Shown: in pieces, positions 1 to 64,000 of the stretch | Position numbering within the stretch: position 1 is the first letter of the stretch | How the letters are laid out: every line of letters begins with the position of its first letter | Assembly (NCBI RefSeq): GCF_964194155.1 | Contig: NC_135881.1 | Location: 70,556,001-70,620,000, forward strand | Source: Cetorhinus maximus | Taxonomy: Eukaryota | Direction of reading: 5' to 3' | Length of the DNA: 64,000 nt | Program-made: the position numbers and the translations under genes | The notes under the pieces: model-generated | Databases searched by the model: none | What the model was told of the DNA's origin: nothing | Seen by the model: the letters and a program-made list of their open reading frames with translations, nothing else

Positions 1-615
1 ATTTTGGGTAGGAGGTAGAAGCGGGCCGTCCGAGGTTGGGCGACTATCAAGTTGGAAGCTGTGGGAGGAAGATCTCCAGAGGAGATGAGGTCAGTGACAG
101 TCCTGGAAACAATGGCTTGATGTTCTGTGGTGGGGTCATGGTCCAGGGAGAGGTAGGAGGAAACGTCTGCGAGTTGACGCTCAGCCTCCGCGAGGTAGAG
201 GTCAATGCGCCAGACAACAACAGTACCACCCTTGTCAGCGGGTTTGATGACAATGTTGGGGTTGGACCTGAGAGAACGGAGTGCAGTGAGTTCAGAGAGA
301 GACAGATTAGAATGGGTGAGAGGAGCAGAGAAATTGAGACGGCTAATGTCACGCCGACAGTTCTCAATGAAAAGATCAAGAGAAGGTAAGAATCCAGAGG
401 GAGGGGTCCAAGTGGAGGGAGAATATTGGAGGTGGGTAAAAGGATCCATTGAACGGGGAGAGGACTCCTGCCCAAAGAAGTGAGCACGGAGACGAAGACG
501 GCGGAAGAAGAGTTCAGCATCGTGCCGAGCCCGAAATTCATTGAGATGAGGGCGTAAGGGTATGAAACTAAGTCCTTTGCTGAGTACTGAACGTTCAGCA
601 TCGGAGAGGGGAAGG
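1..615 (-). mobile_element. Second Penelope-like copy (N-terminal/RT-proximal part), inverted, running off the window start
   Basis: 1-615 is the reverse complement of 740-1354 (paired coordinates sum to 1355; mirrored ORFs 36..389/966..1319 and 205..483/872..1150). I saw about 4 substitutions. Confidence 0.93.
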
Positions 616-2912
616 AACGCAAGCTCCAACAACTCATCGACTCCAACACCCATCGGGGACCCTCCACCCCTGCTTGTCCCTCCGTCCTCACCCCATCTTC
701 CAATCCCAGCCCCAGCCGCGTATTCACTATACCCCCTGACCTTCCCCTCTCCGATGCTGAACGTTCAGTACTCAGCAAAGGACGTAGTTTCATACCCTTA
801 CGCCCTCATCTCAATGAATTTCGGGCTCGGCATGATGCTGAACTCTTCTTCTGCCGTCTTCGTCTCCGTGCTCACTTCTTTGGGCAGGAGTCCTCTCCCC
901 GTTCAACGGATCCTTTTACCCACCTCCAATATTCTCCCTCCACTTGGACCCCTCCCTCTGGATTCTTACCTTCTCTTGATCTTTTCATTGAGAACTGTCG
1001 GCGTGACATTAGCCGTCTCAATTTCTCTGCTCCTCTCACCCATTCTAATCTGTCTCTCTCTGAACTCACTGCACTCCGTTCTCTCAGGTCCAACCCCAAC
1101 ATTGTCATCAAACCCGCTGACAAGGGTGGTACTGTTGTTGTCTGGCGCATTGACCTCTACCTCGCGGAGGCTGAGCGTCAACTCGCAGACGTTTCCTCCT
1201 ACCTCTCCCTGGACCATGACCCCACCACAGAACATCAAGCCATTGTTTCCAGGACTGTCACTGACCTCATCTCCTCTGGAGATCTTCCTCCCACAGCTTC
1301 CAACTTGATAGTCGCCCAACCTCGGACGGCCCGCTTCTACCTCCTACCCAAAATCCACAAACAGAACTGTCCTGGCAGACCGATCGTGTCAGCCTGTTCC
1401 TGCCCCACGGAACTCATTTCTCGTTATCTTGACTCCCTTCTCTCTCCCCTTGTCCAGTCCCTTCCCACCTACATCCGTGATTCCTCTGACACCTTACGTC
1501 ACATCAACAATTTCCAGTTCCCTGGCCCCAACCGCTTCCTCTTCACCATGGATGTCCAATCCCTCTACACCTCCATCCCCCACCAGGATGGTCTGAGGGC
1601 CCTTAGCTTCTTCCTTGAACAGAGGCCCCAACAATCCCCATCCACCACTACTCTCCTCCTTCTGGCTGAACTTGTTCTCACACTGAACAATTTCTCCTTT
1701 AACTCCTCTCACTTCCTCCAAATAAAAGGTGTGGCTATGGGTACCCGCATGGGCCCCAGCTATGCCTGTCTCTTTATGGGGTATGTGGAACATTCCTTGT
1801 TCCAGTCCTACGCCGGCCCCCTCCCACAACTCTTTCTCCGGTACATCGATGATTACTTCGGTGCTGCTTCATGCTCTCGTCGGGACCTGGAAAAATTTAT
1901 TAATTTTGCTTCCAATCTCCACCCCTCCATCATCTTCACATGGTCCATCTCTGACACTTCTCTTCCCTTCCTTGACCTCTCTGTCTCAATTTCTGATGAT
2001 AGACTGTCCACCAATATCCATTACAAGCCTACCGACTCCCACAGCTACCTCGACTACAGCTCCTCACACCCCGCTTCCTGTAAAGACTCCATCCCATTCT
2101 CTCAGTTCCTTCGCCTCCGTCGCATCTGTTCTGATGACGCTACCTTCAAAAACAGCTCCTCGGACATGTCCTCCTTCTTCCTTAACCGAGGTTTTCCATC
2201 CACGGTCGTTGACAGGGCCCTCAACCGTGTCCGGCCCATATCCCGCGCATCCTCCCTCACGCCTTCTCCTCCTTCCCAGAAACATGATAGGGTCCCCCTT
2301 GTCCTCACTTATCACCCCACCAGCCTCCGCATTCAAAGGATCATCCTCCGCCATTTCCCCCAACTCCAGCATGATGCCACCACCAAACACATCTTCCCTT
2401 CACCCCCCTTGACGGCATTCCGTAGGGATCGTTCCCTCCGGGACACCCTGGTCCACTCCTCCATCACCCCCTACTCCTCAACCCCCACTTATGGCACCTC
2501 CCCATGCCCACGTAGAAGATGCAACACCTGCCCCTTCACTTCCTCTCTCCTCACCGTCCAAGGGCCCAAACACTCCTTTCAAGTGAAGCAGCATTTCACT
2601 TGCATTTCCCCTAACTTAGTCTACTGCATTCGTTGCTCCCAATGCGGTCTCCTCTACATTGGAGAGACCAAACGCAAACTGGGCGACCGTTTTGCGGAAC
2701 ACCTGCGGTCTGTCCGCAAGAAAGACCCAAACCTCCCTGTCGCTTGCCATTTTAACACTCCACCCTGTTCTCTTGCCCACATATCTGTCCTTGGCTTGCT
2801 GCATTGTTCCAGTGAAGCCCAACGCAAACTGGAGGAACAGCACCTCATCTTCCGACTAGGCACTTTACAGCCTTCTGGGCTGAATATTGAATTCAACAAC
2901 TTTAGATCTTAA
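615..2912 (+). CDS. Penelope-like polyprotein (RT + Cys linker + GIY-YIG endonuclease); frame is open upstream of the called ORF at 1305 but has no native start
   Basis: In frame from ~615: ERKLQQL...LSKG.SFIP...IKPADKGG...FYLLPKIHK...GRPIVS...DVQSLYTSI...GVAMGTRMGP...RYIDD...FLDL; CPRRRCNTCP linker; LVYCIRCSQCGLLYIGETKR...RFAEH; TAA at 2910-2912. Confidence 0.92.
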   Translation, partial: ERKLQQLIDSNTHRGPSTPACPSVLTPSSNPSPSRVFTIPPDLPLSDAERSVLSKGRSFIPLRPHLNEFRARHDAELFFCRLRLRAHFFGQESSPRSTDPFTHLQYSPSTWTPPSGFLPSLDLFIENCRRDISRLNFSAPLTHSNLSLSELTALRSLRSNPNIVIKPADKGGTVVVWRIDLYLAEAERQLADVSSYLSLDHDPTTEHQAIVSRTVTDLISSGDLPPTASNLIVAQPRTARFYLLPKIHKQNCPGRPIVSACSCPTELISRYLDSLLSPLVQSLPTYIRDSSDTLRHINNFQFPGPNRFLFTMDVQSLYTSIPHQDGLRALSFFLEQRPQQSPSTTTLLLLAELVLTLNNFSFNSSHFLQIKGVAMGTRMGPSYACLFMGYVEHSLFQSYAGPLPQLFLRYIDDYFGAASCSRRDLEKFINFASNLHPSIIFTWSISDTSLPFLDLSVSISDDRLSTNIHYKPTDSHSYLDYSSSHPASCKDSIPFSQFLRLRRICSDDATFKNSSSDMSSFFLNRGFPSTVVDRALNRVRPISRASSLTPSPPSQKHDRVPLVLTYHPTSLRIQRIILRHFPQLQHDATTKHIFPSPPLTAFRRDRSLRDTLVHSSITPYSSTPTYGTSPCPRRRCNTCPFTSSLLTVQGPKHSFQVKQHFTCISPNLVYCIRCSQCGLLYIGETKRKLGDRFAEHLRSVRKKDPNLPVACHFNTPPCSLAHISVLGLLHCSSEAQRKLEEQHLIFRLGTLQPSGLNIEFNNFRS

Positions 2913-3260
2913 ACTCCCCCTCCCCCCATCCCCACCCCGTTTCTTTTCCCCCCCCCACCCGCCTTTTTTTTCAATAATTTATATAGATTCTTCTTTCCCC
3001 ACCTATTTCCATTATTTTTAAATCTAAAACTAAAACCTTTAGTCTTTCCACCCCACCCCCACTAGAGCTGTACTTTGAATATCCTGTCTTGCATTCTTAA
3101 TTAGCACTTTTCTCAGACAAAGACCACCACCTTCAACACCTCTTTGACCCTTTTGTCTCTGACATCTTTTGATTATCTGCTCACACCACACCCTCAATGT
3201 GTCTCTTCCCCCCCACCCACCTTAAACCAATTTATATTTCTCCCTTGTTGAAACTATGCT

Positions 3261-3303
3261 TCAGTTCTGCTGAAGGGCCATGAGGGCTCGAAACGTTGAC
3301 TGA
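3261..3303 (+). ncRNA. Minimal type I hammerhead-like motif in Penelope 3' UTR (variant core CUGCUGA)
   Basis: tcagtt-CTGCTGA-a-gggcc(atgag)ggctc-GAAA-cgtt-gactga: stem I and stem II pair, with palindromic ACGT in place of stem III. Confidence 0.55.
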
Positions 3304-3729
3304 TTTCTTCTCCGCCGATGCTGCCAGACTTGCTGAGTTTTTCCAGGTAATTCAGAATTAAAAGGCATGAAGACCAAACTAAGTTCGTTCCTGGGCATCA
3401 TCATCATCATAGGCAATTGAGCTGCAAACAGGAGTCAGGCACTCTGGTGCAGATCATTTGTCCAGCCTAACCAGTTTTGGCTGGTGTTGAGGCCCAGAGG
3501 TAAATACAGACGAGGAGTAGGAAGCAATTGGAGGGGTAGGAAGCAAGAGCACTCCCGCTCCTTTCAACTCCACAAAAGTTTAAATTTAGTAAAGCTGCAG
3601 GACCTTTTATTGACTGGATTCAGAATGCTCTTTAATGTGCACTGGTCAGGCAGTTCCTGCTTTTCTGCTGCAGAAAATGGGCTGCCCTCCTGGACTCCTG
3701 GGTGTCATTTCTCCTTTCCATGAGAACGT

Positions 3730-5050
3730 GCATAGTTCCGTCAGTTACAATGGAGCAACATCATACGTTTTAAGATCAGCAGCGGGATAAAGCAGGGCTG
3801 CGTCTTGGCTCCAAGTCCCTTTGGCATATTCTTCTCCATGCTGTTATTGTATGCTTTTGGTAACTCAAATGAGAGGCATCTACCTGCATATAAGAGCTGC
3901 ATACCATTCATCTGTGGCAAGCTGTTCAGCTTGGCAAGACTGTGCACCAAGAACAAAGTGTGTAAAAGTGTTGTTTAGTGATACATATGAACATACAAAT
4001 TAGGAGCAGGAGTATACCACTAGGTCCCTCGAGCCTGCTCTGCCAGTCAATAAGATCATGTCTGATCTGATTATAACCTGATGATGCTGCACTAGCATCT
4101 CATACTGAAGTTCTCTTGCAGCAGGTTGTAAATCAGTGCTCCCAGGCCTGCAAGGAGTTTTGGGAGACAATCAGCATCAGGAAGACGAAAGTTATGGGCC
4201 AAGACATGTAGACTCCATCTTCCATCAACATCAACAACCTCACTCTGGAGGTAGTCAACAGTTTTACATACCTTAGATCAACAATTATCAGCAACCTGTC
4301 TCTTGATGCCGAAATTAACACCATGGTTGCCAAGGCCGCAGCTGTCATTGTCAAAGTTGAGAAGTTGAGTGTGGACCAGAAGCAAACTAACCGAAAATAA
4401 AACGCTCTGCATGTACCAGGCTTGTATTCTCAGAACCCTCCTTTACAGTTGTGAGGCAAGAACAACTTATGCAAGCCAAGAAAAGTGGCTGAACAGCTTC
4501 CACCTCCACTGCCTCAGACCAATATTGGGCATCTCCTGGAAAGACTGAGTGCCGAGCATGAAGGTACACCAGCTTGAGGGATCCCAGCATGTTTGCCCTC
4601 TTGAGTCAGCGGTGACTCTGTTGGCTGGATTATGTGAACTGAATGGATGATGGTGACATCCCCAAAGACATGCTCTATGGCAAGTTTTCTATCGGCATGA
4701 GACCAACAGGTCATCCACATCTGTGGTACAAGGATGTCTGCAAGTGAGACTTCAAGTTGACTGGGATCGGAGTCGATGGGTGAGAAGTCTTGCTGCTGAC
4801 CGGAGTGCCTGGCGATGAGCTGTCAGGAAGGGCATGGGAAAAGGAGAGGACCAAATAAATGACCAGATGGTGGAAAAGAGCCCGGCAGAAGGTAGAAACA
4901 TCAGTCGACCTCGGGTAAACATCATTCATCTGTGGCAGCTGCAGAAGGGACTGTCACTCACAGCCACAACAGATAATGTTCAATACAGAAGTAACAATCA
5001 CCCTGGATGCAGTCCATCATCTCCCAAGACAGACAGATGCCTACTAACTA
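3730..5050 (+). mobile_element. Decayed RTE-clade LINE, RT and 3' end
   Basis: GIKQGCVLAPSPFGIFFSMLL, DDAAL, ISIRKTKVM, LEVVNSFTYL, FHLHCLR in broken frames; tail cagatgcctactaacta. Confidence 0.8.
3982..4078 (-). mobile_element. Short CR1 3' tail inserted into the RTE element
   Basis: acatacaaattaggagcaggagta...aataagatcatgtctgatct resembles the CR1 3' ends at 18140, 33890 and 48340, and interrupts the RTE just before the DD motif. Confidence 0.7.
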
Positions 5051-5289
5051 GGCAGTTCAAGATCCAGAAATACTTTTCAGAGTTTGTACATTGTAAGAGC
5101 AGATTAGACTGAAGTGTATTTAGAATTTTGCCTTGAAATGGGCATCGGAATCTCATTTCAATATTAAAATGAGAAGAGTGTTCAATTTCCTTTTCTGCTT
5201 TTCCTCTTTTCTCTAATTCTCATTATATACTTATTCTTCCCATTCCCTTCTCAGCAACTGCACTTTCACCCCTTCTGTCACAAAGTATT

Positions 5290-5600
5290 ACTAGTATTTA
5301 CAGCATAGAAACATGCCATTTGAACTAACAGGTTCATGCTGTTATCCAAGCTCCACGTGAGCCTCTTCCCACTTTCTCTAATCCCATCAACATATCCTTC
5401 CATTCCTTTCTCCCTAATGTGCATATCTAGCCAAGCCTTAAATGCACCCATGCTATTCAACACACATGTTTCCTGTGTTAGCAAATTGCATGTTTTAACC
5501 ACTCTCCGGGTAAAGATGTTTTTCTTGAATTTCCGAATGGATTTGTAAGTGACTATCTTTTATTGATGGCCCAAGTTCTGGTCTCCACCGCAATTGAAAA
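5290..5600 (-). mobile_element. Decayed CR1 3' fragment
   Basis: Similar to the other CR1 3' ends (accactctccgggtaaagatgtttttc; AFKAWLDMHI.EKGMEGY). Confidence 0.6.
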
Positions 5601-6261
5601 CATTGGGTCAGATTTTCACAAAAGTCAGAGGGATTCTGGAGCCATTTAAAAATGGCGGCTGGACCCAATTCCGTGATTTCCACCCCTTTCTCGGTGCCCC
5701 CAATTTTTACTGGTATGGGATAAGGGTGCTGGTAGCGAGCCCACACTCTGCACTCCCAACCTGGCCACTCCATTGTGGGAGTAGGCATCTCCTAGCATCC
5801 CAGAATTTTCATGGAGTCAGACCAACATTTCCATGACTCATGGTTCATGGCCCCTCAGAGGAGTCATGAACCATAGTCTGGACTCGGGAAAGGTAATGTC
5901 AAAAAGTCTCACCCATGCCTCCTCCCAGCCAACTCAACTCAACGCTCTCAACCTGAGAGCCCAGGTACAGAGAAGTGTTGAATTTGCTTGATTGACATTT
6001 CGATGAAATCATAATAAGTTATTTTTTTCTGTAATCTCTTTTGTCAATGTCTTAATGTTTATTTGCACAAGGTTAAGAGGTGTCAAGTGCTTAAAGCTTG
6101 ATGATACTTTAATGGTCTGTTTGATAGACACTTTGATAGGATTGTAGGAATACTGGTTTATTTTCAAAGAATTATGAATGAGTATTTTTTTCTAAGTAGT
6201 TTCACACTTGCCATTGTTACTATAGGACTCATTGGTTCTCTAAATAGTGTATATAAGAAAT

Positions 6262-6350
6262 CTTGTAGTATAGTGGGTAGTGTCCCTGCTTCTGAGCTTC
6301 AACATCTGGTCTCAAGTTCCACTCCAGGACTTCTTAGCCAAGGAAGGTGA
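6262..6350 (+). mobile_element. tRNA-derived SINE head remnant
   Basis: A-box-like tagtatagtggg and B-box-like tctcaagttccactcc at tRNA spacing. Confidence 0.4.
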
Positions 6351-6354
6351 GTTC

Positions 6355-7750
6355 ATAATCTCAGAATCACAGAAACTTTATAGTGCAGAAGGAGGCCATT
6401 CAGCCCATTGAGTCTGCAGTGGTTCTCTGAAAGAGCATTCTACCTAGTACCACTCCCTTGCCTTATTCCCATAACCTTGCACATTTTTTTTCTTTTCTAG
6501 CAATCCAATTCCCTTTTGAATACCTCGATCGAACCTGCCTCCACTATTCTCTTACGAAGTTTGTTCCAGACTCCAACCACCCTCTGGGTGAAAAAAACTT
6601 TCCTCTCATCGCCTTTACTCCTTTTGTCAATTATTGTGAATCTGTGCCCTCTAGTTCTTGATGCTCCCTTGAGTGGGAACAGTTTCTCGCTATTTACCCT
6701 GTCCATACCCCTCAGGATCTTGAATACCTCCATCAAGTCCCCTCTCAACCTTCCTTTCTTCAAGGAAAACAGTCCCAACCTCTCCAATCTATCCTCAGTG
6801 CTACAGTTCTTCATCCCTGGAATCATTCTTGTGAATCTCATCTGTACCCTCTCCAATGCCTTCATATCCTTCCTCGTGTATGGCGCCTAGAACTGGACAC
6901 GGCACTCCAGGTGAGGCCTAACTAGTGTCTTATACAAGTTCAACATGACCTCCTTACTCTTGTACTCAATCCCCCTATTAATAAAGCCTAAGAAACTATA
7001 TGTTTTGTTAACTGCTCTTTCAACTTGTCCTGCTGTCTTCAATGATTTATATACATATAGACCAAGGTCCCCAGTTCCTGCAACTCTTTTAGAGTTTCTC
7101 CCTTTATTTTATTCTGTCTCACCATATTCTTCTGGCCAAAATGGGTCACCTCACACTTCTCTGCATTGAACTTCATCTGCCACTTGTCTGCGCAGCCCAC
7201 TAACATGTCTATGTCCTTTTGATATTCAAGACTATCCTCACTACAGTTGACAATGTTTCCAATCTTTGCATCATCTGCAAGTTTTGAAATCATGCCCTGA
7301 ACACCACAACCTAGGCCATTAATATATATCAGGAAGAGCAAGGGTCCCAAAACTGAACTCTTGGGAACACCACTACTAACATTCCTGCAATTAAAAAACA
7401 TCCATTTATCACTACTGTTTTTTTCTGTCACTCAGCCAATTTCTTATCCAAGTGCCTATTTTTCCTTTCGTTTCATGAACTAGAATTTTGCTCACTAGTC
7501 TGTTGTGTGTCACTGTATCAAACACCTTTTGAAAATCCATATACATGACATAAACAGTGTTGCCCTGATCAACCTTCTCTGTTACCCCTCAAAAAAACTC
7601 CAATTAAACATAATTTTCCCTTAATGAATCCATGCTAGCTTTCCTTAATTATTCTGCACTTATCTAAGCGACTATTGATTTTGTCCCAAACTATAGTTTC
7701 CAGAAGTTTCCCTACCACCGAAGTCAAACTGGCTGGTATCAGTTGTTAGT
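6355..7750 (-). mobile_element. CR1 LINE, RT C-terminus and 3' tail (disrupted)
   Basis: SGVPKSSVLGPLLFLIYIN, KLADDAKI, WQMKFNAEKC, LERVQMRFTRMIPG, RLRGDLMEVFK, FFTQRVVGVWN. Confidence 0.9.
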
Positions 7751-7754
7751 TTTA

Positions 7755-8310
7755 GTGGAATTTTCCGAGCCCGTTGGTGGCGGGCATGTTTGGTGGCGTC
7801 AGTGGACAATATGGTGAGAAGGCCAAAAATTGGTTTCGCGATGTAATGAAAGCAGTTTGCAACTGTCCACTCTGCCCGTCAATGGCGGGCGGCATTTCCC
7901 ACTTTGAGGAGTTGAGAACTCCATTGTAACACATCTGCAAATCATTATAAGCCCCGTTTGCCGGAATCATCCCCCCCACCCCACCATGCTGGGTCATCCG
8001 AGCACGTGTTTCACAACTGTACATCAGCGATGTGCACCTGGCGAGCTGCACTTCCCTCGGGACTTTGAGGTTTGTTTTCATACCTTCCTTCGGGCAGCAC
8101 TCACAGTCATCAGCACCAGGCTTCGCAGACAGCACCATAACACTTTTAGGGGGCAGGTCTCTATCTACCAGACCAACCATAAGGCGGGGTGGCTTTTCAG
8201 CAGCTGCAGGGCTAGGGCTTGCTTGGGGAAGAGGGAGAAGTGGCCTCAGGCAAGGGAAGAGGTTGCAGGATGAGGGCTGTACTGGAGAAGGGGGTGTTGC
8301 CAACACCATG
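7755..8310. mobile_element. Harbinger-derived GC-rich fragment
   Basis: Starts with a TIR-like gtggaattttcc; subterminal sequence resembles the 52651 element. Confidence 0.45.
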
Positions 8311-8439
8311 TGCCAACCAATCAGCATTCTTTTCACATACAGTATAAATTGTTGCTTTCCCCCTTATATTGGTATTCTTGCAAGTGTCCTGTAAGTACAA
8401 GACAAAAAGCTTAGACATGTCTCTTGCTTCAATAATATA

Positions 8440-8990
8440 ACCTCTTAGTTCTGGTATAATTCTAGTAAATCTCTAATGCACCTTGTCCAGTGCCTCTACA
8501 TCTTTTTTATAGTATGGAGAACAGAACTGTTCACAGTACCGCAAGATTCATCTGGTGAAAGTTCTATTTAAGTTTAACATAAGCTCTCTGCTTTTTAATC
8601 AAAATTAACCCCAAAGCTTTTTTAACCTGCATCACACTTTTAGTGATTTATGTATCTGCACCCCTCAAGGCTTTTTTTTTCTACTACCCCAATGAAACAC
8701 TTATTTTTCAAGCAATATTATTCTTACCAGAATCTATTACAGTACCTCATGCTTATCTATGTTGGAGCTCATTTTCCAAAACCATTCTGCTACTTTTTTA
8801 ATGCCTTCCTGTAGTTTGTTGCAGCCCTCCTCTGGATTAACTACATCCCACCCCCTCAACCCCCACCCCCCCCAATTGGGTGTTATCCATGAAGTTTGAA
8901 AATTATGCCTTTGATTCCTGAGCCCAAATCATTTATATAATAATGAACAACAGTGGTCCCGGCACTGATCCATTTTCACTTCCCAACATT
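8440..8990 (-). mobile_element. Old CR1 RT fragment
   Basis: Degenerate matches to the 6355-7750 copy (aaatctctaatgcaccttgtccagtgcc; aacagtggtcccggcactgatcc). Confidence 0.6.
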
Positions 8991-9076
8991 TGCCATTTCT
9001 TGAAGCTAGTGATTCAAAATGAAGGCTTTTGGAACTTCCACAAATTGCAATTCTTCAGGTATGAGCAAGATGGTAA

Positions 9077-9570
9077 GGCTGGATTTTCCTCCACCCACCA
9101 GAAACAGTAGGGTGGGACATCTGGTTGCTTAGGAGACACCATGAAAACCGGTCTCATTTTCTTGTGAGTCTTCATTTATATGCAGAACAGGTTCCCAGTG
9201 GTCTTCCTGCTCCTGACCGGTTTACTGTTTCTGGGGTAGAGGGAAATGCAATATGGTTGCAATGCTTAAAAGGCCTAAAGAATCGGCACCACAGGAAATT
9301 AGGGAGCACAAAGAGAGAGAGATAAATGGCAGAAGGTGTGCAACACTGTGGACATCTGCTGTGTTAAGAGCCCCCAGATTCTGTGATGCTTCCACTGATG
9401 TATTGTTGGCTGAGATGAGGTCAGGAAGATATTGGTTCCTCAGCAATAATAAAAGGAAAGCAAAAAAAGAGGACCATGAAGACCTCACACAGAGAAAGGC
9501 TCCTGTGCTAACTCATGCAGTCACACACGATGAGCAAAACATTTGATGGCCTATGATGTTGGCCAAGATA
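9077..9570 (+). mobile_element. Harbinger end with Myb/SANT-like gene remnant
   Basis: TIR-like ggctggattttcc; RAPRFCDASTDVLLAEM parallels AAPRFSNASLKYFLDAV near 56640. Confidence 0.55.
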
Positions 9571-11024
9571 ACTGAAGGCATGAATACCTTTGCACATTTT
9601 AGAATAATGTTAGATGCATGACTCATCTCCATACCCAACATGGTGTCATTAATGGAACGCTACAAAAAAAATCACAATACCCCTCACTCCACATGCACCC
9701 TTCACCACACTGAGTCAGCTATTAGTGACTGAGAGCAACAGTTGGAACACATCTTGTTACATCCCACTAATCAGAGAATATTTCTTTTATTCCAACTCTG
9801 TCATCAACCTTCCAATAAATTACCAACCCATATCACAAGGTTATCATATTTTCATTTTTGGTAATAATCTCTCATGTGTAACTTAAATGAAGGCCTCTGA
9901 AAGCTCATATGGACAACATCCATATACACTTCTAGCTCCACCATGCCAGCGACCACCTCAAAAAGTTCAAATAATATAGTCAGACATGACCTATTATTTA
10001 AAAATAAATTTCATTGGCATTACATACTCACTACACGTTAATAGATTAACCCCCTAAAATTAAGTATCCTCTCCTCAGTGCCTTCAGTGCCATGAGAAGC
10101 ATCAATAACCCTTACCTGTATATATCCTGCTAGTCCATGAAATTTGACTGTTTATTCTCTTTGCCTGGCAGGCTGAATAGAGGGAGGAAATGATTGAAAC
10201 ACCCACCAAGATCATCCTAACAGCTTTGACCATCTTAATACACTGGTGCATGGCATATTAGTTGCTGTACTGAAATCATCCAAGGCTGCCTGAAAGAACT
10301 TCAATAGCATTTAAATTCAACATTTTGTCTGCTGATTATTGTGGCTACTAACAACCAATAACAAGGTTGTGCTCTTTGTTGAGGTGGTTACAAGTCTGCT
10401 GTCAACGATAGTCATAATTCCTCCATGCTTATGTGGGGGCTACAGGGCAGCAGGTGCTCCACAGCATTCTAAAGCTCTGCTCCTGTGAAATATCAAAGTA
10501 TGGCCTCTGAGATCAGTACATCCTTTTGAGTAAATACCCATGTATTGGATATTGATGTCTTCTGCAGTGCCTCGCTCACTTTGCTTCCATCCTCTCTTCC
10601 TCCATAATCTCACTCTTTATTACACAAGAATAAGGGTATTCCCATGTGAAATTCTATTACTTTCTTCATAATATTATAAATTATTTTCCTCACTACAAAT
10701 TTCTGTACCATTGAGTGCTTAAAATGTGAAATGTCTCCAAAACATGCAGATTATTAGAGATTTATATGCTTAAGGAGTTAACTGAACTTTTGGAGACACA
10801 TTTGACCTGAGAAGATTTCAGACACTTGGTCGGCGGAGCCCAGTAGTCCCAGAGGAAGACCCAGTCCATTTTGTAGGCCAGGCCCCACTAGTTGTGATTG
10901 ACACTGAGTGCTCTGGGGCAGCCCGCTCGCTGTCTCTGGTTAGGAAGTAAACAGATCAATGGGATAAAGTTCGGGTCCGATTGGTCAACTGCTCAAATAT
11001 CTCCTTATATGGCTTGGTGTCAAA

Positions 11025-11108
11025 TTTTATTTGATAACACTCCTGTAAGGACCTGGGTACATTTTACTGTGTTAAAGGCACTATATAAATGTAAGCTATT
11101 ACTGTTGT
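11025..11108 (+). repeat. L2/DeuSINE-type 3' tail
   Basis: aaaggcactatataaatgtaag tail, as at ~35175. Confidence 0.55.
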
Positions 11109-13059
11109 AATGCAGACTCCTATCTACTTTTGCAATATATTTTATTTGGAGGCAAATGAGAAGCAACAACATCCCTTTACAACTGAAGTAATTTATTGGG
11201 AGTCTTTAAATCCATCAACAACTGTTGCTCTCTCAACCCGAGTAGGAACATCACTGCCCCCCATTCCACCAACCCCAACCCCAACCCCTGACTGTACTCA
11301 TCCTCCACAACTCATGGAATAAAAAGAGAAGCCACACAGTCAAATAACCCCCACGCCATCATTCTTCAAGCCCATGTATGTTTCCCCTATTCCTTCACCT
11401 TCTGCTTAGCACCAAGATGCTGCCCTCTTATTATAGCTCCCTCCGTGGCAGACTGCAAGGGCACCTATACCCCTGCTCAGGGTACTGCTGCTGTCCCAGC
11501 CGTGGCACAAAAGATATTCACAGCAGATACACTCCTTAGTATAATCGGAGGCACCAGAGACATTCAAATTTTTGCTTCCAGCTGACATAAATGATTAGAT
11601 CATGCTCAATTATTCATACCAGCTGACAAAATAAAGACCAAGCTTCAATAAACAAAACCAACTGGCTACATTTATGCATTTCTTGCACAACACGTTTATG
11701 GTACCTGTCCTTTAATGGTGCCACTGGCTTTATGGTCCAAATTGCTGCCAAATATCCTCTTCTCATGGCCCAAATGTATGCCCCACATGTGCCTCAGAGC
11801 CATCCTCAACATGCAAATGGTTAAGTGCTAATTCCTTCCCCTGTTGCTCAAATTCAGAATCTGTTTAGGAAAATTGTTCCTCTCTTGTTTTTTCCCTGTC
11901 TGTTTTACCTTGCTGTTCTGCTTCATTGTTTTGTCTCTTTTCTATTTCCCTCTGCCTGTATAACAGAGGAAAGCATTGAAAGAGGAGGAGGAGAAGAGGC
12001 ACTTCTGGTACAGTGAGGAGGGAACATTTCACTTATACTTCACAAGGGTAAATCTGACCTTTGTGAAATTGGAGCATAATCATCAGGCTATTAGAGATAA
12101 CATAATATCAAATTATTCAAATTCGACCCAATTTGATCTGTAAATTATCTTTATTAGAGAATAAACTCACTAAAAAACGAGCTCTATTATTACATAATGT
12201 AGAGTTTAAACGTTATTTGAGTTAATATATGAATGAACTACAAGTTGGATCCCATCTGCATACACTTAAAATTTCTTATAAGATACACCTCTGCAACTTC
12301 AAACATTCACAAAACTGGGAATGTATCGATAAGGTTAGTATTTATCCAACATCAGGAATTCTATACGTTAAGAGCATGTATTCAGTTTTATATTCTCTAT
12401 ATTAATAAACCTTGTTTAAATGCAAATTTACAAGAATAATACCATAGATTCCATCCATTTATATGTTTAAATTTCATTTTTAAAAATTTTTTACTTGTTT
12501 TTTTCTTACTTCTTTCATATTCAATATTCATGATATTGTGTTTTATTCTTCATTTCTCCTTTTCCACATTTTAGAAGTTTTTTTTTAAGGTGAACATGGT
12601 GAAAGAGAACCAGATCTTAGATTTTTGTTTTTAAAAGTAATTTCACCTTGTGAGACAATGATTTATGCCTTGGTGGTCAGCTCTGTTTTCAGGAGAGTCC
12701 TCTTCAGGGCACAAGCCTGGGCAAAATGTATGGAGACCCCAGGCTGCCCAAATGTCAGGGTCACCCTCTCGACCACCCTGGTTGGATTCAAAGAAACACA
12801 GAGCACTTGGTTTGGCACCAGTTTGGTTGCAGGTCGAAGGATGACAGAGTTAGGCATCAGGCCACCTTTGGGCTCCACTCCAGATTTTTGATCAAGGTTT
12901 ACTCCCTTAACCTTTATCTTGCCTGATGTATCCATAAGGCAGTGAGGCTATTTGCTCGAGGCTGGGTATTTGGTTCATGAGCGCCAGGGTGTGTCCACGC
13001 GTCAGTAAACCTGTACACTGCGGGCTGAATCCAATGTAAAACTCGGGGCAAGCCCACTC

Positions 13060-13752
13060 CCAGCTTGACCGTCTTGCCCGACAGGCATTTAGTGACCATT
13101 GGGGAGGAAGTCCCACCTCCAAGAGCAGTCGCCCAATCAAATATCCAGCAGCTCTCTGGTCCCAGTAGTGCCAGTGGTAGCAGTGGCCACTGCTGTGAAT
13201 ATAGCAAGTCCCAGAGAAAGCCAGCAGCATTGGAGCTAAACTTCAAAGCAAGTCTGGAGTCTCACACGACCCAGGCTGGCCTGTTCTAGTGAAGAAGACG
13301 AAGGATCGGTGGGGGAGGGGAGCAGGGTGGAAAGGATAGGGAGGGGAAACCCAGGCTTGGGGGGGCAATACTTTGGGGGGAGGTTCTGCAATTGCCAAAA
13401 GGGACCCAAAAGGGCCCAGCCACCAATCCAACACATTTCACTGGCAGGCTGGACACAAGGTGCTGGCCTCCAACCACCCCCGACCACTGCCAATAAATCC
13501 CCAGCAGCAGCAGTAAGAAGGCCCTTAACTGGTCATTGAGGGCCTTAATTGGCCCACGGGCGAGCGTGCCTCCTGATGCCTCCTCCACCACTGGTAAAAT
13601 TGCAGCAGGGTGGGGGAAGGCAGGTGGGTGCCGGGGGAGCCTAATTTTACAGACCCCCACCCCCCAACCCCCCAACCACCACCGCCACCCCACCCCCCCC
13701 ACTCACCCACGCGGGCTGCCAATCCACCCACGGGATTCTGTAAAATACAGCC
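13060..13752. mobile_element. Harbinger-type non-autonomous element
   Basis: GC-rich with ggccttaattggcc palindromes; right TIR taaaatacagcc. Confidence 0.55.
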
Positions 13753-14479
13753 GTGTGTGTCTAGGGGCCAAACATCCTCTGGGTTCCTCTGAAGCTTCAG
13801 CCTGCGGCCTTGAGGGACCCAGTTCCATGGGGCTGGATTTTATGTTTTTTGGCAGGGTGTGTGAGGTGGAATAGAAATTAAGTAGTCTGCTTGCTCCTGG
13901 CTCTGCCATCTCAGATCATATCATCAAGCATCAGGCAGCCATTTAGAGGTGGAAAGGGGGTCCACAGGCAATTCGGGATCTAGGCTGTGACTAGGGATCA
14001 CGTGGCAGAGGGGTTATGCCGAGAACAGGAAGTCAGTCATTGCTACAAATTTAAAGGACCCTGCTCTCAGAATTGGCCTTTTTTTTATTGATGGGTCAAA
14101 GAAGTCAAAAAGTGAACTCAAAAATCATATGGACGAGCTGCCTTCTTTACCAGTAGAATCTGCTGCTACAGTGGCAGGCCTTCCACGTGTGGTGCTGCCT
14201 TGTTATACCTGCCATAAAGTACCCCCAAACTTTTTCCCTGTCCAACACCCTGAAACATGCAGTGGCACAACAATTCCATACAATTGGTGTTCTAACAAGC
14301 TCAATAGCTTGTTAATTGCTTATTTCAAAATGGTGGGTGTTCTTACGATTTCGGCACCTGCTCGCCGTCCATGATATCTGAGGCTGGCGTAGGACATTGT
14401 ATTGCTGACACAATGTCATCACGCCATATTTTATAGTTGTGGGATGGGGGACTGTGGAGTCTTGATGAAGCAACGTTCA

Positions 14480-16150
14480 CCCAGGCAAGTGGAAAGCATA
14501 CCATCACACTTCTGACTTGTGCCTTGTAAATAGTAGACGGGCTCTGGGAGTCAGAAGATGAGTTACTCTCCACAGAATTCCCAGCATCTGACCTGCTCTT
14601 ATAGCCATAGTATTTATATGGTTAGTCCAGTTAAGCTTCTGGTCAATGGTAACCCCCAGGATGTCGGGATTCAGCGATGGTATTGCCGTTGAATGTCAAG
14701 GGGAGTTGGTAAAATTCTCTCCTGTTGGAGACTTGGCACTTGTATGGTGTGAATGTTGCTTGCCAGTTATCAACCCAAGCCTGAAGGTTGTCCAGTTCTT
14801 TCTGCACATGAACATGGATGGCTTCAGTATCTGAGGAGTCAAATGAACTGTGCATCATCAGCAAACATCCCCAGCTGAAGATGGATGGGACTAGGACACT
14901 AAACTGAGGAACTCCTGCGCTGATGTTTATACACTCATAGACTCATAGATGGTTACAGCACAGTACAGAAGGAGGCCATTCGGCCCATCATGTCCACACC
15001 AGTCAACCAAGATCTGACCACACTAATCCCATTTTCCAGCACCTGGCCCATAGCCCTTGAGGCTATGGCAACACAAGTGAATATCTAAATACTTCCTTAA
15101 TGTTACGAGAGTGTATGACTCAACCACCCTTTTATGCAGTGAGTTCCAGATTCCCGCCAGCCTCTGGGTGAAACAAATTCTCCTCAACTCCCCTATTAGC
15201 CTTCCACTTCTTATCTTAAATCTATGCCCCCTGGTTATTGACCTCTCTACTAATGGAAAAAGTGCCTTCCTATCCACCCTAACTATGCTGCTCATAATCT
15301 TATACACCTCTATCATGTCCCCTCTCAACCTTTGTTGTTCCAAGGAAAACAACCCCAACCTATCCAATCTTTCCTCAAAGCTCGGACCCTCCAGCCCAGG
15401 CAGCGTCCTGGTAAATCTCCTCTACATCCTCTCCAGTGCAATTACATCCTTCCTATAATGTGGTGACCAGAACTGCATGCAGTACTCCAGTTGTGGTCTA
15501 ACCAGCTTTTTATACAGTTCCAGTATAACCTCCCTGCTCTTGTATTCTATGCCTCGGCTAATAAAGGCAAGTATCCCATATGCCTTCTTAACCACCTTAT
15601 GCTCTGTTACCTTCAGGGATTTGTGGATATGCACACCAAGGTCCCTCTGACCTTCAGTGCTTTCCAGGGTCCTACCATTCATAGTGTAATCCCTTGCCTT
15701 GTTAGCCCTTCCCAAGTGCATTACCTCACACTTTTCCGGGGCTGGGGCTGAGATGATTGGCCTCCAACAACCACAACCATCTTCCTTTGTGCTAGGTATG
15801 ACTCCAACCAGTGGAAAAGTTTTTCCCCTGATTCCCGTTGACTCCAGTTTTGCTAGGGTTCCTTGATGCCACACTCGGTCAAATGATGCCTTGATGTTAA
15901 GGACAGTCATTCTCATATCACCTCTCGAGTTCCACTCTTTTGACCATTTTTGGACCAAGGCTACAATGAGGGAGCTGGAGCTGAGTACCCTGGTGGAACT
16001 CGAACTGAGCATCGATAAGTAGGGTACTTCTGTGCATGTGCCACTTGATAGCACTTGATTGCAATGATAACTTCCATTCCTTTGCTGATGGTTATGAGTA
16101 GACTGATGGGGCGGTAATTGGCCACATTGTGTTTGCCTATCTTTTTGTGG
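14480..16150 (-). mobile_element. CR1-group LINE ('TIYKAQVRS' family) RT, split by a nested CR1
   Basis: STIYKAQVRSVM, LDNLQAWVDNWQATF..KCQ, LNIKASFDRVWHQG, NYRPISLL. Confidence 0.8.
14928..15738 (-). mobile_element. 5'-truncated CR1 nested in the preceding LINE
   Basis: EKCEVMHLG...LVRPQLEYCMQFWSP...RLRGDMIEVYK; tail catagactcataga; host LINE resumes at ggggctgagatgattgg. Confidence 0.85.
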
Positions 16151-17137
16151 ACGCTGCCGCTGCGACAGGACATGGTGGGTGGTGATGGCTCTCCTTTTTG
16201 CAGTGCTGCCATCCAGTGGCGAAGGCTGAAAGTGAGAAACACACTAGCACACAAAAAAATGAGAAGAACACTCGTATCTCCATCCACTCACTAGATATAT
16301 CTCATTGATCTGTTGAACACACAACAAAAGTAGTTTAAGTCACAAGGTTTCCCCAATCACCAACTCTAGCTTTGGTCGTAGGCCATCTCATCTCCGGAGA
16401 ATTAAATAAATAGCTGTTTACACTATTTCCCCAGTAGTGTTGCTGGAGAAGCCGTGCAGTAGTACCAGACAATTTTCCCATTAGTGAGATCACAATAAAT
16501 TGCATTTTTTAAAATGCACAAGTTACTTGATTTGCAATTGAATTAGACTGACTGTAAGCAGGCCAATGCATTAAATTCGCAATTTCTATATTTCAGTGAA
16601 TAGTCAACAGGGAAAGTGTGTGCCTAAGCTATGGGTTTTCCTGTGCAATCAATAGTTATTTGAAATTTAAATGTTTTGGATTATGACCATTGCAAAGCAA
16701 ATGATTATATAGCTTGTGAACATGAGCAGAAAGTAACTGGATGAATTTTTAAAATACTATGTATGTACCTCATAAGCCAGGCATAAGTATAATATGACTG
16801 AATTAATTGAGGTTCCCACATTGTTTTTTGGTTCATATTCACTTTTCACCAATCTCACTTTAATTAGCTTCCACATAACATACAAATCATGCCATTAGTG
16901 TCTTGTTTCATTTTTATATTTTAAAAATATCAACCATTGGGGGTTAAATTGGATAGCCTTCAAAAATAGGAGCGGGGATTGCAGTCCACAATTAACCCAT
17001 ATCCATTGACTGCAGTGCAGGCAGCATGCCAACTTCATGCTGCCTGTTCATTTGAAGGCCTCTGTGTTGTGATATTGTATGCATGCCAATGCAGACAATG
17101 ACATGTATCTTTAAAAGGCTGCATAGTGACATCACTA

Positions 17138-17479
17138 TGTCGTCTCCATGTGTAAGGCTGGAGGATAAAAGGTACTGCCTCCATGTTAGATGTTCACCAT
17201 TGCCTGTGATCTCTACTGCAGATGTTCACTACTGTCTGTGACTCTGTATCAGTAAGACTTTATGTATACCTTATGAGCCAGGCATATAGTCAAGTAATCA
17301 GCCTATGTAACTTTTAGGACCCAGATTAGATCAAGGCCTGCACAGAGCTGTATATAGTTGTTGCTAGTAATAAACGTCATGTAATTGTGTTCAACCAGAA
17401 CCCTCACCAGTCTCAATATCTTACTTAGCATAGATAGCATAGAGACAAATCCCTTGAGGTCTACATCAAGACCCTCAAC
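17138..17479 (+). mobile_element. Possible solo LTR within a Harbinger remnant
   Basis: TG...CA ends, AATAAA near 17369, internal short duplication; no clean TSD. Confidence 0.3.
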
Positions 17480-18139
17480 ATATAGGTTGGCAGCAGACCA
17501 TAAGAGACCATGACACTTTGCATCCAGCTAGCACTAACCACAGGTGGTCATTATTGTGAGTGGTAACACCACTTAAAGCTACCCAGCACTGCTTAAAGCT
17601 AGCTTGCACTTCTAAAAGGGGAGGTGCATTGCAACTGGAGCAGGTGCTAGCAGTTGTGCAGGAAGTGAATGTGACCTGGAATAGAGTGAGGAAAGGCACT
17701 ACATAGGACAGAGAGGGCTCCAAGGTTTTCAGGTATGACACTGGAGGCCTTGGTGAATGAGGTGCAAGTAGGACAGATGTCATGTATCCACATGGAACAG
17801 GAACCCTCCAGCCATATGGTCATTACGATGTGGGAGCCATGAAGGTCAATGCCAGGAGCCCCGAGGGCCTGTAGTGCTGCAAGATGATCAATGACCTGCC
17901 ATCCATGGTCATGGTCAGTGAATGCATCTTCAAATGTTACATTCTACAAATGGCATCAATAGTCTTAGACACTGTTCAAATCACCACACCCCATTACTCA
18001 CCTACCAGCAACCTCTATCAATCATGGATCGTTGCTGGAATTCATATGCTTAGCAAACTTAGCACTGCTGCAGGCCTCACACCCACAGCTCACGCACTGT
18101 CAGTTATTCAACAGTCACATCACCCAAACGTGTTGCAAG

Positions 18140-20665
18140 AACACAAGGACATAAGAAATAGGAACAGGAGTTGACCACATGGTCCACTGAGCCTGCTCCG
18201 CCATTCAGTACAATCCTGGCTGATCTTTGGCTTCAACTCCATTTTCCCTCCTGCTCCTCATATCCCTGGAAAACCAAAAATCTGTCTATCCCAGCCTTAA
18301 ATGTATTCAATGATGGAGCATCCACAACCCTCTGGAGTAGAGAATTCCAAAGATTCACAACCCTTTGAGTGAAATAATTTCCCCTCATCTCAGTACTAAA
18401 TGATGGATCCTCATCCTGAGACTCTGCCCCATGTTTTAGACTCTCCAACCAGCAGAAACAATCTCTCAATGTCTACCCTATCAAACCCCCTCAAAGTTTT
18501 GTAGGTTTCAATGAGATCTCCTCTCATTCTTCTAAACCCCAGGGAATATAAACCCAATTTACTCAACCTCTCATCATAGGACAACCCCCTCATCCCAGGG
18601 ACCAATCTGGTGAACATTTGCTGTACGGCCACCAATACAAGTTTATCCTTTCTTAAATGTGGAGACCAAAACTACACACAATATCCCAGATATGGCCTTG
18701 CGAAAACCCTGTACAACTGTAGCAAGATTTTTTATTCTTGTACTCCAATCCTCTTGCAATAAAGGCCTACATGTCTTTTATCTTCCTAATTGCTTGCTGC
18801 ACCTGCATGCTAGCTTTCTGCATTCCTTGTACAGGTACACACAAATCTCTTTGAACATCAGCACTTACAAGTTCCACACCTTTAAAAAGTATTCTGCTTT
18901 ACTATTTTTATGACCAAAGTGAATAACTTTGCACTTCATTACATTATACTCTAGCTGCCATCTTGATGCCCAATTGCTTAACCTGTATATATCTCTTTTC
19001 AGCCTTTCTGTGTCCTCCCCACAGCTTACCTTCCCACGTGGATTGGTATCATCAGCAAACTTTGATACATCACTATCGATCTCCTCAGCTAAGGTGTTAG
19101 TATAGATTGCAAATAGCTGAGGCCCCAGCATTGGTCCTTGTGGCACTCCACTATTTATTGCCTGCCATCTTGAAAAAGCCCCGTTTATGCTCACCTTCTG
19201 CTTTCAATCTGTTAACCAATCCTCTACCCATGCTCAAATATTACCCCCAACTCCATGAGCCCTTAATTTGTCTATTAAGCTTTTGGTGGTACCTCATTTC
19301 CTTTTGGAAATCCAAGTGTCCTACATCTACTGGTTCCCCTTTATCTACAATACTAGTTACATCCTCAAAAAACTCTAATAAATTTGTCAACAGGATTTCC
19401 CTCAGTAAAACCATATTGATTTGTTCTAACCATACTATGCTTTTCTAAGTGCATTGTTAAGACTTCCATTATATTAGATTTCAGCATTTTTCCAATGATG
19501 GATGTTAGGCTAACTGGCCTGTAGTTCATTGTTTTCCCTCCCGGCTAGGTTACTGTCTATTTCTGGTGTGCAACTTGTGCCTTTTACTGCGAAGTCAGCT
19601 AAAATATTTGTCCAATGTCTCTGCCATTTCCTCATTCCCTCTGATAATTTCTCCTGTCCCTGCTTCTAAGGGGCCAAAGTTTAGTTCAGCTACTCTCTTC
19701 CTCTTTATATACTTATAAAAGCTCATACAATCAATTTTCATATTTCTGGCTAGTTTACTCTCATTCTATTTTTCCCTTTTTTATCAATTTTTTGGTGGCC
19801 CTTTGCTGGCTTCTAAAACATCCCCAATCCTGAGACTTGCTACTGTTTTTTTGCAATATTGTAAGCCTCTTCTTTTAATCTAATATTATACTTAACTTCC
19901 TGAGTGAGCCACGGACGGGTCTTTCTTGCTGAGTTTTTGTTCTTCAGTGGAGTGTATTTTTGTTGAAGATTTTGAATTGTTTCTTTAAATGTTTCCCACT
20001 GTTCATTTACCTCCACCCCTTTTAGTCAATTTACCCAATTAACTTCAGCCAGTTCTCCCCGCATATCTATGTAATTAGCTTTGTTTAAGTTTAAAATTCT
20101 TGTTTGTGATTAGAATGTGTCGCTTTCAAACCTAACATGGAATTGAATGGCATTATGGTGACTATTTCCCAGAGGATCTTTTACCATGATATTACTAATC
20201 CTGCTTCATTACACAATACTAGATCTAAGATAGCTTTATCCCCAGTCATTCCCATAACATACTGCTCCAAGAAACTGTTATGGAAACACACTACAAACTC
20301 ATCTTCTAGACCATTCTTGCCAATTTGATTGTCCCAGTCTATATGAATATTAAAGTCTCCCACAATTACACTCCCTTTTTTTAACAAGCTTCAATAATTT
20401 CTTGTTTATTGCACTGCCCAATGGTATAACTATTGTTAGGGGGCCTATAAACTACTCCCACCAGTGTTTTCTGACTCTTGCCATTCCTAATTTCCACCCA
20501 TGCTGATGATACTTCATAATCTTCTGAGACCAGATCCTTTCTCACTCATGACCTTATGTCATTTTTACTATCAGGACCATCCCTTCTCTTTTGCCATTTC
20601 ATCTGTCTTTCCTAAATATTCTGTACCCTGGAATATTTACTTTCCACCCTTGACGATCTCATAAC
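18140..20665 (-). mobile_element. CR1 LINE ORF2 (APE + RT) pseudogene with 3' tail
   Basis: VGDFNIHIDW, ILDLVLCNE (APE); SGVPQGPMLGPQLF, KFADDT, RMRGDLIETYK; many stops and frameshifts. Confidence 0.9.
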
Positions 20666-21117
20666 CATGGCCTGAGTTTCACTGTGCCCGTGCAGGTGCT
20701 TAGCACTCCCGATGTCACGTGAAATGGAGTATGATATTACACTGAGCGGATGTGCCTGGATGTCAGCAGCCTACCTAACATCAATCAGAGGGCCAATTGA
20801 GCCAATTAAATGGACAATGCACTGCTATTTTGAGAGGCCCATGCATTTTTACAGTCAGCACACGGGAGAAACAGGCAGGCAGGGATCACACATTTTACAC
20901 TTACTACAGCCAGGGTAGGGTATAAGGCTCAGGAGGAATGGAGCTGTGAGGAGGTAGGAGTATACATGTTGTTTGAAAGTTTGGGCAGTCCTGTTTCCAT
21001 CCTGAGCCATCCTGCTCATTTCTTATGTAAATTAGGAAGCTTAAATCCTTACACAAGCTTTTACAGACTGGCAACATCATCATAAAGGTAGAACCTCTGC
21101 TAAGCAGAAGCTGAAAA

Positions 21118-22324
21118 ATGGGCATTGTTTATTCAGCCGGAGGCACTTCCTCAGATGAGGGGGAGAGGGCAAGAAGGGAGAGGAGGCCAGCTGGCTGGAG
21201 ACAGCATCATAGAATCTGCCCGCAAGATCAAAGAGCACAACCTGAAGGGGTTAAGGCCAGCAAGGCTTGCAAGGGAGAAGGGGCAGGAGCAGGAGCCAAT
21301 GCCCTGCCAGAAGAGTCTACAGAGTTGGATCCAACTATCTTGAGATGACTGGGGCCCAGTGCTGAAGAAGGGTCCACCTCTCAAGGGAGACAGTAACCTC
21401 AATCTGTGAGATGATAGGGCCTGAGATCACGTCCAACTGTGTAGGTGGGGACCCAATGCCAGTGGTGCTGAAAGTGAATATCGCCCTCAATATTTATGCC
21501 TCAGGTTCCTTCCAGGGTCCTGTTGGGGATCTCTGCGATGTGTCAGAATCCGCAGCACACAGCTGCATAAAGCCTGTCATGGATGCACTCTTCAGAAGGG
21601 TCAACACCTTCATACATTTCAAAACAGATGATGATAACCAGGCGAGTGTGCGAGAGGACTTACAACTATTGCAGACTTCCCAAAGATTCAGGGAGCTATT
21701 GATTGCACCCATGAGTCCATCACTACACCTGCGGGAGAACCGGGGGCCTTTGTGAATCATTGAGGGCTTCCACTCGCTCAACACCCAACTACTGTGCGAT
21801 CACCAGCAGCAGATCCTCTATGTTTGTGCAAGGTATCCTAGGAGTTGCCATGATTCATGTATTCTCTGTCACTCCCAAGTCCCAAGGCTTCTCATTCCCC
21901 TGCATGCTTGGATGGCTAGTTGTTGGGGGCTGATGACATCAATTGGCCATCCAAGAACACTGTGGAGGAGAGGTACAACACAAGCCATGTCTCCACAAGG
22001 GCCAGAGTTGAGAGGTCAATAAGCCTCCTGAAAGTGAGGTTCCGTTGCCTGGACCGGTCTGGAGGCTCTCTTCAATATCCTCTGGAACATGTGTCATTGA
22101 CTGTGGTTGTGTTCTCTGCCCTGCACAATCTGGCTCTCTCTTGGGGAGATCAGATGGAGGGTGGAGACTGTCATGTACTTCCACAATCCATTGAGGAGGA
22201 TTCCAGCACAGACTCCAAGGAAAAACCTGCTCACCCACAGGGTTATGATGATGACCCAGCAATGAGGCAGCTTTTGGGGGCCAGGGAGACCAGGGACACT
22301 TTGATTCAAAGGAGCTTCCAGTAG
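21118..22324 (+). pseudogene. Harbinger/PIF (HARBI1-like) DDE transposase, disrupted
   Basis: MPVVLKVNIALNIYASGSFQ, YNTSHVSTRARVERSISLLKVRFRCLD, ALHNLAL, acidic tail; element begins ~20670. Confidence 0.88.
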
Positions 22325-22368
22325 GCCTCCAAAGTCAACATTCCACACCACTGGAAAGGTACAGCTAC

Positions 22369-22624
22369 TGTAGTAATTATAGTTTCATTTGGTGTGTAAT
22401 GTGCCTTTAAGAAAAATGCTTGTTAAGGAAGATCACATGATTTATAGTAACCAATAGGAGAGTAACGCGGGCTACCTCAGTAGTCAGTAGTATAGAGATA
22501 CAGTTGGAGTTGAAAGCTCCAACGCAGCTGCTGAGCACCTTGTAAATAAACTTAAAGTTCCCACCCAAGAAGCGTCTTTGGATCAATTCTATCAATAGTA
22601 CCAACTCGGCCACCACTCACAACA
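22369..22624 (+). repeat. 5' LTR
   Basis: tgtagtaatt...cacaaca, with AATAAA, followed by the PBS. Confidence 0.92.
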
Positions 22625-23919
22625 AACTGGCAATGAGGATAAAACAAGATTAAACAGAAGAAATCAAGTTAAAAAGAAATCAGCGCTGTACCTCACCCAG
22701 TGACTGTAAGTAGAAATCTCCTTTTGATCCAGCCACAGACAACTGGTCTCATTACATAGAACGCCTCACATTCTTTTTTCAAGCGAATGAGATGATGGGG
22801 GAAGAGAAGAGGCGAGTGATCCTCTTAAGTACATCTGGGATTAAAACCTACGGTTTGATTTGAAGTTTGATGGCACCCAGTGCCCCAGATTCAAAAAATT
22901 TCAATGAATTGGTGGACCTCATGAAGGGTCATTATCAACACAGCCCTCAGTAATGATGCAGAGGTTCAAGTTTAATATGATAAATAGAGCCCTGAGTGAG
23001 ACAGCTGCATCCTATGTGGAAAATTTGAAGCAGCTAACAGAACATTGTGAGTTTGGTAAGTCTCTAAATGACATGCTTAGAGATCGTTTAGTGTGTGGTG
23101 TGAAAGAGGACACTATTCAGAAGAGAAGTGTCGGAAGTGAATTTGGATTTCAAGAAGGCGTTAGAGATAGCACTGGCCATGGGAAGTGCAGCAAGAGGTT
23201 CAAAAGCAATACAGGGCACGCAAAAAGGAGCCATCCTCCACATCAGACAGGAAACCCCAGCTGAAAAGGGAGCGAAAAAGCTAGACTCTGCTGAGAAGTA
23301 GGAAACATCCCCGTTAGCCGAAGAATAAAGAAAAATAACTTAGCAGTGAAATCAAAGAATAATTTCAATAGTGGTGGAAACAAGCACTTTTTAACGATAG
23401 GCAGTTTAAAAAAAATCGATGCTATCATTGTCACAGAAATGGACATATAACGAGAGAGTGTAAGGAAAGATTCAAGCAGGCTTGTAAACAAAAGAAGAAG
23501 CCTAATGTAGAAGAGCCTGAAACAACAAATTCAAACATTTACTCGTTGTTTCATCTGAAAGTTGGAAAGACAGAACCAATATTTGTCACAGTGAAAGTAA
23601 ATGGCAAACTTGTTAGAATGGAAGTGGACACTGGAGTTTCCACTATAGTAATTGGGGAATGTACCTTCAGATAAGTGAATAATTGTGAACATCAATTAAG
23701 TTTAGAAGAAACAGCTGCCAAACTAAAAACATATACGGGTGAAGGCATCCAAGTAAAAGGCAAAAGCAGAGTAACTGTCCGTTATGGAAGCTGATCGGTA
23801 AAGCTATTAAAGCAGTGTATTGAGAGGCAGAGGACCAAGTCATCTAGGGAGAAATTGGCTAAAGGAAATTAACCTCGAGTGGCCACTGAGATTTGAAAAC
23901 GAAGCTGGAAGTGTTCCTG

Positions 23920-24490
23920 TTTTGAAAAAGGAAAAAGGACTCAACAACCTGAAGAAATGTAAACTGTCTTAAGCCAAAACCTGGAAGGAAAGCAAAAGGA
24001 ACTCAAAGAGACCCTGCTTGATGACAGAGTTCGAGATGAGGTGAGCAACCTTCGACGGGGAAAAGAAAACCTGTTGAAAGCCCTTCACACACTACAAGAT
24101 TCCCTCAGGTCAAAGTTTGTACCTCTGGAAAAGTGTGAAGAGAAACTGAAAGAATTCAGCACTTCTCTGAACAAACTGAAGAATGAGCTGGCAGAGAAGA
24201 CACAACAATGCTTAATTTTCCAGGAGGCAGCAAACAAATAGAAAAAGAGATGGAAGAGCTGAAGAATCAACGAAATGAAGCCAAAGAGGCTTTGGAAGTA
24301 AAAGTTGCAGAACTTTCTAAGAATCAGACAGATAATGACATTTTGGGACATTCAACCACTGAGCTCAGACAAGGTGAGCTGGCATCTGAGAGAAGTCCGG
24401 CCAATAGTGAAGTCAAAAAGAAGGCCGAGGTTAAAGTCTGCGCTAGAAAGAAGGCACGTAGAAAGAAGATACAGAAATACTAACAGGACT
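23920..24490 (+). pseudogene. Captured coiled-coil host-gene fragment, UACA/ANKRD24/RAI14-like
   Basis: EVSNLRRGKENLLKALHTLQDSLRSKFVPLEKCEEKLKEFSTSLNKLKNELAEKTQQ, lying between the protease and the RNase H tail; family resemblance is from memory. Confidence 0.55.
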
Positions 24491-26054
24491 TTAATTCTGG
24501 GAGCAAACGAATACACTTTCATACATAGGCCTGCCTGGCAATCAAATCACAAACGCTGGTGCACTTAGTCGTTTGCTTTTACAAGAAAACGATGAGGACG
24601 TCCCAGTTCCACAGGAACTTGTTTTACTGTTAAATTTCTTAGACTCCTCACCAGTATGTGCTCAACAGATCAGAGACTGGACAAATCAGGACCCAGTCCT
24701 ATCTCAAGTATGAGAACAAGTGCTGTATGGTTGGCCGCAAGAGCCTATATCTGACTAAATGAAACCGTACTTCAACAGAAGAGATGAAATAACCAGCCAG
24801 GATGGCATCTTATTGTGGGGAGCACAAGTAATAGCACCTCTAAAGGGAAGGGAGCCACTTTTAATTGAACAACACAGCGCACATCCAGGAATTGCTGGAA
24901 TGAAGACCATAGCATGCAGCTATCTATGGTGGCCTGGGATGGATGGCAAAATAGAGTTTAGTGAAGAATTGTGTGCAATGTCAGCAACTGCATATGTCAC
25001 CTTCAACAGCTCCGTTTCACCCTTGGGAGTGGCCAGGTAGACCCTGGGTGCAGTTACACATTGCCTATGTAGGACCTTTCTTGGGAACAATGTTTCTGCT
25101 CATTGTCAATGCCCATTCAAAATGGTTGCACGTATATGAGGTGAAGTCACCAACATCGGCCGCTGCAATTGAGAAGCTACGTCAAGGTATTGCCATTCAC
25201 AGACTACCAGAGGTAATAGTTTCTGATAACGGCACAGCATTTATGAGTGCTGAGTTTTAACGGTTTATCAGCCTCAACGGTATCACTCATGTGAAAACTG
25301 CACTGTACCACCCTTCCTCAAATGGACTGGCCGAAAGGGTGGTTCAAACATTCAAGGCTGGCATGAAATAGCTAATTGGCGATTCCTTGGCAACCAAGCT
25401 TTCTTTTATATTACTGGACTACCCCTCACAGAACAAGAGGTGTCACACCTGCGGAGTTATTGTTGAAACGCCGTCTCAGGACGAGATTGAGATTATTAAT
25501 GCCGAATTTAGAGGGGAAGGTGGAAAGGGAAGCCAGAAAACTAGACACGGCTGGCATAGCCGTGAGAGGAAATTTATTGTGAGAGAGATGGTATATGTGA
25601 AGAACTTCAGAGAAGGACCAATGTGGTTGCTTGGTGAAATAAGTGCAGTAACTGGACATCTATCTTACCACGTGGAGATGGGAGGCTGGGTCATATGGAA
25701 ACATGTGGACCATTTAAGGGAGAGAGAGACAAACTACCAGATTTGGATCCACCAGTGATCACGACTGGGTTAGAGTTTCCTGTTGAGGATATTCAACCCA
25801 GGACAGACATTCCTGATGTCTGAGTTGAGGATGCAGAACTACAAGTCCCACCAAAGCATCTGATGTTCAGGCAACTCCGGAAAGGGAGGTTCTTTACAGA
25901 GTATCTGGAGTTGTGGAGCTGCGACATTCTACATGCATCAGGAAACCACATAGAAAGACTGAACTTGTAAATTCCTTACCCAGTGTAAATATTATGTTGT
26001 CTTGAAAAATTTGTACTTGTAAATATATGTATATCCAAGTTAAAGGAAGAGGAA

Positions 26055-26282
26055 TGCAGTAATTATGGTTTTATTTAGTGTGTAATGTACCTTTAAGAAA
26101 AATGCATTAACCAATAGGAGAGTAGCGTGGGCTACCTCAGTAGTCAGTAGTATAGAGATAGAGTTGGAGTTGAAAGCATACATATAGTTGCTGCTGAGTA
26201 TATTGTAAATAAACTTAAAGTTTCCAAAAAGTGTCTGTGGATCAATTCTATCAATAGTACAACTCAACCATCACACACAACA
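26055..26282 (+). repeat. 3' LTR (about 28 bp shorter than the 5' LTR)
   Basis: tgcagtaatt...cacaaca directly after the PPT aaaggaagaggaa. Confidence 0.92.
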
Positions 26283-26287
26283 GTTAC

Positions 26288-27650
26288 ATTATTGCTCAGG
26301 GCTCATGAAGCCCTCCTAACACCCTCTTTCTCATATGTCTCCTCCTGAAATAAACTATCATGCACAATCGCTGTTTAGCTTTGAGTCGAAGGCTTCCTAT
26401 TTTACTGGCACAGAAAGCACAAGAAGGACATGTGACATGAGGTTACATTTCAACACAGTGATATGTGACAGCAAAATAACACGAGACAAGTAACAATGAT
26501 AAAGGTTCACCGTGATAGCCCTTATGTGATTATAGTGATTTTGTTGAACCAATTATGAGTGCAGTGTCTTGGCGACCACCCCCACCCACCCTGTTGCCGG
26601 CAGCTGCACTGGAGGCCGGCTGCTGGCCCTGATGCACGCCCCTTTGGTCTGGGTGACTTTGGCAGCCTCCTCTGATTGTCGGTGCCTGTAAGGGCCCCGA
26701 CTGGGCGGGAGAGTCTCGCGCAATGGCAGGGCACTCCTCAGTCATCGCAGTTTCCTCCGATGCAACAATCACTAGCAGAAGGGCAGAGGAGCTGCTGTCA
26801 TCATCAGGAGCATCCTGAGAGGAGGCTCCAGGCGCATGGAGCTGCAGGCCATCCACCAACATGAGGTTTGCTTGTACCTCCCTGCTCCTGGGTTTCTTGA
26901 AGCTCTAATCTCCCCAGCTGCACTGAGCAAATACTGATCCTGGGCTATCTTTTGCCCCAACACCAAGCAGCTCAGAGCTACTAATGGCTCCCGGGGCTTC
27001 TCTGAGCCCCAACCCCCTCAGCAGCATGGAGCTAACGGCAGCACTTCAGCTGTGTGGAGCTGACCTGCCTCTTTGTCTGCCCTTGTGGGCTAACCTTTTG
27101 CGCGTATCCAAGTGCCATGGTCATTGTTTTCCACCACACCACCACGCAGGCACCCACCCCGATCCTGCAGCTGCAGAGGGACGCTGGATTGAGCACATGC
27201 AACCTGTCTCCCCACCGCACTCTGCATTTACTCTGGAACTCCTGGGCATGCCAGGAATTGTAGTCCTCAGCCTCCATCTGGAAAACCCACCGAAACAACC
27301 TGGGATTACAAATTCCCTCACACTGTGTTGTAGTCCAGAGCTATGAATAGTGATGGTTGAGGCTCCAATTTTCTTCCCATCCCATGGCTGACCAGAAATC
27401 TCTCCGATTGTTACCATCTGCCATTGGCGTATGTTGGAAAGGTTGCAGGTTGATCACCAACTTGTTTGGCTGCATTATGAATGCACCTTCTGTGGCCATC
27501 AAAATCCAAAGCTTCTGGCTTCTACAACTTCACTGCTCCCCAAGACCTCGGTACATAATTTAGAGGGTAGCATAAAGGTGGGATCAGCACAAGTATGCTG
27601 CAGCCAGGGTAAGAGACAAGGATAGCTCAGGTGCCAGCTCACCAGAGGGG
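26288..27650 (-). mobile_element. Remainder of the Harbinger element (convergent accessory-gene remnant)
   Basis: GC-rich sequence continuing after the Gypsy TSD, downstream of the transposase; no intact frame. Confidence 0.45.
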
Positions 27651-28086
27651 AAGGTTGCTCGGGTTCCACTGCAGCAGACTCAGATGAGCACTTTAACAGG
27701 GCTGGTTACAGAAGAAGGCTGATGGATATACACACCAAAATGCTTGGTGTATTAACAGACCCGCAAACCTCTCATTGCCACTCTGTCCTTGCTGTATCCT
27801 GTCAGCCAAACAACCCAGACTGCTGCTGCCCATGCCAGTATGGTGCAGTCTGCAGCCAAACCTTGAAGGCCCAGATCTGCTTGAGTCATCCTCCAAGGCC
27901 ATCTGCAGTCTCAACCACTGAAATTCATCAATCATCCACCAGCAACACTGTAGCCCCTGGAGTAACACTGCATAGGAGAACAACGACAGGCAAAGGTACA
28001 TAAGTACTAAGGGAGTGTACAAGGGTAATTGGCTTATGCTAGGATGCAATATGGAATGATTTTATTTATAAATTTGGTTTGGAATG

Positions 28087-28342
28087 TGTTGTAGGGTGGC
28101 CGAGTTGTGCTATTAATGATAGAGTTGATCAGCAGACACTTCTTGGGTGGAAACATTAAGTTTATTTACAATATACTTAGTAGCAACTACATGTGTGCTT
28201 TCAACTCCAACTCTATCTCTACACTGACTCCTGTGGTAGCCCACACTCCTCTCCTATTGGTTACTACAGATCATGTGATCTTTCCTAACATGTATTATTC
28301 TTAAAAGTACATTGCACATTAAATAAAACCATAATTACTACA
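28087..28342 (-). mobile_element. Solo LTR of the same Gypsy family
   Basis: Reverse-complement similarity to 22369-22624; perfect 5-bp TSD gaatg at 28082-28086 and 28343-28347. Confidence 0.92.
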
Positions 28343-28940
28343 GAATGTTTATTTTATGGTGGCTTTTATTTTTGCATTGTGACCAAGCAGGCACTGTGAT
28401 GGTCAGTGACAGAGGGAAGGTAAAGTGTAGGACTTCTGATGAATAGGAAATTAGGATTGTGGTTCATGGTATCACACTCAGATGAGTTCTTCATCAATAG
28501 CTCAGGCAGGAAAGAGCTGTCTAGGTTGCCTCTTACCTTCACTTCCTCCTTTTCCTCATCCTCCTCCTCATACTCCTGTTCCTTAGCAGATCAGTTGATA
28601 GCCTAGTAGAAGCTCTTGATGGTAAGCAGCAAACAGCAGACCACAATGAATCTTGACATCTGGTTTACTGAGCGCTGCAAGGTTCCTTAGGTTCAGTTCA
28701 GGCAGCAGAAACATTGGGCAGAATTTTCCATTAATGAGAGTAAGTATTGTGGCAGGCAGTTTCTGGGGTGCCCATCCCGCTGGCCGGAATGGCGGGAACT
28801 CACACCCGATTCCGCGCTTGGAAGCGCAGATGAGTATCAACCCAAATCACCTGGCGGATTGGGAGCTGATTTGTCCGCCCGCCGTCAGCTGGCGTTGACG
28901 AAGGTCCGGGCGATATATTTAAAAGCCAGTCCAACATATA

Positions 28941-29470
28941 GGGCAGAATTCTCTGCATGCCGGGCAGGTGGGCCCGGCCCAATCTCCGGCGGGCGGGAAG
29001 GGGGTCTTCCCCAAAAGTGAGAGTGCACTCTTTCACGCATACGCACAAAAAAGTGCACATCTCCCTGAGGCTTGGTGCTGCCTCAGGGAGATCGCTGACA
29101 CTTGTAAAAATATTAAGAATAGAAAAAAAAAAATTCCCTAACATGTCCCCCTCATGTGACAATGTCATAATTTACATAATAAGTTTATTAAACTTTTTAA
29201 AACTGTACATGAAAGCTCATCCCGCCGGTGGATGAGGTTTCATGTTTTATCTGTTTGCCGCCGGAGCTCCTGGCCTGCCCACCAACCTTAAGGTTGGACG
29301 GGCAGGTCCTTTAATTGTTTAAATGATCCTGTCAAAGGCCTCAATTAGCCATTGACAGGTCGGCAGGCCCACAGCTGATTTCGCTGTGTCCCCACCTTCC
29401 TGAAAATTTAAATGGGGCAGGATGACGTCGGGGGTTCCGCCCCCTGCTCGCCGACGACAAAATTCTGCCC
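28941..29470 (+). mobile_element. Harbinger-type MITE
   Basis: TIRs gggcagaatt/aattctgccc, 3-bp flanking duplication ata, CpG-rich; nested in an older Harbinger piece starting ~28716. Confidence 0.8.
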
Positions 29471-29844
29471 ATAATCTCGCTCTCTCCAACCCACTGTCTT
29501 CTGGTCATGTGTAGAGATGTCTGGCAGCCTCAAGAAGAAGGCAGCACCCCACTTCACCCACCATGCCCTCCAGGTCTTGATCAGGAGAGTGCAGGTGCAC
29601 AGGCAAGTCCTATCCCAGAGATGGCTGCAGGAAGTGCAGCAGCCTCATGTCTCCAGCCTGGGAGGCCATCGCAGAGCAGGTCATCTTGGCTGGCAACTAT
29701 GTCCAGCAACCACACCCGAAATGCTACTCAGTGCAGGAAGAGGATGGTCTCCTGCTGAGAACCCTTCTCCTTCTCCACCCCCTCCCTCTTCCAGTAGCTT
29801 GTCCTAATCTTCATGTTCTGTGCTCGTTCCCCCGTCACGTTGTG

Positions 29845-30155
29845 TTGGACAGAGCAGATAGGGCGAAATTGTTCCCATTTGCGGAAGGATCGAGAGCCAG
29901 AGGGCACAGATTTAAGATGATCAGCACAGCCAGTGGTTAGGCTTTGGAATGTACTACCTGAGAGTGGTGGAGGGAGACTGAATTGTGGCTTTCAAAAGAG
30001 AATTAGATTATTATCTGAAGAGAGCAAATTTGCAGAGCTACAGAGAAAAGGCAGAGAGTGTGACTAAGTAAGCTGCTCTTGTTGAGCACTGGAACAAACA
30101 TGACCGGCCGAATGGCCTTCTACGCTGCTGCAACACATGCTCTGATTCTATGAAA
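29845..30155 (+). mobile_element. CR1 3' fragment
   Basis: DRAKLFPFAEGSRARGHRFK; tail tctgattctatga. Confidence 0.75.
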
Positions 30156-30184
30156 CATCAGTTCATGCAAACATATGGGAGCAA

Positions 30185-30279
30185 CTGATGAAGAGTCATA
30201 CGGACTCGAAATGTTAACTGTGTTCCTCTCCGCAGATGCTGTCAGACCTGCTGAGTTTTTCCAGCTATTTTTATTTTTG
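30185..30279 (+). mobile_element. 95-bp Penelope-tail insertion with hammerhead core
   Basis: CTGATGA-a-gagtc(atacg)gactc-GAAA, then the PLE tail; direct repeat tgggagcaa at 30176-30184 and 30280-30288. Confidence 0.82.
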
Positions 30280-31997
30280 TGGGAGCAAGTAGTTTGGTGC
30301 AGAAGTCTTGAAGTCAGCAAAAAGCCCTTCAGCATCCACCATACCACTCCCTGCAGACTCTTGCAACATGAAACACCAAATACATGTAGAATCATAGCAA
30401 CAGCCAGAAGAATTTAACCAGAACTTGACCTGTCAGTAGTCAATGATTCCTTCAAATAATGATGGGGAGAGGTCCTTCCTGCTGTTGAACTTGAGTTCGG
30501 CTGTGCAGGGTTAAGAGAGAGAGCGGCTGGTCAATTGAGCTCCAAAATGCTGCTGTTGGTGTCATACACTCTGATCAGCCTCATACCTGCTCTGCATCCT
30601 TCCAGCAGACATTGACTGCACATGCTGACGCCTGCACCATTGTGGTGTCTGACACAATTCACAAGTGTGCGTGTTTCACACACCATTTTGGCATTCTAAG
30701 GGTACCCATAGCATCCAAAAAAGGGCTCTAATAAGCCCATAAGCGTTTTTGATAATACTAATGCCCTTTTGTATCATCAAAATTCTTGATGACAGTACAA
30801 TTCCGACACGGAGTGGAAAAACAGATGGGTGTACTATGTTACACAAATTCTGGAACCAGATTCAAACCCTTAGCACATTGTTTTATAATTCAGCATGTTT
30901 ATTTTAGCAGCAATGACGTATGGGTGCAAAATAAATTAGAATTTCTACTGACATGTTATCTGTCTGCCCTCAGTTAAAGCATACTGTATGATGGGTTTAT
31001 GGCTGTTAATTATACTTTTATCCCAGATTCAAATTTGCACAAAATAAACCAAAAGTTGAGTTAAAATTTTCCCACTGGAATAGCATTTTTGAGCAAAAAT
31101 ATTGTACTGGATTTTACCATCCAGGGATGGGGATGGATCAGCAATTAAAATTTTAAACATCTCAAACCTGACCCCAAACAGCCTCCAATCCACCCACGTC
31201 TGGTTTTAATGAAGGCAGATCAAAGGGCGAGCAGCCAACCTGCTCCCAAGAGGCATGTTGGTAATTTAAATACTTTAATGGGGCTGGCAGTCTCTGCTTT
31301 AACCTGTTTTACAGGTTTCACAGTGGCCAGTCGGGTTTCCTAGACCTCAGGACACCTGACAGCTAAAGGAAGGCAAGGACAGTTTTGGGACATTTACAGC
31401 ACTGCTTGTTGACCAGGGGGAGCAGCAGTGGTGCCCCTGGGCTCCCAAGCTCCATCCCATCAGTACCCGCTTTCATACAAAGACTGGGGATTGAAAGCCC
31501 CCAAAGATTAGACACCTACCTGTCGGAGATCAGACCTACCCACCCGCAGGATTGGATGTTCCCCTCCCCATTACGCCCCACCCCTAGGTCAGGGATTGGA
31601 CACTGTTGGCAATGTTGAAGATCAGGCCTACCTGTCCCTGTGGCCTGCTCTGGAGTCCTCCCTACCTGTCAAACAGGCGGACTTTTGGACTACTGTGGAT
31701 TCCTATCTAAAGGTCTGCCCCAACATATGTAAGCAGTTTTGCATTTTCACTCTATAGAAACAGCAGTTGTTTAAGGAGTTCTTTCATAAGCAATCAGGAA
31801 TTCACGCACATTGGAGAAACATGCCTTCATACATAGGGAACACACAAACCAGCCGATGTACTCCAGAGACAGCAGGTCAGGTCATAATTCCTTGTAAGGG
31901 TAGAAACTCTGATTGGCGTACAACTCATGCTACATTCCTGTTCATCTTAAACTTGTTTTAAATAGGCAGCTGCTCTTGGTTGTAGATTTTTTTTTCT

Positions 31998-32384
31998 TTA
32001 TTCTTTCATGGGACATGGGCATCACTGCTAAGGCCAGCATTTGTTGGCTGCCCCTAATTGCTCTTGAACTGAGTGGCTTGCTAGGCCATTTCAGAGGGCA
32101 GTTAAGAGTCAACCACTTTGCTGTAGGTCTTCAATCACATGTAGGCCAGACCAGGTAAGGATAGATTTCCTTTCCTAAAGGGCATTAGTGAACCCAGATG
32201 GGTTTTTATGGCAATCGATGATAGTTTCATGGTCACCATTACTGGGACTAGCTTTATATTCCAGATTTATTCATTTAATTTACGCCAGCTAATATGGTGG
32301 GGTTTGAATCCCTGTCCCCACAGCATTAGCCTGGGCCCATGGATTACTAGCCCAGTGACATTAAAACTATGCCACCATCTCCCC
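31998..32384 (-). mobile_element. tRNA-derived SINE with Nin-like central domain
   Basis: Minus strand: tRNA head (B box gattcaaacccc), ggttcactaatgccctttaggaaagg...tctggcctacatgtga...gtggttgactcttaactgccctctgaaatggcctagc, then a LINE-like tail. Confidence 0.7.
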
Positions 32385-32549
32385 AATTATTATAATCTCC
32401 CCAGATTAATGGAAGACTAACTCTGGGTGATGTCTGGGACCTGGGGAGCGATTAGGACTGGGTTGTTGCTGGTGGGAGACTGCAAGCCAATTTCAGATTG
32501 CCTGTTGTTGCCTTGCTGAGAACTGACTGATGGCTGGGGACTAGCTGCG

Positions 32550-33895
32550 GGTGGAAAAATGTTAGAAGTCATTATTAAAGATGTTATAGCAGGGCACTTA
32601 GAAAAATTCAAGGTAGTCAGGCAGAGTCAACATGGTTTTGTAAAAGGGAGATCACATTCAACCAATTTATTGGAATTCTTTGAAGGAGTCACATGTGCTG
32701 TAGATAAATGGGAACCGCTGAATGTACTGGTACTTAGATTTCCAGAAGGCATTTAATAAAGTTTCACAACAAAGGTTATTGCAGAAAATAAAAACTCACT
32801 GTGTAGGGGGTAAAAATTGGCATGGATAGAAGATTGGCTAGCTAACAGGAAGCAGAGGGTTGGCATAAATGGATCTTTTTCTGGTTGGCAGGATGTGACG
32901 AGTGGTGTGCCACAGGGATCAGTGCTGGGGCCTCAACTTTTTACAATTTATATAAATAACTTGAATGAAGGGACTGAAGGTATGGTTGCTAAATTTGCTG
33001 ACAACACAAAGATAGGTAGGAAAATAAGTTGTGAAGAGGACGTAAGGAGGCTAAAAAGTGACATTGATGGGTTAAGTGGCAAAGATCTGCAAATGGAGTA
33101 TAATGTGGGCAAATGTGAAATTTTGGCAGGAAGAATAAAAAATAAGCTTATTATTTAAATAGTGAGAGATTGCTCTGAGATTCAGAGGGATCTGGGTGTC
33201 CTAATGCATGAATCACAAAAGATGATACAGCAGGTAATTAGGAAAGCTGATAGAAAGTTATCATTTATTGTGATGGGAATTGATTACAAAAGTAGGGAGG
33301 TTATGCTTCAGATGTACATGGCATTGGTGAGACCACATCTGGAGAATTGTGTACAGTACTGGTCTCCTTATTTAAGGAAAAATGTAAATGCGTTAGAAGC
33401 AGTTCAGAGGAGGTTTACCAGACTAATACCAGGAATGGGTGGGTTGTCTTATGAGGAAAAGCTGGACAGGTTAGGCTTGTATCCGCTGGAATTTAGAAGA
33501 GTAAGAGGTGACTTAATTGAAACCTTTAAGATCCCGAGGAGTCTTGACAGGGTGAAGGTGGAGAGGATGTTTCCCCTTGCGGGAGAATCTAGAACTAGGG
33601 GTCACGGTTTAAAAATAAGGGGTCGCCCATTTAAGTCAGAGATGAGGAGAAATTTTTTCTGTCAGAGGGTTGTGAGTCTTTGGAACTCTCTTCCTCAAAA
33701 GGCATTGGAAGCAGAGCCTTTGAATATTTTTAAGGCAGAGTCAGATAGATTCTTGATTAACAAGGGGGTGAAAGATTATTGGGGGTAGACAGGAATGTGG
33801 GGTTGAGGTTACATTCAGGTCAGCCATGATCTTATTGAATGGGGGAGCAGTTTCGAAGGGCCAAGTGGCCTACTCCTAATTCATATGGTCGTATG
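32550..33895 (+). mobile_element. CR1 LINE RT and 3' tail (disrupted)
   Basis: SQHGFVKGRS, SGVPQGSVLGPQLFTIYIN, KFADNTK, LVRPHLENCVQYWSP, RVRGDLIETFK. Confidence 0.92.
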
Positions 33896-34679
33896 GTGAT
33901 TGAGTAGATTCAGTGGTTGACTGTTGGCAGTGGTTATTTGCCTGCAAACTGGTTTGTTAGTGACTTGTAAAAGGATGGCTTCTCATGACATGCAGCTAAC
34001 CCTGGATGGATGGCTTCTGGTTGTGTCTGCAGATGAGCCCCTGTCTACAGACTACTCATGGTAGCTGGTGTCTGGCTGGCAGACTGCTAGTTGTGGTTGG
34101 GTGGTTTTTTGTGATTATGGTAGCTTGCTATATTGACTCCAGTGTTTGGCTGCTACTGAAGGCTGCTTCTACTGGTGATGGTTAACTGACTGGCTGGCAG
34201 GTGGTGATCGCTGAATGGATCAATTGCTGTCTTGCTCCTACCAGTTGGTTGCTAGTGATGGTTTACTAGCTGTGACCAATAAGTTGGCTGGCCCTCCTGG
34301 TCTATATCGCTCAGTTACTTGCTGGATAAAGTCATTAAGCCATCGGCAGCATGTTTTGAGTATTCTAAATAACATGCTGTGTTTCTGCACATAATTTGTT
34401 AATATGCACATCTTAAAGTATTTCCATAGGGAAAAAAACACCTTACAAAGTGCTGAAAAATGAACAAACTAAAGAACCAAAGATTAACATCTGGGGGAAA
34501 TGTTCCCTGTCTTCCCTTAAAGAAGGAATGTACTGCGCAATCTACAGTATATCCACTTCTAAAATTATCACTACACCACTGATCCTTTTATATGTTTGCA
34601 TCCAGTATTATATCAAAACACCACAGTGACACAATTAAAACAAAGGATGTGTGGAAATCAAACGGGGTTTCATAGCAAT

Positions 34680-35205
34680 CGAGAGGTTTTGAATTCAAAT
34701 CCCGCAGTTGGACGTTGTGAAATTGACTTTATTAAATCTGTCATTTTGACCTTTCAGATAAAATGTTAATCTGAGGCCCAGTCTGACCTTGCAAATGGAT
34801 GTTAAATATCTCATGGCACTGTTCAAAGAAAAGGAGAGTTTGCCTAGTGTCCTAACCAATATTTATTCCTCAACCAAGGTTACTAAAACAGATTATTCAC
34901 GATTGAAGAAGGCTCTGAAGAAGGGTCATACAGACTCGAAACGTTAGCTGTTTCTCTCTGCACAGATACTGTCAGGCATGCTGAGTTTTTCCAGCATTTT
35001 CTGTTTTAATTTCAGATTTCCAGCATCTGCAGTATTATTCATGCTTTTATTCATTGTTGATGTTTGTGGGACCTTGCTGTGATCAAACTGACTGTTGCAT
35101 TTCCTTAGATCACGGCTACTCTTCTGAAGCACTTAACTAGCTATGAAGTTCTTTAGCACCTGTTGAGATCATGAAAGGGGTTATATAAATGCAAGTTCTT
35201 TCTTC
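34680..35205 (+). mobile_element. DeuSINE (SacSINE1/AmnSINE1-like), interrupted
   Basis: gtgtcctaaccaatatttattcctcaacc...tgtttgtgggaccttgctgtg...tatataaatgcaagttctttc matches the Deu-domain/L2-tail pattern as I recall it. Confidence 0.72.
34900..35033 (+). mobile_element. Penelope-tail insertion with complete minimal hammerhead
   Basis: ggct-CTGAAGA-a-gggtc(ataca)gactc-GAAA-cgtt-agct; direct repeat attattca at 34892-34899 and 35034-35041. Confidence 0.75.
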
Positions 35206-35386
35206 CTCGCTCTAATTTGTGGGCGAGCACCAAGAGGGAAGGAATAATACAAGTTGCTAGATTGTTTGAAAGCCCAACTGGGGCAATAATGTTGTTCAGG
35301 GTAGGGAATCTACCATACTCTCCTACATGTCCCTATCCAGTCTAAATGATATTGACTCCAGTCACACATTATGTGAGTAACTGCAA

Positions 35387-36085
35387 GGGCTGAATTTTGA
35401 AGTCATTGGGCAGGCGCGGTGGGCGGGCCCGTGAACAGCCGGGAAAAGGTCCACCACTCGCGATCGGCCCCCCCGACCATGAATTCACGCTGGCTGGCCA
35501 ATTAACGGCTAGCCGGTGTGAGAGGCGCACCAAAACGCGCAGCGCTGCCTGGGTAGGGGTGGGAGGAGGGCAAGCGCAGAAATCTGCGGATGCGCAGGGG
35601 AGCACGTGCTGAAAGCTCCCTGAGGGCACAGAGCTGCCTCAGGGGGCTGAAGAATTGTACAAAGGAAACTAAAGATTTTAAAGATGATATAAACATGTCC
35701 CCACAGGTGACTGAGTCATATGAAGAGGGACACATTTAAAATGATGGTGAGAAATATTTAATGGATTTTTATTTACCATTGGAAATCTCATCCCACCCAT
35801 GAATGAGGATTCATTAAAAATACAAAGGCCGCTTGGCCCATTCGCCCGTCTGCCAACTGAACGGTTGGACGAGCAATGAAAAATACAAATTAATTAATTG
35901 CTTAAGGGTCTTAATAGGCCTCTTAATTGTCAGCAGGTGCACTGCCACCTCTCGCGCGCACCTGCCGACCGAAAGATCGCAAGAGTGCATAATGACATCA
36001 AGACGCTCGCCCCATGTTATCACGTATGATTTTACGCCCGATCGGGTCAGGCACATGCCCGCCCGATGAACGCAAAATGCTGTCC
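35387..36085 (+). mobile_element. Harbinger-type MITE (same group as 28941)
   Basis: TIR-like gggctgaatttt; shared internal ctccctgagg, aacatgtcccc and ctcatccc motifs. Confidence 0.75.
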
Positions 36086-37816
36086 TTAGTTTCCTAGAAT
36101 CACAAAGGGTGGGCATTCAATTCCCGCCCCAGTGTCCATGTGCTCTCTGAAGAAATTTAGTATCAATTGCTGCTGAATTATAGGCTTATGTTATACATAC
36201 TTGTTTACTCCTATCCCCATACCAGCACCCATCCCTTCACAAAGTAATTGCACTGAGCATTCTTTTAGCTATCAGCGAATGAAATATCTTATCCCATTAG
36301 CCTAGACTGCACCAGATCTCAGGTCTGAAGGGTCAATGTTCTATTTCACCAAGCAATATAGTTTCCTTGTTGACTTTTTTGTCATTATTGTTGTTGAACA
36401 CAATGCAGTCTCTAGAATTCTGAAAGCACTATTCCATTCAATTGTATAAATTCCAAATCACAAATAAAAAACTTTTTTAAAAAAGGGCTGCCCAGTAGGG
36501 TCCCCAGACCTACTATCTGTCACTACTTGTTCTCCTTAAGCTGGATAATACAATCTGGGACACACGCTTCTGAATATATCACTGTTGCTTCATCATCAAT
36601 TGATAAGAAATGCCTCTCCAAAACTACAGATCTAACTGTAACTTTTTCCATCCCACCCCTCCTCTGATGTAATCCCACTGTCATGTACGGAGATATTTGG
36701 TGACTTACCAGCTGAGGGGAACTGAAGTCAGATTTCAGCCAAGACAGGATTGAAATTCAGGCATTTCAAATGGAAGTCCAGCTATGACCAGCTGCCTGTG
36801 TTTGTGCAAGAAATTATATGGGGCAGAATTCATTGCAATGATTTAAAATACACTGTAAATTACAGACAATTTGTATTGATCGTGTTTATATAATGAAAGA
36901 AAATATCTTGGCGCAAGGTCGTATGAAATAAATCCATCTTTCTTCACTTAGGGTGAATTGGTCATTAATACAGAGCTCATCCTATCTAGTTTTTTCCAGT
37001 AAGGAACGTCCTGGTATTGCTGTTGTACATGCTAATGCTGACTACTTCATGTCAGAAAAATAGGCTGATTCCCCTAACCGTTAGTGGTGTTTCTGGATTA
37101 GATAGTAGGAGCCTGAGTGCAGTAAATGCTATCTAAAATTGTACAAACTCTTTGGAGATTCAACAGAAATCAAGTAAAATCTATGAGGAATTAACTATCC
37201 TCAAGGCTGAGTTTAGCGTTGGGGATGAAAGTCACTCGTACAGAAACCTCCAATGTTGTTCCACTGATCGGCAGATGAGAGATTGTTTTTCTCCACTGAC
37301 AGAAGATTCATTAGAAAATGAATAATCCTAATGAATATCAAACAGCTGAGACCAGAACCTTGTACAAAATTACACAGGAATACTATTGCATCCAAAAGAG
37401 GTGATACACCTGGGCTTACAGTCAACAAGACATAACAACTTGACATTCTCTATCAAATGACAGATGTTGTCTTGGGTAGCAATTCTCCGTAGGACATTTG
37501 GTCTAGATGGCATTGGTATCAATTATTTTTCCCCACAAGAAAGACATCTTTTATTAGCAGCTCTCCAATAATATTTCAGGTGGTCTTTTTTCCTTCACCT
37601 TTTCTTCAAAGAAAATTCTCAACATTATGTCAATGTGCATTACGAGTCAGATTTTTAGCATCTTAGCAAGTCACAGAAGTTGCTGGCCATAACTTTTTCC
37701 GGTCAGCATTGAGAATCCTGTCTGCCTGTTTGTTGCCATTTGCCAAGTGCTATTTGTATTTTGTAGCTAAATGGTAAGCTAAGAGCGTTTGAACTATATC
37801 CTCCATTTTATTTCCA

Positions 37817-38390
37817 GCGGAAGAATCTTGCCCTTGCCATGGGCACTCGGCAGGGGCGGGCAGGGGCAGTCGGGAAGCCGACCGTCACCCGCGATTAGCA
37901 CAGTACCGCGGTTTTACAGGGGCAGGCCAATTAAGGCCCGCCCAGCGTAGAATGCGAGCGGCAGCGCTCAACGCTGCCTGTGCAGGCGGGTGGGGGATGT
38001 GTGAGCGGGCCTAGCGTGAACTTTGCGCATGTGCACAAAACAGCGCTTCAATCTCCCTGAGGCACGGAACTGCCTTAGGGAGATGAAGCACTGTTTAAAA
38101 AAACTAATGAACAAAATAAAAATGTCATAGAACATGTCCCCTCATGTCACTCTGTCACATGAGAAGGGACATGTTTTTAATTCAAGTGTAAAATTTTTAT
38201 TTTATTTTTATTTGCATTAGAAACCCTCATCGCGCCCGGATGAGGTTTCCTAAAAAATGCAAAGGCCGCTTGGCCTTTTCGCCTACCTGTCAACCATTAG
38301 GTTGAACAGGCAGTGAAAAATTAAGCACAATTGTTAACTTAATGGCCTTAATGGGCGTGCACCCGCACACCAAGGGAAAAATCCTGCCCC
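37817..38390 (+). mobile_element. Harbinger-type MITE
   Basis: Same internal motifs; right end aaaatcctgcccc. Confidence 0.75.
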
Positions 38391-38482
38391 AAGTATACTT
38401 TACAAGTCATAATGTGGAATGAGATAATTAATCCAAACTTAAATTTCAAAGCATGCATGTGACCATTATAACTTGAGAACTT

Positions 38483-39163
38483 GGGCAGAACCTTCCAGTT
38501 GGCATGTGGGGGCGGGCCCGACACGCCAACACATAAAATGATGCGCGATGAGGTCGGGCGTGCCTCCCAACGTCATCACGATATTTTGTTCAGTTGGCTC
38601 GTGCCAGGGTCGGCTGCGCACCCGCTGAAATGTAAATGGCCTGTTAAGGCCATTAAGTAATCAATTGAGCCACTTGAGAATGCTGCCCGTCCAACCTTAA
38701 GGTTTGCGGGCAGGCGGAAAGCCCAAGCGGCCTTCGTGTTTTTCAGGAAACGTCATCCACGAGCAGGATGAGGTTTCCTGAAGCTTTTATTAAATAAATC
38801 AATTAATTTTCATAAATATAAAAACATGTCCCCACTCACGTGACACAGTTACATGAGGGGACATGTTTAAATAAATTTTCAAAGCAATTTTTTTTTGTTA
38901 TTTTCATATCCATTCAATCTCCCTGATCGCTGTGCTCTTTTACATGCATGTGTGAAAGAGCACAGGCCCTATCTCTCCTTCCTCCCCCCATCCACCCGCA
39001 CAGGTAGCGCTGAGCGCCACCGGCCGTGTATTACACTGGGCAGGCCTTAATTGGCCCGCCCATGTAAAATGGCAGTGCGGAGCCAATCAGGGACGGTGAT
39101 CGGCTCCATGCCCACCCCCGCCCGCTCTCATCTGTGCTGCCCGCCATAGGAAAATTCCTGGCC
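38483..39163 (-). mobile_element. Harbinger-type MITE, opposite orientation
   Basis: gggcagaaccttcc...gaaaattcctggcc; internal motifs in reverse order. Confidence 0.75.
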
Positions 39164-39599
39164 AGTGGCTTTGGAAGGAGAAGTAGCTAATAACAGTGGT
39201 GGATCTGTAAAATATGGTGTGGTTAGGTGTGTCACACTCAATGCCACAGAAGGGCCGAATGGCCTGATTTCTGCTCCTATGTCTTATGGTCTTATGGACA
39301 GCAGATTTACACTGACTGCATGGTTGTTGTTTATTCAGCTACAAAGGAAAGGATTCAGTAAAATGCATCACGGTTTCCAGCTAAGAAAGATGTTAATTAT
39401 AACCCCAAGTAGAATATGAGGAAGGAACTTCCACTCACGAATCAGCCTCTACAGCCACAACAGACGATCTTCAACACAGAAGTGACATACACCCTTAATG
39501 CAGCCCATTGTCTCCTGAGACAGACAGATGCCAAAATCTAATAATACATAGAATACACAATATCAGATTATATATTGCTGATCTGACAGAAATGTTTGG

Positions 39600-42450
39600 C
39601 TAGAAATTAGGTAGCCCTGTTTTTTGGATTTGGGGGTCATGATTCATGACCCGCCCACCCCCGTTCCAACTGAGACGGGCAGCACACGCATTTGGTATAC
39701 CCACCTCATCTGAATGATTGTAATGATTGTAGCATTGGTTTGAACAGTGCCCACAGTGCTCTTCTAAATGCTGCGTGCTGTCTCTGTGCTCAGCATTGAA
39801 GATGGTAAGGGGGGTTAGGGGAAGGGAAAGGGTAAGGGGGTGTGATGCAGATATCATTGTTAGCAAACCACATGGTCCAGCCATCCTTCATTTCTTAAAG
39901 CAGGCTGTTCCCCTTAAAGAGAAGCTGCACTGAAGAAAATTGCTTCAATTTAAAATTAAATAAAATGATCAGAACACCAGGGCAGAGAGAGGCTTCCAGA
40001 GTGATGGATGCAATGCTGCAGGCATTAGCAGTGGAGGTGGACAGAAGGAGAGACGTCATGGTTTCATGAGGGACCAAGAAGCCCTTAAGGACCACTCTCA
40101 GAAGGGATTGGGAACAAGTAACCAGGAAAGTCAATTCCCAGATTCTGGATCTGAGGAACAAACAGCAGATCCACAAGAAGGGTTGTGGGTCTGTGGAGTT
40201 CTCTTGTGGCAGCTGGGTCATTAAATATTTTTAAGGCTGAGTTAGATAGATTCTTGATTGACAAGGAATATCAAAGGATATTGGGATAGATAGGAAAGTA
40301 TAGTTGAGGGCACAATCAGATCAGCCATAATCTTATTGAATGGCACAGCAAGTCTGAAGGGCTGAATGGCCTTCTCTTGCTCCTAATTTGTATGTATGTC
40401 CGAGCACATATAGGGGATGCACTTGCATGGATCCTTCACCTGCTGCCATGGCAGACAGGCTGTGCAGAAAGCAGCTGACAGCATATTATACCCAGTGAAG
40501 CAGTGGCACACCTCCATAGTGTCACTCAACACAGTGCCCCGCTAATCTTATATCAATTTACAGTTGTGGGTTTTCTGATAGTATTAGGCGATTAGAATTC
40601 AAAAGTGACTGCAATGGTTCAAGAAGAAGGCCCACCACCACCTTTTCAAGGGAAACTAGAGATGGGCAATAAATGCCTACCTTGTCAATGACATTCACAT
40701 TCCAAGAAAGAATAAAAACAATAAGTGAGGTGTGAACAGGACAACTGGCTCCATGTCCTAGAAAACTTTAGGATCTGGAGTAGGAGTTGTGATTACATCT
40801 GCTTGAATATCAATGTCTCTGCAGAATGGTGGTTATGCCAATCATGCTGCAGCGCAAATGAGCTTACAAATTCATTTGTCCAGATGGACAGACAAAAACA
40901 TAATTTATCATATCTAGGGATGAGAATTCATCTGGGTCAGAGAACTGAGCACATCCAAATTTACCTTGTTTGATCAAAATGAGTTAAATCAAAACCTTTG
41001 CCAACTCAGTTATAATTTCTTTTACATTTTAATCATAATTATGCACGCAGAATACACTAACCTTCAAACACACTGTGCAACTAGAAATACACAAATTCAT
41101 GCCCATAGTTTTCCATCCTTTGAAGCCCTATCTTATCGTCTTACCTTGCAAATGACCCCATTGTTCGCTTTCTGTGTGTTTTATACCCCCATCGATCCAT
41201 CCATCTCTGTCACTCAGCCTGATTCTTATGCAATTTGATCTCTTTCCCTGATAGTCTCCCTCACCAAATGCACTCAATCCATCAAATGAAAATGAACCAT
41301 TTCCATCACTCATAGCCTTCCATTGCAGAAGAGAGTGCAGAGTACAAGGGAGAAAACCAGAGGTGATCCTCCACAGTTTTCCACCTGACAACTGCAGAGG
41401 AAGAAGTGCTGGAGATCAAAGGTGATTAAACATCCCTAATCATCAGTGACGGGGCAATAGAGACCTCACAGCTATCTGGTGACAGAATTAAATATCAGCA
41501 GCCCACATGTCATACAACACACAGTCATGTTGATTTGATTTCAGTAGAAAGTGAAATATAATCATCTTCATAATGTTAAGTTGCAACATTCTTACCTTGC
41601 CAGTACTAATTCACATATTTTCTCTTCACCAAGGTCTTCACAAGTACAGAAGCAGCTGATGAATCTCAAAGTCGATGAATCCTGAGGATTCCTTCTGAGG
41701 GTGCACCATCACAGGAGCCATGCTCAGAATGCACCAGCTCAGATATTCACACTTCATTGGAACCACTTAGACAAAGAGTTGGGTTTTTACATGTTGACTC
41801 ACATTTCAGAAGTGAGCTTGAGAAAACAGTGGTGGCAGAGACAAAAGTGGAGAGTTCACATTGGAGGTCCCAGCCCTCTCCAAGTTCTGCTTAGCTCAAC
41901 ACAAAAGCTGCATCCTGGAAGCTGTCAATGAAAAGGATAGTCATTGAGGGCAACAGAAAATCTGCAATTTACAGTCAGGACTTCCACGCACACTGGCCAA
42001 AATTGTAGAGAAAATTATAAGGTTCACCCCAAATATGAGTGGGTTCAAGTTGCAAGGCAATGCAGATAGCTTCTTCGATAGGTAAAGTAGCCACATGCAT
42101 AAAATATTGATTGCAGCAATCACATGTGTCAATGCAGGTCTTGACCACTGCCTTTCAGGCACTGAATGCCAACCTATCCGCCATCTTAAATAGGATAACA
42201 TTCTCCTCTCTCCCGATGGCTGAGCCTGCCTCTGCACAGGTGCAGGTGGGGCAGTTTTTGACTGGACCTTTAAAGGCTCCAACATCTAGAGTTTTACAGC
42301 AAAGTGCATCTCAGCATTCAGAGCAGGGATCTGAGCAACCTGCCTCTACCTCTACTCAAAGCGCAGGAGGTGCAACACATAAAAGTGGCAGGAAGAGTTA
42401 AATGTTTTAGTTGCATAAGGGAATGCACAAGGTTATGTGAAAAACTGTTA
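39600..42450 (+). mobile_element. Old Harbinger Myb-like remnant with nested CR1 tail (40180-40400) and LINE tail (40605-40718)
   Basis: Degenerate Myb N-terminus near 39980 (LQALAVEVDRRRDV); recognisable LINE tails inside. Confidence 0.45.
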
Positions 42451-45400
42451 TGTTGTTAAATTTCCATTGTTTAGTAGAATCACATAAAATTTATTACTTT
42501 GCACACCAGGTCCAATCTAAGGCAGCCATAGTACCACCCACACTGATCTTGAGTATTAATACCTTCAAAACGCAGAATTAGCTTCTCAACACAAGCACTC
42601 TTAACAAATCCTTTTCCAGTGGTAGATAGCAAAGCAGCTTTGAACACTATTGTTGTCATATGCCTGGCTTTGAATGAATCTCATGAATTGCTGCTCTTTT
42701 CTCGCCTTGGTTTCAATAGCAAATTTCAGGAAGCCCAGGAAATCCAGGCATGCTGCATTAAGTTTAAGTACTGGTTGAAAAGCCACTGCAGTTCACTGAT
42801 TTAAAAATTCAAATCACCATCTCACTTCAATGGAGGGGGTTACGTACACAGAATCAAATGCGCCAAGGTTAAACCTGGGAGTTGGTATGTTAGAGCTGGT
42901 TTCCACACATGCTAACATTCTTCACAACACAACCTCCTACCCGTATCTAAATCCATGAGTGCAACAATGTTAAAATTCCCCCTAATGGCTTCAGACAACT
43001 GGATCTGAAAGGTTTTTTGGTATTCAGATCCAATAAACAGGTTACTTTGTAGTATTATAGGAAAATAAAAAATGAGATATTTACGATGCATACACTTTGA
43101 ATAGTTGGGACAAACAGCTTCAGAAAATTCTCAATATCTTCACTTCTAGAAACAAAGTAGGCATTTCAATCAACTTAATTGTGAGAAACTTATTAAATGC
43201 TCTTACGTGATTAGAACCACAAATGAGAGAAAAGGACTAAGGATTTGTAATAACATAATAAAATGAAAAACAGAAAAAGACCAATCTACCTAGCCTGATC
43301 TAAACGTGCAGTTGTGATGCCCTATGCATCAAATATTCCCTTACCCCACTGGAGCAATATATAATCCCCCAGGAAAGGCAAAAAAAAACATTTGAAAACA
43401 GGCTAATTAAGGAAAAGAAATCTGGAAAACTCCTCTCTGATGCCTTTCAGCAGTTGACTCGCCCTTACATGTGGTTCTCTCCACTCCAGGCGGAAACAAG
43501 CCCAGTTTCCTCCTGCAGGAATGCAGCAAATCAGCAATCATGACACGAGTTAGCAATTGGCTCCATTGTTTTCTGGGCAAAGAGAGACCACCTAATATCC
43601 AATCTATTTCTGCTCAGTGACCCCTGGTCCTCCTTAACCTTTTCAGTTGAAATAATAAGCACAAGCTAATTACTTCACTATTTGATAAGCCTTCATCAAA
43701 TAACCATTAACTCTGCTTTTCTAAAATATACAGGCCCAGTTCTTTGAGTCAATCTTAGTAACTAAGCTATTCTAAACTGAAAATGAACCTTGTGTCATAC
43801 ATCTGCATCCTTCACAAAGCCTCAACACCTTTTCAAATTAGTGTTATTGAGTCGTTCTGCACATGTTTTTGTTAATACTGTTAGCATTAGAAAGTACAGC
43901 AATATTGCTTAAAATCTGTAATGTATAAATCAACTAGTCTGGGACTAGAAGGTGGTGTAGTGTATTGGGCTACCATTGTATAATGCTATTGAGTGGAAGG
44001 ACGTAAATTCAATCTCCCAGATCACTGAATTCCTCATCTCAGTTAAACTGTTGGACAAGGGATTGTCCTTATGCCAGCAGCTTTGGTGGCTATATGGGGA
44101 CGCATTGGTGGTCCTCTTGTTTACAATTAATTTGAGTTTCAGGGAGATCAAAGGGAACTGGGAGGAAGCAGAATCTGTTCATTGGTGTGTTAATTGGACA
44201 TTTCTGCATACCAAAAAATACATTATGTCAATGGAAAGCCAACTCATACTTTGTATTTATATATTTATATGAGAAATATGATCTAACATGCATAACATAT
44301 GAATTGACAGAACCTATTATGGATGTGATTGATAGATGAAACGTGAAACATATGGTTAGAATGTTGCCTGGAACCCATTGATTCGATTACTGAATTTTAT
44401 AATCACACTCATTGTTCTTTATTTTGAGAAAGTATGTATGAAATTTGTAATTGAGATAGATGCATGAGTAGGCTTATAGCATATTTAAAGTATGATATGC
44501 TCTGATGACATGTCCCACCCCAAACATTAATCAATCTTGCTTTTTTTTTCAGATGCTGACTGAACTGTTCTGCGTTTACAGCATTTATAGTTTTTGTTTC
44601 ACATTTACATTGTTTCTCTCTATTTAGTGGTTTAGTGCTTGAGATGCATTAAAATATATAGATTATTGATATCTTTGGACTGAAGGCTTTTGAAAAAATT
44701 CACAATAAGATTGTGATCAATTTTATTAAAAATGAAAACATATTATTTTCTCCCCAGTATTACTCATTCATAAGGCTACAATTAGGATGCTATGTGTGAC
44801 ACTTCCTCAGAAGTTCAGCACATTTATACATTGAACAAATGGACAACACAGACCAGAAAGTTCCAAAGTTCTACCTCTGTTTTGTGCCAGGTTAATTGAT
44901 TTTAGCTAAGGGGGTGTTGCAGCATTAAAGTTACTTCCAGTGCCTTTGGATCAGATAGCAGAAAAACAATAAATATTTCCACACATGATTGGCATCCAAC
45001 AAAACATTAGTTGAGGCGGGAGTTAGTTGTGATAGCCCCTGTGAATGAATAACCTGCTGGCACTCGCTGCTACGGGCCACATATGAATAATGGTCACTGG
45101 GGTATAATACAATACCCCAGCTAGGAGTAAATACCTTGAATTTAATCGGGGAGGAGAGGGATGGAGGAAATTTTGGCTGAAAAAACATTCAAACCTTCAG
45201 AAAGGCATTAGCTCATTAATGAAAATCATAAAAGGATCACAAAAATTACTTCTCAAGGTCAATATTCTGGAGCTTTCCCGGAAGTTAGGCCAAAACTTGC
45301 CAAATCCTTTTCTTAAGGATTTGTTTCCCTCCTCAGTGAATTGAATGGGCTGGACAGATTCCTTAATAGGGAAAACTGTTCAAGATTTATGAAGGAACTG

Positions 45401-48337
45401 GGTTTGCTGAATCTAGTAGACTTAGTTCACATTTCTTATTTTATGAGTTGCAACTTCCCATTGCCTTGAAGAATTACACATTATTCCTCTTTAGTGGTCT
45501 CATCAGCTTGAGGCATTGATTTGCTGGTAATGTTAAAAATTTTGTGACTGTTAAAATTCTGGGATCAGGTTGTGGTTGGATTATTATATAATTCCAAAAT
45601 TTTCCATCTTATTATAGTGTTAGCTTTAAAAATAATTATTTACAAATAACATTAGCCCACAGTCACTTTAATGTAATAATTTAGCTTATGTTTAAGAGGT
45701 GGCAAGGAGGAAAAAGAAAATGGCAGAAATGAATTGGAATTCAATTTCTGGGTTTCTGTTAGAGTCTCCATTTTGTTTTTATAAGTCAGAGAGTAAAATC
45801 ATTGTTATTGCCCCATCATCCCCTTCAGCCCTTGTTTCTGCAGAAGTGAAAGGAAGACAAATAACAGAAAATGCCAGAAGTGCATTGTATATGTGATTTG
45901 GTTGCTCCCATATGAATGATTTTCATTGTGGATATTATGATAATGTTGCAGCTTATTTCTGGCATTCAGTCTAATTCTGGGCAAATTGCCAGTCAATTTA
46001 AGGATATTGAACTGAATCAGCCTATTCAACCAAATAACACATGGTATAAATCCACGGCTCAGAGGTAGTTATCTCTGGTTGCCTCAAGCGAAGGAATGGC
46101 TGTATTGTTGAAGCTGAGCCGAGAGTTGACTGTAGATATGAAATCTCTATTCTTAAGCAGACTGCATTTGTGAGCCCAGCTGTTGAAAATGAAAGATTCA
46201 ATTCAGGGACTTAAATTACAAATAAGTGAAGTATGAAACAGATGTGATTGGTAAGAAGTTGAAAATGCTCTGCTCAAAAGCCATATCCCGGCTTTACCAG
46301 GGAATGTGGACTGTCTGGAGACTGCATATAAAAAACAACCTGCTGTTTTATAAACTCCCTGATGATAGCACAGGCTCTGGATTGTAAAAGCCTGGTAAAG
46401 CAAGTCATTAAACCAAAATTGGCTATAACTAAATTTAAATCTGTGATAAAAATGCAGAGGACCAACAGAAAATGAGTTAGTCAATGTCGTTGTAATAAAA
46501 AGAATGTGTTCTGTCAGCTGCTAAGGAACAAGAGGAAATGAATTGGTGTCCACTTTTTTAAAGCTAATTCTACAATACTGCAATTGTAAGCAAGTAGCAT
46601 CCGTTTATAGGTATATGTGCTAATGACACTTTTTAAAAATGCAAGTGGCTAAACTATGCAGTTTTGTATGAAAGGAATAGGGTGTAGTAAAATCCCCATG
46701 TGTTAGTTTTCATGTTTTGTCAACAAAATTTCTAACACAAATCAATTGAAATGAAGCCAATTAAATAGCACTAACAGCTGCTTAGTATCATGTTCCAAAT
46801 CATACCACCATCTGATGGTGTCTCCCTGCTTTGGAACTACATAGTGAGGTTAGATGCACAGTATATGTTGTAACATATAGGTTATCTGTTTGTAGTGGAT
46901 CAGCATATATGGGCTAAATATTTCAATAATAAGAAACTGCACGATGTGTTTCAATATCTTTTTTTTTTGCTTGCTACATTATTATAAATTCCCTCATGCT
47001 AAATTTTTCAATGACAGTGGGTCTCTATCCTACATAGAAGATTGCTATTAACCAGTTAAATAATTAAATTCTGTGTGTACGTGTGTGTGTATGCATGTAT
47101 AAGACCGCGATCTGTGTCGCTCAACACTGACTGGCACAGAATGATCCTGGCTTTGATTAAGATGCAAAGTGAATGTGCCTTTTGATACTTCACTGTTTAT
47201 TTTTTCAACAGGAATAAAAAGAAATGAGAATAAGCACATAATCACATAAATACACTTGAGGTGCAAGTATAAATCATAATTTGAGAAATATAAGTGTTGT
47301 AAAATATTAGCAAGGACAAATGCAGGCAATTAAAACTAGGTACATTGCAAACAGGGATATATATTTGGAATGATGCTGACAGAGGCAACAACAGCAGGTT
47401 GAAATGCTGAAAAAGCCATCTCTGACAAACAGAAGGTTGAGGGGGAGAGAGGAGGCAGCAACAAAAACTACATTGGATATTGAGATCAAGTGCAAATTTA
47501 GGATGGAGGCTACAATGGTCACTGGACAGAGGGAGTGGTGTTCTCTGCCTAAATTGTTTGAAATCTTAAGATTAAAAAAAATAAAATAATCTATTCTGCC
47601 TTGCAACCATAGTGATTGGCAACATTGATAATCTAGAAATGGGCTACAAATAAAGGATTAAGGAAGCTGCAGGAATTGGACTTGCGGCCAGGTCCTCAGA
47701 AAATTCAAATCGGGCATGAACAAGAGTAATTTCATTTTAATTTGACCACCAATGCAGTCTGTAGAGTATACACTATTCTATAGAACCTCACGAGTGTTTA
47801 GTGTCATTCATGGAATCAGACACATGTCTGCACTGGCTGAATCTATGTATTGTTGCTTCACCTGCCACTGCTTGAGGCAGCACATTGATTGCTCAGTTTG
47901 AGCCTATTTACTCCAAGTATAATCAGCAGTTTAAAATCATTTACATTAGAATACTACGTCTTATCATCAGCTACTTCTTTTCCAGTTTGTTTGTCAAGGT
48001 GAGCAATGGCATACAAGCAAATTCAATATTCTGCACTTTGAACCGAAATCAAACATCTGCAGTCAAACTTCAATGTAATTGATTATTAAAGGGTTTAAAG
48101 TCCAAATTATTTCCATCCAGATGCATTTTCAATATTTAACACCATGAAATATAATTGTTGTGATATTCATATGAAAGCAAAAAAAGGCGTTAGGTCTCTT
48201 TTGGATTTCGTAAGATATATTAGGTGGATCAATGTAAAGCATGAAAGTGTGGGGGGTGGTTAAGAACTAAAAATCATGAAGTGCAACCCCAATCCAAGGT
48301 TGTGTCCTGCTCCCAAGGGATGAGACACTTCATTATA

Positions 48338-51300
48338 TGAACACACGAACATACGAAATAGGAGCAGAAGAGCCTGCTAAGTCATTCGATAAGATCATGG
48401 CTGATCCGTTTGTGTTTCAAGTTCCACATTCCCATTTACCCCCGATAACCTTTGATTCCCTCATCTAACAAGAATCCATCTACCTCTGCCTTAAAAATAT
48501 TCAGTGAGACCCTGTCTCCGTCGCTTTCTGATGCAGAGAGTTCAAAAGTCACACAACTCTCTAAAAGAAAAAAAACTCTTCTCATCTGTCCTATAAAAGC
48601 GAGCCCTGATTTTAAAACAGTGCCCCCTTCTGGACTCACCCACAAAAGGGAATATTGGCTGGGATTTTCCAGCTCCGTCGCAGGCGAGGTGGCGCCCCGG
48701 CCAGAAGTCCATTGACTTGCGGCTGGACCGGAAGGTCGCGGTGGCCGGTTGGTGTGGAAAATCCTGCCCATCCTTTCCACATCCACTTTGTCAAGACTAT
48801 TCAGGATCTTATATACTTCAATCAAGTCACCCCTCACTCTTCTAAACTCCAGTGGAAACAACCTAGTCCAACCTTTCTTCATAAGGCAACCCACTCATTC
48901 CAGGTATCAATCTACTAAACCTCCTCTGAACTGTCTCCAATGCATTTACATCCTCCCTTAAATAAAAAGACCAAAACTGCACACAGTATTCGAGATGTAG
49001 TCTCACCAATGGCCTGTATAACTGAAGCATAGAATCCTTACTTTTATGTTCAATTACTCTCATAATAAAGGATAACATTCCATGAGCCTGTTGTACCTGC
49101 ATACTAACTTTTTGTTACTCACGCACAAGAACACCTAGATCCCTCTGCACCTTGGAATTCTGCAGTCGTTCTCCGCTTAAGTAACTCTACTTTATTATTC
49201 TTCTTGCCAAAGTGAACAACTTCACATTTTCCCACATTATACTCCATCTGCAAGATTTTTGCCCACTCACTCAACTTATCCATTTCCGTCTGCAAGCTCC
49301 TTATGTCTTCTTCACAACATACTTTCTTACCTATCTTTGTGTCATTTGCAAATTTAGCTATCATGCCTTCACTCCCCTCATCTAAATCATTGATGTAAAT
49401 GGTAAAAAGTTGAGGCCCCAGGACAGACCTCTGTGGGACTCCACTTGCCACATCCTGCCAATCAGAAAAAGACCCATTTATGAATACTCTCTGCTTTCTG
49501 CCAGCCAGCCAGCCAATCATCTGACCAGGCTAATATATTACCCTCTACACCATGAGATTTTATTTTCCACAATAACCTTTGATGTGGCACCTTATGAAAT
49601 GCCTTCTGGAAATCTAAATACAGTACATCTACAGGCTCTTATCTATCCACCGCACATGTTACTCCTCCAAAGAATTTAATAAATTGGTTAAACATGATTT
49701 CCCTTGCATAAAACCATGCTGACTCTTCCCAATTACTTCGAACACACCAAGCTAACTGGCCTATAGTTTCCTCCCTCCCTCCCTTCTTTTATAGAGGGGT
49801 TATATTTGCTATTTTCCAGTCTGATGGAACCTTTCCAAAACCTAGCAAATTTTGGAAAATTAACACCAACGCATCTACTACCTCATTACCACCTCTTTTA
49901 AGATCCCAGGATGAAGTCCATTTGGATCCGGAGACTTGTCAGCCTGCAGCTCCATCAGTTAGCTCAGTACTGCTTCCCTAGTGATTGTAATTTCACCAAG
50001 TTCCTCTCTCCCCTCCACCTTTTGATTTACAGCTATTACTGAAATGTTTTTTATATCTATAGTGATGACAGAAGCAAAATACTTATTCATTTCATCTGCC
50101 ATTTCCTTATTATTTACTATTAATTCCCCATTCTCACTCTCCAGAGGACCAACATTCACTTTACTTACTCTTTTCCTTTTTAATTACCTGTAGAAACACT
50201 TGCTATCTGTTTTTACATTTCTAGCTAGCTTCCTCTCATACTCTAATTTCTTTCTCCTGATTGATCTTTTCGTCATTCTCTGCCGTTCTTTATATTCTGA
50301 CCAATCATCTGACCTGCCACTCATCTTTGTACAATTATATGCTTTTTCCTTAAGTTTATTGCTTTCCATAACTTTTTTAGTTAACCACGGATGGTGGGTC
50401 CTCCCTTTAGAACTTTTCTTTAGAGTAGGAATATACTTATTGTGAGTATTCTGAAATAGCCCCTTAAATGTCTGCTACTGCTTCTCAGTTGATTTATCCT
50501 GTAGCCTGGTATCCCAGTGCAATTCAATTAGCTCAGCTTTCATGCCCACATAGTTGCCCTTATTTAAGTTTAAAATGCTAGTCTTGGACCCACTCTTCTC
50601 CCTTTCAAACTGGATGTAAAATTCAATCATATTGTGCTTTCTGCTACCTAGGGGTGCCTTTACTCTGAGGTCATTAAATAATCCTGTGACATTACATCAT
50701 GCCAAGTCTAATATGATCTGCTGTCTGGTAGTTTCTCAGAACAGCACATCCTGGAACCATTCTCAAAATCATTTTATAAACTCAGGTTACTACTGCTGAT
50801 CTGATTTTTTCAGTTTACATGTGGATTAAAGTCTCCCATGGTTATTGCCATCCCTTTATCACAAGCACCCAATATTTCTTCTTGTTTACTTTATCCTACA
50901 TTGTGGTTACTGTTAGGGGACCTGTAGAACACTCACACTAGTGATTTCTTTCCCGTACTATTCCTCATCTCCACCCAAACCGATTCTACATCCTGATCTC
51001 CTGAACCAAGTTCATTTCTAACTATTGCACAAATACCATCCTTGATTAACAGTGCTACCCCACCACCTTTACCTAACTTCCTATTCTTCTTGAATATAAT
51101 ATACCCCTCAATATTCAGGATGCAATCCTTGTTATCTTGCAGCCAGGACTTCATAATGGCTATCAAATCATATTTATTTACTTCAACGTGCGCTCTCAAT
51201 TTGTTCACTTTGTTATGAATGCCACGTGCATTCAGATATGGAGCCTTTAGCTTAGTCTTATTGTTATCTTTGTCTTGATTCTTTCTGCATTCTTAGGTTT

Positions 51301-52640
51301 TTTCTCTGTCCCTTCCTGCCAGTTTCCAACCCTCATTTCCCATGTTCCTGTTTTCCTCTCTTAACTTGTCTCTACTCTTTGATATACCACATCTTTCCAC
51401 ATTTGATCCCTTGTCCCCACTATTTAATTTAAAACCCTATCTACTTCCTTAGTTATGCAGTTCACAAGAACACTGCTCCCAGGCCTCTTCAGGTGTAGAC
51501 TGTCCCAATGGTACAGCCCCCAGTTTCCCCAATACTGGTGCTGGTGCTTCACAAACCAGAACACACTGTTCCCACACCAGCCTTTGAGCCATGTATTCAT
51601 CTCTTTAATTTTATGTACCCTATTCCAATTTGCACGTGACTCAGGTAATAATCCAGGGATTATAACATTTGGGGTTCTGCTTTTCAATTTAGTGCCTAGC
51701 TCCTCAATCTTTACGCAGCACCTCTTTCCTAGCTCTACCTATGTTGTTTGAACCTACATGGATCACAACCACTGGATCCTTCCCCCTCCCACTGCAAGTT
51801 CCTCTTCAGCCTTGAGCAGGTGTCCTGCACCCTGGGACCAGGCTGGCAGCACAGCTGTCTGGACTCTCACTCTTTGCTACATAGAACAGTGTCAATCCCC
51901 CTCACTATACAGCCCCCTACTACCATTATGTTCCTTTTTGCTCCCCCCACTTAAATGACTCCCTGTACCACAGTTCCATGGTCAGTTTGCTCATCCACCC
52001 TGCAGCCCCCAACCTCATCCAAACAAGCTGAGAGAACCTCACACCTATTGGACAATGCAGAGGCTCTCACTCCTACACTCCTGTCCTCTGGGTCCCCTTA
52101 CCTGCTTCACTCGCAGTCACACCCTCCTGTCCCTGACCAATGACCAAATCAGGAGATTCTATCCTAAATGGTGTGACTACCTCCTGGTATAAAACATCCA
52201 GGTAATTTTCCCCCTCACTGATCTGTCGCAGAGTCTGCAGCTCAGCTTCCAGCTCAATGAATCTGAGCCAAAGTTCCTCAAGCCACAAACAATTACTGCA
52301 GACGTGTTTGCCCTGGATCACAATGTTATCCAGGAGCTCCCACATGCTGCAGCCTTGACACATCACCTGTCCTGCCATCCTTAATGGGTTTTAAATAATT
52401 ATTTAATTATATTAATAACTTATTTACGTCGCGTTTTTATATATTTTATTAACTTTATCACCAATTTGTATACTAATTAAAATCTTAGGGATAGAATGGA
52501 ACTTACCCACTTACCAGATACTCACCAAACAATTAACTCCTTTCCCTGTAGTAGAGCAAGAATCAATTCCTACAGGGTGAGAAAGATAGCAAAAGGAAAC
52601 AAACACCTCCTTCCTCCCTTCACCGAACTAACCCTCTCAC
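48338..52640 (-). mobile_element. Near full-length CR1 LINE (ORF1 Zn-finger/leucine zipper + SGNH esterase; ORF2 APE + RT), disrupted
   Basis: MCQGCSMWE...CSNC...LEAELQTL (52073-52378); DSLHL (51424-51687); YDLIAIMKSWL..GGGVALL (50933-51208); SGVPQRSVLGP..KFANDTK (49119-49520). Confidence 0.92.
48657..48769. mobile_element. 113-bp Harbinger-type mini-MITE inside CR1
   Basis: ggctgggattttcca...tggaaaatcctgccc; CR1 sequence is continuous on both sides. Confidence 0.8.
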
Positions 52641-53747
52641 TAAACTCCAAGGACAAAATTTTCCGTGCCCGCTGGCATCGGGCGTTAGTGGATAATATGG
52701 TGCAATTGATTTTACAATGGCAGGAAACCAGGTTTGTGATCTTCTGCTCAACCTGCAGATGTCGGGCCGCACTTTCTGCCGTCGGATATCGGGAACCTCA
52801 TTGTAATACATCAGCATATGATTATCAGGCCAACCCATTGGAATCACCTCCCCCCCACTGGATCTTCCAACCAGGTCGGCGGCAAAGCACGCCGATATGT
52901 TTCACAATATAAGTGACATGCACTTGGCAGCCTGCATTTTGATGGGAACTCGGAGGTGAGTACACAGTAATGTTGTGCATCGCGCGCTCGGGTTGCCTGT
53001 TGGACTTCAAGCTAGAGGGGCGCTGGAGGGTCGGGGTTAAGGGCAGCCCTGCCGTTGAATAAAGCATTCAGGCTGGGGGGTGGGGTGGGCGAGGGAAGTG
53101 GTCATGCATTAGGGTCACCCGTATAAACTGACAATTCCTCTGTAACTCAGAGAGTTCAGGCGCAGCCACATTGATATGATGGAGTCGGGCTTCTAGCTTA
53201 TCTGCCCACTCAAGCAATGCAGAGGCATCAAAGTGCCACCAAGTGCTGCAAAGCTTTCACCCCCCCACTACCACCCCGACCCAGCACAGACTGCAAAGTC
53301 ATGAGCATTTTAGTGTGCAGCAGAACAGTTGGACGACTGCACATATTGTACAATCTCCTCTCTAATACTGGCCATGGCGCAATCACTGCTGGAGGTGCTC
53401 ACAGCCCCTTGCAATGTCAGCATCCTGGTTTAGACCAGTCTCCCCCATGGTTCAAGCTAACAGTGCAGCCTTGCAGTGTGGGTTAGGAGAATGCCTGCAC
53501 CTGAGCTGAGAGCACAGCATGCAGTCCAATGGGCAAAGCTGCTGCCAATTGCTCGGGTGGACTGGGGCTGAGGTGGTGGGCTTTCGGGCAGCCGTGCAAC
53601 GCACTAATCTCTGGCCATCCAGTGGTGGCCAGCACTCTCCGGGAATCGTTAAGGGGCCTTAACACTTAACCAGGACAGGTTTTTAGTACACCCATGCTAA
53701 CCACATGCCACTCTCTTCCATCCTGCAGGGGGAGTACATCAGGATCA

Positions 53748-54985
53748 TGGAGCATGGTGAACTAGCAGTATGCCTGATGGCCTACAGAGCGTGAGAGAAA
53801 GTGACTGAGGCTTCTGGCTGCACAGAGGCAGGAGCAGAAACCTCAGGAAGAAGGGGCGGCTAGGGTGCCCACACACGTTGCCCAGGAGCCAGTGCGAGCT
53901 GTCGCTGGTTGGCACCTAGCGACATCCAGGGTCTATAGGCGCCACCTTTCAGTCCTGCAGATGACCGAGAACCAGTGTCGCCGAAAGCTGTGCATGTCTA
54001 GGGAACTGGTCGCTCACATCTACCAGCTACTGCAGGATTTGGCACCATGGGGACATGGAGGGCATCCACTGCCAGTGGCTGTGAAAGTGACTGTGGCGCT
54101 CAATTTCTACACCAGTTGCTCCTTTGAGGGCTCCACAGGTGACCACTCTGGGATCTGACAAGCCTCCACCCACAAATGCATCCATGAGGTCACGGATGCC
54201 ATCTTTGTGAGGGCACACAACTTTGTGCATTTCACCCGGGACCAGGACAGCCAGGATGCAAGAGCGATTGGATTCACCCAGATCTCGTGTTTCCCACATG
54301 TGCGGGGTGCGAATGACTGCATTCATGTGGCGCTCAGATCTCAGTCGCAACACACAGTGACTTCATCAACTGCAAGGGTTTCCATTTGCTGAATGTGCAG
54401 CTGGTGTGTGACCACCAGAAACACATCCTGCAGGTTTGCGCACGGTTTCCAGGGAGTGTGCACGACACCTACATCCTCAGTCGGTCACAGATCCCTGGAG
54501 TCTTCCAGGGTCCACAGAAGCTGCAGGGATGGCTCTTTGAGGGCAAGGGCTACCCGCAGAGGCTGTGGCTGATGACACCCATACGGTGGCCTCAGACTGC
54601 AGCAGAGCGATGGCATAACGAGGCTCATGATGCAACTCACAACTTGGTGGAACAAACCATCGGGATGCTGAAGGTGAGGTTCCAGTGCCTGGACCGGTTT
54701 GGTGGAGCCCTGCAATACAGTCCACAGAGGGTGCCACGTGTCGTTGTTATCTGCTGCGCCCTTTACAACCTGGTACTGCAATGGGGAGACAAACTGGCTG
54801 AGGAGGACATGGAGAAGCTGCACGTCTCCAACGATGAGGAGGATGCCAATGGGAATGAGGGTCAGGAGGTCCTCGGAGAAGACGATGACGGGGATGAGGG
54901 CCTCACACTGGCTGGATGAGACAAACGTGCTTGGGAGGCCCTCATAGCTGCCAGATTTGTGGAGGATGATGTCAACATGCAGTGA
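53748..54985 (+). pseudogene. HARBI1-like DDE transposase, disrupted
   Basis: LPVAVKVTVALNFY, GANDCIHVAL, LNVQLVCD..ARFPGSVHDTYIL, KGYP..WLMTP, VEQTIGMLKVRFQCLD, CCALYNL; stops and frameshifts. Confidence 0.9.
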
Positions 54986-56041
54986 GGTCCTCACATCACA
55001 TCTGTGAACGTTTGACTCCAGTCTGGCTTACAGCAGCGTGAATACCCTCCGTGAGATGCTCCTGTCATGGAGACGCAGTGGAGTCCATAATAGTCACTCA
55101 ATTTCAGGAGGATGTTGACAACATGCAGTGAGGACACTCCATAGATCTTCACATAGCCTCTGAGAATATCTGACTCCTGTCTGGCCGAGGGCAGCTCGCT
55201 TTCACTCTGTGATCAGGGTCATATCATAGAGATGCAGCCATGAAACTCTAGAATCATCTGACCCTTCGTCCACCTTCAGCATCTGAGCCTTTCAGGAGCT
55301 GGAGCACAGCATCAGTGGTCACGGATGCTGAAGAGATGGGGGCCAGCCCCACCTTAAAAGGTGCTGAGAGCACACAGAGAGAATGAGAGAACTCTGTGGC
55401 GCCTGTCCACTATATTTTGGCAGCAATGACAAGCACCGTTGAGGTGCAGGCATCTGTAATGTTTCCAGGGAGTGTGAGACTGGACCATCACTTTGGTCTG
55501 AAGGCTGTACAGAGCACAGGGAAGAGGCCCTGGACTGAGACACCTGCCTTTACCTTCTGCAGAAAGGTTTCACATCTGAGTGAAATCAGAACAAGGAGCC
55601 ATAGGCAGAGACATTCTTGGGAATTTATTGACAATAGTGAAAAGTATGTACAAGTGCTTAACATCTGTGCCCAGGCTGTGCAACTAATTCTCCTTAACTT
55701 TCCTAACCCTGCCTCTATGTCTTGGTGCTCCTCGGACTTCCACAGCGGAGGTGGAGGCAGCCTGATGACTACAAAGCCCTGTCTGTGATGACATTGGCTG
55801 TTGTCCTCTAGAGGTGTGTGACTCTGCGCTGGTGGAGGGTGTGGGTGAGCGCTGTGAAGGGTCTTCAGGGAGGGTGCCTTCAGATTTCTCTTCAGAGGTT
55901 TCTTCAGGGCTTGATTGGAGGCCCTGGGTCATGGATTCAGTCAGCAAGGAGAGATAATTAGTGCATGGCAGTGGCCTGTGAAACAGAACACATCACTCAT
56001 GGCATGGTTGTCTGATGGATGTTGCACTGCTGGATTCTCAC

Positions 56042-56672
56042 TTGGTAGAGCAGCGCCGACCTCACCGTCAGCACAGGACTGGTCATGGTCATCGCTGGCC
56101 AGCTGTATGGCTCTGTTTTCAAAGTCCATGAGAGCCTTGATTTCGGGCATTCCGCCACCAATCTGCGACCTCTCCCTCTTGTTGTGTGCCAGCTTGTCCT
56201 GCATGGATAGAGATGGAGAGAGTGTAAGAAGGACGCCTGCCAGGCCAGATGATAAGTATGTCTGGCCTGTGTGGGTGGTGAATGGTCCCATGGATGGGAT
56301 GAGAACAATGAAGTTGTGTGTGAGAGAGTGAATGGTGATGTCCCTTGAACTGGCAGTGAGTGAGGGCCCTGTGGATGTGTGATGGGTTTGTGAGTGTGTG
56401 AGTTAAGATTGATGAAAAGAGTGACTTACCCTGGCAGAAAGGATGAGAGCATTCATCCTGTTGTGGCACTGGGTGGCTGTCCTCTTTTGAAGGGCATTGG
56501 CACTGACCACCACTGCCACCACTTCCCAAACCAGTTTAGTGCTGTTGCTGTCCATCCTGCGGCCAGAGCGGGGGTAGAGGATATCCCGGCAGGCATCCAC
56601 GGCATCCAAAAAGTACTTGAGCGACGCGTTGCTGAACCTGGGGGCTGCAGTCTTCTTCAGTTTCAGGGCCAT
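56042..56672 (-). pseudogene. Harbinger Myb/SANT-like (NAIF1/MSANTD-type) gene, exons 56672-56430 and 56198-56042
   Basis: MALKLKKTAAPRFSNASL...WEVVA..VSA...RTATQCHNRMNALILSAR|gtaagt...catgcag|DKLAHNKRERSQIGGG. Confidence 0.8.
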
Positions 56673-59600
56673 ATCTTCTGTGCAGCAGTAGTGGTCTGGA
56701 AGCACTGAGATGTGTGCTTGTGGCTGGACTTTAAACAGGGCGCCCAGTGTGATGCAGCAGTGGGATGATGACGGGTGAGAAAATGAGAGCCTACCTGCCA
56801 TGGAAATGATAATGAGGTCTTCCTGTTAAATTCAGTAGAAGTTTCACATTCCCAGGATTTCTAGGATCCCCCTGTAACTGCATGTTCCCTCTCCTTTCCC
56901 AGCGCCATGTAAATATCAGGGCCCAGTTTATTTCTTCCATATAGGACAATGAAAAGCCATGCTAACATTTTTGTTGGTTATGAAATGTAGCTTTGTTCTG
57001 ACCCAAACATTTCAATGAAAGGCATCTAATTATTTTAATACCTCACGAGGTAAAAAGTATGCAAAGAATTAGAGGTCGCCAAGATGATGAAGTATGATAA
57101 ATCATATCACAAACCAACATTCTTAAGAGAGAAGGGATGTGTGGGGAAAGAAATTTCAATATACGGGCTCTGAATTTCCATGGGCCTTCCAGCTCCCTCT
57201 GGCCAGATATGCCCAGTCCGGTCCTCAATTTCCAGTATCTGCAGGACTTCGAAGTCAAACCTCCTTTCACTTCAAGCAAGGTCGCCCACCTCTCAGAGAA
57301 CATGGATATGAGTTGGAGACTCCCAGACATGGAGATTCCTAATTCCCAATCTGGGATCCACAGAGCAATCAATGTCTGGTCTTGCAAACTGAGGCTGACC
57401 TCGAGCTTGGGTCTCTGACTTCACTTGGACCACCAAATAAGGATGAAATCTATTGGGCTTCATCACCCCTCTCCGGCTATCAGAGCCAATGGTTCCATCA
57501 AAAAAAATCTTTGCCAGCAGCCAGGGAACAAGAAAGAATAACTGGGAAGCACCCGTAATGTGATGAATGCTGAAGTAGTGCGGGTGCTAACTAGCAATAT
57601 TTAAAACTAGTAACCTTGCCTGGCCCTGGAGGCTTTGCCAGGGTTTGTAGTAGAGAACACCAGTAGATGCATCCTAGCACTGATGTTGGCGTGTCAGCCT
57701 CACAGAGCTTCAGCTCTATTGTCTTTCTCCATATACTTTCCATGAGAAAATTGTTATAAAATCTCCCACCTTAAAGAAAATATGCTTATTCTTCACTGTC
57801 TATATTCGGCCAGGTGGAATACTGAAATTTCTCCAGGAAAAAGATAAATAGAAGGAAAAAAATTGAAGGAAAGGTTGTGTTTATGTAGTGCCCTTCACAT
57901 TCTCAGCATATTCCAAAGAGCTTCACAGCCAAGGAATTAATAAAAATTTAGGAAGTAAAAAGTGGTCCATAGCAAAATGAGGTTGCAGAAAAACTGAAAG
58001 TCTGAAGCAAAACCATAAAAACACAAATAAGGAAAGAAAAGTCCAGTAAGAGAATGGCGTTAAATTTAATAAGTAGATCAATATTACACCTTCTTGTTTT
58101 TGTAATGCATTTCATTATTTCCCTTCCTGAAGTTTCCTACTACCACCCTATCCACAGCATCAATTGAAAGCATAATCCCAGCCCTTCACAAATGTATCTC
58201 TCAGCTTTTCTCTACTAAGTGTACTAGAATACCAGGAATTCCTGTTCCTGGATTCCATGCTGGAAAACGCCTGGCTTCTGTTCAGTTCCTCCTCATAGTG
58301 CAACCGTTAAAATCTGGAAATTATTAGATGGGGAAACGGGACATGACCGACATTCACCTGGGGAGTGTCTAAGAATAGAAAATTCAATTTTATAATGGAG
58401 CTGTTGGATAATTCTAACAATCAATCTCTAAACTCTGTCATCCTATACATTCCAGTAGCACTGAATTTTCTGTTCTCAGTAGTCTCTGATTGGCATCCTG
58501 GAATGACAGAGATATTTATTTGTTCAAGATAAAACATAAGTACTGAGTAGATAAAATCAAAGAACAGTGTGAAATGATACCACAAGCCTCGAAATGGGCC
58601 CTAAGTGGTGAACTAGGCAGGAATTTAATTGTGAAGTCAATGGAAACTACAAAGATGCTTTAAGAGAATTGTGAAAGTTACCCTGTTTACAGTAACTTAA
58701 CTGCCTGTTGCATTATTGGAAAGATAACTTTTACAGTGTTAAATCTGAATCAAAGGGAATTCCAGTTGTAGTTAATGCAATCAGTAATTGTGGTGCTGTT
58801 TAGTTATCTATGTCTGCATATGTATTGCGAATGTCACCTTTCATGAATGTGGAACTGTTTATTTTGAGAAGGCTTTACAAATAACTCCTAATTTTCATTG
58901 CAATTGTGCAATCAATAAATGTTGCTCTTTTAACAAAATTGAGCTGTTCTTCAAAATCATGCATCGATTGGTGTAAGAAGCAGCTACACCCTTGGCTATC
59001 AATGTTGTACATTTCAAGACACAATGGTGGGTACCTGTTCCCTGCCATTTTCTAACACCTAGTTTATAAGTGATTGACTTTATCAAGGAAAAATTCTGCA
59101 AGTCTACTGGCTCATTCACTGTAAATAAGAAATGTGCAGTGCGACCAATCAAATGCAGTCCAGACAATGAAAAGGGTCAATGGCAATGCAAATATCAACA
59201 ATATCCAAATATTGCACTCTTTGAAATACTTTTTCAGTAAGAGGATGAGTAATCTTATGATCAAACAATTACCATCTGCATTTGCTTTTCCAATATAACA
59301 TGATTTTTTTTATATAACAACCAGCATAGATCATAATTCAAATTGATTGATACCACATTAAGAATTCTGCTTGCTAGTGCAGATCATGAATACTGTATTC
59401 AGGCTATAACATGCAACTTAATAAAATAACTTCTGTTGTAAGCATTGCAGTGATGAGCTTGATGTGGAATTTATCAAATTTAACTGCATTATATTGTCAT
59501 ATATACTGTTTAGTGAATGGCTCTGTAAGCTACTGTTAAAAAGACTGACTAAAAGTACCCTGATAAGTAATGGTATAACCCTACTAACGACTATCAACAC

Positions 59601-60049
59601 ACATTGCACAATTCAGCATCCTCACAGGAGCTCAGCTGAAGGCAAATTCTATTTGCTTTTAGTCTATTAATGTATATAACATATATTTAACATTTATGCA
59701 TCCATATGTAAAAGCATAGCTCACAATGCAGTTTTAGTATTCTATTCCTCTGGTTAATTCATGTGTGCCAAAGCATTTTTGCAATCATGTGTGAGATGAA
59801 AATGTATTGCAAATTATATTCTAATATATTCAAATTAGCCACATTGACATGTAACTAGGCATCCTTGAGACTGGGGCCTACAGAAAAAAAATTACTGAAA
59901 ATAGACGGTAGAAAATAACAGGAGCTCCAGCAATACTAGGAGGAAGCCCTCAGTGGTAGGGTGGTTTATTCCCATTAGTAAAATTTAGGACGTCATGAAA
60001 AATTTGAGACTTATTTAATTATGACTGAAACTAGGGTTGTAAATCTGAA

Positions 60050-60524
60050 CAAACAAACTACATAGTTACGAGGAACAGGTTGGCTTAAGTAGATTAGGAA
60101 ACTAGATTAAAAGATATGACAGTAGATAAGCAATCACGAACATTTAAAGAATGAATTCATAATTTGCAGTGAACACACATTCCCTGAAGGAATTAAAATA
60201 ACCCAAGGGGAAAAGTGGTCCAAACATGGCTAACAATAGAAGTTAGAGATAGTATAAGATTAAAGGACAAGGCTTATAAACTTGCCAAAAAGAGTAGTAA
60301 GACTGGGGACTGGTGGACTTCAGAATTCAGCAACAGGTGACCAGGAAATTGACAAAGAAAATAGATAGGAGTATGTTAGTAAGAGACATAGAAACAGAGT
60401 GCAAACACTTCTATAGCTACGTAAAAAGCAAGACATTAGCAAAAGTAAGCATGGGTGCCTTAGAGGCAAAGACAGGAGAAATTATAAGGGAATGAGGAAA
60501 TGGCAGAGGCATTAAACAAATAAA
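60050..60524 (+). mobile_element. CR1 ORF2 linker fragment, interrupted by a Harbinger-type element (60525-61278)
   Basis: KHFYSYVKSK...GALEAKTGEII..NEEMAEALNK; the insert ends in aaaatccagc. Confidence 0.7.
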
Positions 60525-61934
60525 TTGGCCAGCTGTCAGGCTGACAGGGGTCTCACCCACCGGTCAGAGAACCAGCAGGGAACACCCGTCAGTTCCGTCG
60601 GGGAGGCCCAACAGACTAAAGTGCCTTTAAGGCACTTAAATGGCCACTGTTGGCCCTTCCCTGTGATTGAGGTCCTTGGTGTCAGGAGTCCTGCCCACCA
60701 TGAGGCCGGCAGCTCATCATACTGCAGTGTCAACAGGAGTTTGGCATCTGGCGAGAATGCACCTACTAGAGGCCTAGGATCATCGAGGGATCCCAGACCA
60801 AACACGAGTGAAAGCGGGGATCAGGAAGTGTGGGTTGTAGGAAGGGTCAGGGTGTCAGAGGAAGGGTGTCTTCTAGCAGCCAACCCCCCTGCCCAATGTT
60901 GTGTCCCCCAGTCGGACACAGAGCGCCTGATAGCAAGGGACCCATGCACCACCACCACCCCAGCTACACCTTCCCCGCCCCCCACCCCCCCAAGACTGGG
61001 TTTGCTGAGCTGCCTTTGGGAGAAACTGGAGTGCCATGCAGTCCCCAGTTAACCGCTGAGCACTGCTAAATTGAAGATGGCTCAGAAATAATGAGTGTCA
61101 ATTGCCTCATTAATGAGCTTAATTAACATCCTGCCGGCGGCAGCCGGGAATCCCGCATCAGCTCCTTTCGCCCTCCAATCGGGGGCGGTTTTGCCACCAC
61201 CAAGACTGACATGGAGCCTTGATTAAGTGGGCTCAGCTGTCATATTTTCACCGCAATGGGCTGCATAAAATCCAGCTCCTTGTATGTGCATTTAAGGTAG
61301 GTGACACAAAAAACATTCCGATTGTAAGGGTAAGCCAAGGCCAGAAATCTCCCAGCCTCATGGAGACACCTTTGGAGGGGAGATGGAGGATGAGAAAATC
61401 AAAACGATGAGCATTGTGCCAGAATCTGATGTCTTCCCGCCTCCATGAGCTTTTCCCAGAGGTGGGCTTCCAGCAACAATAACTACAAACCTAGCAGTCG
61501 CAGGCAGAGTCAAATAAAGGTATTTAAAACTTCCAATGATGCCTGTTTTGGTACTTCAATGAGATTTTCTGAAAGATGCATACAACCCAACTAGTCACAG
61601 GAGCTCTTCAGCTCCGAGGAAATCACAGCGGGGAGTCATCATTACCTGGAACTGACAGACATTCAGGTCAAGAAGGAGCAAGGCAGCAAAGCTCAGGATA
61701 GGACTAAATGATTTATCAAATTATTCAGACTAAATAGGACAGAAGGGGAACCTATATAAATCCTATAGGGAGGAACATGAAGGTCTTCTCTAAGATGAAT
61801 ATAGAACATACAGAAACATGAGAAGATGATGAACAAGGTCAAAGAAGGACTTGTAAAAATTGTAACTAGAGATATAAAACTAGTAGCGCAACAGTAAGAT
61901 GATGTGTGAAGAAATGTAAACAAATGAATAGTAG

Positions 61935-62334
61935 CAGAGACTGGAGGAGGAGGCTCCGCAAATATCCCCATCCTCAATGATGGAGGACCCCAGCACATCA
62001 GTGCAAAAGATAAGGCTGAAGCATTTATGCCATCTTCAGCAAGAAGTGCCGAGTGGATGATCCATCTCAGCCTCCTCCGGAGGTCCCCAGCATCACAGAT
62101 GCCAGTCTTCGGCCAATTCAATTCACTCCATGTGATATCAAGAAACAGCTGAAGGCACTGGATACTGCAAAGGCTATGGGCCCTGACAATATTCCGGCAA
62201 TGGTCCTGAAGACTTGTGTTTCAGAACTAGCCGCATTCTTAGCCAAGCTGTTCCAGTAAAGCTACAACACTGGCATCTACCCTGCTACATGGAAAATTGC
62301 TGGGGTATGTCCTGTACACAAAAAGCAGGACAAA
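61935..62334 (+). mobile_element. CR1-group LINE fragment (pre-RT region)
   Basis: KAMGPDNIPAMVLKTC..ELA..LAKLFQ, WKIA.VCPVHKK. Confidence 0.8.
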
Positions 62335-64000
62335 TAAGAATAAGAGCAATAGTAATAGGGAATTCTATAGTCAGGGGAACAAATAGGCACTACTGTGGCC
62401 GTCAACGTGACTCCAGGATGGTATGTTGCCTCCCTGGTGCCAGGGTCTGGGATGTCACTGAATGGCTACAGGGCATCCTGAAGGGGGAGGGTGATCAGGC
62501 AGAGGTCATGGCACATGTTGGTACCAATGACATAGGTAGAAAGAGGGGTGAGGTCTTGCATCAAGAATTCAGGGAGTTAGGCAGTAGACAGGACCTCTCG
62601 GGTTGCAATCTCTGGATTACTCCTAGTGCCACATGCTAGCGAGCTCAGAAATAGGAGAATAGCGCAGATGAATATGTGGCTTAAGAGTTGGTGCAGGAGG
62701 GAGGATTTGAGATTCCGGGATCACTGGGACCGTTTCTGGGGAAGGTGGGACCTGTACAAGCGGGACAGTCTACATCTGAACCAGAGCGGGACTAACATCC
62801 TTGCAGGTGGGTTTGCTAGTGCTGCTGGGAGGAGTTTAAACTAATTCAGCAGGGGGAGGGGACACAGAATGTTAGCAGAATAGGGACACATCATAATACA
62901 GTAAAACAATCAAGTCAGAGGGAGTACAGCTGCATGAAGTTTCAAGGGAGTAAGGCAAGGCAAGAAGGCCTCTACTTTAAGGAGTACTACAGGTAAAATG
63001 GACGAGTTAAGGGTGAGCCAAAACAAAAACAGAATTACCTGGAAAAACTCAGCAGGTCTGGCAGCATCGGCGGAGAAGAAATCAGTTAACGTTTCGAGCC
63101 TTCATGGCCCTTCGGCAGAACTGAAGCATAGTTAGGAGAAGGGAGAAATATAAACATATAAAAACATATAAATATAAACATATAAAACATATAAAAATAT
63201 ATAAAGGGCCATGAAGGCTCGAAACGTTAACTGATTTCTTCTCCGCCGATGCTGCCAGACCTGCTGAGTTTTTCCAGGTAATTCTGTTTTTGTTTTGGAT
63301 TTCAGGCATCCGCAGTAGCTTTTAGCTTTTTGTTTTTATCTCTGAGTTAAGGGTGAGGATTGACACGCGGAATTTGATATAGTAGCAATCACAGAGACGT
63401 GGTTGAAGGAGGGACAGGATTGGCAGCTCAACATTCCAGGATATAGAATCTTTAGGTGAGACAGGGGAGGGGGTAAAAGAGGAGGAGACATTGCATTATT
63501 AGTTAAGGAGTCAGTTACTGCAGTAAGGAGAGATGATATCTTGGAGGGGGCATCGAATGAAGTTTTGTGGATAGAGCTTAGGAATAAAAAAAGGGGCAGC
63601 CACATTGTTAGGTGTTTATTATAGACCCCCAGATAGTCAGCAGGAAATTGAGGAGCAAATATGTGCACAATTTGCAGAGCTGCGTAAAAACATTAACAAT
63701 AGGGTAATTCTATTAGGTGATTTCAACTTTCCCAACATTAATTGGAATAGACATAGTGTTAAAGGCTTGGATGGAGTCAATTTCTTGAAATGTGTACAGG
63801 AGAACCTTTTAGGTCAATATGTAGAGGGCCCAACAAGGGACGGCGCAGTGCTGGACCTAATTCTGGGGAATGAAGCCGGACAGGTGGCTGAGGTGGTGGT
63901 GGGGGAGCATTTTAGTCATAGCGACCACAACATGGTACAATTTAAGCTTGTTATGGACAAAGAAATAGACAAGTTTCAAAAAAATATTTTGGATTGGGAG
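62335..64000 (+). mobile_element. CR1 LINE: ORF1 SGNH esterase and ORF2 APE start, continuing beyond the window
   Basis: IVIGNSIVRG, CLPGA, HVGTND, DSLHLN; then AITETWL, YYRPP, LGDFNFP, LDLILGN, SDHN. Confidence 0.9.
63018..63343. mobile_element. Palindromic mini-Penelope insertion with 14-bp TSD
   Basis: 95-bp inverted arms at 63018-63112 and 63204-63298; TSD gagttaagggtgag at 63004-63017 and 63344-63357; near-identical to 3231-3353. Confidence 0.92.

Follow-up and report, generated by a model that had tools for sequence, protein, structure and literature searches.

A UACA-derived coil in place of reverse transcriptase in a Gypsy-derived family of Cetorhinus maximus, most likely acquired by way of another LTR family

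The window, that is the whole stretch of 64,000 nucleotides of Cetorhinus maximus analysed here, holds a Gypsy-like element with coding sequence for a predicted helical protein in the place of reverse transcriptase (RT), and raises the question of where this sequence came from and whether it was of use to the element. The original prediction, made from the letters alone, was that RT and RNase H had been replaced by a coiled-coil segment captured directly from a host mRNA by template switching. The reading favoured here, with a probability of about 0.7, is that the window contains a decayed copy of an RT-less Gypsy-derived family whose UACA coil was obtained second-hand by template switching, in frame with gag and protease, and that the coil was likely of use to the element, its most probable role being the predicted one of a dimerising substitute for RT. 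The element occupies 22369-26282 (3.9 kb) and comprises gag, protease, a 0.55-kb insert, an RNase H tail and integrase. Its features are as follows (window coordinates; L031 denotes the host UACA locus).

22364..22368, +, left copy of the target-site duplication (5 bp, one mismatch against the right copy)
22369..22624, +, 5' LTR with TG...CA ends, 11% diverged from the 3' LTR (25/225 columns)
22628..22640, +, primer-binding-site-like stretch, also present in helper copies
22790..23470, +, gag, decayed, start approximate, 80-86% DNA identity to RT-bearing copies
about 23417-23467, +, zinc knuckle in gag (zf-CCHC, E 0.039, a weak match)
23585..23873, +, aspartic protease, decayed, DTG at 23627 (Asp_protease_2, E 8e-4)
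23847-23873, +, protease end LGRNWLKEI
23805..23925, +, protease end and linker specific to the insert family, 24-58% different from the helper
23926..24266, +, captured UACA block 1 in sense orientation, corresponding to host L031 2723-2372 and fused in frame to protease in natural copies
24258..24369, +, captured UACA block 2 (host L031 1930-1819)
24370..24480, +, spacer common to donor elements, ending where the donors' ninein piece starts
24481..24483, +, stop codon closing the gag-protease-coil frame
24275..24485, +, overlapping +1 frame that begins at an ATG, runs for 69 codons and leads without a break into RNase H tail and integrase
24486..25970, +, RNase H tail and integrase, decayed
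about 24843-24956, +, integrase H2C2 zinc domain; integrase core about 25087-25257
26041..26054, +, polypurine tract, read from the sequence
26055..26282, +, 3' LTR
26283..26287, +, right copy of the target-site duplication

The structural marks of Ty3/Gypsy elements (two TG...CA LTRs, a short target-site duplication, primer-binding site and polypurine tract) are all present. So is the Gypsy order of gag, protease and integrase after the RNase H tail, and the full order with RT is found in RT-bearing relatives, termed helper copies below. The primer-binding stretch may match tRNA-Ser. The protease end and the RNase H tail lie where the original prediction had put them. The end of the linker, given there as ~23895, needs correcting: element-derived linker continues to about 23925. 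The predicted lack of RT between protease and RNase H tail was borne out, as searches with the RT frames of two helper copies found none in the window element (best E 5.5). Since it has no RT and RNase H of its own, the element is classed as a non-autonomous derivative of Ty3/Gypsy and not as an autonomous member. Frameshifts near 23930 and 24240, together with scattered stops, interrupt the coding sequence of the window copy. A contig from sequencing run X6, labelled as an organism other than that of run X5, covers the 3' LTR together with 500 nt of unique flanking sequence and shows 42 differences, and this bridging of the same insertion site suggests that the insertion likely predates a species split.

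Other repeats lie in the same window. A decayed Harbinger/PIF-type transposase (21366-22324, +; DDE_Tnp_4, E 4e-7) ends about 40 nt before the 5' LTR, and a related piece is located near 54668. A solo LTR of the insert family with a perfect 5-bp target duplication is found at 28087-28342 (-). Near-perfect inverted repeats (1-615 against 740-1354, 99% over 615 nt; 63018-63112 against 63204-63298, 100% over 95 nt) are possibly young inversions or assembly artefacts.

The insert, about 23926-24480, takes the place of about 1.2-1.26 kb of helper sequence in all three helper copies measured. The predicted resemblance to UACA was confirmed at both the protein and the DNA level. The naturally open frame of copy L002 (202 residues) matches shark UACA (best E 4e-25, 51% identity), its eight protein matches being six named shark UACA proteins, one unnamed UACA-like Logan protein and one element-containing gene model. 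The window insert itself is 75% identical over 210 nt to the UACA exon of its own genome (E 2e-33), with a second block of 64 nt. This host exon (G000:C27:11440482-11443208; 911 codons, 2.7 kb) is 94.7% identical to Carcharodon UACA and 77-83% identical to that of other galeomorph sharks, which makes a lamniform host likely. The insert is composed of two UACA blocks joined by an in-frame deletion and of a spacer of 85-100 nt. The deletion junction contains a 9-nt common word and is identical in donor subfamily B, one of the LTR groups described below. No host match to the spacer was found in searches limited to proteins of up to 2,000 residues, and scanning the insert against Pfam and PDB sequences yielded generic coiled-coil matches only; a match involving P0012 and P0014 was rejected as compositional noise. 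As in LTR-mediated retrocopies, the UACA piece is sense-oriented, replaces part of the element's open reading frames and has no flanking duplication of its own. Both blocks lie inside one exon, so this piece cannot show mRNA capture by intron loss. Public shark gene models P0009, P0010 and P0011 are, or include, pieces of insert-family or donor elements, and P0009, an MHC-class-I-like Carcharodon model, has a piece of insert-family type between two MHC-like halves; elements carrying UACA, ninein and TPR thus mislead shark gene annotation.

The segment belongs to a large family. With the insert as query 3,669 candidate places were obtained, and each of the 39 non-self matches that were scored extends over the full insert at 89-90%; the family-specific protease end gave 1,679. 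Because copies were chosen by likeness to the window, these counts are biased and are to be read as lower bounds. All 29 fetched copies cross both insert junctions and contain no RT, in line with the predicted spread of a non-autonomous family. A later insertion or processed pseudogene confined to the window copy is thereby already refuted: about 1.2 kb of RT and RNase H is missing rather than interrupted, as had been predicted, no duplication flanks the insert, and no point was found in favour of such an event. The summed contig depth over the insert in X5, a run identical to the window (about 19,000-92,000, against 9-13 for contigs of unique flank) is not a copy number and fits a large family. 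Transcription from the LTR was sought in four runs with shares of 0.04-0.06, three of them presumed to be RNA; two presumed RNA runs yielded short contigs only, at 90-95% identity.

The helper family has LTR, primer site, gag and integrase in common with the insert family and carries RT (RVT_1). This RT has its best solved matches in Ty3 RT (E 1e-39), with caulimovirus-type and retroviral RTs further down, a ranking by similarity and not by a tree; a resemblance to the Mag clade of Gypsy is possible. Among 29 loci chosen by integrase alone, 16 contain RT only, 10 the insert only, two both and one neither. RT-bearing copies are about 4.7 kb long against 4.0 kb for insert copies, and LTR divergence, obtained for 7 of 10 loci tried, is 9-11% (3 copies) and 10-17% (3 copies), respectively. 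Net divergence between the families is about zero in gag and integrase and 24-58% over the last 125 nt of protease plus linker, a contrast that we explain by an old cassette having been transferred to the helper backbone or renewed from it many times. Two recombinants (L083/L139 and L094) join the insert to the RT end, RNase H and integrase of the helper, so that exchange between family and helper is seen directly. Between its helper LTRs, L139 also contains repeats and a UACA piece that are both of donor type. No intermediate backbone with the family protease end and RT emerged from the match scores of 40 places. Secondary retroposition with common switch points is present in the insert family.

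A genome search with full-length UACA recovered dozens of further decayed copies, in which the UACA pieces are longer, have their outer ends in common and differ in internal deletions. Recognisable LTR pairs, unlike those of the insert family, flank 11 of the 18 fetched, and tblastn with insert-family and helper frames found gag, protease, RT or integrase in none of these 11; one donor frame may be gag-like. The donor set (L051-L068, G000 stretches) consists of LTR families in which no pol was detected, with several deletion and rearrangement patterns, and a donor-type spacer used as query gave 2,518 candidate places. Their cargo is UACA, the spacer, ninein (E 9e-19) and TPR (the PF25481 N-terminal coil, E 2e-22), and the host exon of ninein was located as well. 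In a single copy the TPR part can match as many as eight distinct stretches of host exon; they follow in order, lack introns and mostly have AG/GT borders, and these spliced exons establish mRNA capture for the donor lineage. Short overlaps of 5-20 nt are found at 11 of 13 junctions between captured pieces; the two outer insert junctions share only a few letters, as judged by eye. All 13 junctions between captured pieces are in frame, but this was rejected as proof of selection, as 57-85% of 7-9-nt microhomologies are also in frame in a chance null.

Several donor copies have further features. L055, L056, L062 and L067 have the UACA end and spacer upstream of the main UACA block, in a rearranged order. 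At L059 (5538-5933, -) a further coil-like stretch lies upstream of UACA; its source was not found among proteins of up to 2,000 residues, and it may be a fourth captured gene. At L058 a donor-type element lies, in opposite orientation, within another Gypsy; the RNase H/integrase of that Gypsy shows about 60% identity with that of the insert family. Speculatively, the thousands of UACA, ninein and TPR fragments could yield small RNAs against those host genes.

Relationships between the insert and the donors bear on the route of capture. Aligned with subfamily B, the insert is 71-72% identical over a stretch that includes the deletion junction as well as the non-UACA spacer. A protein tree built on 115 codons places six insert-family copies within subfamily B (97% support), on a long stem. 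All element-borne UACA forms one group (77-88% support) that branches after Heterodontus, near the split of the other galeomorph orders, a position to which long branches may have pulled it down. A Carcharodon gene-model piece agrees at 38-40 of 49 positions with three insert-family copies and at 30-32 of 47 with subfamily B. These comparisons make it most likely that the Gypsy family received its UACA piece from LTR elements of another family, in which the fragment had been taken up and trimmed beforehand. If the Gypsy family had instead acquired UACA mRNA or DNA independently and straight from the host, the sense orientation and in-frame fusion would be accounted for, and a deletion junction with a 9-nt common word could recur. 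Yet the spacer, which is not UACA sequence, and the first part of the ninein piece occur in family and donors alike, and the family nests inside subfamily B; the spacer in particular brings direct capture close to refutation, and we consider it highly improbable. The original prediction was therefore correct as to host gene, replacement of RT and RNase H, non-autonomy and spread as a family, while its direct route most likely gives way to a second-hand one.

The prediction of a single gag-protease-coil-integrase frame did not hold. Gag, protease and coil are indeed open together: natural copies L014 and L017 have one continuous frame from gag through protease to the coil, and there are no common stops in 435 codons (30 copies). 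This frame closes at 24481-24483, however, and the RNase H tail and integrase are in the +1 frame. After 24275, 39 family copies have no +1 stop in common, compared with five for the nine copies of subfamily B. All five ancestral +1 stops have been lost there, against 2 of 9 upstream (Fisher P 0.010 and 0.024, the test being repeated with a second reference), and upstream +1 stops persist (8 in the family, 9 in B). The family's +2 frame has 11 stops, up from 5. Windows as open as the +1 stretch are found in 5 of 841 cases in the host exon and 0 of 506 in ninein; shuffling the family's own downstream codons gives P 0.05. The +1-frame ATG is also present in 9 of 9 B copies and so provides by itself no evidence for a +1 start.

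An alternative is that the +1 frame is open by chance or as a relic, such as one of an earlier backbone with coil and integrase in one frame, and that the family's integrase was never made; this appears rather unlikely. No entry signal was identified, and by eye no known slippery site was seen near the frame; the shuffle value of P 0.05 points the same way. Integrase constraint within the family is weaker than in the helper (0.63-0.72 against 0.53-0.56), and integrase openness could stem from recent exchange with the helper. Against this, two frames stayed free of common stops while the third accumulated them, and stop loss was complete downstream of 24275 and partial upstream.

Selection on the coil was assessed on the branch from the donor. 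Net dN/dS between family and subfamily B is 0.43 in the UACA frame, with an interval (0.27-0.76, on about 115 codons) that overlaps the within-family value of 0.70, and 2.25 and 1.40 in the other frames. A value of 0.25 by plain counting was set aside, as it ignores transition and CpG bias. CpG-free transitions are fewer at codon position 2 than at position 3 (0.097 against 0.247, bootstrap P 0.021), as are CpG-free transversions (P 0.031); alongside this comparison, copies within the family decay near neutrally (0.90). The last 73 codons gave no significant net constraint in either frame (0.75 and 0.58, intervals including 1), and donor subfamilies B, C and D gave no significant selection signal (P 0.19-0.82). 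This signal for purifying selection on the coil along that branch, at the level of codon comparison, is modest but consistent. Changes in the coil look filtered by selection, which suggests that the captured piece likely worked for the element.

These results can be ordered into a proposed history. It would begin in the donor LTR elements, whose UACA, ninein and intron-less TPR attest mRNA capture in that lineage. A trimmed subfamily B cassette then, very probably, entered a Gypsy backbone, where it came to lie with the protease linker on one side and the RNase H tail on the other. There the cassette probably evolved under selection at the protein level and opened a +1 frame into integrase, so that the source element would have supplied its own Gag-protease-coil and integrase, with RT alone being borrowed, presumably as a co-packaged helper protein. 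Copying in trans by an RT-bearing helper, with continued exchange of flanks, is strongly inferred. Finally, and more tentatively, the coil may have promoted pairing of Gag-protease precursors, by analogy with the role of RT in retroviral Gag-Pol.

What the coil did is the least certain part. It is predicted to be almost wholly helix, with long helices (mean pLDDT 81); a predicted complex of two coil copies scored 0.09 against a mark of 0.32, which counts neither for nor against pairing. In HIV, RT promotes Gag-Pol pairing and thereby protease activation (PMC11998509). A zipper placed after the HIV protease enhances its activation to excess and lowers particle yield through premature cleavage (PMC3291649), so a dimerising module can also do harm. 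The same history could have ended with the coil as a tolerated stuffer of no binding function, in which an open, soluble frame mattered for RNA stability and packaging by its own Gag. This is possible although doubtful. The weak constraint, the one-residue in-frame gap and the strong amino-acid divergence along the stem (0.29 per site) are compatible with it, as are donors without significant selection; long A-rich single exons, moreover, offer many microhomologies. It accounts less well for a synonymous excess beyond stop avoidance in two CpG-free tests, and all three identified captured genes gave coiled-coil stretches, although common composition also favours switching among them. The helical prediction and the HIV precedents lead us to favour a dimerising stand-in, itself somewhat below even odds, over a mere stuffer. 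A still more inclusive account is unlikely as a whole: a UACA/ninein/TPR mRNA cassette, assembled near the base of galeomorph sharks and passed between unrelated LTR families, would have become a Gag-protease dimeriser in RT's stead and been overprinted with a leader frame for integrase, aiding spread to thousands of copies.

Several known systems resemble parts of this family. TRIM and LARD elements are non-autonomous LTR elements without coding frames that are mobilised in trans by an autonomous partner. The insert family is like them in its very probable trans mobilisation; unlike these elements, defined by having no internal coding capacity, it kept two long open frames. Transducing retroviruses carry a host gene in place of pol, and have in common with the shark family a Gag fused to host sequence and the need of a helper for RT. 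In contrast to them, the shark family is intracellular, with no envelope seen, has been amplified in the germ line and keeps protease and integrase, and its cargo is a structural coil and not a signalling oncogene. In the TPR-MET kinase fusion, TPR lends a dimerisation domain to the fused enzyme (PMC4175590). Donors carry the N-terminal coil of TPR, but the likeness is an analogy only, as the insert family has lost the TPR piece and pairing of its UACA piece is a proposal.

Literature searches, run without supplements, subscription papers or repeat libraries, found nothing on UACA in shark retrotransposons, and unrelated titles only on shark Gypsy coiled coils or overlapping integrase frames of LTR retrotransposons; the families may already have been catalogued without this reading. 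The closest precedents are captures by other LTR elements. Animal LTR-mediated retrocopies (Tan et al. 2016, PMC5131818) also have element open reading frames partly replaced by partial mRNA, multi-gene chimeras and secondary retroposition; the short words at their switch points may have a counterpart in the overlaps between captured pieces here. Those are young and of single or few copies, whereas the shark family is old and high-copy, with signs of selection on the element branch and an overprinted second frame. Maize Bs1 is likewise an LTR element with partial exonic pieces of three host genes, common switch points and a hybrid open frame (PMC13317346, PMC5131818). Bs1 has one to five copies according to PMC5131818, against the thousands of candidate places of insert family and donor-type spacer; moreover, all three sources of the shark elements are coiled coils, and their cassette moved between element families with no detected common coding sequence.

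LTR gene capture of the Bs1 kind is thus already known. Structure and origin of the present family are well supported and selection moderately so, and what appears new is scale, age, passage between element families, signs of selection and the overprinted frame. Most known examples of LTR elements that captured host genes are rare, young or low in copy number; here the captured sequence has become a lasting, high-copy part of element families. A second reading frame appears to have arisen on host DNA whose ancestral state is still in the genome. With this state preserved and with signs of selection, comparison alone can address both whether captured host domains can be of use to a transposon and how overlapping frames originate.

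Follow-up and report, generated by a model that had tools for sequence, protein, structure and literature searches.

Penelope-like elements in the window

The window (a 64,000-nt stretch of the Cetorhinus maximus genome, analysed at its full length) holds a 5'-truncated Penelope-like element (PLE) with its inverted arm, and four short inserts of three subfamilies (Table 1). Positions within the elements are counted from the predicted hammerhead cut, GTT^AAC (+1 being the first base 3' of the cut), and hammerheads were called with a custom descriptor modelled on the minimal motif of PMC4209133; an Rfam scan of the window recovered no hammerhead family at E<=1, and its microRNA matches at 63063-63254 merely reflect inverted arms.

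Table 1. Features of Penelope-like elements in the window (signed positions are relative to the predicted hammerhead cut).
Feature	Window positions	Strand	Description
Inverted arm of the 591-3353 element	1..615	-	reverse complement of 740-1354, continues beyond the window
5'-truncated PLE, subfamily Y	591..3353	+	773-codon open frame (RT + GIY-YIG), 3' UTR, ends at +56
Short PLE copy, subfamily A	30185..30279	+	95 bp, -31 (C3 of core) to +64
Short PLE copy, subfamily B	34900..35033	+	-34 to about +88, preceded by 12 nt of filler (34900-34911)
Decayed short copy, B-like	44499..44609	+	begins at -34, includes a core
Inverted arm, subfamily Y insertion	63018..63154	-	+70 to -67; whole motif present, core position 6 is C
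AT-rich filler between arms	63155..63203	.	49 nt; short repeats of the inverted-arm end (read from sequence)
Sense arm, subfamily Y insertion	63204..63343	+	-25 to +115; most of core missing

The protein encoded at 591-2912 matches RVT_1 (Pfam, E 5e-7) and, marginally below the Pfam cutoff, GIY-YIG (E 4e-4). Its CX4CxxC linker fits the CX2-5CxxC motif between reverse transcriptase (RT) and endonuclease (EN) that is described as a Neptune/Nematis trait (PMC8557442), without separating those two clades. The predicted hammerhead motif of the element (3262-3302) belongs to a terminus held in common with the short inserts, its ATG lies at +21 (downstream of the cut), the terminus of its inverted arm was found in L110, and a partial tandem (L107, unit 3,331 nt) displays the PLE-type pLTR arrangement. 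The insertion-unit traits of EN+ PLEs (pLTR partial tandem, inverted copy, bimodal tails and variable 5' truncation) are thus present, and the derivation of the short inserts from an EN+ PLE with a Neptune/Nematis-type linker is supported at the sequence level. The preliminary description had named a Neptune-type RT-GIY-YIG source, with which the linker type and the two domains of the parent frame agree; its inventory omitted the element at 591-3353, which bears the same terminus.

The three inserts initially noticed, together with their flanking repeats of 8-14 bp, are real. The subfamily A copy has a 9-bp target duplication (30176-30184 / 30280-30288), retains core and helix II but lacks the helix I 5' strand (1/4 pairs), and differs by 2.2% from the long copy L147. 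The subfamily B copy has an 8-bp duplication (34892-34899 / 35034-35041) and a complete minimal hammerhead motif (core from 34915), and its filler repeats the element's own TGAAGAAG. Both correspond to the 95-140 bp sense inserts originally reported; the third is instead a two-armed insertion of 326 bp (63018-63343, 14-bp duplication at 63004-63017 / 63344-63357), whose sense arm starts after most of the core and shows no difference from long copies in the columns compared. The decayed tail noted at 44545-44600 exists, is longer than thought and includes a core (alignment score 86; the best of 1,000 shuffles scores 47); a target duplication was not found in its flanks. None of the four inserts is a head-to-tail tandem with complete type I hammerheads.

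Relation of short to long copies

Short copies were compared with long ones in a sample of 70 short and 76 long arms (93 columns). Instead of the 'at least two' subfamilies first recognized there are three (A, B and Y), each of which also has long copies. A single clade of short copies is rejected (AU p 2e-12), and short/long status requires 40 changes on the tree as compared to 47 when shuffled (11/500 shuffles as low), which leaves a mild clustering of short copies (nearest-neighbour p 0.015 in Y). No variant occurs in >=50% of the short and <=10% of the long copies in any of the three subfamilies, and a search of 4.0 Gb with two exact head-to-tail junction patterns (giving lower bounds) returned 5 matches, of which 3 are true dimers; 1 of 70 short copies has a sense neighbour in the 400 nt upstream of it. 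The inserts derive from a common PLE as short copies and do not form an independent non-autonomous class: the diagnostic variants and tandem arrays by which a separate retrozyme/SINE-like population was to be recognized are respectively absent and nearly absent, short and long copies intermix, and the sampled ends do not lie at the cut.

Ends of the short copies

The ends were scored on 222 arms (Y n=100, A n=72, B n=50), taken in genome order and anchored 3' of the hammerhead; the initial homology search, which suffered from a query-start bias, was excluded from these statistics and served only for L107 and 16 extra arm pairs. Sixty-seven of the 222 5' ends fall at -39..-30, at the edge of helix I (Y 22/100, A 24/72, B 21/50), a rate of 4.9% per nt versus 0.48% in the flanks (ratio 10, for a window picked after inspection of the data); counted per insertion, subfamily Y still has 13/76 ends in it (ratio 5.3, p 1e-5). 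The upstream edge of this peak is sharp, with 16 ends at -35, 12 at -34, 8 at -36 and only 9 across -40..-60. As a whole the 5' ends form a continuum that begins at +24 and extends to about -2050. No more than 6/222 ends lie within 5 nt of the cut, under the local rate. About one third of the short copies start at the upstream edge of the predicted ribozyme and not at its predicted cut, and this edge likely marks the end of the copied RNA. Exact tail matches number 35,961, 4,203 and 9,536 (22-42% of them at the edge), so that arms with the helix I edge probably exceed 10,000. The preliminary description had held that ordinary truncations would intermix with full-length ends and lack a preferred breakpoint; the copies do intermix, but the strong preference among 5' ends contradicts the second expectation. 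Its view that the ends are dictated by ribozyme structure fits where the 5' ends lie, at the edge of helix I; neither end is the cut site in these samples.

In each of the three subfamilies the 3' ends fall into two groups (+62..79 and +98..122), and they are likely set by the position at which reverse transcription starts. As the anchors finished at +58, 3' ends at the cut are invisible in these samples, and the lowest 3' end found was not below +61. Among copies that had already passed through the ORF start (second-pass set) the -35 peak is missing (2/31 at risk, both deleted derivatives), and 0/65 5' ends lie near the cut.

In the subfamily Y sample, 24 two-armed insertions were encountered among the 100 arms, 22 of which combine one long and one short 3' tail (p 2e-5). 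The 5' ends of paired arms correlate (rho 0.71), and the arms diverge by 3.6% (29 pairs) as compared to 12.5% among unrelated copies (2,974 pairs). Such agreement between the arms is expected as well under fold-back self-priming, a mechanism put forward in PMC3846280, or if two RT subunits travel in step.

Transcription start at -35 was sought through a cap trace. Of 1,053 matches in which a base other than T precedes A-35, the first 100 were counted by eye; they have no cap-derived G excess (G 9 and A 8 in copies free of upstream PLE), so that such a start draws no support from this source. The YYAGTT at -37..-32 is initiator-like. Four of 23 listed sequencing runs (all contigs, whose RNA nature was mostly guessed) contained no molecule start, molecule end or recurrent splice joint.

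Internally deleted units

Outside the window we observed internally deleted units of 200-900 nt, some with two hammerheads, and one deletion junction is shared by three loci. In 30 of the 52 arms that hold +123..152 the ORF runs directly into the 3' UTR or the hammerhead, and none of these 30 has an ORF-side junction below +173, though the anchor ended at +152. Of 38 distinct deletion junctions, 7 land at -35..-49. Nine second passes reached within ~25 nt of such a junction: by our own tally 6 stopped there (4 of these stops sit in or near the -35 zone regardless), 2 crossed it, and 1 carried on in native sequence. Taken over the full set of 38, the two sides of the junctions show no correlation (rho 0.11); rho rises to 0.57 only among the 33 junctions whose ORF side lies below +450, a cut-off chosen post hoc.

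Origin of the short copies

We consider it most probable (about 0.6) that the short copies, or stubs, which comprise the terminal repeat and first codons of the element, are run-off products: RT would initiate at an internal site of an uncut RNA and copy as far as the RNA 5' end, which lies where the predicted hammerhead begins. The stubs are probably immobile thereafter. By extrapolation from the Poseidon element PAc of the lizard Anolis carolinensis, in which two internal RT start sites are used and uncut RNA is the dominant substrate (PMC11167929), the RT-endonuclease (a predicted dimer) would bind the RNA downstream of the start sites, cut both target strands (yielding the 8-14 bp duplication) and use the two start sites of a single RNA to prime one cDNA each. 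Both cDNAs would be extended to the 5' end of the RNA and end-joined with filler; the outcome would be a two-armed insertion, or a one-armed one where an arm has been lost. Least certain is the suggestion that the -35 end represents the 5' boundary of a core RNA (~-35 to ~+173) shielded by helix I and bound protein; if so, the core would be left by trimming of longer transcripts at slightly better than even odds, with transcription start at -35 falling a little short of even. The lack of a 5' peak at the cut (6/222) indicates that the template was read through uncut, and the lack of a -35 peak in second-pass copies implies that full-length copies need a separate, seamless template (a circle or a read-through tandem). 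Since the stubs end at the start sites, they do not include +120..+173; judging from the Poseidon-clade element, from which the protein-binding segment is extrapolated, this missing downstream sequence is probably needed for re-copying, and the short copies are probably dead ends, unable to move again.

The same dead-end copies would result if RT were halted at -35 during its first pass over a long or circular template, by helix I (perhaps within a dimeric hammerhead formed with a second RNA) or by protein bound to the pyrimidine tract and AG at -57..-34, which resemble a 3' splice site. We regard this roadblock as unlikely, even though it would account for the missing second-pass peak, as the RNA would by then be in hybrid. 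A pyrimidine run with YAG lies just upstream in all three subfamilies (79-85% pyrimidine versus 72% over the 3' UTR), and the intron of the D. virilis Penelope is reported to finish where helix I begins (PMC4209133); however, the AG is also required for helix I, and the element is pyrimidine-rich throughout. Moreover, the observed ends include the entire 5' strand of helix I, where a structural stall should strike its 3' side, and no spliced form was seen among 70 stubs: 1 has sense PLE sequence immediately upstream, no captured upstream exon is shared among the 70, and the junction common to L207 and L212 is shared only because one insertion was duplicated together with its flank.

A self-propagating retrozyme/SINE-like family mobilised by PLEs in trans appears improbable. 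The large number of arms, their common 5' boundary, the target duplications and the mild clustering on the tree would suit it, but the rejected clade, the lack of diagnostic variants and the scarcity of dimers would not. Furthermore, a stub carries a single hammerhead, in many cases a broken one (30185, 63204), its sampled ends do not lie at the cut, and ORF junctions begin only at +173.

Random 5' truncation with no preferred end is more improbable still: it agrees with the continuum of 5' ends and with the published observations that genomic minimal hammerheads are mostly single motifs of truncated PLEs and that opposite-strand pairs occur 100-700 bp apart (PMC4209133), but not with a ~10-fold excess in a 10-nt window in three subfamilies. 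That hammerhead self-cleavage produced the ends is scarcely credible in spite of the minimal type I motif with its helices kept (helix II of >=4 pairs in 83/98 copies parsed by the descriptor; in minimum-energy folds of 6 segments helix II formed in 5/6 and helix I pairing in some, such folds being unable to demonstrate activity), given that 5' ends are scarce at the cut in both sets, core position 6 is C or T in 60/60 parsed subfamily Y copies, and a true cut at -35 is incompatible with the motif geometry (established hammerhead numbering).

Returning to run-off from an uncut core, we put forward as a tentative and rather doubtful extension that the protected core from -35 to ~+173 is the minimal substrate, at whose end RT either runs off or jumps end to end, giving birth to retrozymes singly, a few of which (one junction being shared by three loci) would already have been re-copied. 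If true, the genome would record the footprint of a Penelope RNP, and end-to-end RT jumps onto the 3' end of the core would create the two-hammerhead units of 200-900 nt.

Comparison with known systems

Truncated units of EN+ PLEs, as described in PMC8557442, PMC3846280 and PMC4209133, resemble the shark copies in the pLTR, the minimal hammerhead, the first ORF codons, the inverted 5' arm, the optional 30-40 bp tail, the variable target duplication, the partial tandems (here L107) and the prevalence of solo motifs; the truncation reported there is variable, whereas here it has a sharp 5' peak at helix I. The literature on PLE insertions that we searched, as far as its accessible text goes, contains neither such a peak nor a junction limit at ~+173. 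The stubs themselves are an already known product, and it is their end statistics that constrain the mechanism. With PAc (PMC11167929) the shark copies share two 3' end classes ~35-40 nt apart, located inside the ORF start and downstream of the hammerhead, an apparently uncut template, and apparent extension of both target strands; the shark element differs in having a Neptune/Nematis-type linker and an ATG at +21 rather than in helix II, and is known from sequence alone. These statistics bear on how PLEs use their hammerhead and on the origin of tandem and inverted insertions: the copied RNA would be mostly uncut, both published RT start sites would be used in a single insertion, and the 5' ends have a discrete limit at helix I.

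In LTR retroelements, minus-strand strong-stop DNA arises when RT initiates close to the 5' end of the RNA and copies up to that end, which gives a short product of fixed length. The stubs are comparable by analogy only, as they would be target-primed, without a tRNA primer, and their product is inserted.

Non-LTR retrozymes (PMC7229834; bioRxiv 10.64898/2026.07.22.740005), which are also reported from one cartilaginous fish genome, resemble the stubs in their PLE terminal-repeat origin, type I hammerhead (predicted in the stubs, and complete in only some of them) and non-coding nature. They are described as tandem, with a hammerhead per unit and monomeric and circular RNAs, whereas the stubs occur scattered, as monomers or as inverted pairs. 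The deleted units with two hammerheads, which lie outside the window, stand closer to retrozymes than the stubs do and are the better candidates for them, and they would offer a concrete path from PLEs to non-LTR retrozymes, a link previously argued from co-occurrence and trees.

Short copies and their parent element

Sequence comparison revealed that the window insertions are the same module as the 3' end (3262-3353) of a Penelope-like element (PLE), whose CX4CxxC-type linker is a mark of Neptune/Nematis PLEs (PMC8557442, in excerpt). Judged by its sequence (inverted repeat 1-615 / 740-1354; 615 bp, 99% identity), the young PLE at 591-3353 has its inverted arm at window 1-615. Positions take the predicted hammerhead cut (GTT^AAC) as their origin, on a reference copy (L107) that is a natural partial tandem (unit 3,331 nt), which places the 5' strand of helix I at -36..-32, the core at -31..-25 and the ATG at +21.

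Positions and structure of the PLE-derived features
Feature	Position	Extent relative to cut	Characteristics
PLE frame	591-2912		773 codons; RT + GIY-YIG domains; CX4CxxC linker
Insert, A-type	30185-30279	-31 to +64	9-bp duplication
Insert, B-type	34900-35033	-34 to about +88	preceded by 12 nt filler; 8-bp duplication
Two-armed insert	63018-63343	inverted arm +70 to -67, filler, sense arm -25 to +115	14-bp duplication
Decayed copy	44499-44609	start -34	
Deleted PLE units	L067, L086, L105, L249, L314, L346-L398 (loci outside window)	ORF +173..+1065 fused to -35..-495	two hammerheads in many

The preliminary description had listed inserts at 30185, 34900 and 63018 with 8-14 bp flanking repeats; the duplications are present, but the 63018 insert is two-armed, while the decayed tail seen near 44545-44600 belongs to the decayed copy at 44499-44609. 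Among the window inserts, a complete minimal hammerhead occurs only at 34912 and in the inverted arm of 63018-63343, and an Rfam scan found no hammerhead. Core position 6 is C or T, not A, in 60/60 parsed copies of subfamily Y (e.g. window 3267-3273, 63112-63118), and mostly A in subfamilies A and B. Subfamily Y furthermore carries an in-frame TAA at codon 11 from the ATG at +21 (window 3346-3348, 63277-63279; L107:3138-3140), situated in a splice-donor-like CAG/GTAATT and present in 35,961 exact matches spanning the codon; A and B read through at this position.

Filler sequence at 5' junctions frequently repeats short stretches of the neighbouring element end or flank (window 34900-34911, 63155-63203; L099, L100, L185), resembling the products of templated end-joining or of RT realignment. 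The 63018 insertion is nested in one of several fragments (6497-7431, 15023-16243, 33159-33788, 48436-49529, 62187-64000) that resemble CR1-type LINE reverse transcriptase and endonuclease. Open frames at 21366-22324, 54317-54919 and 56403-56825 are presumably Harbinger-type transposase and Myb-like fragments, and long inverted repeats (37856-39125, 22368-28343) lie near them.

Distribution of copy ends

The 4.0 Gb genome was searched for exact matches to 33-letter sequences located 3' of the hammerhead (matches: Y, type 63204, 35,961; A, type 30185, 4,203; B, type 34914, 9,536). From the first 100 matches per subfamily in genome order, 100, 72 and 50 sequences were taken, all from one contig and biased toward well-preserved copies; 5' ends were mapped on 44, 30 and 12 long copies of the same subfamily (Y, A and B, respectively).

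The 5' ends form a continuum (+24 to about -2050) with a single peak at -39..-30 (an interval picked after data inspection), where 67/222 arms among the sampled matches end (Y 22/100, A 24/72, B 21/50). The breakpoint preference was thus borne out (4.9% per nucleotide at risk vs 0.48% in flanks), with modes at -35 (16 arms) and -34 (12 arms), an abrupt edge on the upstream side and a shoulder reaching into the core. Counted per insertion, Y has 13/76 in this interval (ratio 5.3, p 1e-5). Of the three subfamilies, Y shows the least pronounced -35 peak and B the most pronounced. The proposal that the ribozyme structure dictates the ends holds as regards the position of the 5' ends, at the helix I edge; only 6/222 5' ends fall within 5 nt of the cut. 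In all three subfamilies the 3' ends are concentrated at +62..79 and +98..122, and 22/24 two-armed Y insertions combine a long-tailed arm with a short-tailed one. Within such insertions the 5' ends correlate (rho 0.71, Y), and arms of one insertion are far more similar than random copies.

Short copies as a possible independent family

The separate retrozyme/SINE-like class proposed initially finds no support in a (weakly resolved) tree built from 93 columns in 70 short and 76 long arms. Short copies are intermixed with long ones on it (40 label switches), and placing the short copies in one clade is rejected (AU p 2e-12). Among these arms, no variant was present in 50% or more of the short copies while reaching no more than 10% of the long ones; the sense arm 63204 matches long copies exactly, and the 30185 insert differs by 2.2% from one of them. 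Against this reading counts a mild clustering of short copies (40 label changes, as against 47 after shuffling; p for nearest neighbours 0.015 in Y, 0.18 in A and 0.24 in B), for which paired arms and lineage differences could account. Tandem arrays are almost absent: two exact head-to-tail junction patterns gave 5 genome matches (3 true dimers), and in 1/70 stubs (i.e. short terminal copies) a further sense copy lies no more than 400 nt upstream. Short PLE copies are an already known product. Most minimal hammerheads have been described as single motifs in truncated PLEs, alongside pairs on opposite strands (PMC4209133, in excerpt).

Deleted units

Among the first 100 of 608 matches, 50 loci provided 52 arms containing +123..152. 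The ORF start was joined to the 3' UTR or hammerhead in 30 of these arms, and one showed a skip within the ORF; the lowest ORF junction was +173, with none in +153..172. Pooling two anchors gave 38 junctions (units 214-1,112 nt), of which 7 landed at -35..-49 and at least 12 had the hammerhead motif in both units. Of nine second passes (copying once the ORF start had been traversed) that reached to about 25 nt from the junction, 6 stopped there, 2 crossed and 1 continued in native sequence. Three two-armed insertions have the identical junction in both arms, and one junction is shared by three loci with different flanks (L396-L398). We found no deleted units in the window. Such units, rather than stubs, are candidates for retrozyme-like elements.

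At L207 and L212 a stub was duplicated with its flanks; at L212 (about 1300-3250, reverse strand) the duplicated segment is fused straight to the 3' part of a PLE ORF, which suggests capture of host RNA via template switching.

Origin of the -35 end

The -35 end would most probably mark where a protected RNA core stops. A transcription start at -35 is also plausible, with -37..-32 resembling an initiator, but cap-derived G is not in excess (9 G vs 8 A, counted by eye). PLE promoters do lie inside the pLTR (PMC2377424, PMC8557442, in excerpt). In the second-pass set (65 arms with +230..261, from 1,647 matches), only 2/31 arms at risk ended in -39..-30, both deleted derivatives; this near-absence implies that full-length copies use a seamless template, which agrees as well with an RT roadblock at -35 on the first pass. 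By analogy with D. virilis, where an intron's 3' end is the helix I 5' end (PMC4209133, in excerpt), -35 might be a 3' splice end; a pyrimidine tract and YAG do lie directly upstream of helix I here, but none of the 70 stubs carries an upstream exon that others share. Hammerhead cleavage as the source is excluded by position.

Proposed mechanism and comparison with known systems

We propose that the PLE protein would use two start sites along a single uncut RNA to prime a pair of cDNAs, which would each extend to the RNA 5' end and then be joined with filler. The commonest RNA end would be the helix I edge, as the limit of a protected core extending to about +173, and stubs, without the downstream part of this core, would be dead ends. 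Alternatively, the inverted arm could arise from fold-back self-priming (PMC3846280, in excerpt). Our literature search, with most subscription papers beyond reach, found no published account of the helix I 5'-end peak. The stubs differ from non-LTR retrozymes, which the available text of bioRxiv 10.64898/2026.07.22.740005 and PMC7229834 defines as tandem. The end and arm patterns agree with the system of PMC11167929 (in excerpt), where RT has two internal initiation sites on the RNA, each strand of the target is cleaved and then extended, the hammerhead need not cleave, and the template must reach 172 nt of the ORF.

Follow-up and report, generated by a model that had tools for sequence, protein, structure and literature searches.

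A short head-to-head Penelope-like insertion with a repeated central filler in a CR1-like LINE of Cetorhinus maximus

The window analysed here is a stretch of 64,000 nucleotides from Cetorhinus maximus (contig NC_135881.1, positions 70,556,001 to 70,620,000 of the forward strand; positions below are those of the window). Towards its right-hand end lies a decayed LINE, split by an insert of 326 bp that lies between exact 14-nt direct repeats. The left part of this host LINE (62337..63003, + strand) carries a decayed ORF1, in which we presume esterase-like motifs, and the start of ORF2, as seen by translation and by tblastn matches to ray proteins; a Pfam search of the ORF1 region (62340-62636) gave no match. 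The right part (63358..64000, + strand) encodes an APE endonuclease with stops and frameshifts, which matched PF14529 (E=3.1e-11) and PF03372 (E=1.3e-07) at 63575-63997. The LINE is 50-54% identical to five homologues, four of them named as ray proteins. With its APE endonuclease it is a putative CR1-like element, possibly of L2 type. A fragment of another LINE, at 61960-62336, stops at about 62335, where the host LINE begins, and the reads of relatives continue into different sequence at this same point (~62335).

The left target-site duplication (TSD), GAGTTAAGGGTGAG, occupies 63004..63017 (+ strand), in the opening codons of the APE endonuclease of the host LINE, and its second exact 14-nt copy occupies 63344..63357 (+ strand); the repeat is not extendable at either side. 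Between the two copies lie, from left to right, an antisense arm (63018..63154, - strand), which is 137 nt of the 3' module (pLTR) of a Penelope-like element (PLE); a junction filler (63155..63203, + strand), AT-rich, 49 nt long and with borders uncertain by 1-2 nt; the shared part of a sense arm (63204..63298, + strand), 95 nt that are identical to the left arm and start inside a hammerhead core; and a one-sided tail of 45 nt (63299..63343, + strand), present at the right end only. The arms (63018-63112 and 63204-63298) are complementary at 95 of 95 positions. Thus, two claims of an earlier note made from the letters of this DNA, palindromic arms identical over 95 bp and a perfect 14-bp TSD in the start of a CR1 ORF2, were borne out. 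Note that the arms are not nested: the left one extends 42 nt further inside, toward the 5' side of the element, and the right one carries the 45-nt tail. The centre of the junction comprises 91 nt that are not palindromic. The outer end of the left arm corresponds to the short, tail-less 3' end of the PLE family.

The earlier note had proposed, as a way to refute its reading, to look for CR1 relatives that already contain the 14-mer twice. The insertion point is covered by three of the five homologues, the other two beginning downstream, and the motif is single in each of the three, so that no doubled 14-mer was seen in relatives. In the ray proteins P0121 and P0122 just 7 residues separate the stretches that map to 62980-63012 and from 63373 (in P0121, residues 45-55 correspond to 62980-63012, and residue 63 onward to the sequence from 63373), and P0124 has the same single motif at the insertion point. 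Moreover, one contig from a sequencing run of a relative (run X15), where the motif is likewise single, skips the insert, passing from 62980 to 63345 with 28 letters between. These results confirmed that the two-armed structure, with its true target duplication, is a real PLE insertion. Taken by itself, it is one commonplace insertion into a repeat that is no longer active, and nothing points to a role for the host. An assembly or library artefact is hardly credible: palindromes are prone to artefacts and the locus was not seen in the runs of relatives, but an artefact would not give an exact 14-bp duplication, a host LINE that is collinear on both sides of the insert and a one-sided tail. No mismatch (0 of 109 positions) is found in the arms and duplications, which puts their divergence at 2.7% or less (95% upper bound); measured in substitutions, the insertion is therefore young.

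The insert itself has no ORF and is tied to its family by a long sister copy at 591..3353 (+ strand), which has a frame with reverse transcriptase (RT), with a GIY-YIG domain at the C-terminus, and then the 3' module; the antisense arm is 93.5% identical to its positions 3231-3353 over 123 nt. The RT and the C-terminal GIY-YIG nuclease required of the EN+ PLE families are both present in the open frame of this sister copy (591-2912), whose first residues come from an inverted arm: RVT_1 was found at E=5.1e-07, above the cut-off, and GIY-YIG at E=0.00042, just below it. The closest named protein match is from Chiloscyllium (68%). At residue 639 the frame has a CX4CXXC motif. A CX2-5CXXC linker between RT and nuclease is a trait of Neptune elements, common to Nematis (PMC8557442; this and the other papers cited by PMC or bioRxiv number are drawn on as excerpts). 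The insert is the 3' end of a high-copy PLE that, by this linker, which Nematis has too, would be of Neptune type.

The abundance of the family was apparent in sequencing runs of relatives, four of which were aligned out of 24 listed (best share of words, 0.59). In run X24 (1.9 Gb) each arm had a depth of ~14,000-fold, as compared with roughly 140-2,700 on the flanking LINE bins; if, as we assume, the genome of this relative measures 3-6 Gb, it would hold tens of thousands of PLE copies. The locus itself did not show up in the four runs aligned: their longest listed pieces diverge by ~7-10%, and the stretch is not crossed by any of them. Scans of viral contigs gave 0 matches, and scans of metagenome contigs gave 96, all attributable to chance (the longest alignment to an arm among these 96 loci was 34 nt).

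On its 5' side the sister element carries an inverted copy (1..615, - strand) of 740-1354, identical at 611 of 615 positions. This fold-back at 1-1354 shares the head-to-head layout of the insert, as the earlier note had observed. It is joined without filler, the sense arm is longer at the centre by ~124 nt (616-739 is native reading frame by homology), and a 4-nt overlap probably lies at the junction (612-615). Its outer end falls outside the window. The fold-back matches the insert in geometry only and cannot test the mechanism. The sister copy stops 14 nt short of the short start site of the family. At 3346-3360, the sequence at this end and just beyond it matches the terminus of the element itself in inverted orientation over 8 nt, which may reflect a small fold-back at the 3' junction or be chance.

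Two older short copies of the family, neither with an inversion, lie at 30185-30279 (with duplications, 30176-30288; 9-bp duplication) and at ~34900-35033 (with duplications, 34892-35041; 8-bp duplication). Their 5' ends fall at, and ~15 nt before, the hammerhead core, and the copies of the window end at the equivalents of 63284, ~63292 and ~63316. The copy at 34914-35033 aligns into the 45-nt tail; the last four letters of the tail (to 63343) had no counterpart in any relative seen. Inspection by eye showed no nick motif common to the insert site and the 30185 copy.

The pLTR piece of the left arm includes a minimal type-I hammerhead-like motif (63082..63124, - strand), whose stems I and II form in the predicted fold and in which GAAA is present. 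Core position 6 of this motif is C, and that of the hammerhead consensus is A. Rfam gave 0 matches in the window, so none at gathering score for this motif, and the folds of the arms were not more stable than those of shuffled sequences (z=+1.32 and +1.03). One hammerhead of the insert's pair is truncated inside its core. Position 6 reads C in two young copies (63082-63124, - strand, and 3260-3305), and A is kept in two older ones (30185-30230 and 34914-34955); in the relative of run X24 it is U, with G>A at 63115 in 3985 of 4135 reads. Judging from these letters, the ribozyme of the abundant subfamilies may be a variant one or no longer functional. Minimal hammerheads are present in Neptune pLTRs, and PLE remnants of S. 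mansoni contain opposite-strand pairs of them, about 100-700 bp apart (PMC4209133). As occurs in our insert, those pairs are short opposite-strand pieces of pLTR, ascribed to truncated PLEs; the excerpts of that paper describe no junction or TSD, whereas both are seen here.

The earlier note presented the insert as a snapshot of a Penelope integration. It is not a rare one, as head-to-head is the most frequent inverted arrangement among published PLEs (PMC3846280). In a typical Penelope unit the pLTRs have an inverted pLTR next to them, one end bears a tail of 31 bp, and the duplications measure 8-10 bp (PMC3846280); the same layout is given in PMC8557442 and PMC8969392. The insert resembles these EN+ PLE units (PMC3846280, PMC8557442) in its inverted, 5'-truncated copy at the 5' side, its head-to-head arms, its one-sided tail and its TSD, and the published units have a hammerhead motif in the pLTR, where the insert has a hammerhead-like one. 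It differs from them in that both arms are only ~140 nt long, with no ORF, and that a repeated filler of 49 nt, not a palindrome or an overlap, stands at the centre. Its tail is slightly longer (45 nt, compared to 30-40 bp in published PLEs), and its duplication differs as well (14 bp, compared to 8-10 bp in the PLEs of A. vaga and 9 and 8 in the other copies of the window). The layout is the standard one of PLEs in its smallest form; the non-nested arms and the filler from an arm end are what this copy adds.

How a PLE insertion is completed, and how inverted arms and one-sided tails originate, is unsettled, and the present copy displays every junction at once. Each arm has sequence that the other lacks, so neither is a plain copy of the other, and their formation calls for either two primings or a second template. 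Had a single cDNA, primed once, simply folded back on itself, perfectly identical arms would result, and the snap-back junctions documented for R2 insertions (PMC11371274) offer a precedent; such an origin needs, however, one arm to lie wholly within the other, and the non-nested arms contradict this, the 45-nt tail and the 42-nt inner piece both being supported as element-derived by comparison with the window copies. We give this explanation practically no weight. Both outer ends of the insert match 3' ends of the family, in the window copies and in the loose read ends of run X24, which fits priming from two ends. In that run, 2395 reads have loose letters before 63020 (agreement 0.37, that is, mixed flanks), and 8774 reads have T-rich loose letters behind 63316, like the tail, although a subfamily difference contributes to this pile as well.

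The insert is best explained by priming from two ends and a stutter at the central joint, an explanation that we consider probable. The duplication, the single site in relatives, the extents and non-nesting of the arms and the repeated filler can be read directly in the sequences. The enzymology is borrowed from a lizard PLE of another clade: the protein PAc (Poseidon, from Anolis) cleaves and extends both target strands in vitro, begins reverse transcription at two positions on the RNA, which delimit the tail, works without homology to the DNA that is cut, and has been predicted to form a dimer (PMC11167929). The insert is like the PAc system in that both strands appear extended from two start sites bounding the tail and in the lack of homology between primer and template; no clear pairing was seen between the left primer end and the RNA beside the short start site, as was reported for PAc. 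It is unlike it in that the AT-rich ATT cut motif of PAc is not evident at the purine-rich target. The excerpts of the PAc study address neither inversion nor filler and show no finished two-ended insertion, and our own proposal rests on one event.

We infer that two-ended priming took place here in the following order. A PLE protein of Neptune type (RT plus GIY-YIG, probably as a dimer) would have made cuts 14 nt apart in the two strands of an old CR1-like copy. Two 3' ends would have resulted, each serving, with no need of homology, as primer for a reverse transcript of the PLE 3' module: the left one from the short start site, the right one from the tail start site, which lies 45 nt further down. 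Synthesis of the left cDNA would have ended after 137 nt. The earlier note supposed that both staggered target ends primed on the same tail sequence; priming from both ends remains the best reading, but not the shared position, as the outer starts of the arms are 45 nt apart on the 3' region of the family, the interval being the known PLE tail. It also described the process as resembling twin priming, a likeness that goes only part of the way. As in L1 twin priming, both target ends prime, the 5' part is inverted and the TSD is kept; L1, however, makes its two cDNAs from adjacent parts of the RNA, with a median overlap of 12 bp (PMC12016303), and here fixed family starts give an overlap of 95 nt, which sets the insert apart. 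A literature search for Penelope and twin priming found no PLE study by title, most subscription papers being outside its reach.

The filler contains six overlapping copies of ATATAAA (counting two A's shared with the right arm); 5000 dinucleotide shuffles averaged 1.3 copies and never attained six. This heptamer is the last seven letters of the left arm, in agreement with the claim that some 50 bp of filler had been copied from the end of the antisense piece. The units consist of the heptamer and A-runs of varying length, usually with a C between; as tandem units they are imperfect (74-93% matches). At its end the filler overlaps the sense arm by 2 nt (AA). The filler can be built in 7 copy steps (mean expected, 10.9; P=0.0006), and only 262 of 18280 sampled 20-mers of the window allow as few. 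No other array of this type occurs in the window. The longest stretch that the filler shares with the end of the left arm is 9 nt, a match that is not significant by itself (P=0.22 against shuffles), and a parse using the arm only is marginal (P=0.049). The CR1 flanks and the start of the right arm were also tried as sources and rejected (longest matches of 3-5 nt; P at least 0.88). The corresponding position of the sister copy (3231) has no filler, and the recurring C is not found in the sister sequence adjoining the arm end; this C might go back to the source copy, have been added without a template or derive from the tail. The end of the tail shares 9 nt with the units made of an A-run plus CA (P=0.09), and a parse with two templates gave P=0.009. 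The tail end may be a second template for these units; if so, synthesis would have restarted at the tail site and been aborted.

In the two-ended reading, the AT-rich 3' end of the left cDNA would have slipped backwards and made some six further copies of its last heptamer before a 2-nt AA/TT match allowed a switch to an antisense strand, either that of its own cDNA (a fold-back) or that of the partner cDNA; fill-in and ligation would then have produced the head-to-head arms and the 14-bp duplication. Since the filler follows the end of the left arm and overlaps the right arm by 2 nt, the 3' end of the left cDNA was probably the active one. Its own and the partner cDNA are identical, and as switch targets they are therefore indistinguishable. 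Consequently, the earlier claim that two cDNAs were joined by slippage or theta-type end joining is retained as regards the filler, which repeats the arm end, but a fold-back of the stuttering left cDNA is equally possible. The filler might instead have grown later, by replication slippage from a short AT-rich junction left by a two-ended insertion. Self-copying builds it in only 7 steps, and hairpin-prone centres are unstable; yet the 0 mismatches in 109 positions leave little time for such growth, and the units are imperfect, for which reasons this course of events seems very unlikely.

Regarding the enzyme that would have made the filler, the filler consists of short runs copied from next to the break, as templated insertions do. 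In Drosophila, alternative end-joining (alt-EJ) junctions include repeated AT-rich templated inserts, modelled as iterative synthesis of 3-8-nt runs in which polymerase theta is involved (PMC2895639). About half of the copies of zebrafish ZfL2-2 have extra nucleotides at the 5' junction, and in earlier work of the same group many 5' extras were traced to flanking sequence (PMC4245944). Our filler resembles both in its short, repeated, AT-rich runs from near the break, and differs in joining element to element instead of element to flank. Because such alt-EJ inserts and LINE extras are known, a host enzyme is the plainer maker, and we give joining of the polymerase-theta type about an even chance. 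Slippage of the PLE RT is a clearly weaker candidate, and some other maker is unlikely.

PLE RTs are the sister group of telomerase, its closest relatives, which makes RT slippage the more interesting reading. In its specific form, telomerase-like repeat addition, the PLE RT would have realigned repeatedly on a template of 7-8 nt at or near the RNA end, the outcome being preserved where two target-primed cDNAs met. We regard this version as unlikely though worth stating: if it were true, both two-ended priming and repeat addition would be documented on a large scale by the very many short copies in shark genomes. Our search on slippage, repeat addition and telomerase in PLEs (which left most subscription papers outside) found no paper on PLE junction fillers by title, and the excerpt of bioRxiv 10.64898/2026.07.22.740005 has nothing on junctions.

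Palindromes at inverted junctions have also been explained by self-priming (Arkhipova et al. 2013, PMC3846280). An antisense transcript would prime on itself, so that the palindrome precedes integration, and nuclease resolution, to which the tail is ascribed in PMC8557442, would leave the tail at one end; this model accounts for the tail and accommodates a loop on one arm. The joints seen in relatives bear on it. Among the 15 joints listed (of 358 in the four runs), 13 lead out of the left arm into the right one, which shows that the head-to-head geometry recurs in relatives, and 9 of these 13 inversion joints meet within 9 nt of a perfect palindrome. Note that these rows overlap and are not independent, that their sides measure 20-42 nt and that library fold-back chimeras may be included. 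The frequency of near-perfect palindromic joints in this list suits self-priming; it also favours a central fold-back over free end joining. Against self-priming stand the in vitro results with PAc, which map the tail to two RT start sites on the sense RNA with both target strands extended, as well as the 91-nt non-palindromic centre and a filler derived from the end of one arm. Thus, we think self-priming improbable for this insert.

Slightly more room, if still little, is given to a pre-formed palindromic master copy, filler included, that was transcribed and inserted as a unit by a single priming at the tail end. Such a copy would be expected to give 95/95 identity between the arms. Moreover, the read alignment skipped 63154-63205 as a repeat, so the coverage of the filler in relatives is not readable and leaves room for masters of this kind, and the X15 joints from 63121/63122 to 63317/63318 (depth 259-271) may mean that inverted forms have multiplied as units. 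With random 5' truncation, however, the left end would coincide with a family 3' end only by chance, and the sister copy lacks the filler. In X15 the mean depth of 108,053 in the bin 63169-63219 is explicable by 16 arm positions, a point against the master copy that is weak given the masking. Two-ended priming remains our preferred reading and, the PLE family being very abundant in related sharks, it can be tested statistically in an assembled genome.

Several further features were observed in run X15. Its depth at 63317-63326 is ~2-3 million. In the joint from 63051 to 63278, another inversion joint, lies an AT-rich insert of 16 nt similar to the beginning of the sense arm of this joint, possibly a second stuttered filler. 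The joints from 63121/63122 to 63316-63318 (contig depth 144-271) connect the hammerhead edge to the last 22-23 or more nt of the tail, and are perhaps a head-to-head form with one very short arm that has multiplied. A pile of read starts at 63210 was considered as a biological 5' end and rejected, as it follows a subfamily mismatch at 63209 beside the masked repeat. Elsewhere in the window, an open frame at 54317-54919 has a DDE_Tnp_4 (Harbinger-type) domain (E=5.2e-26), and a repeat of ~250 bp is present in three copies that are 77-80% alike (22368-22624, 26055-26282 and 28087-28343).
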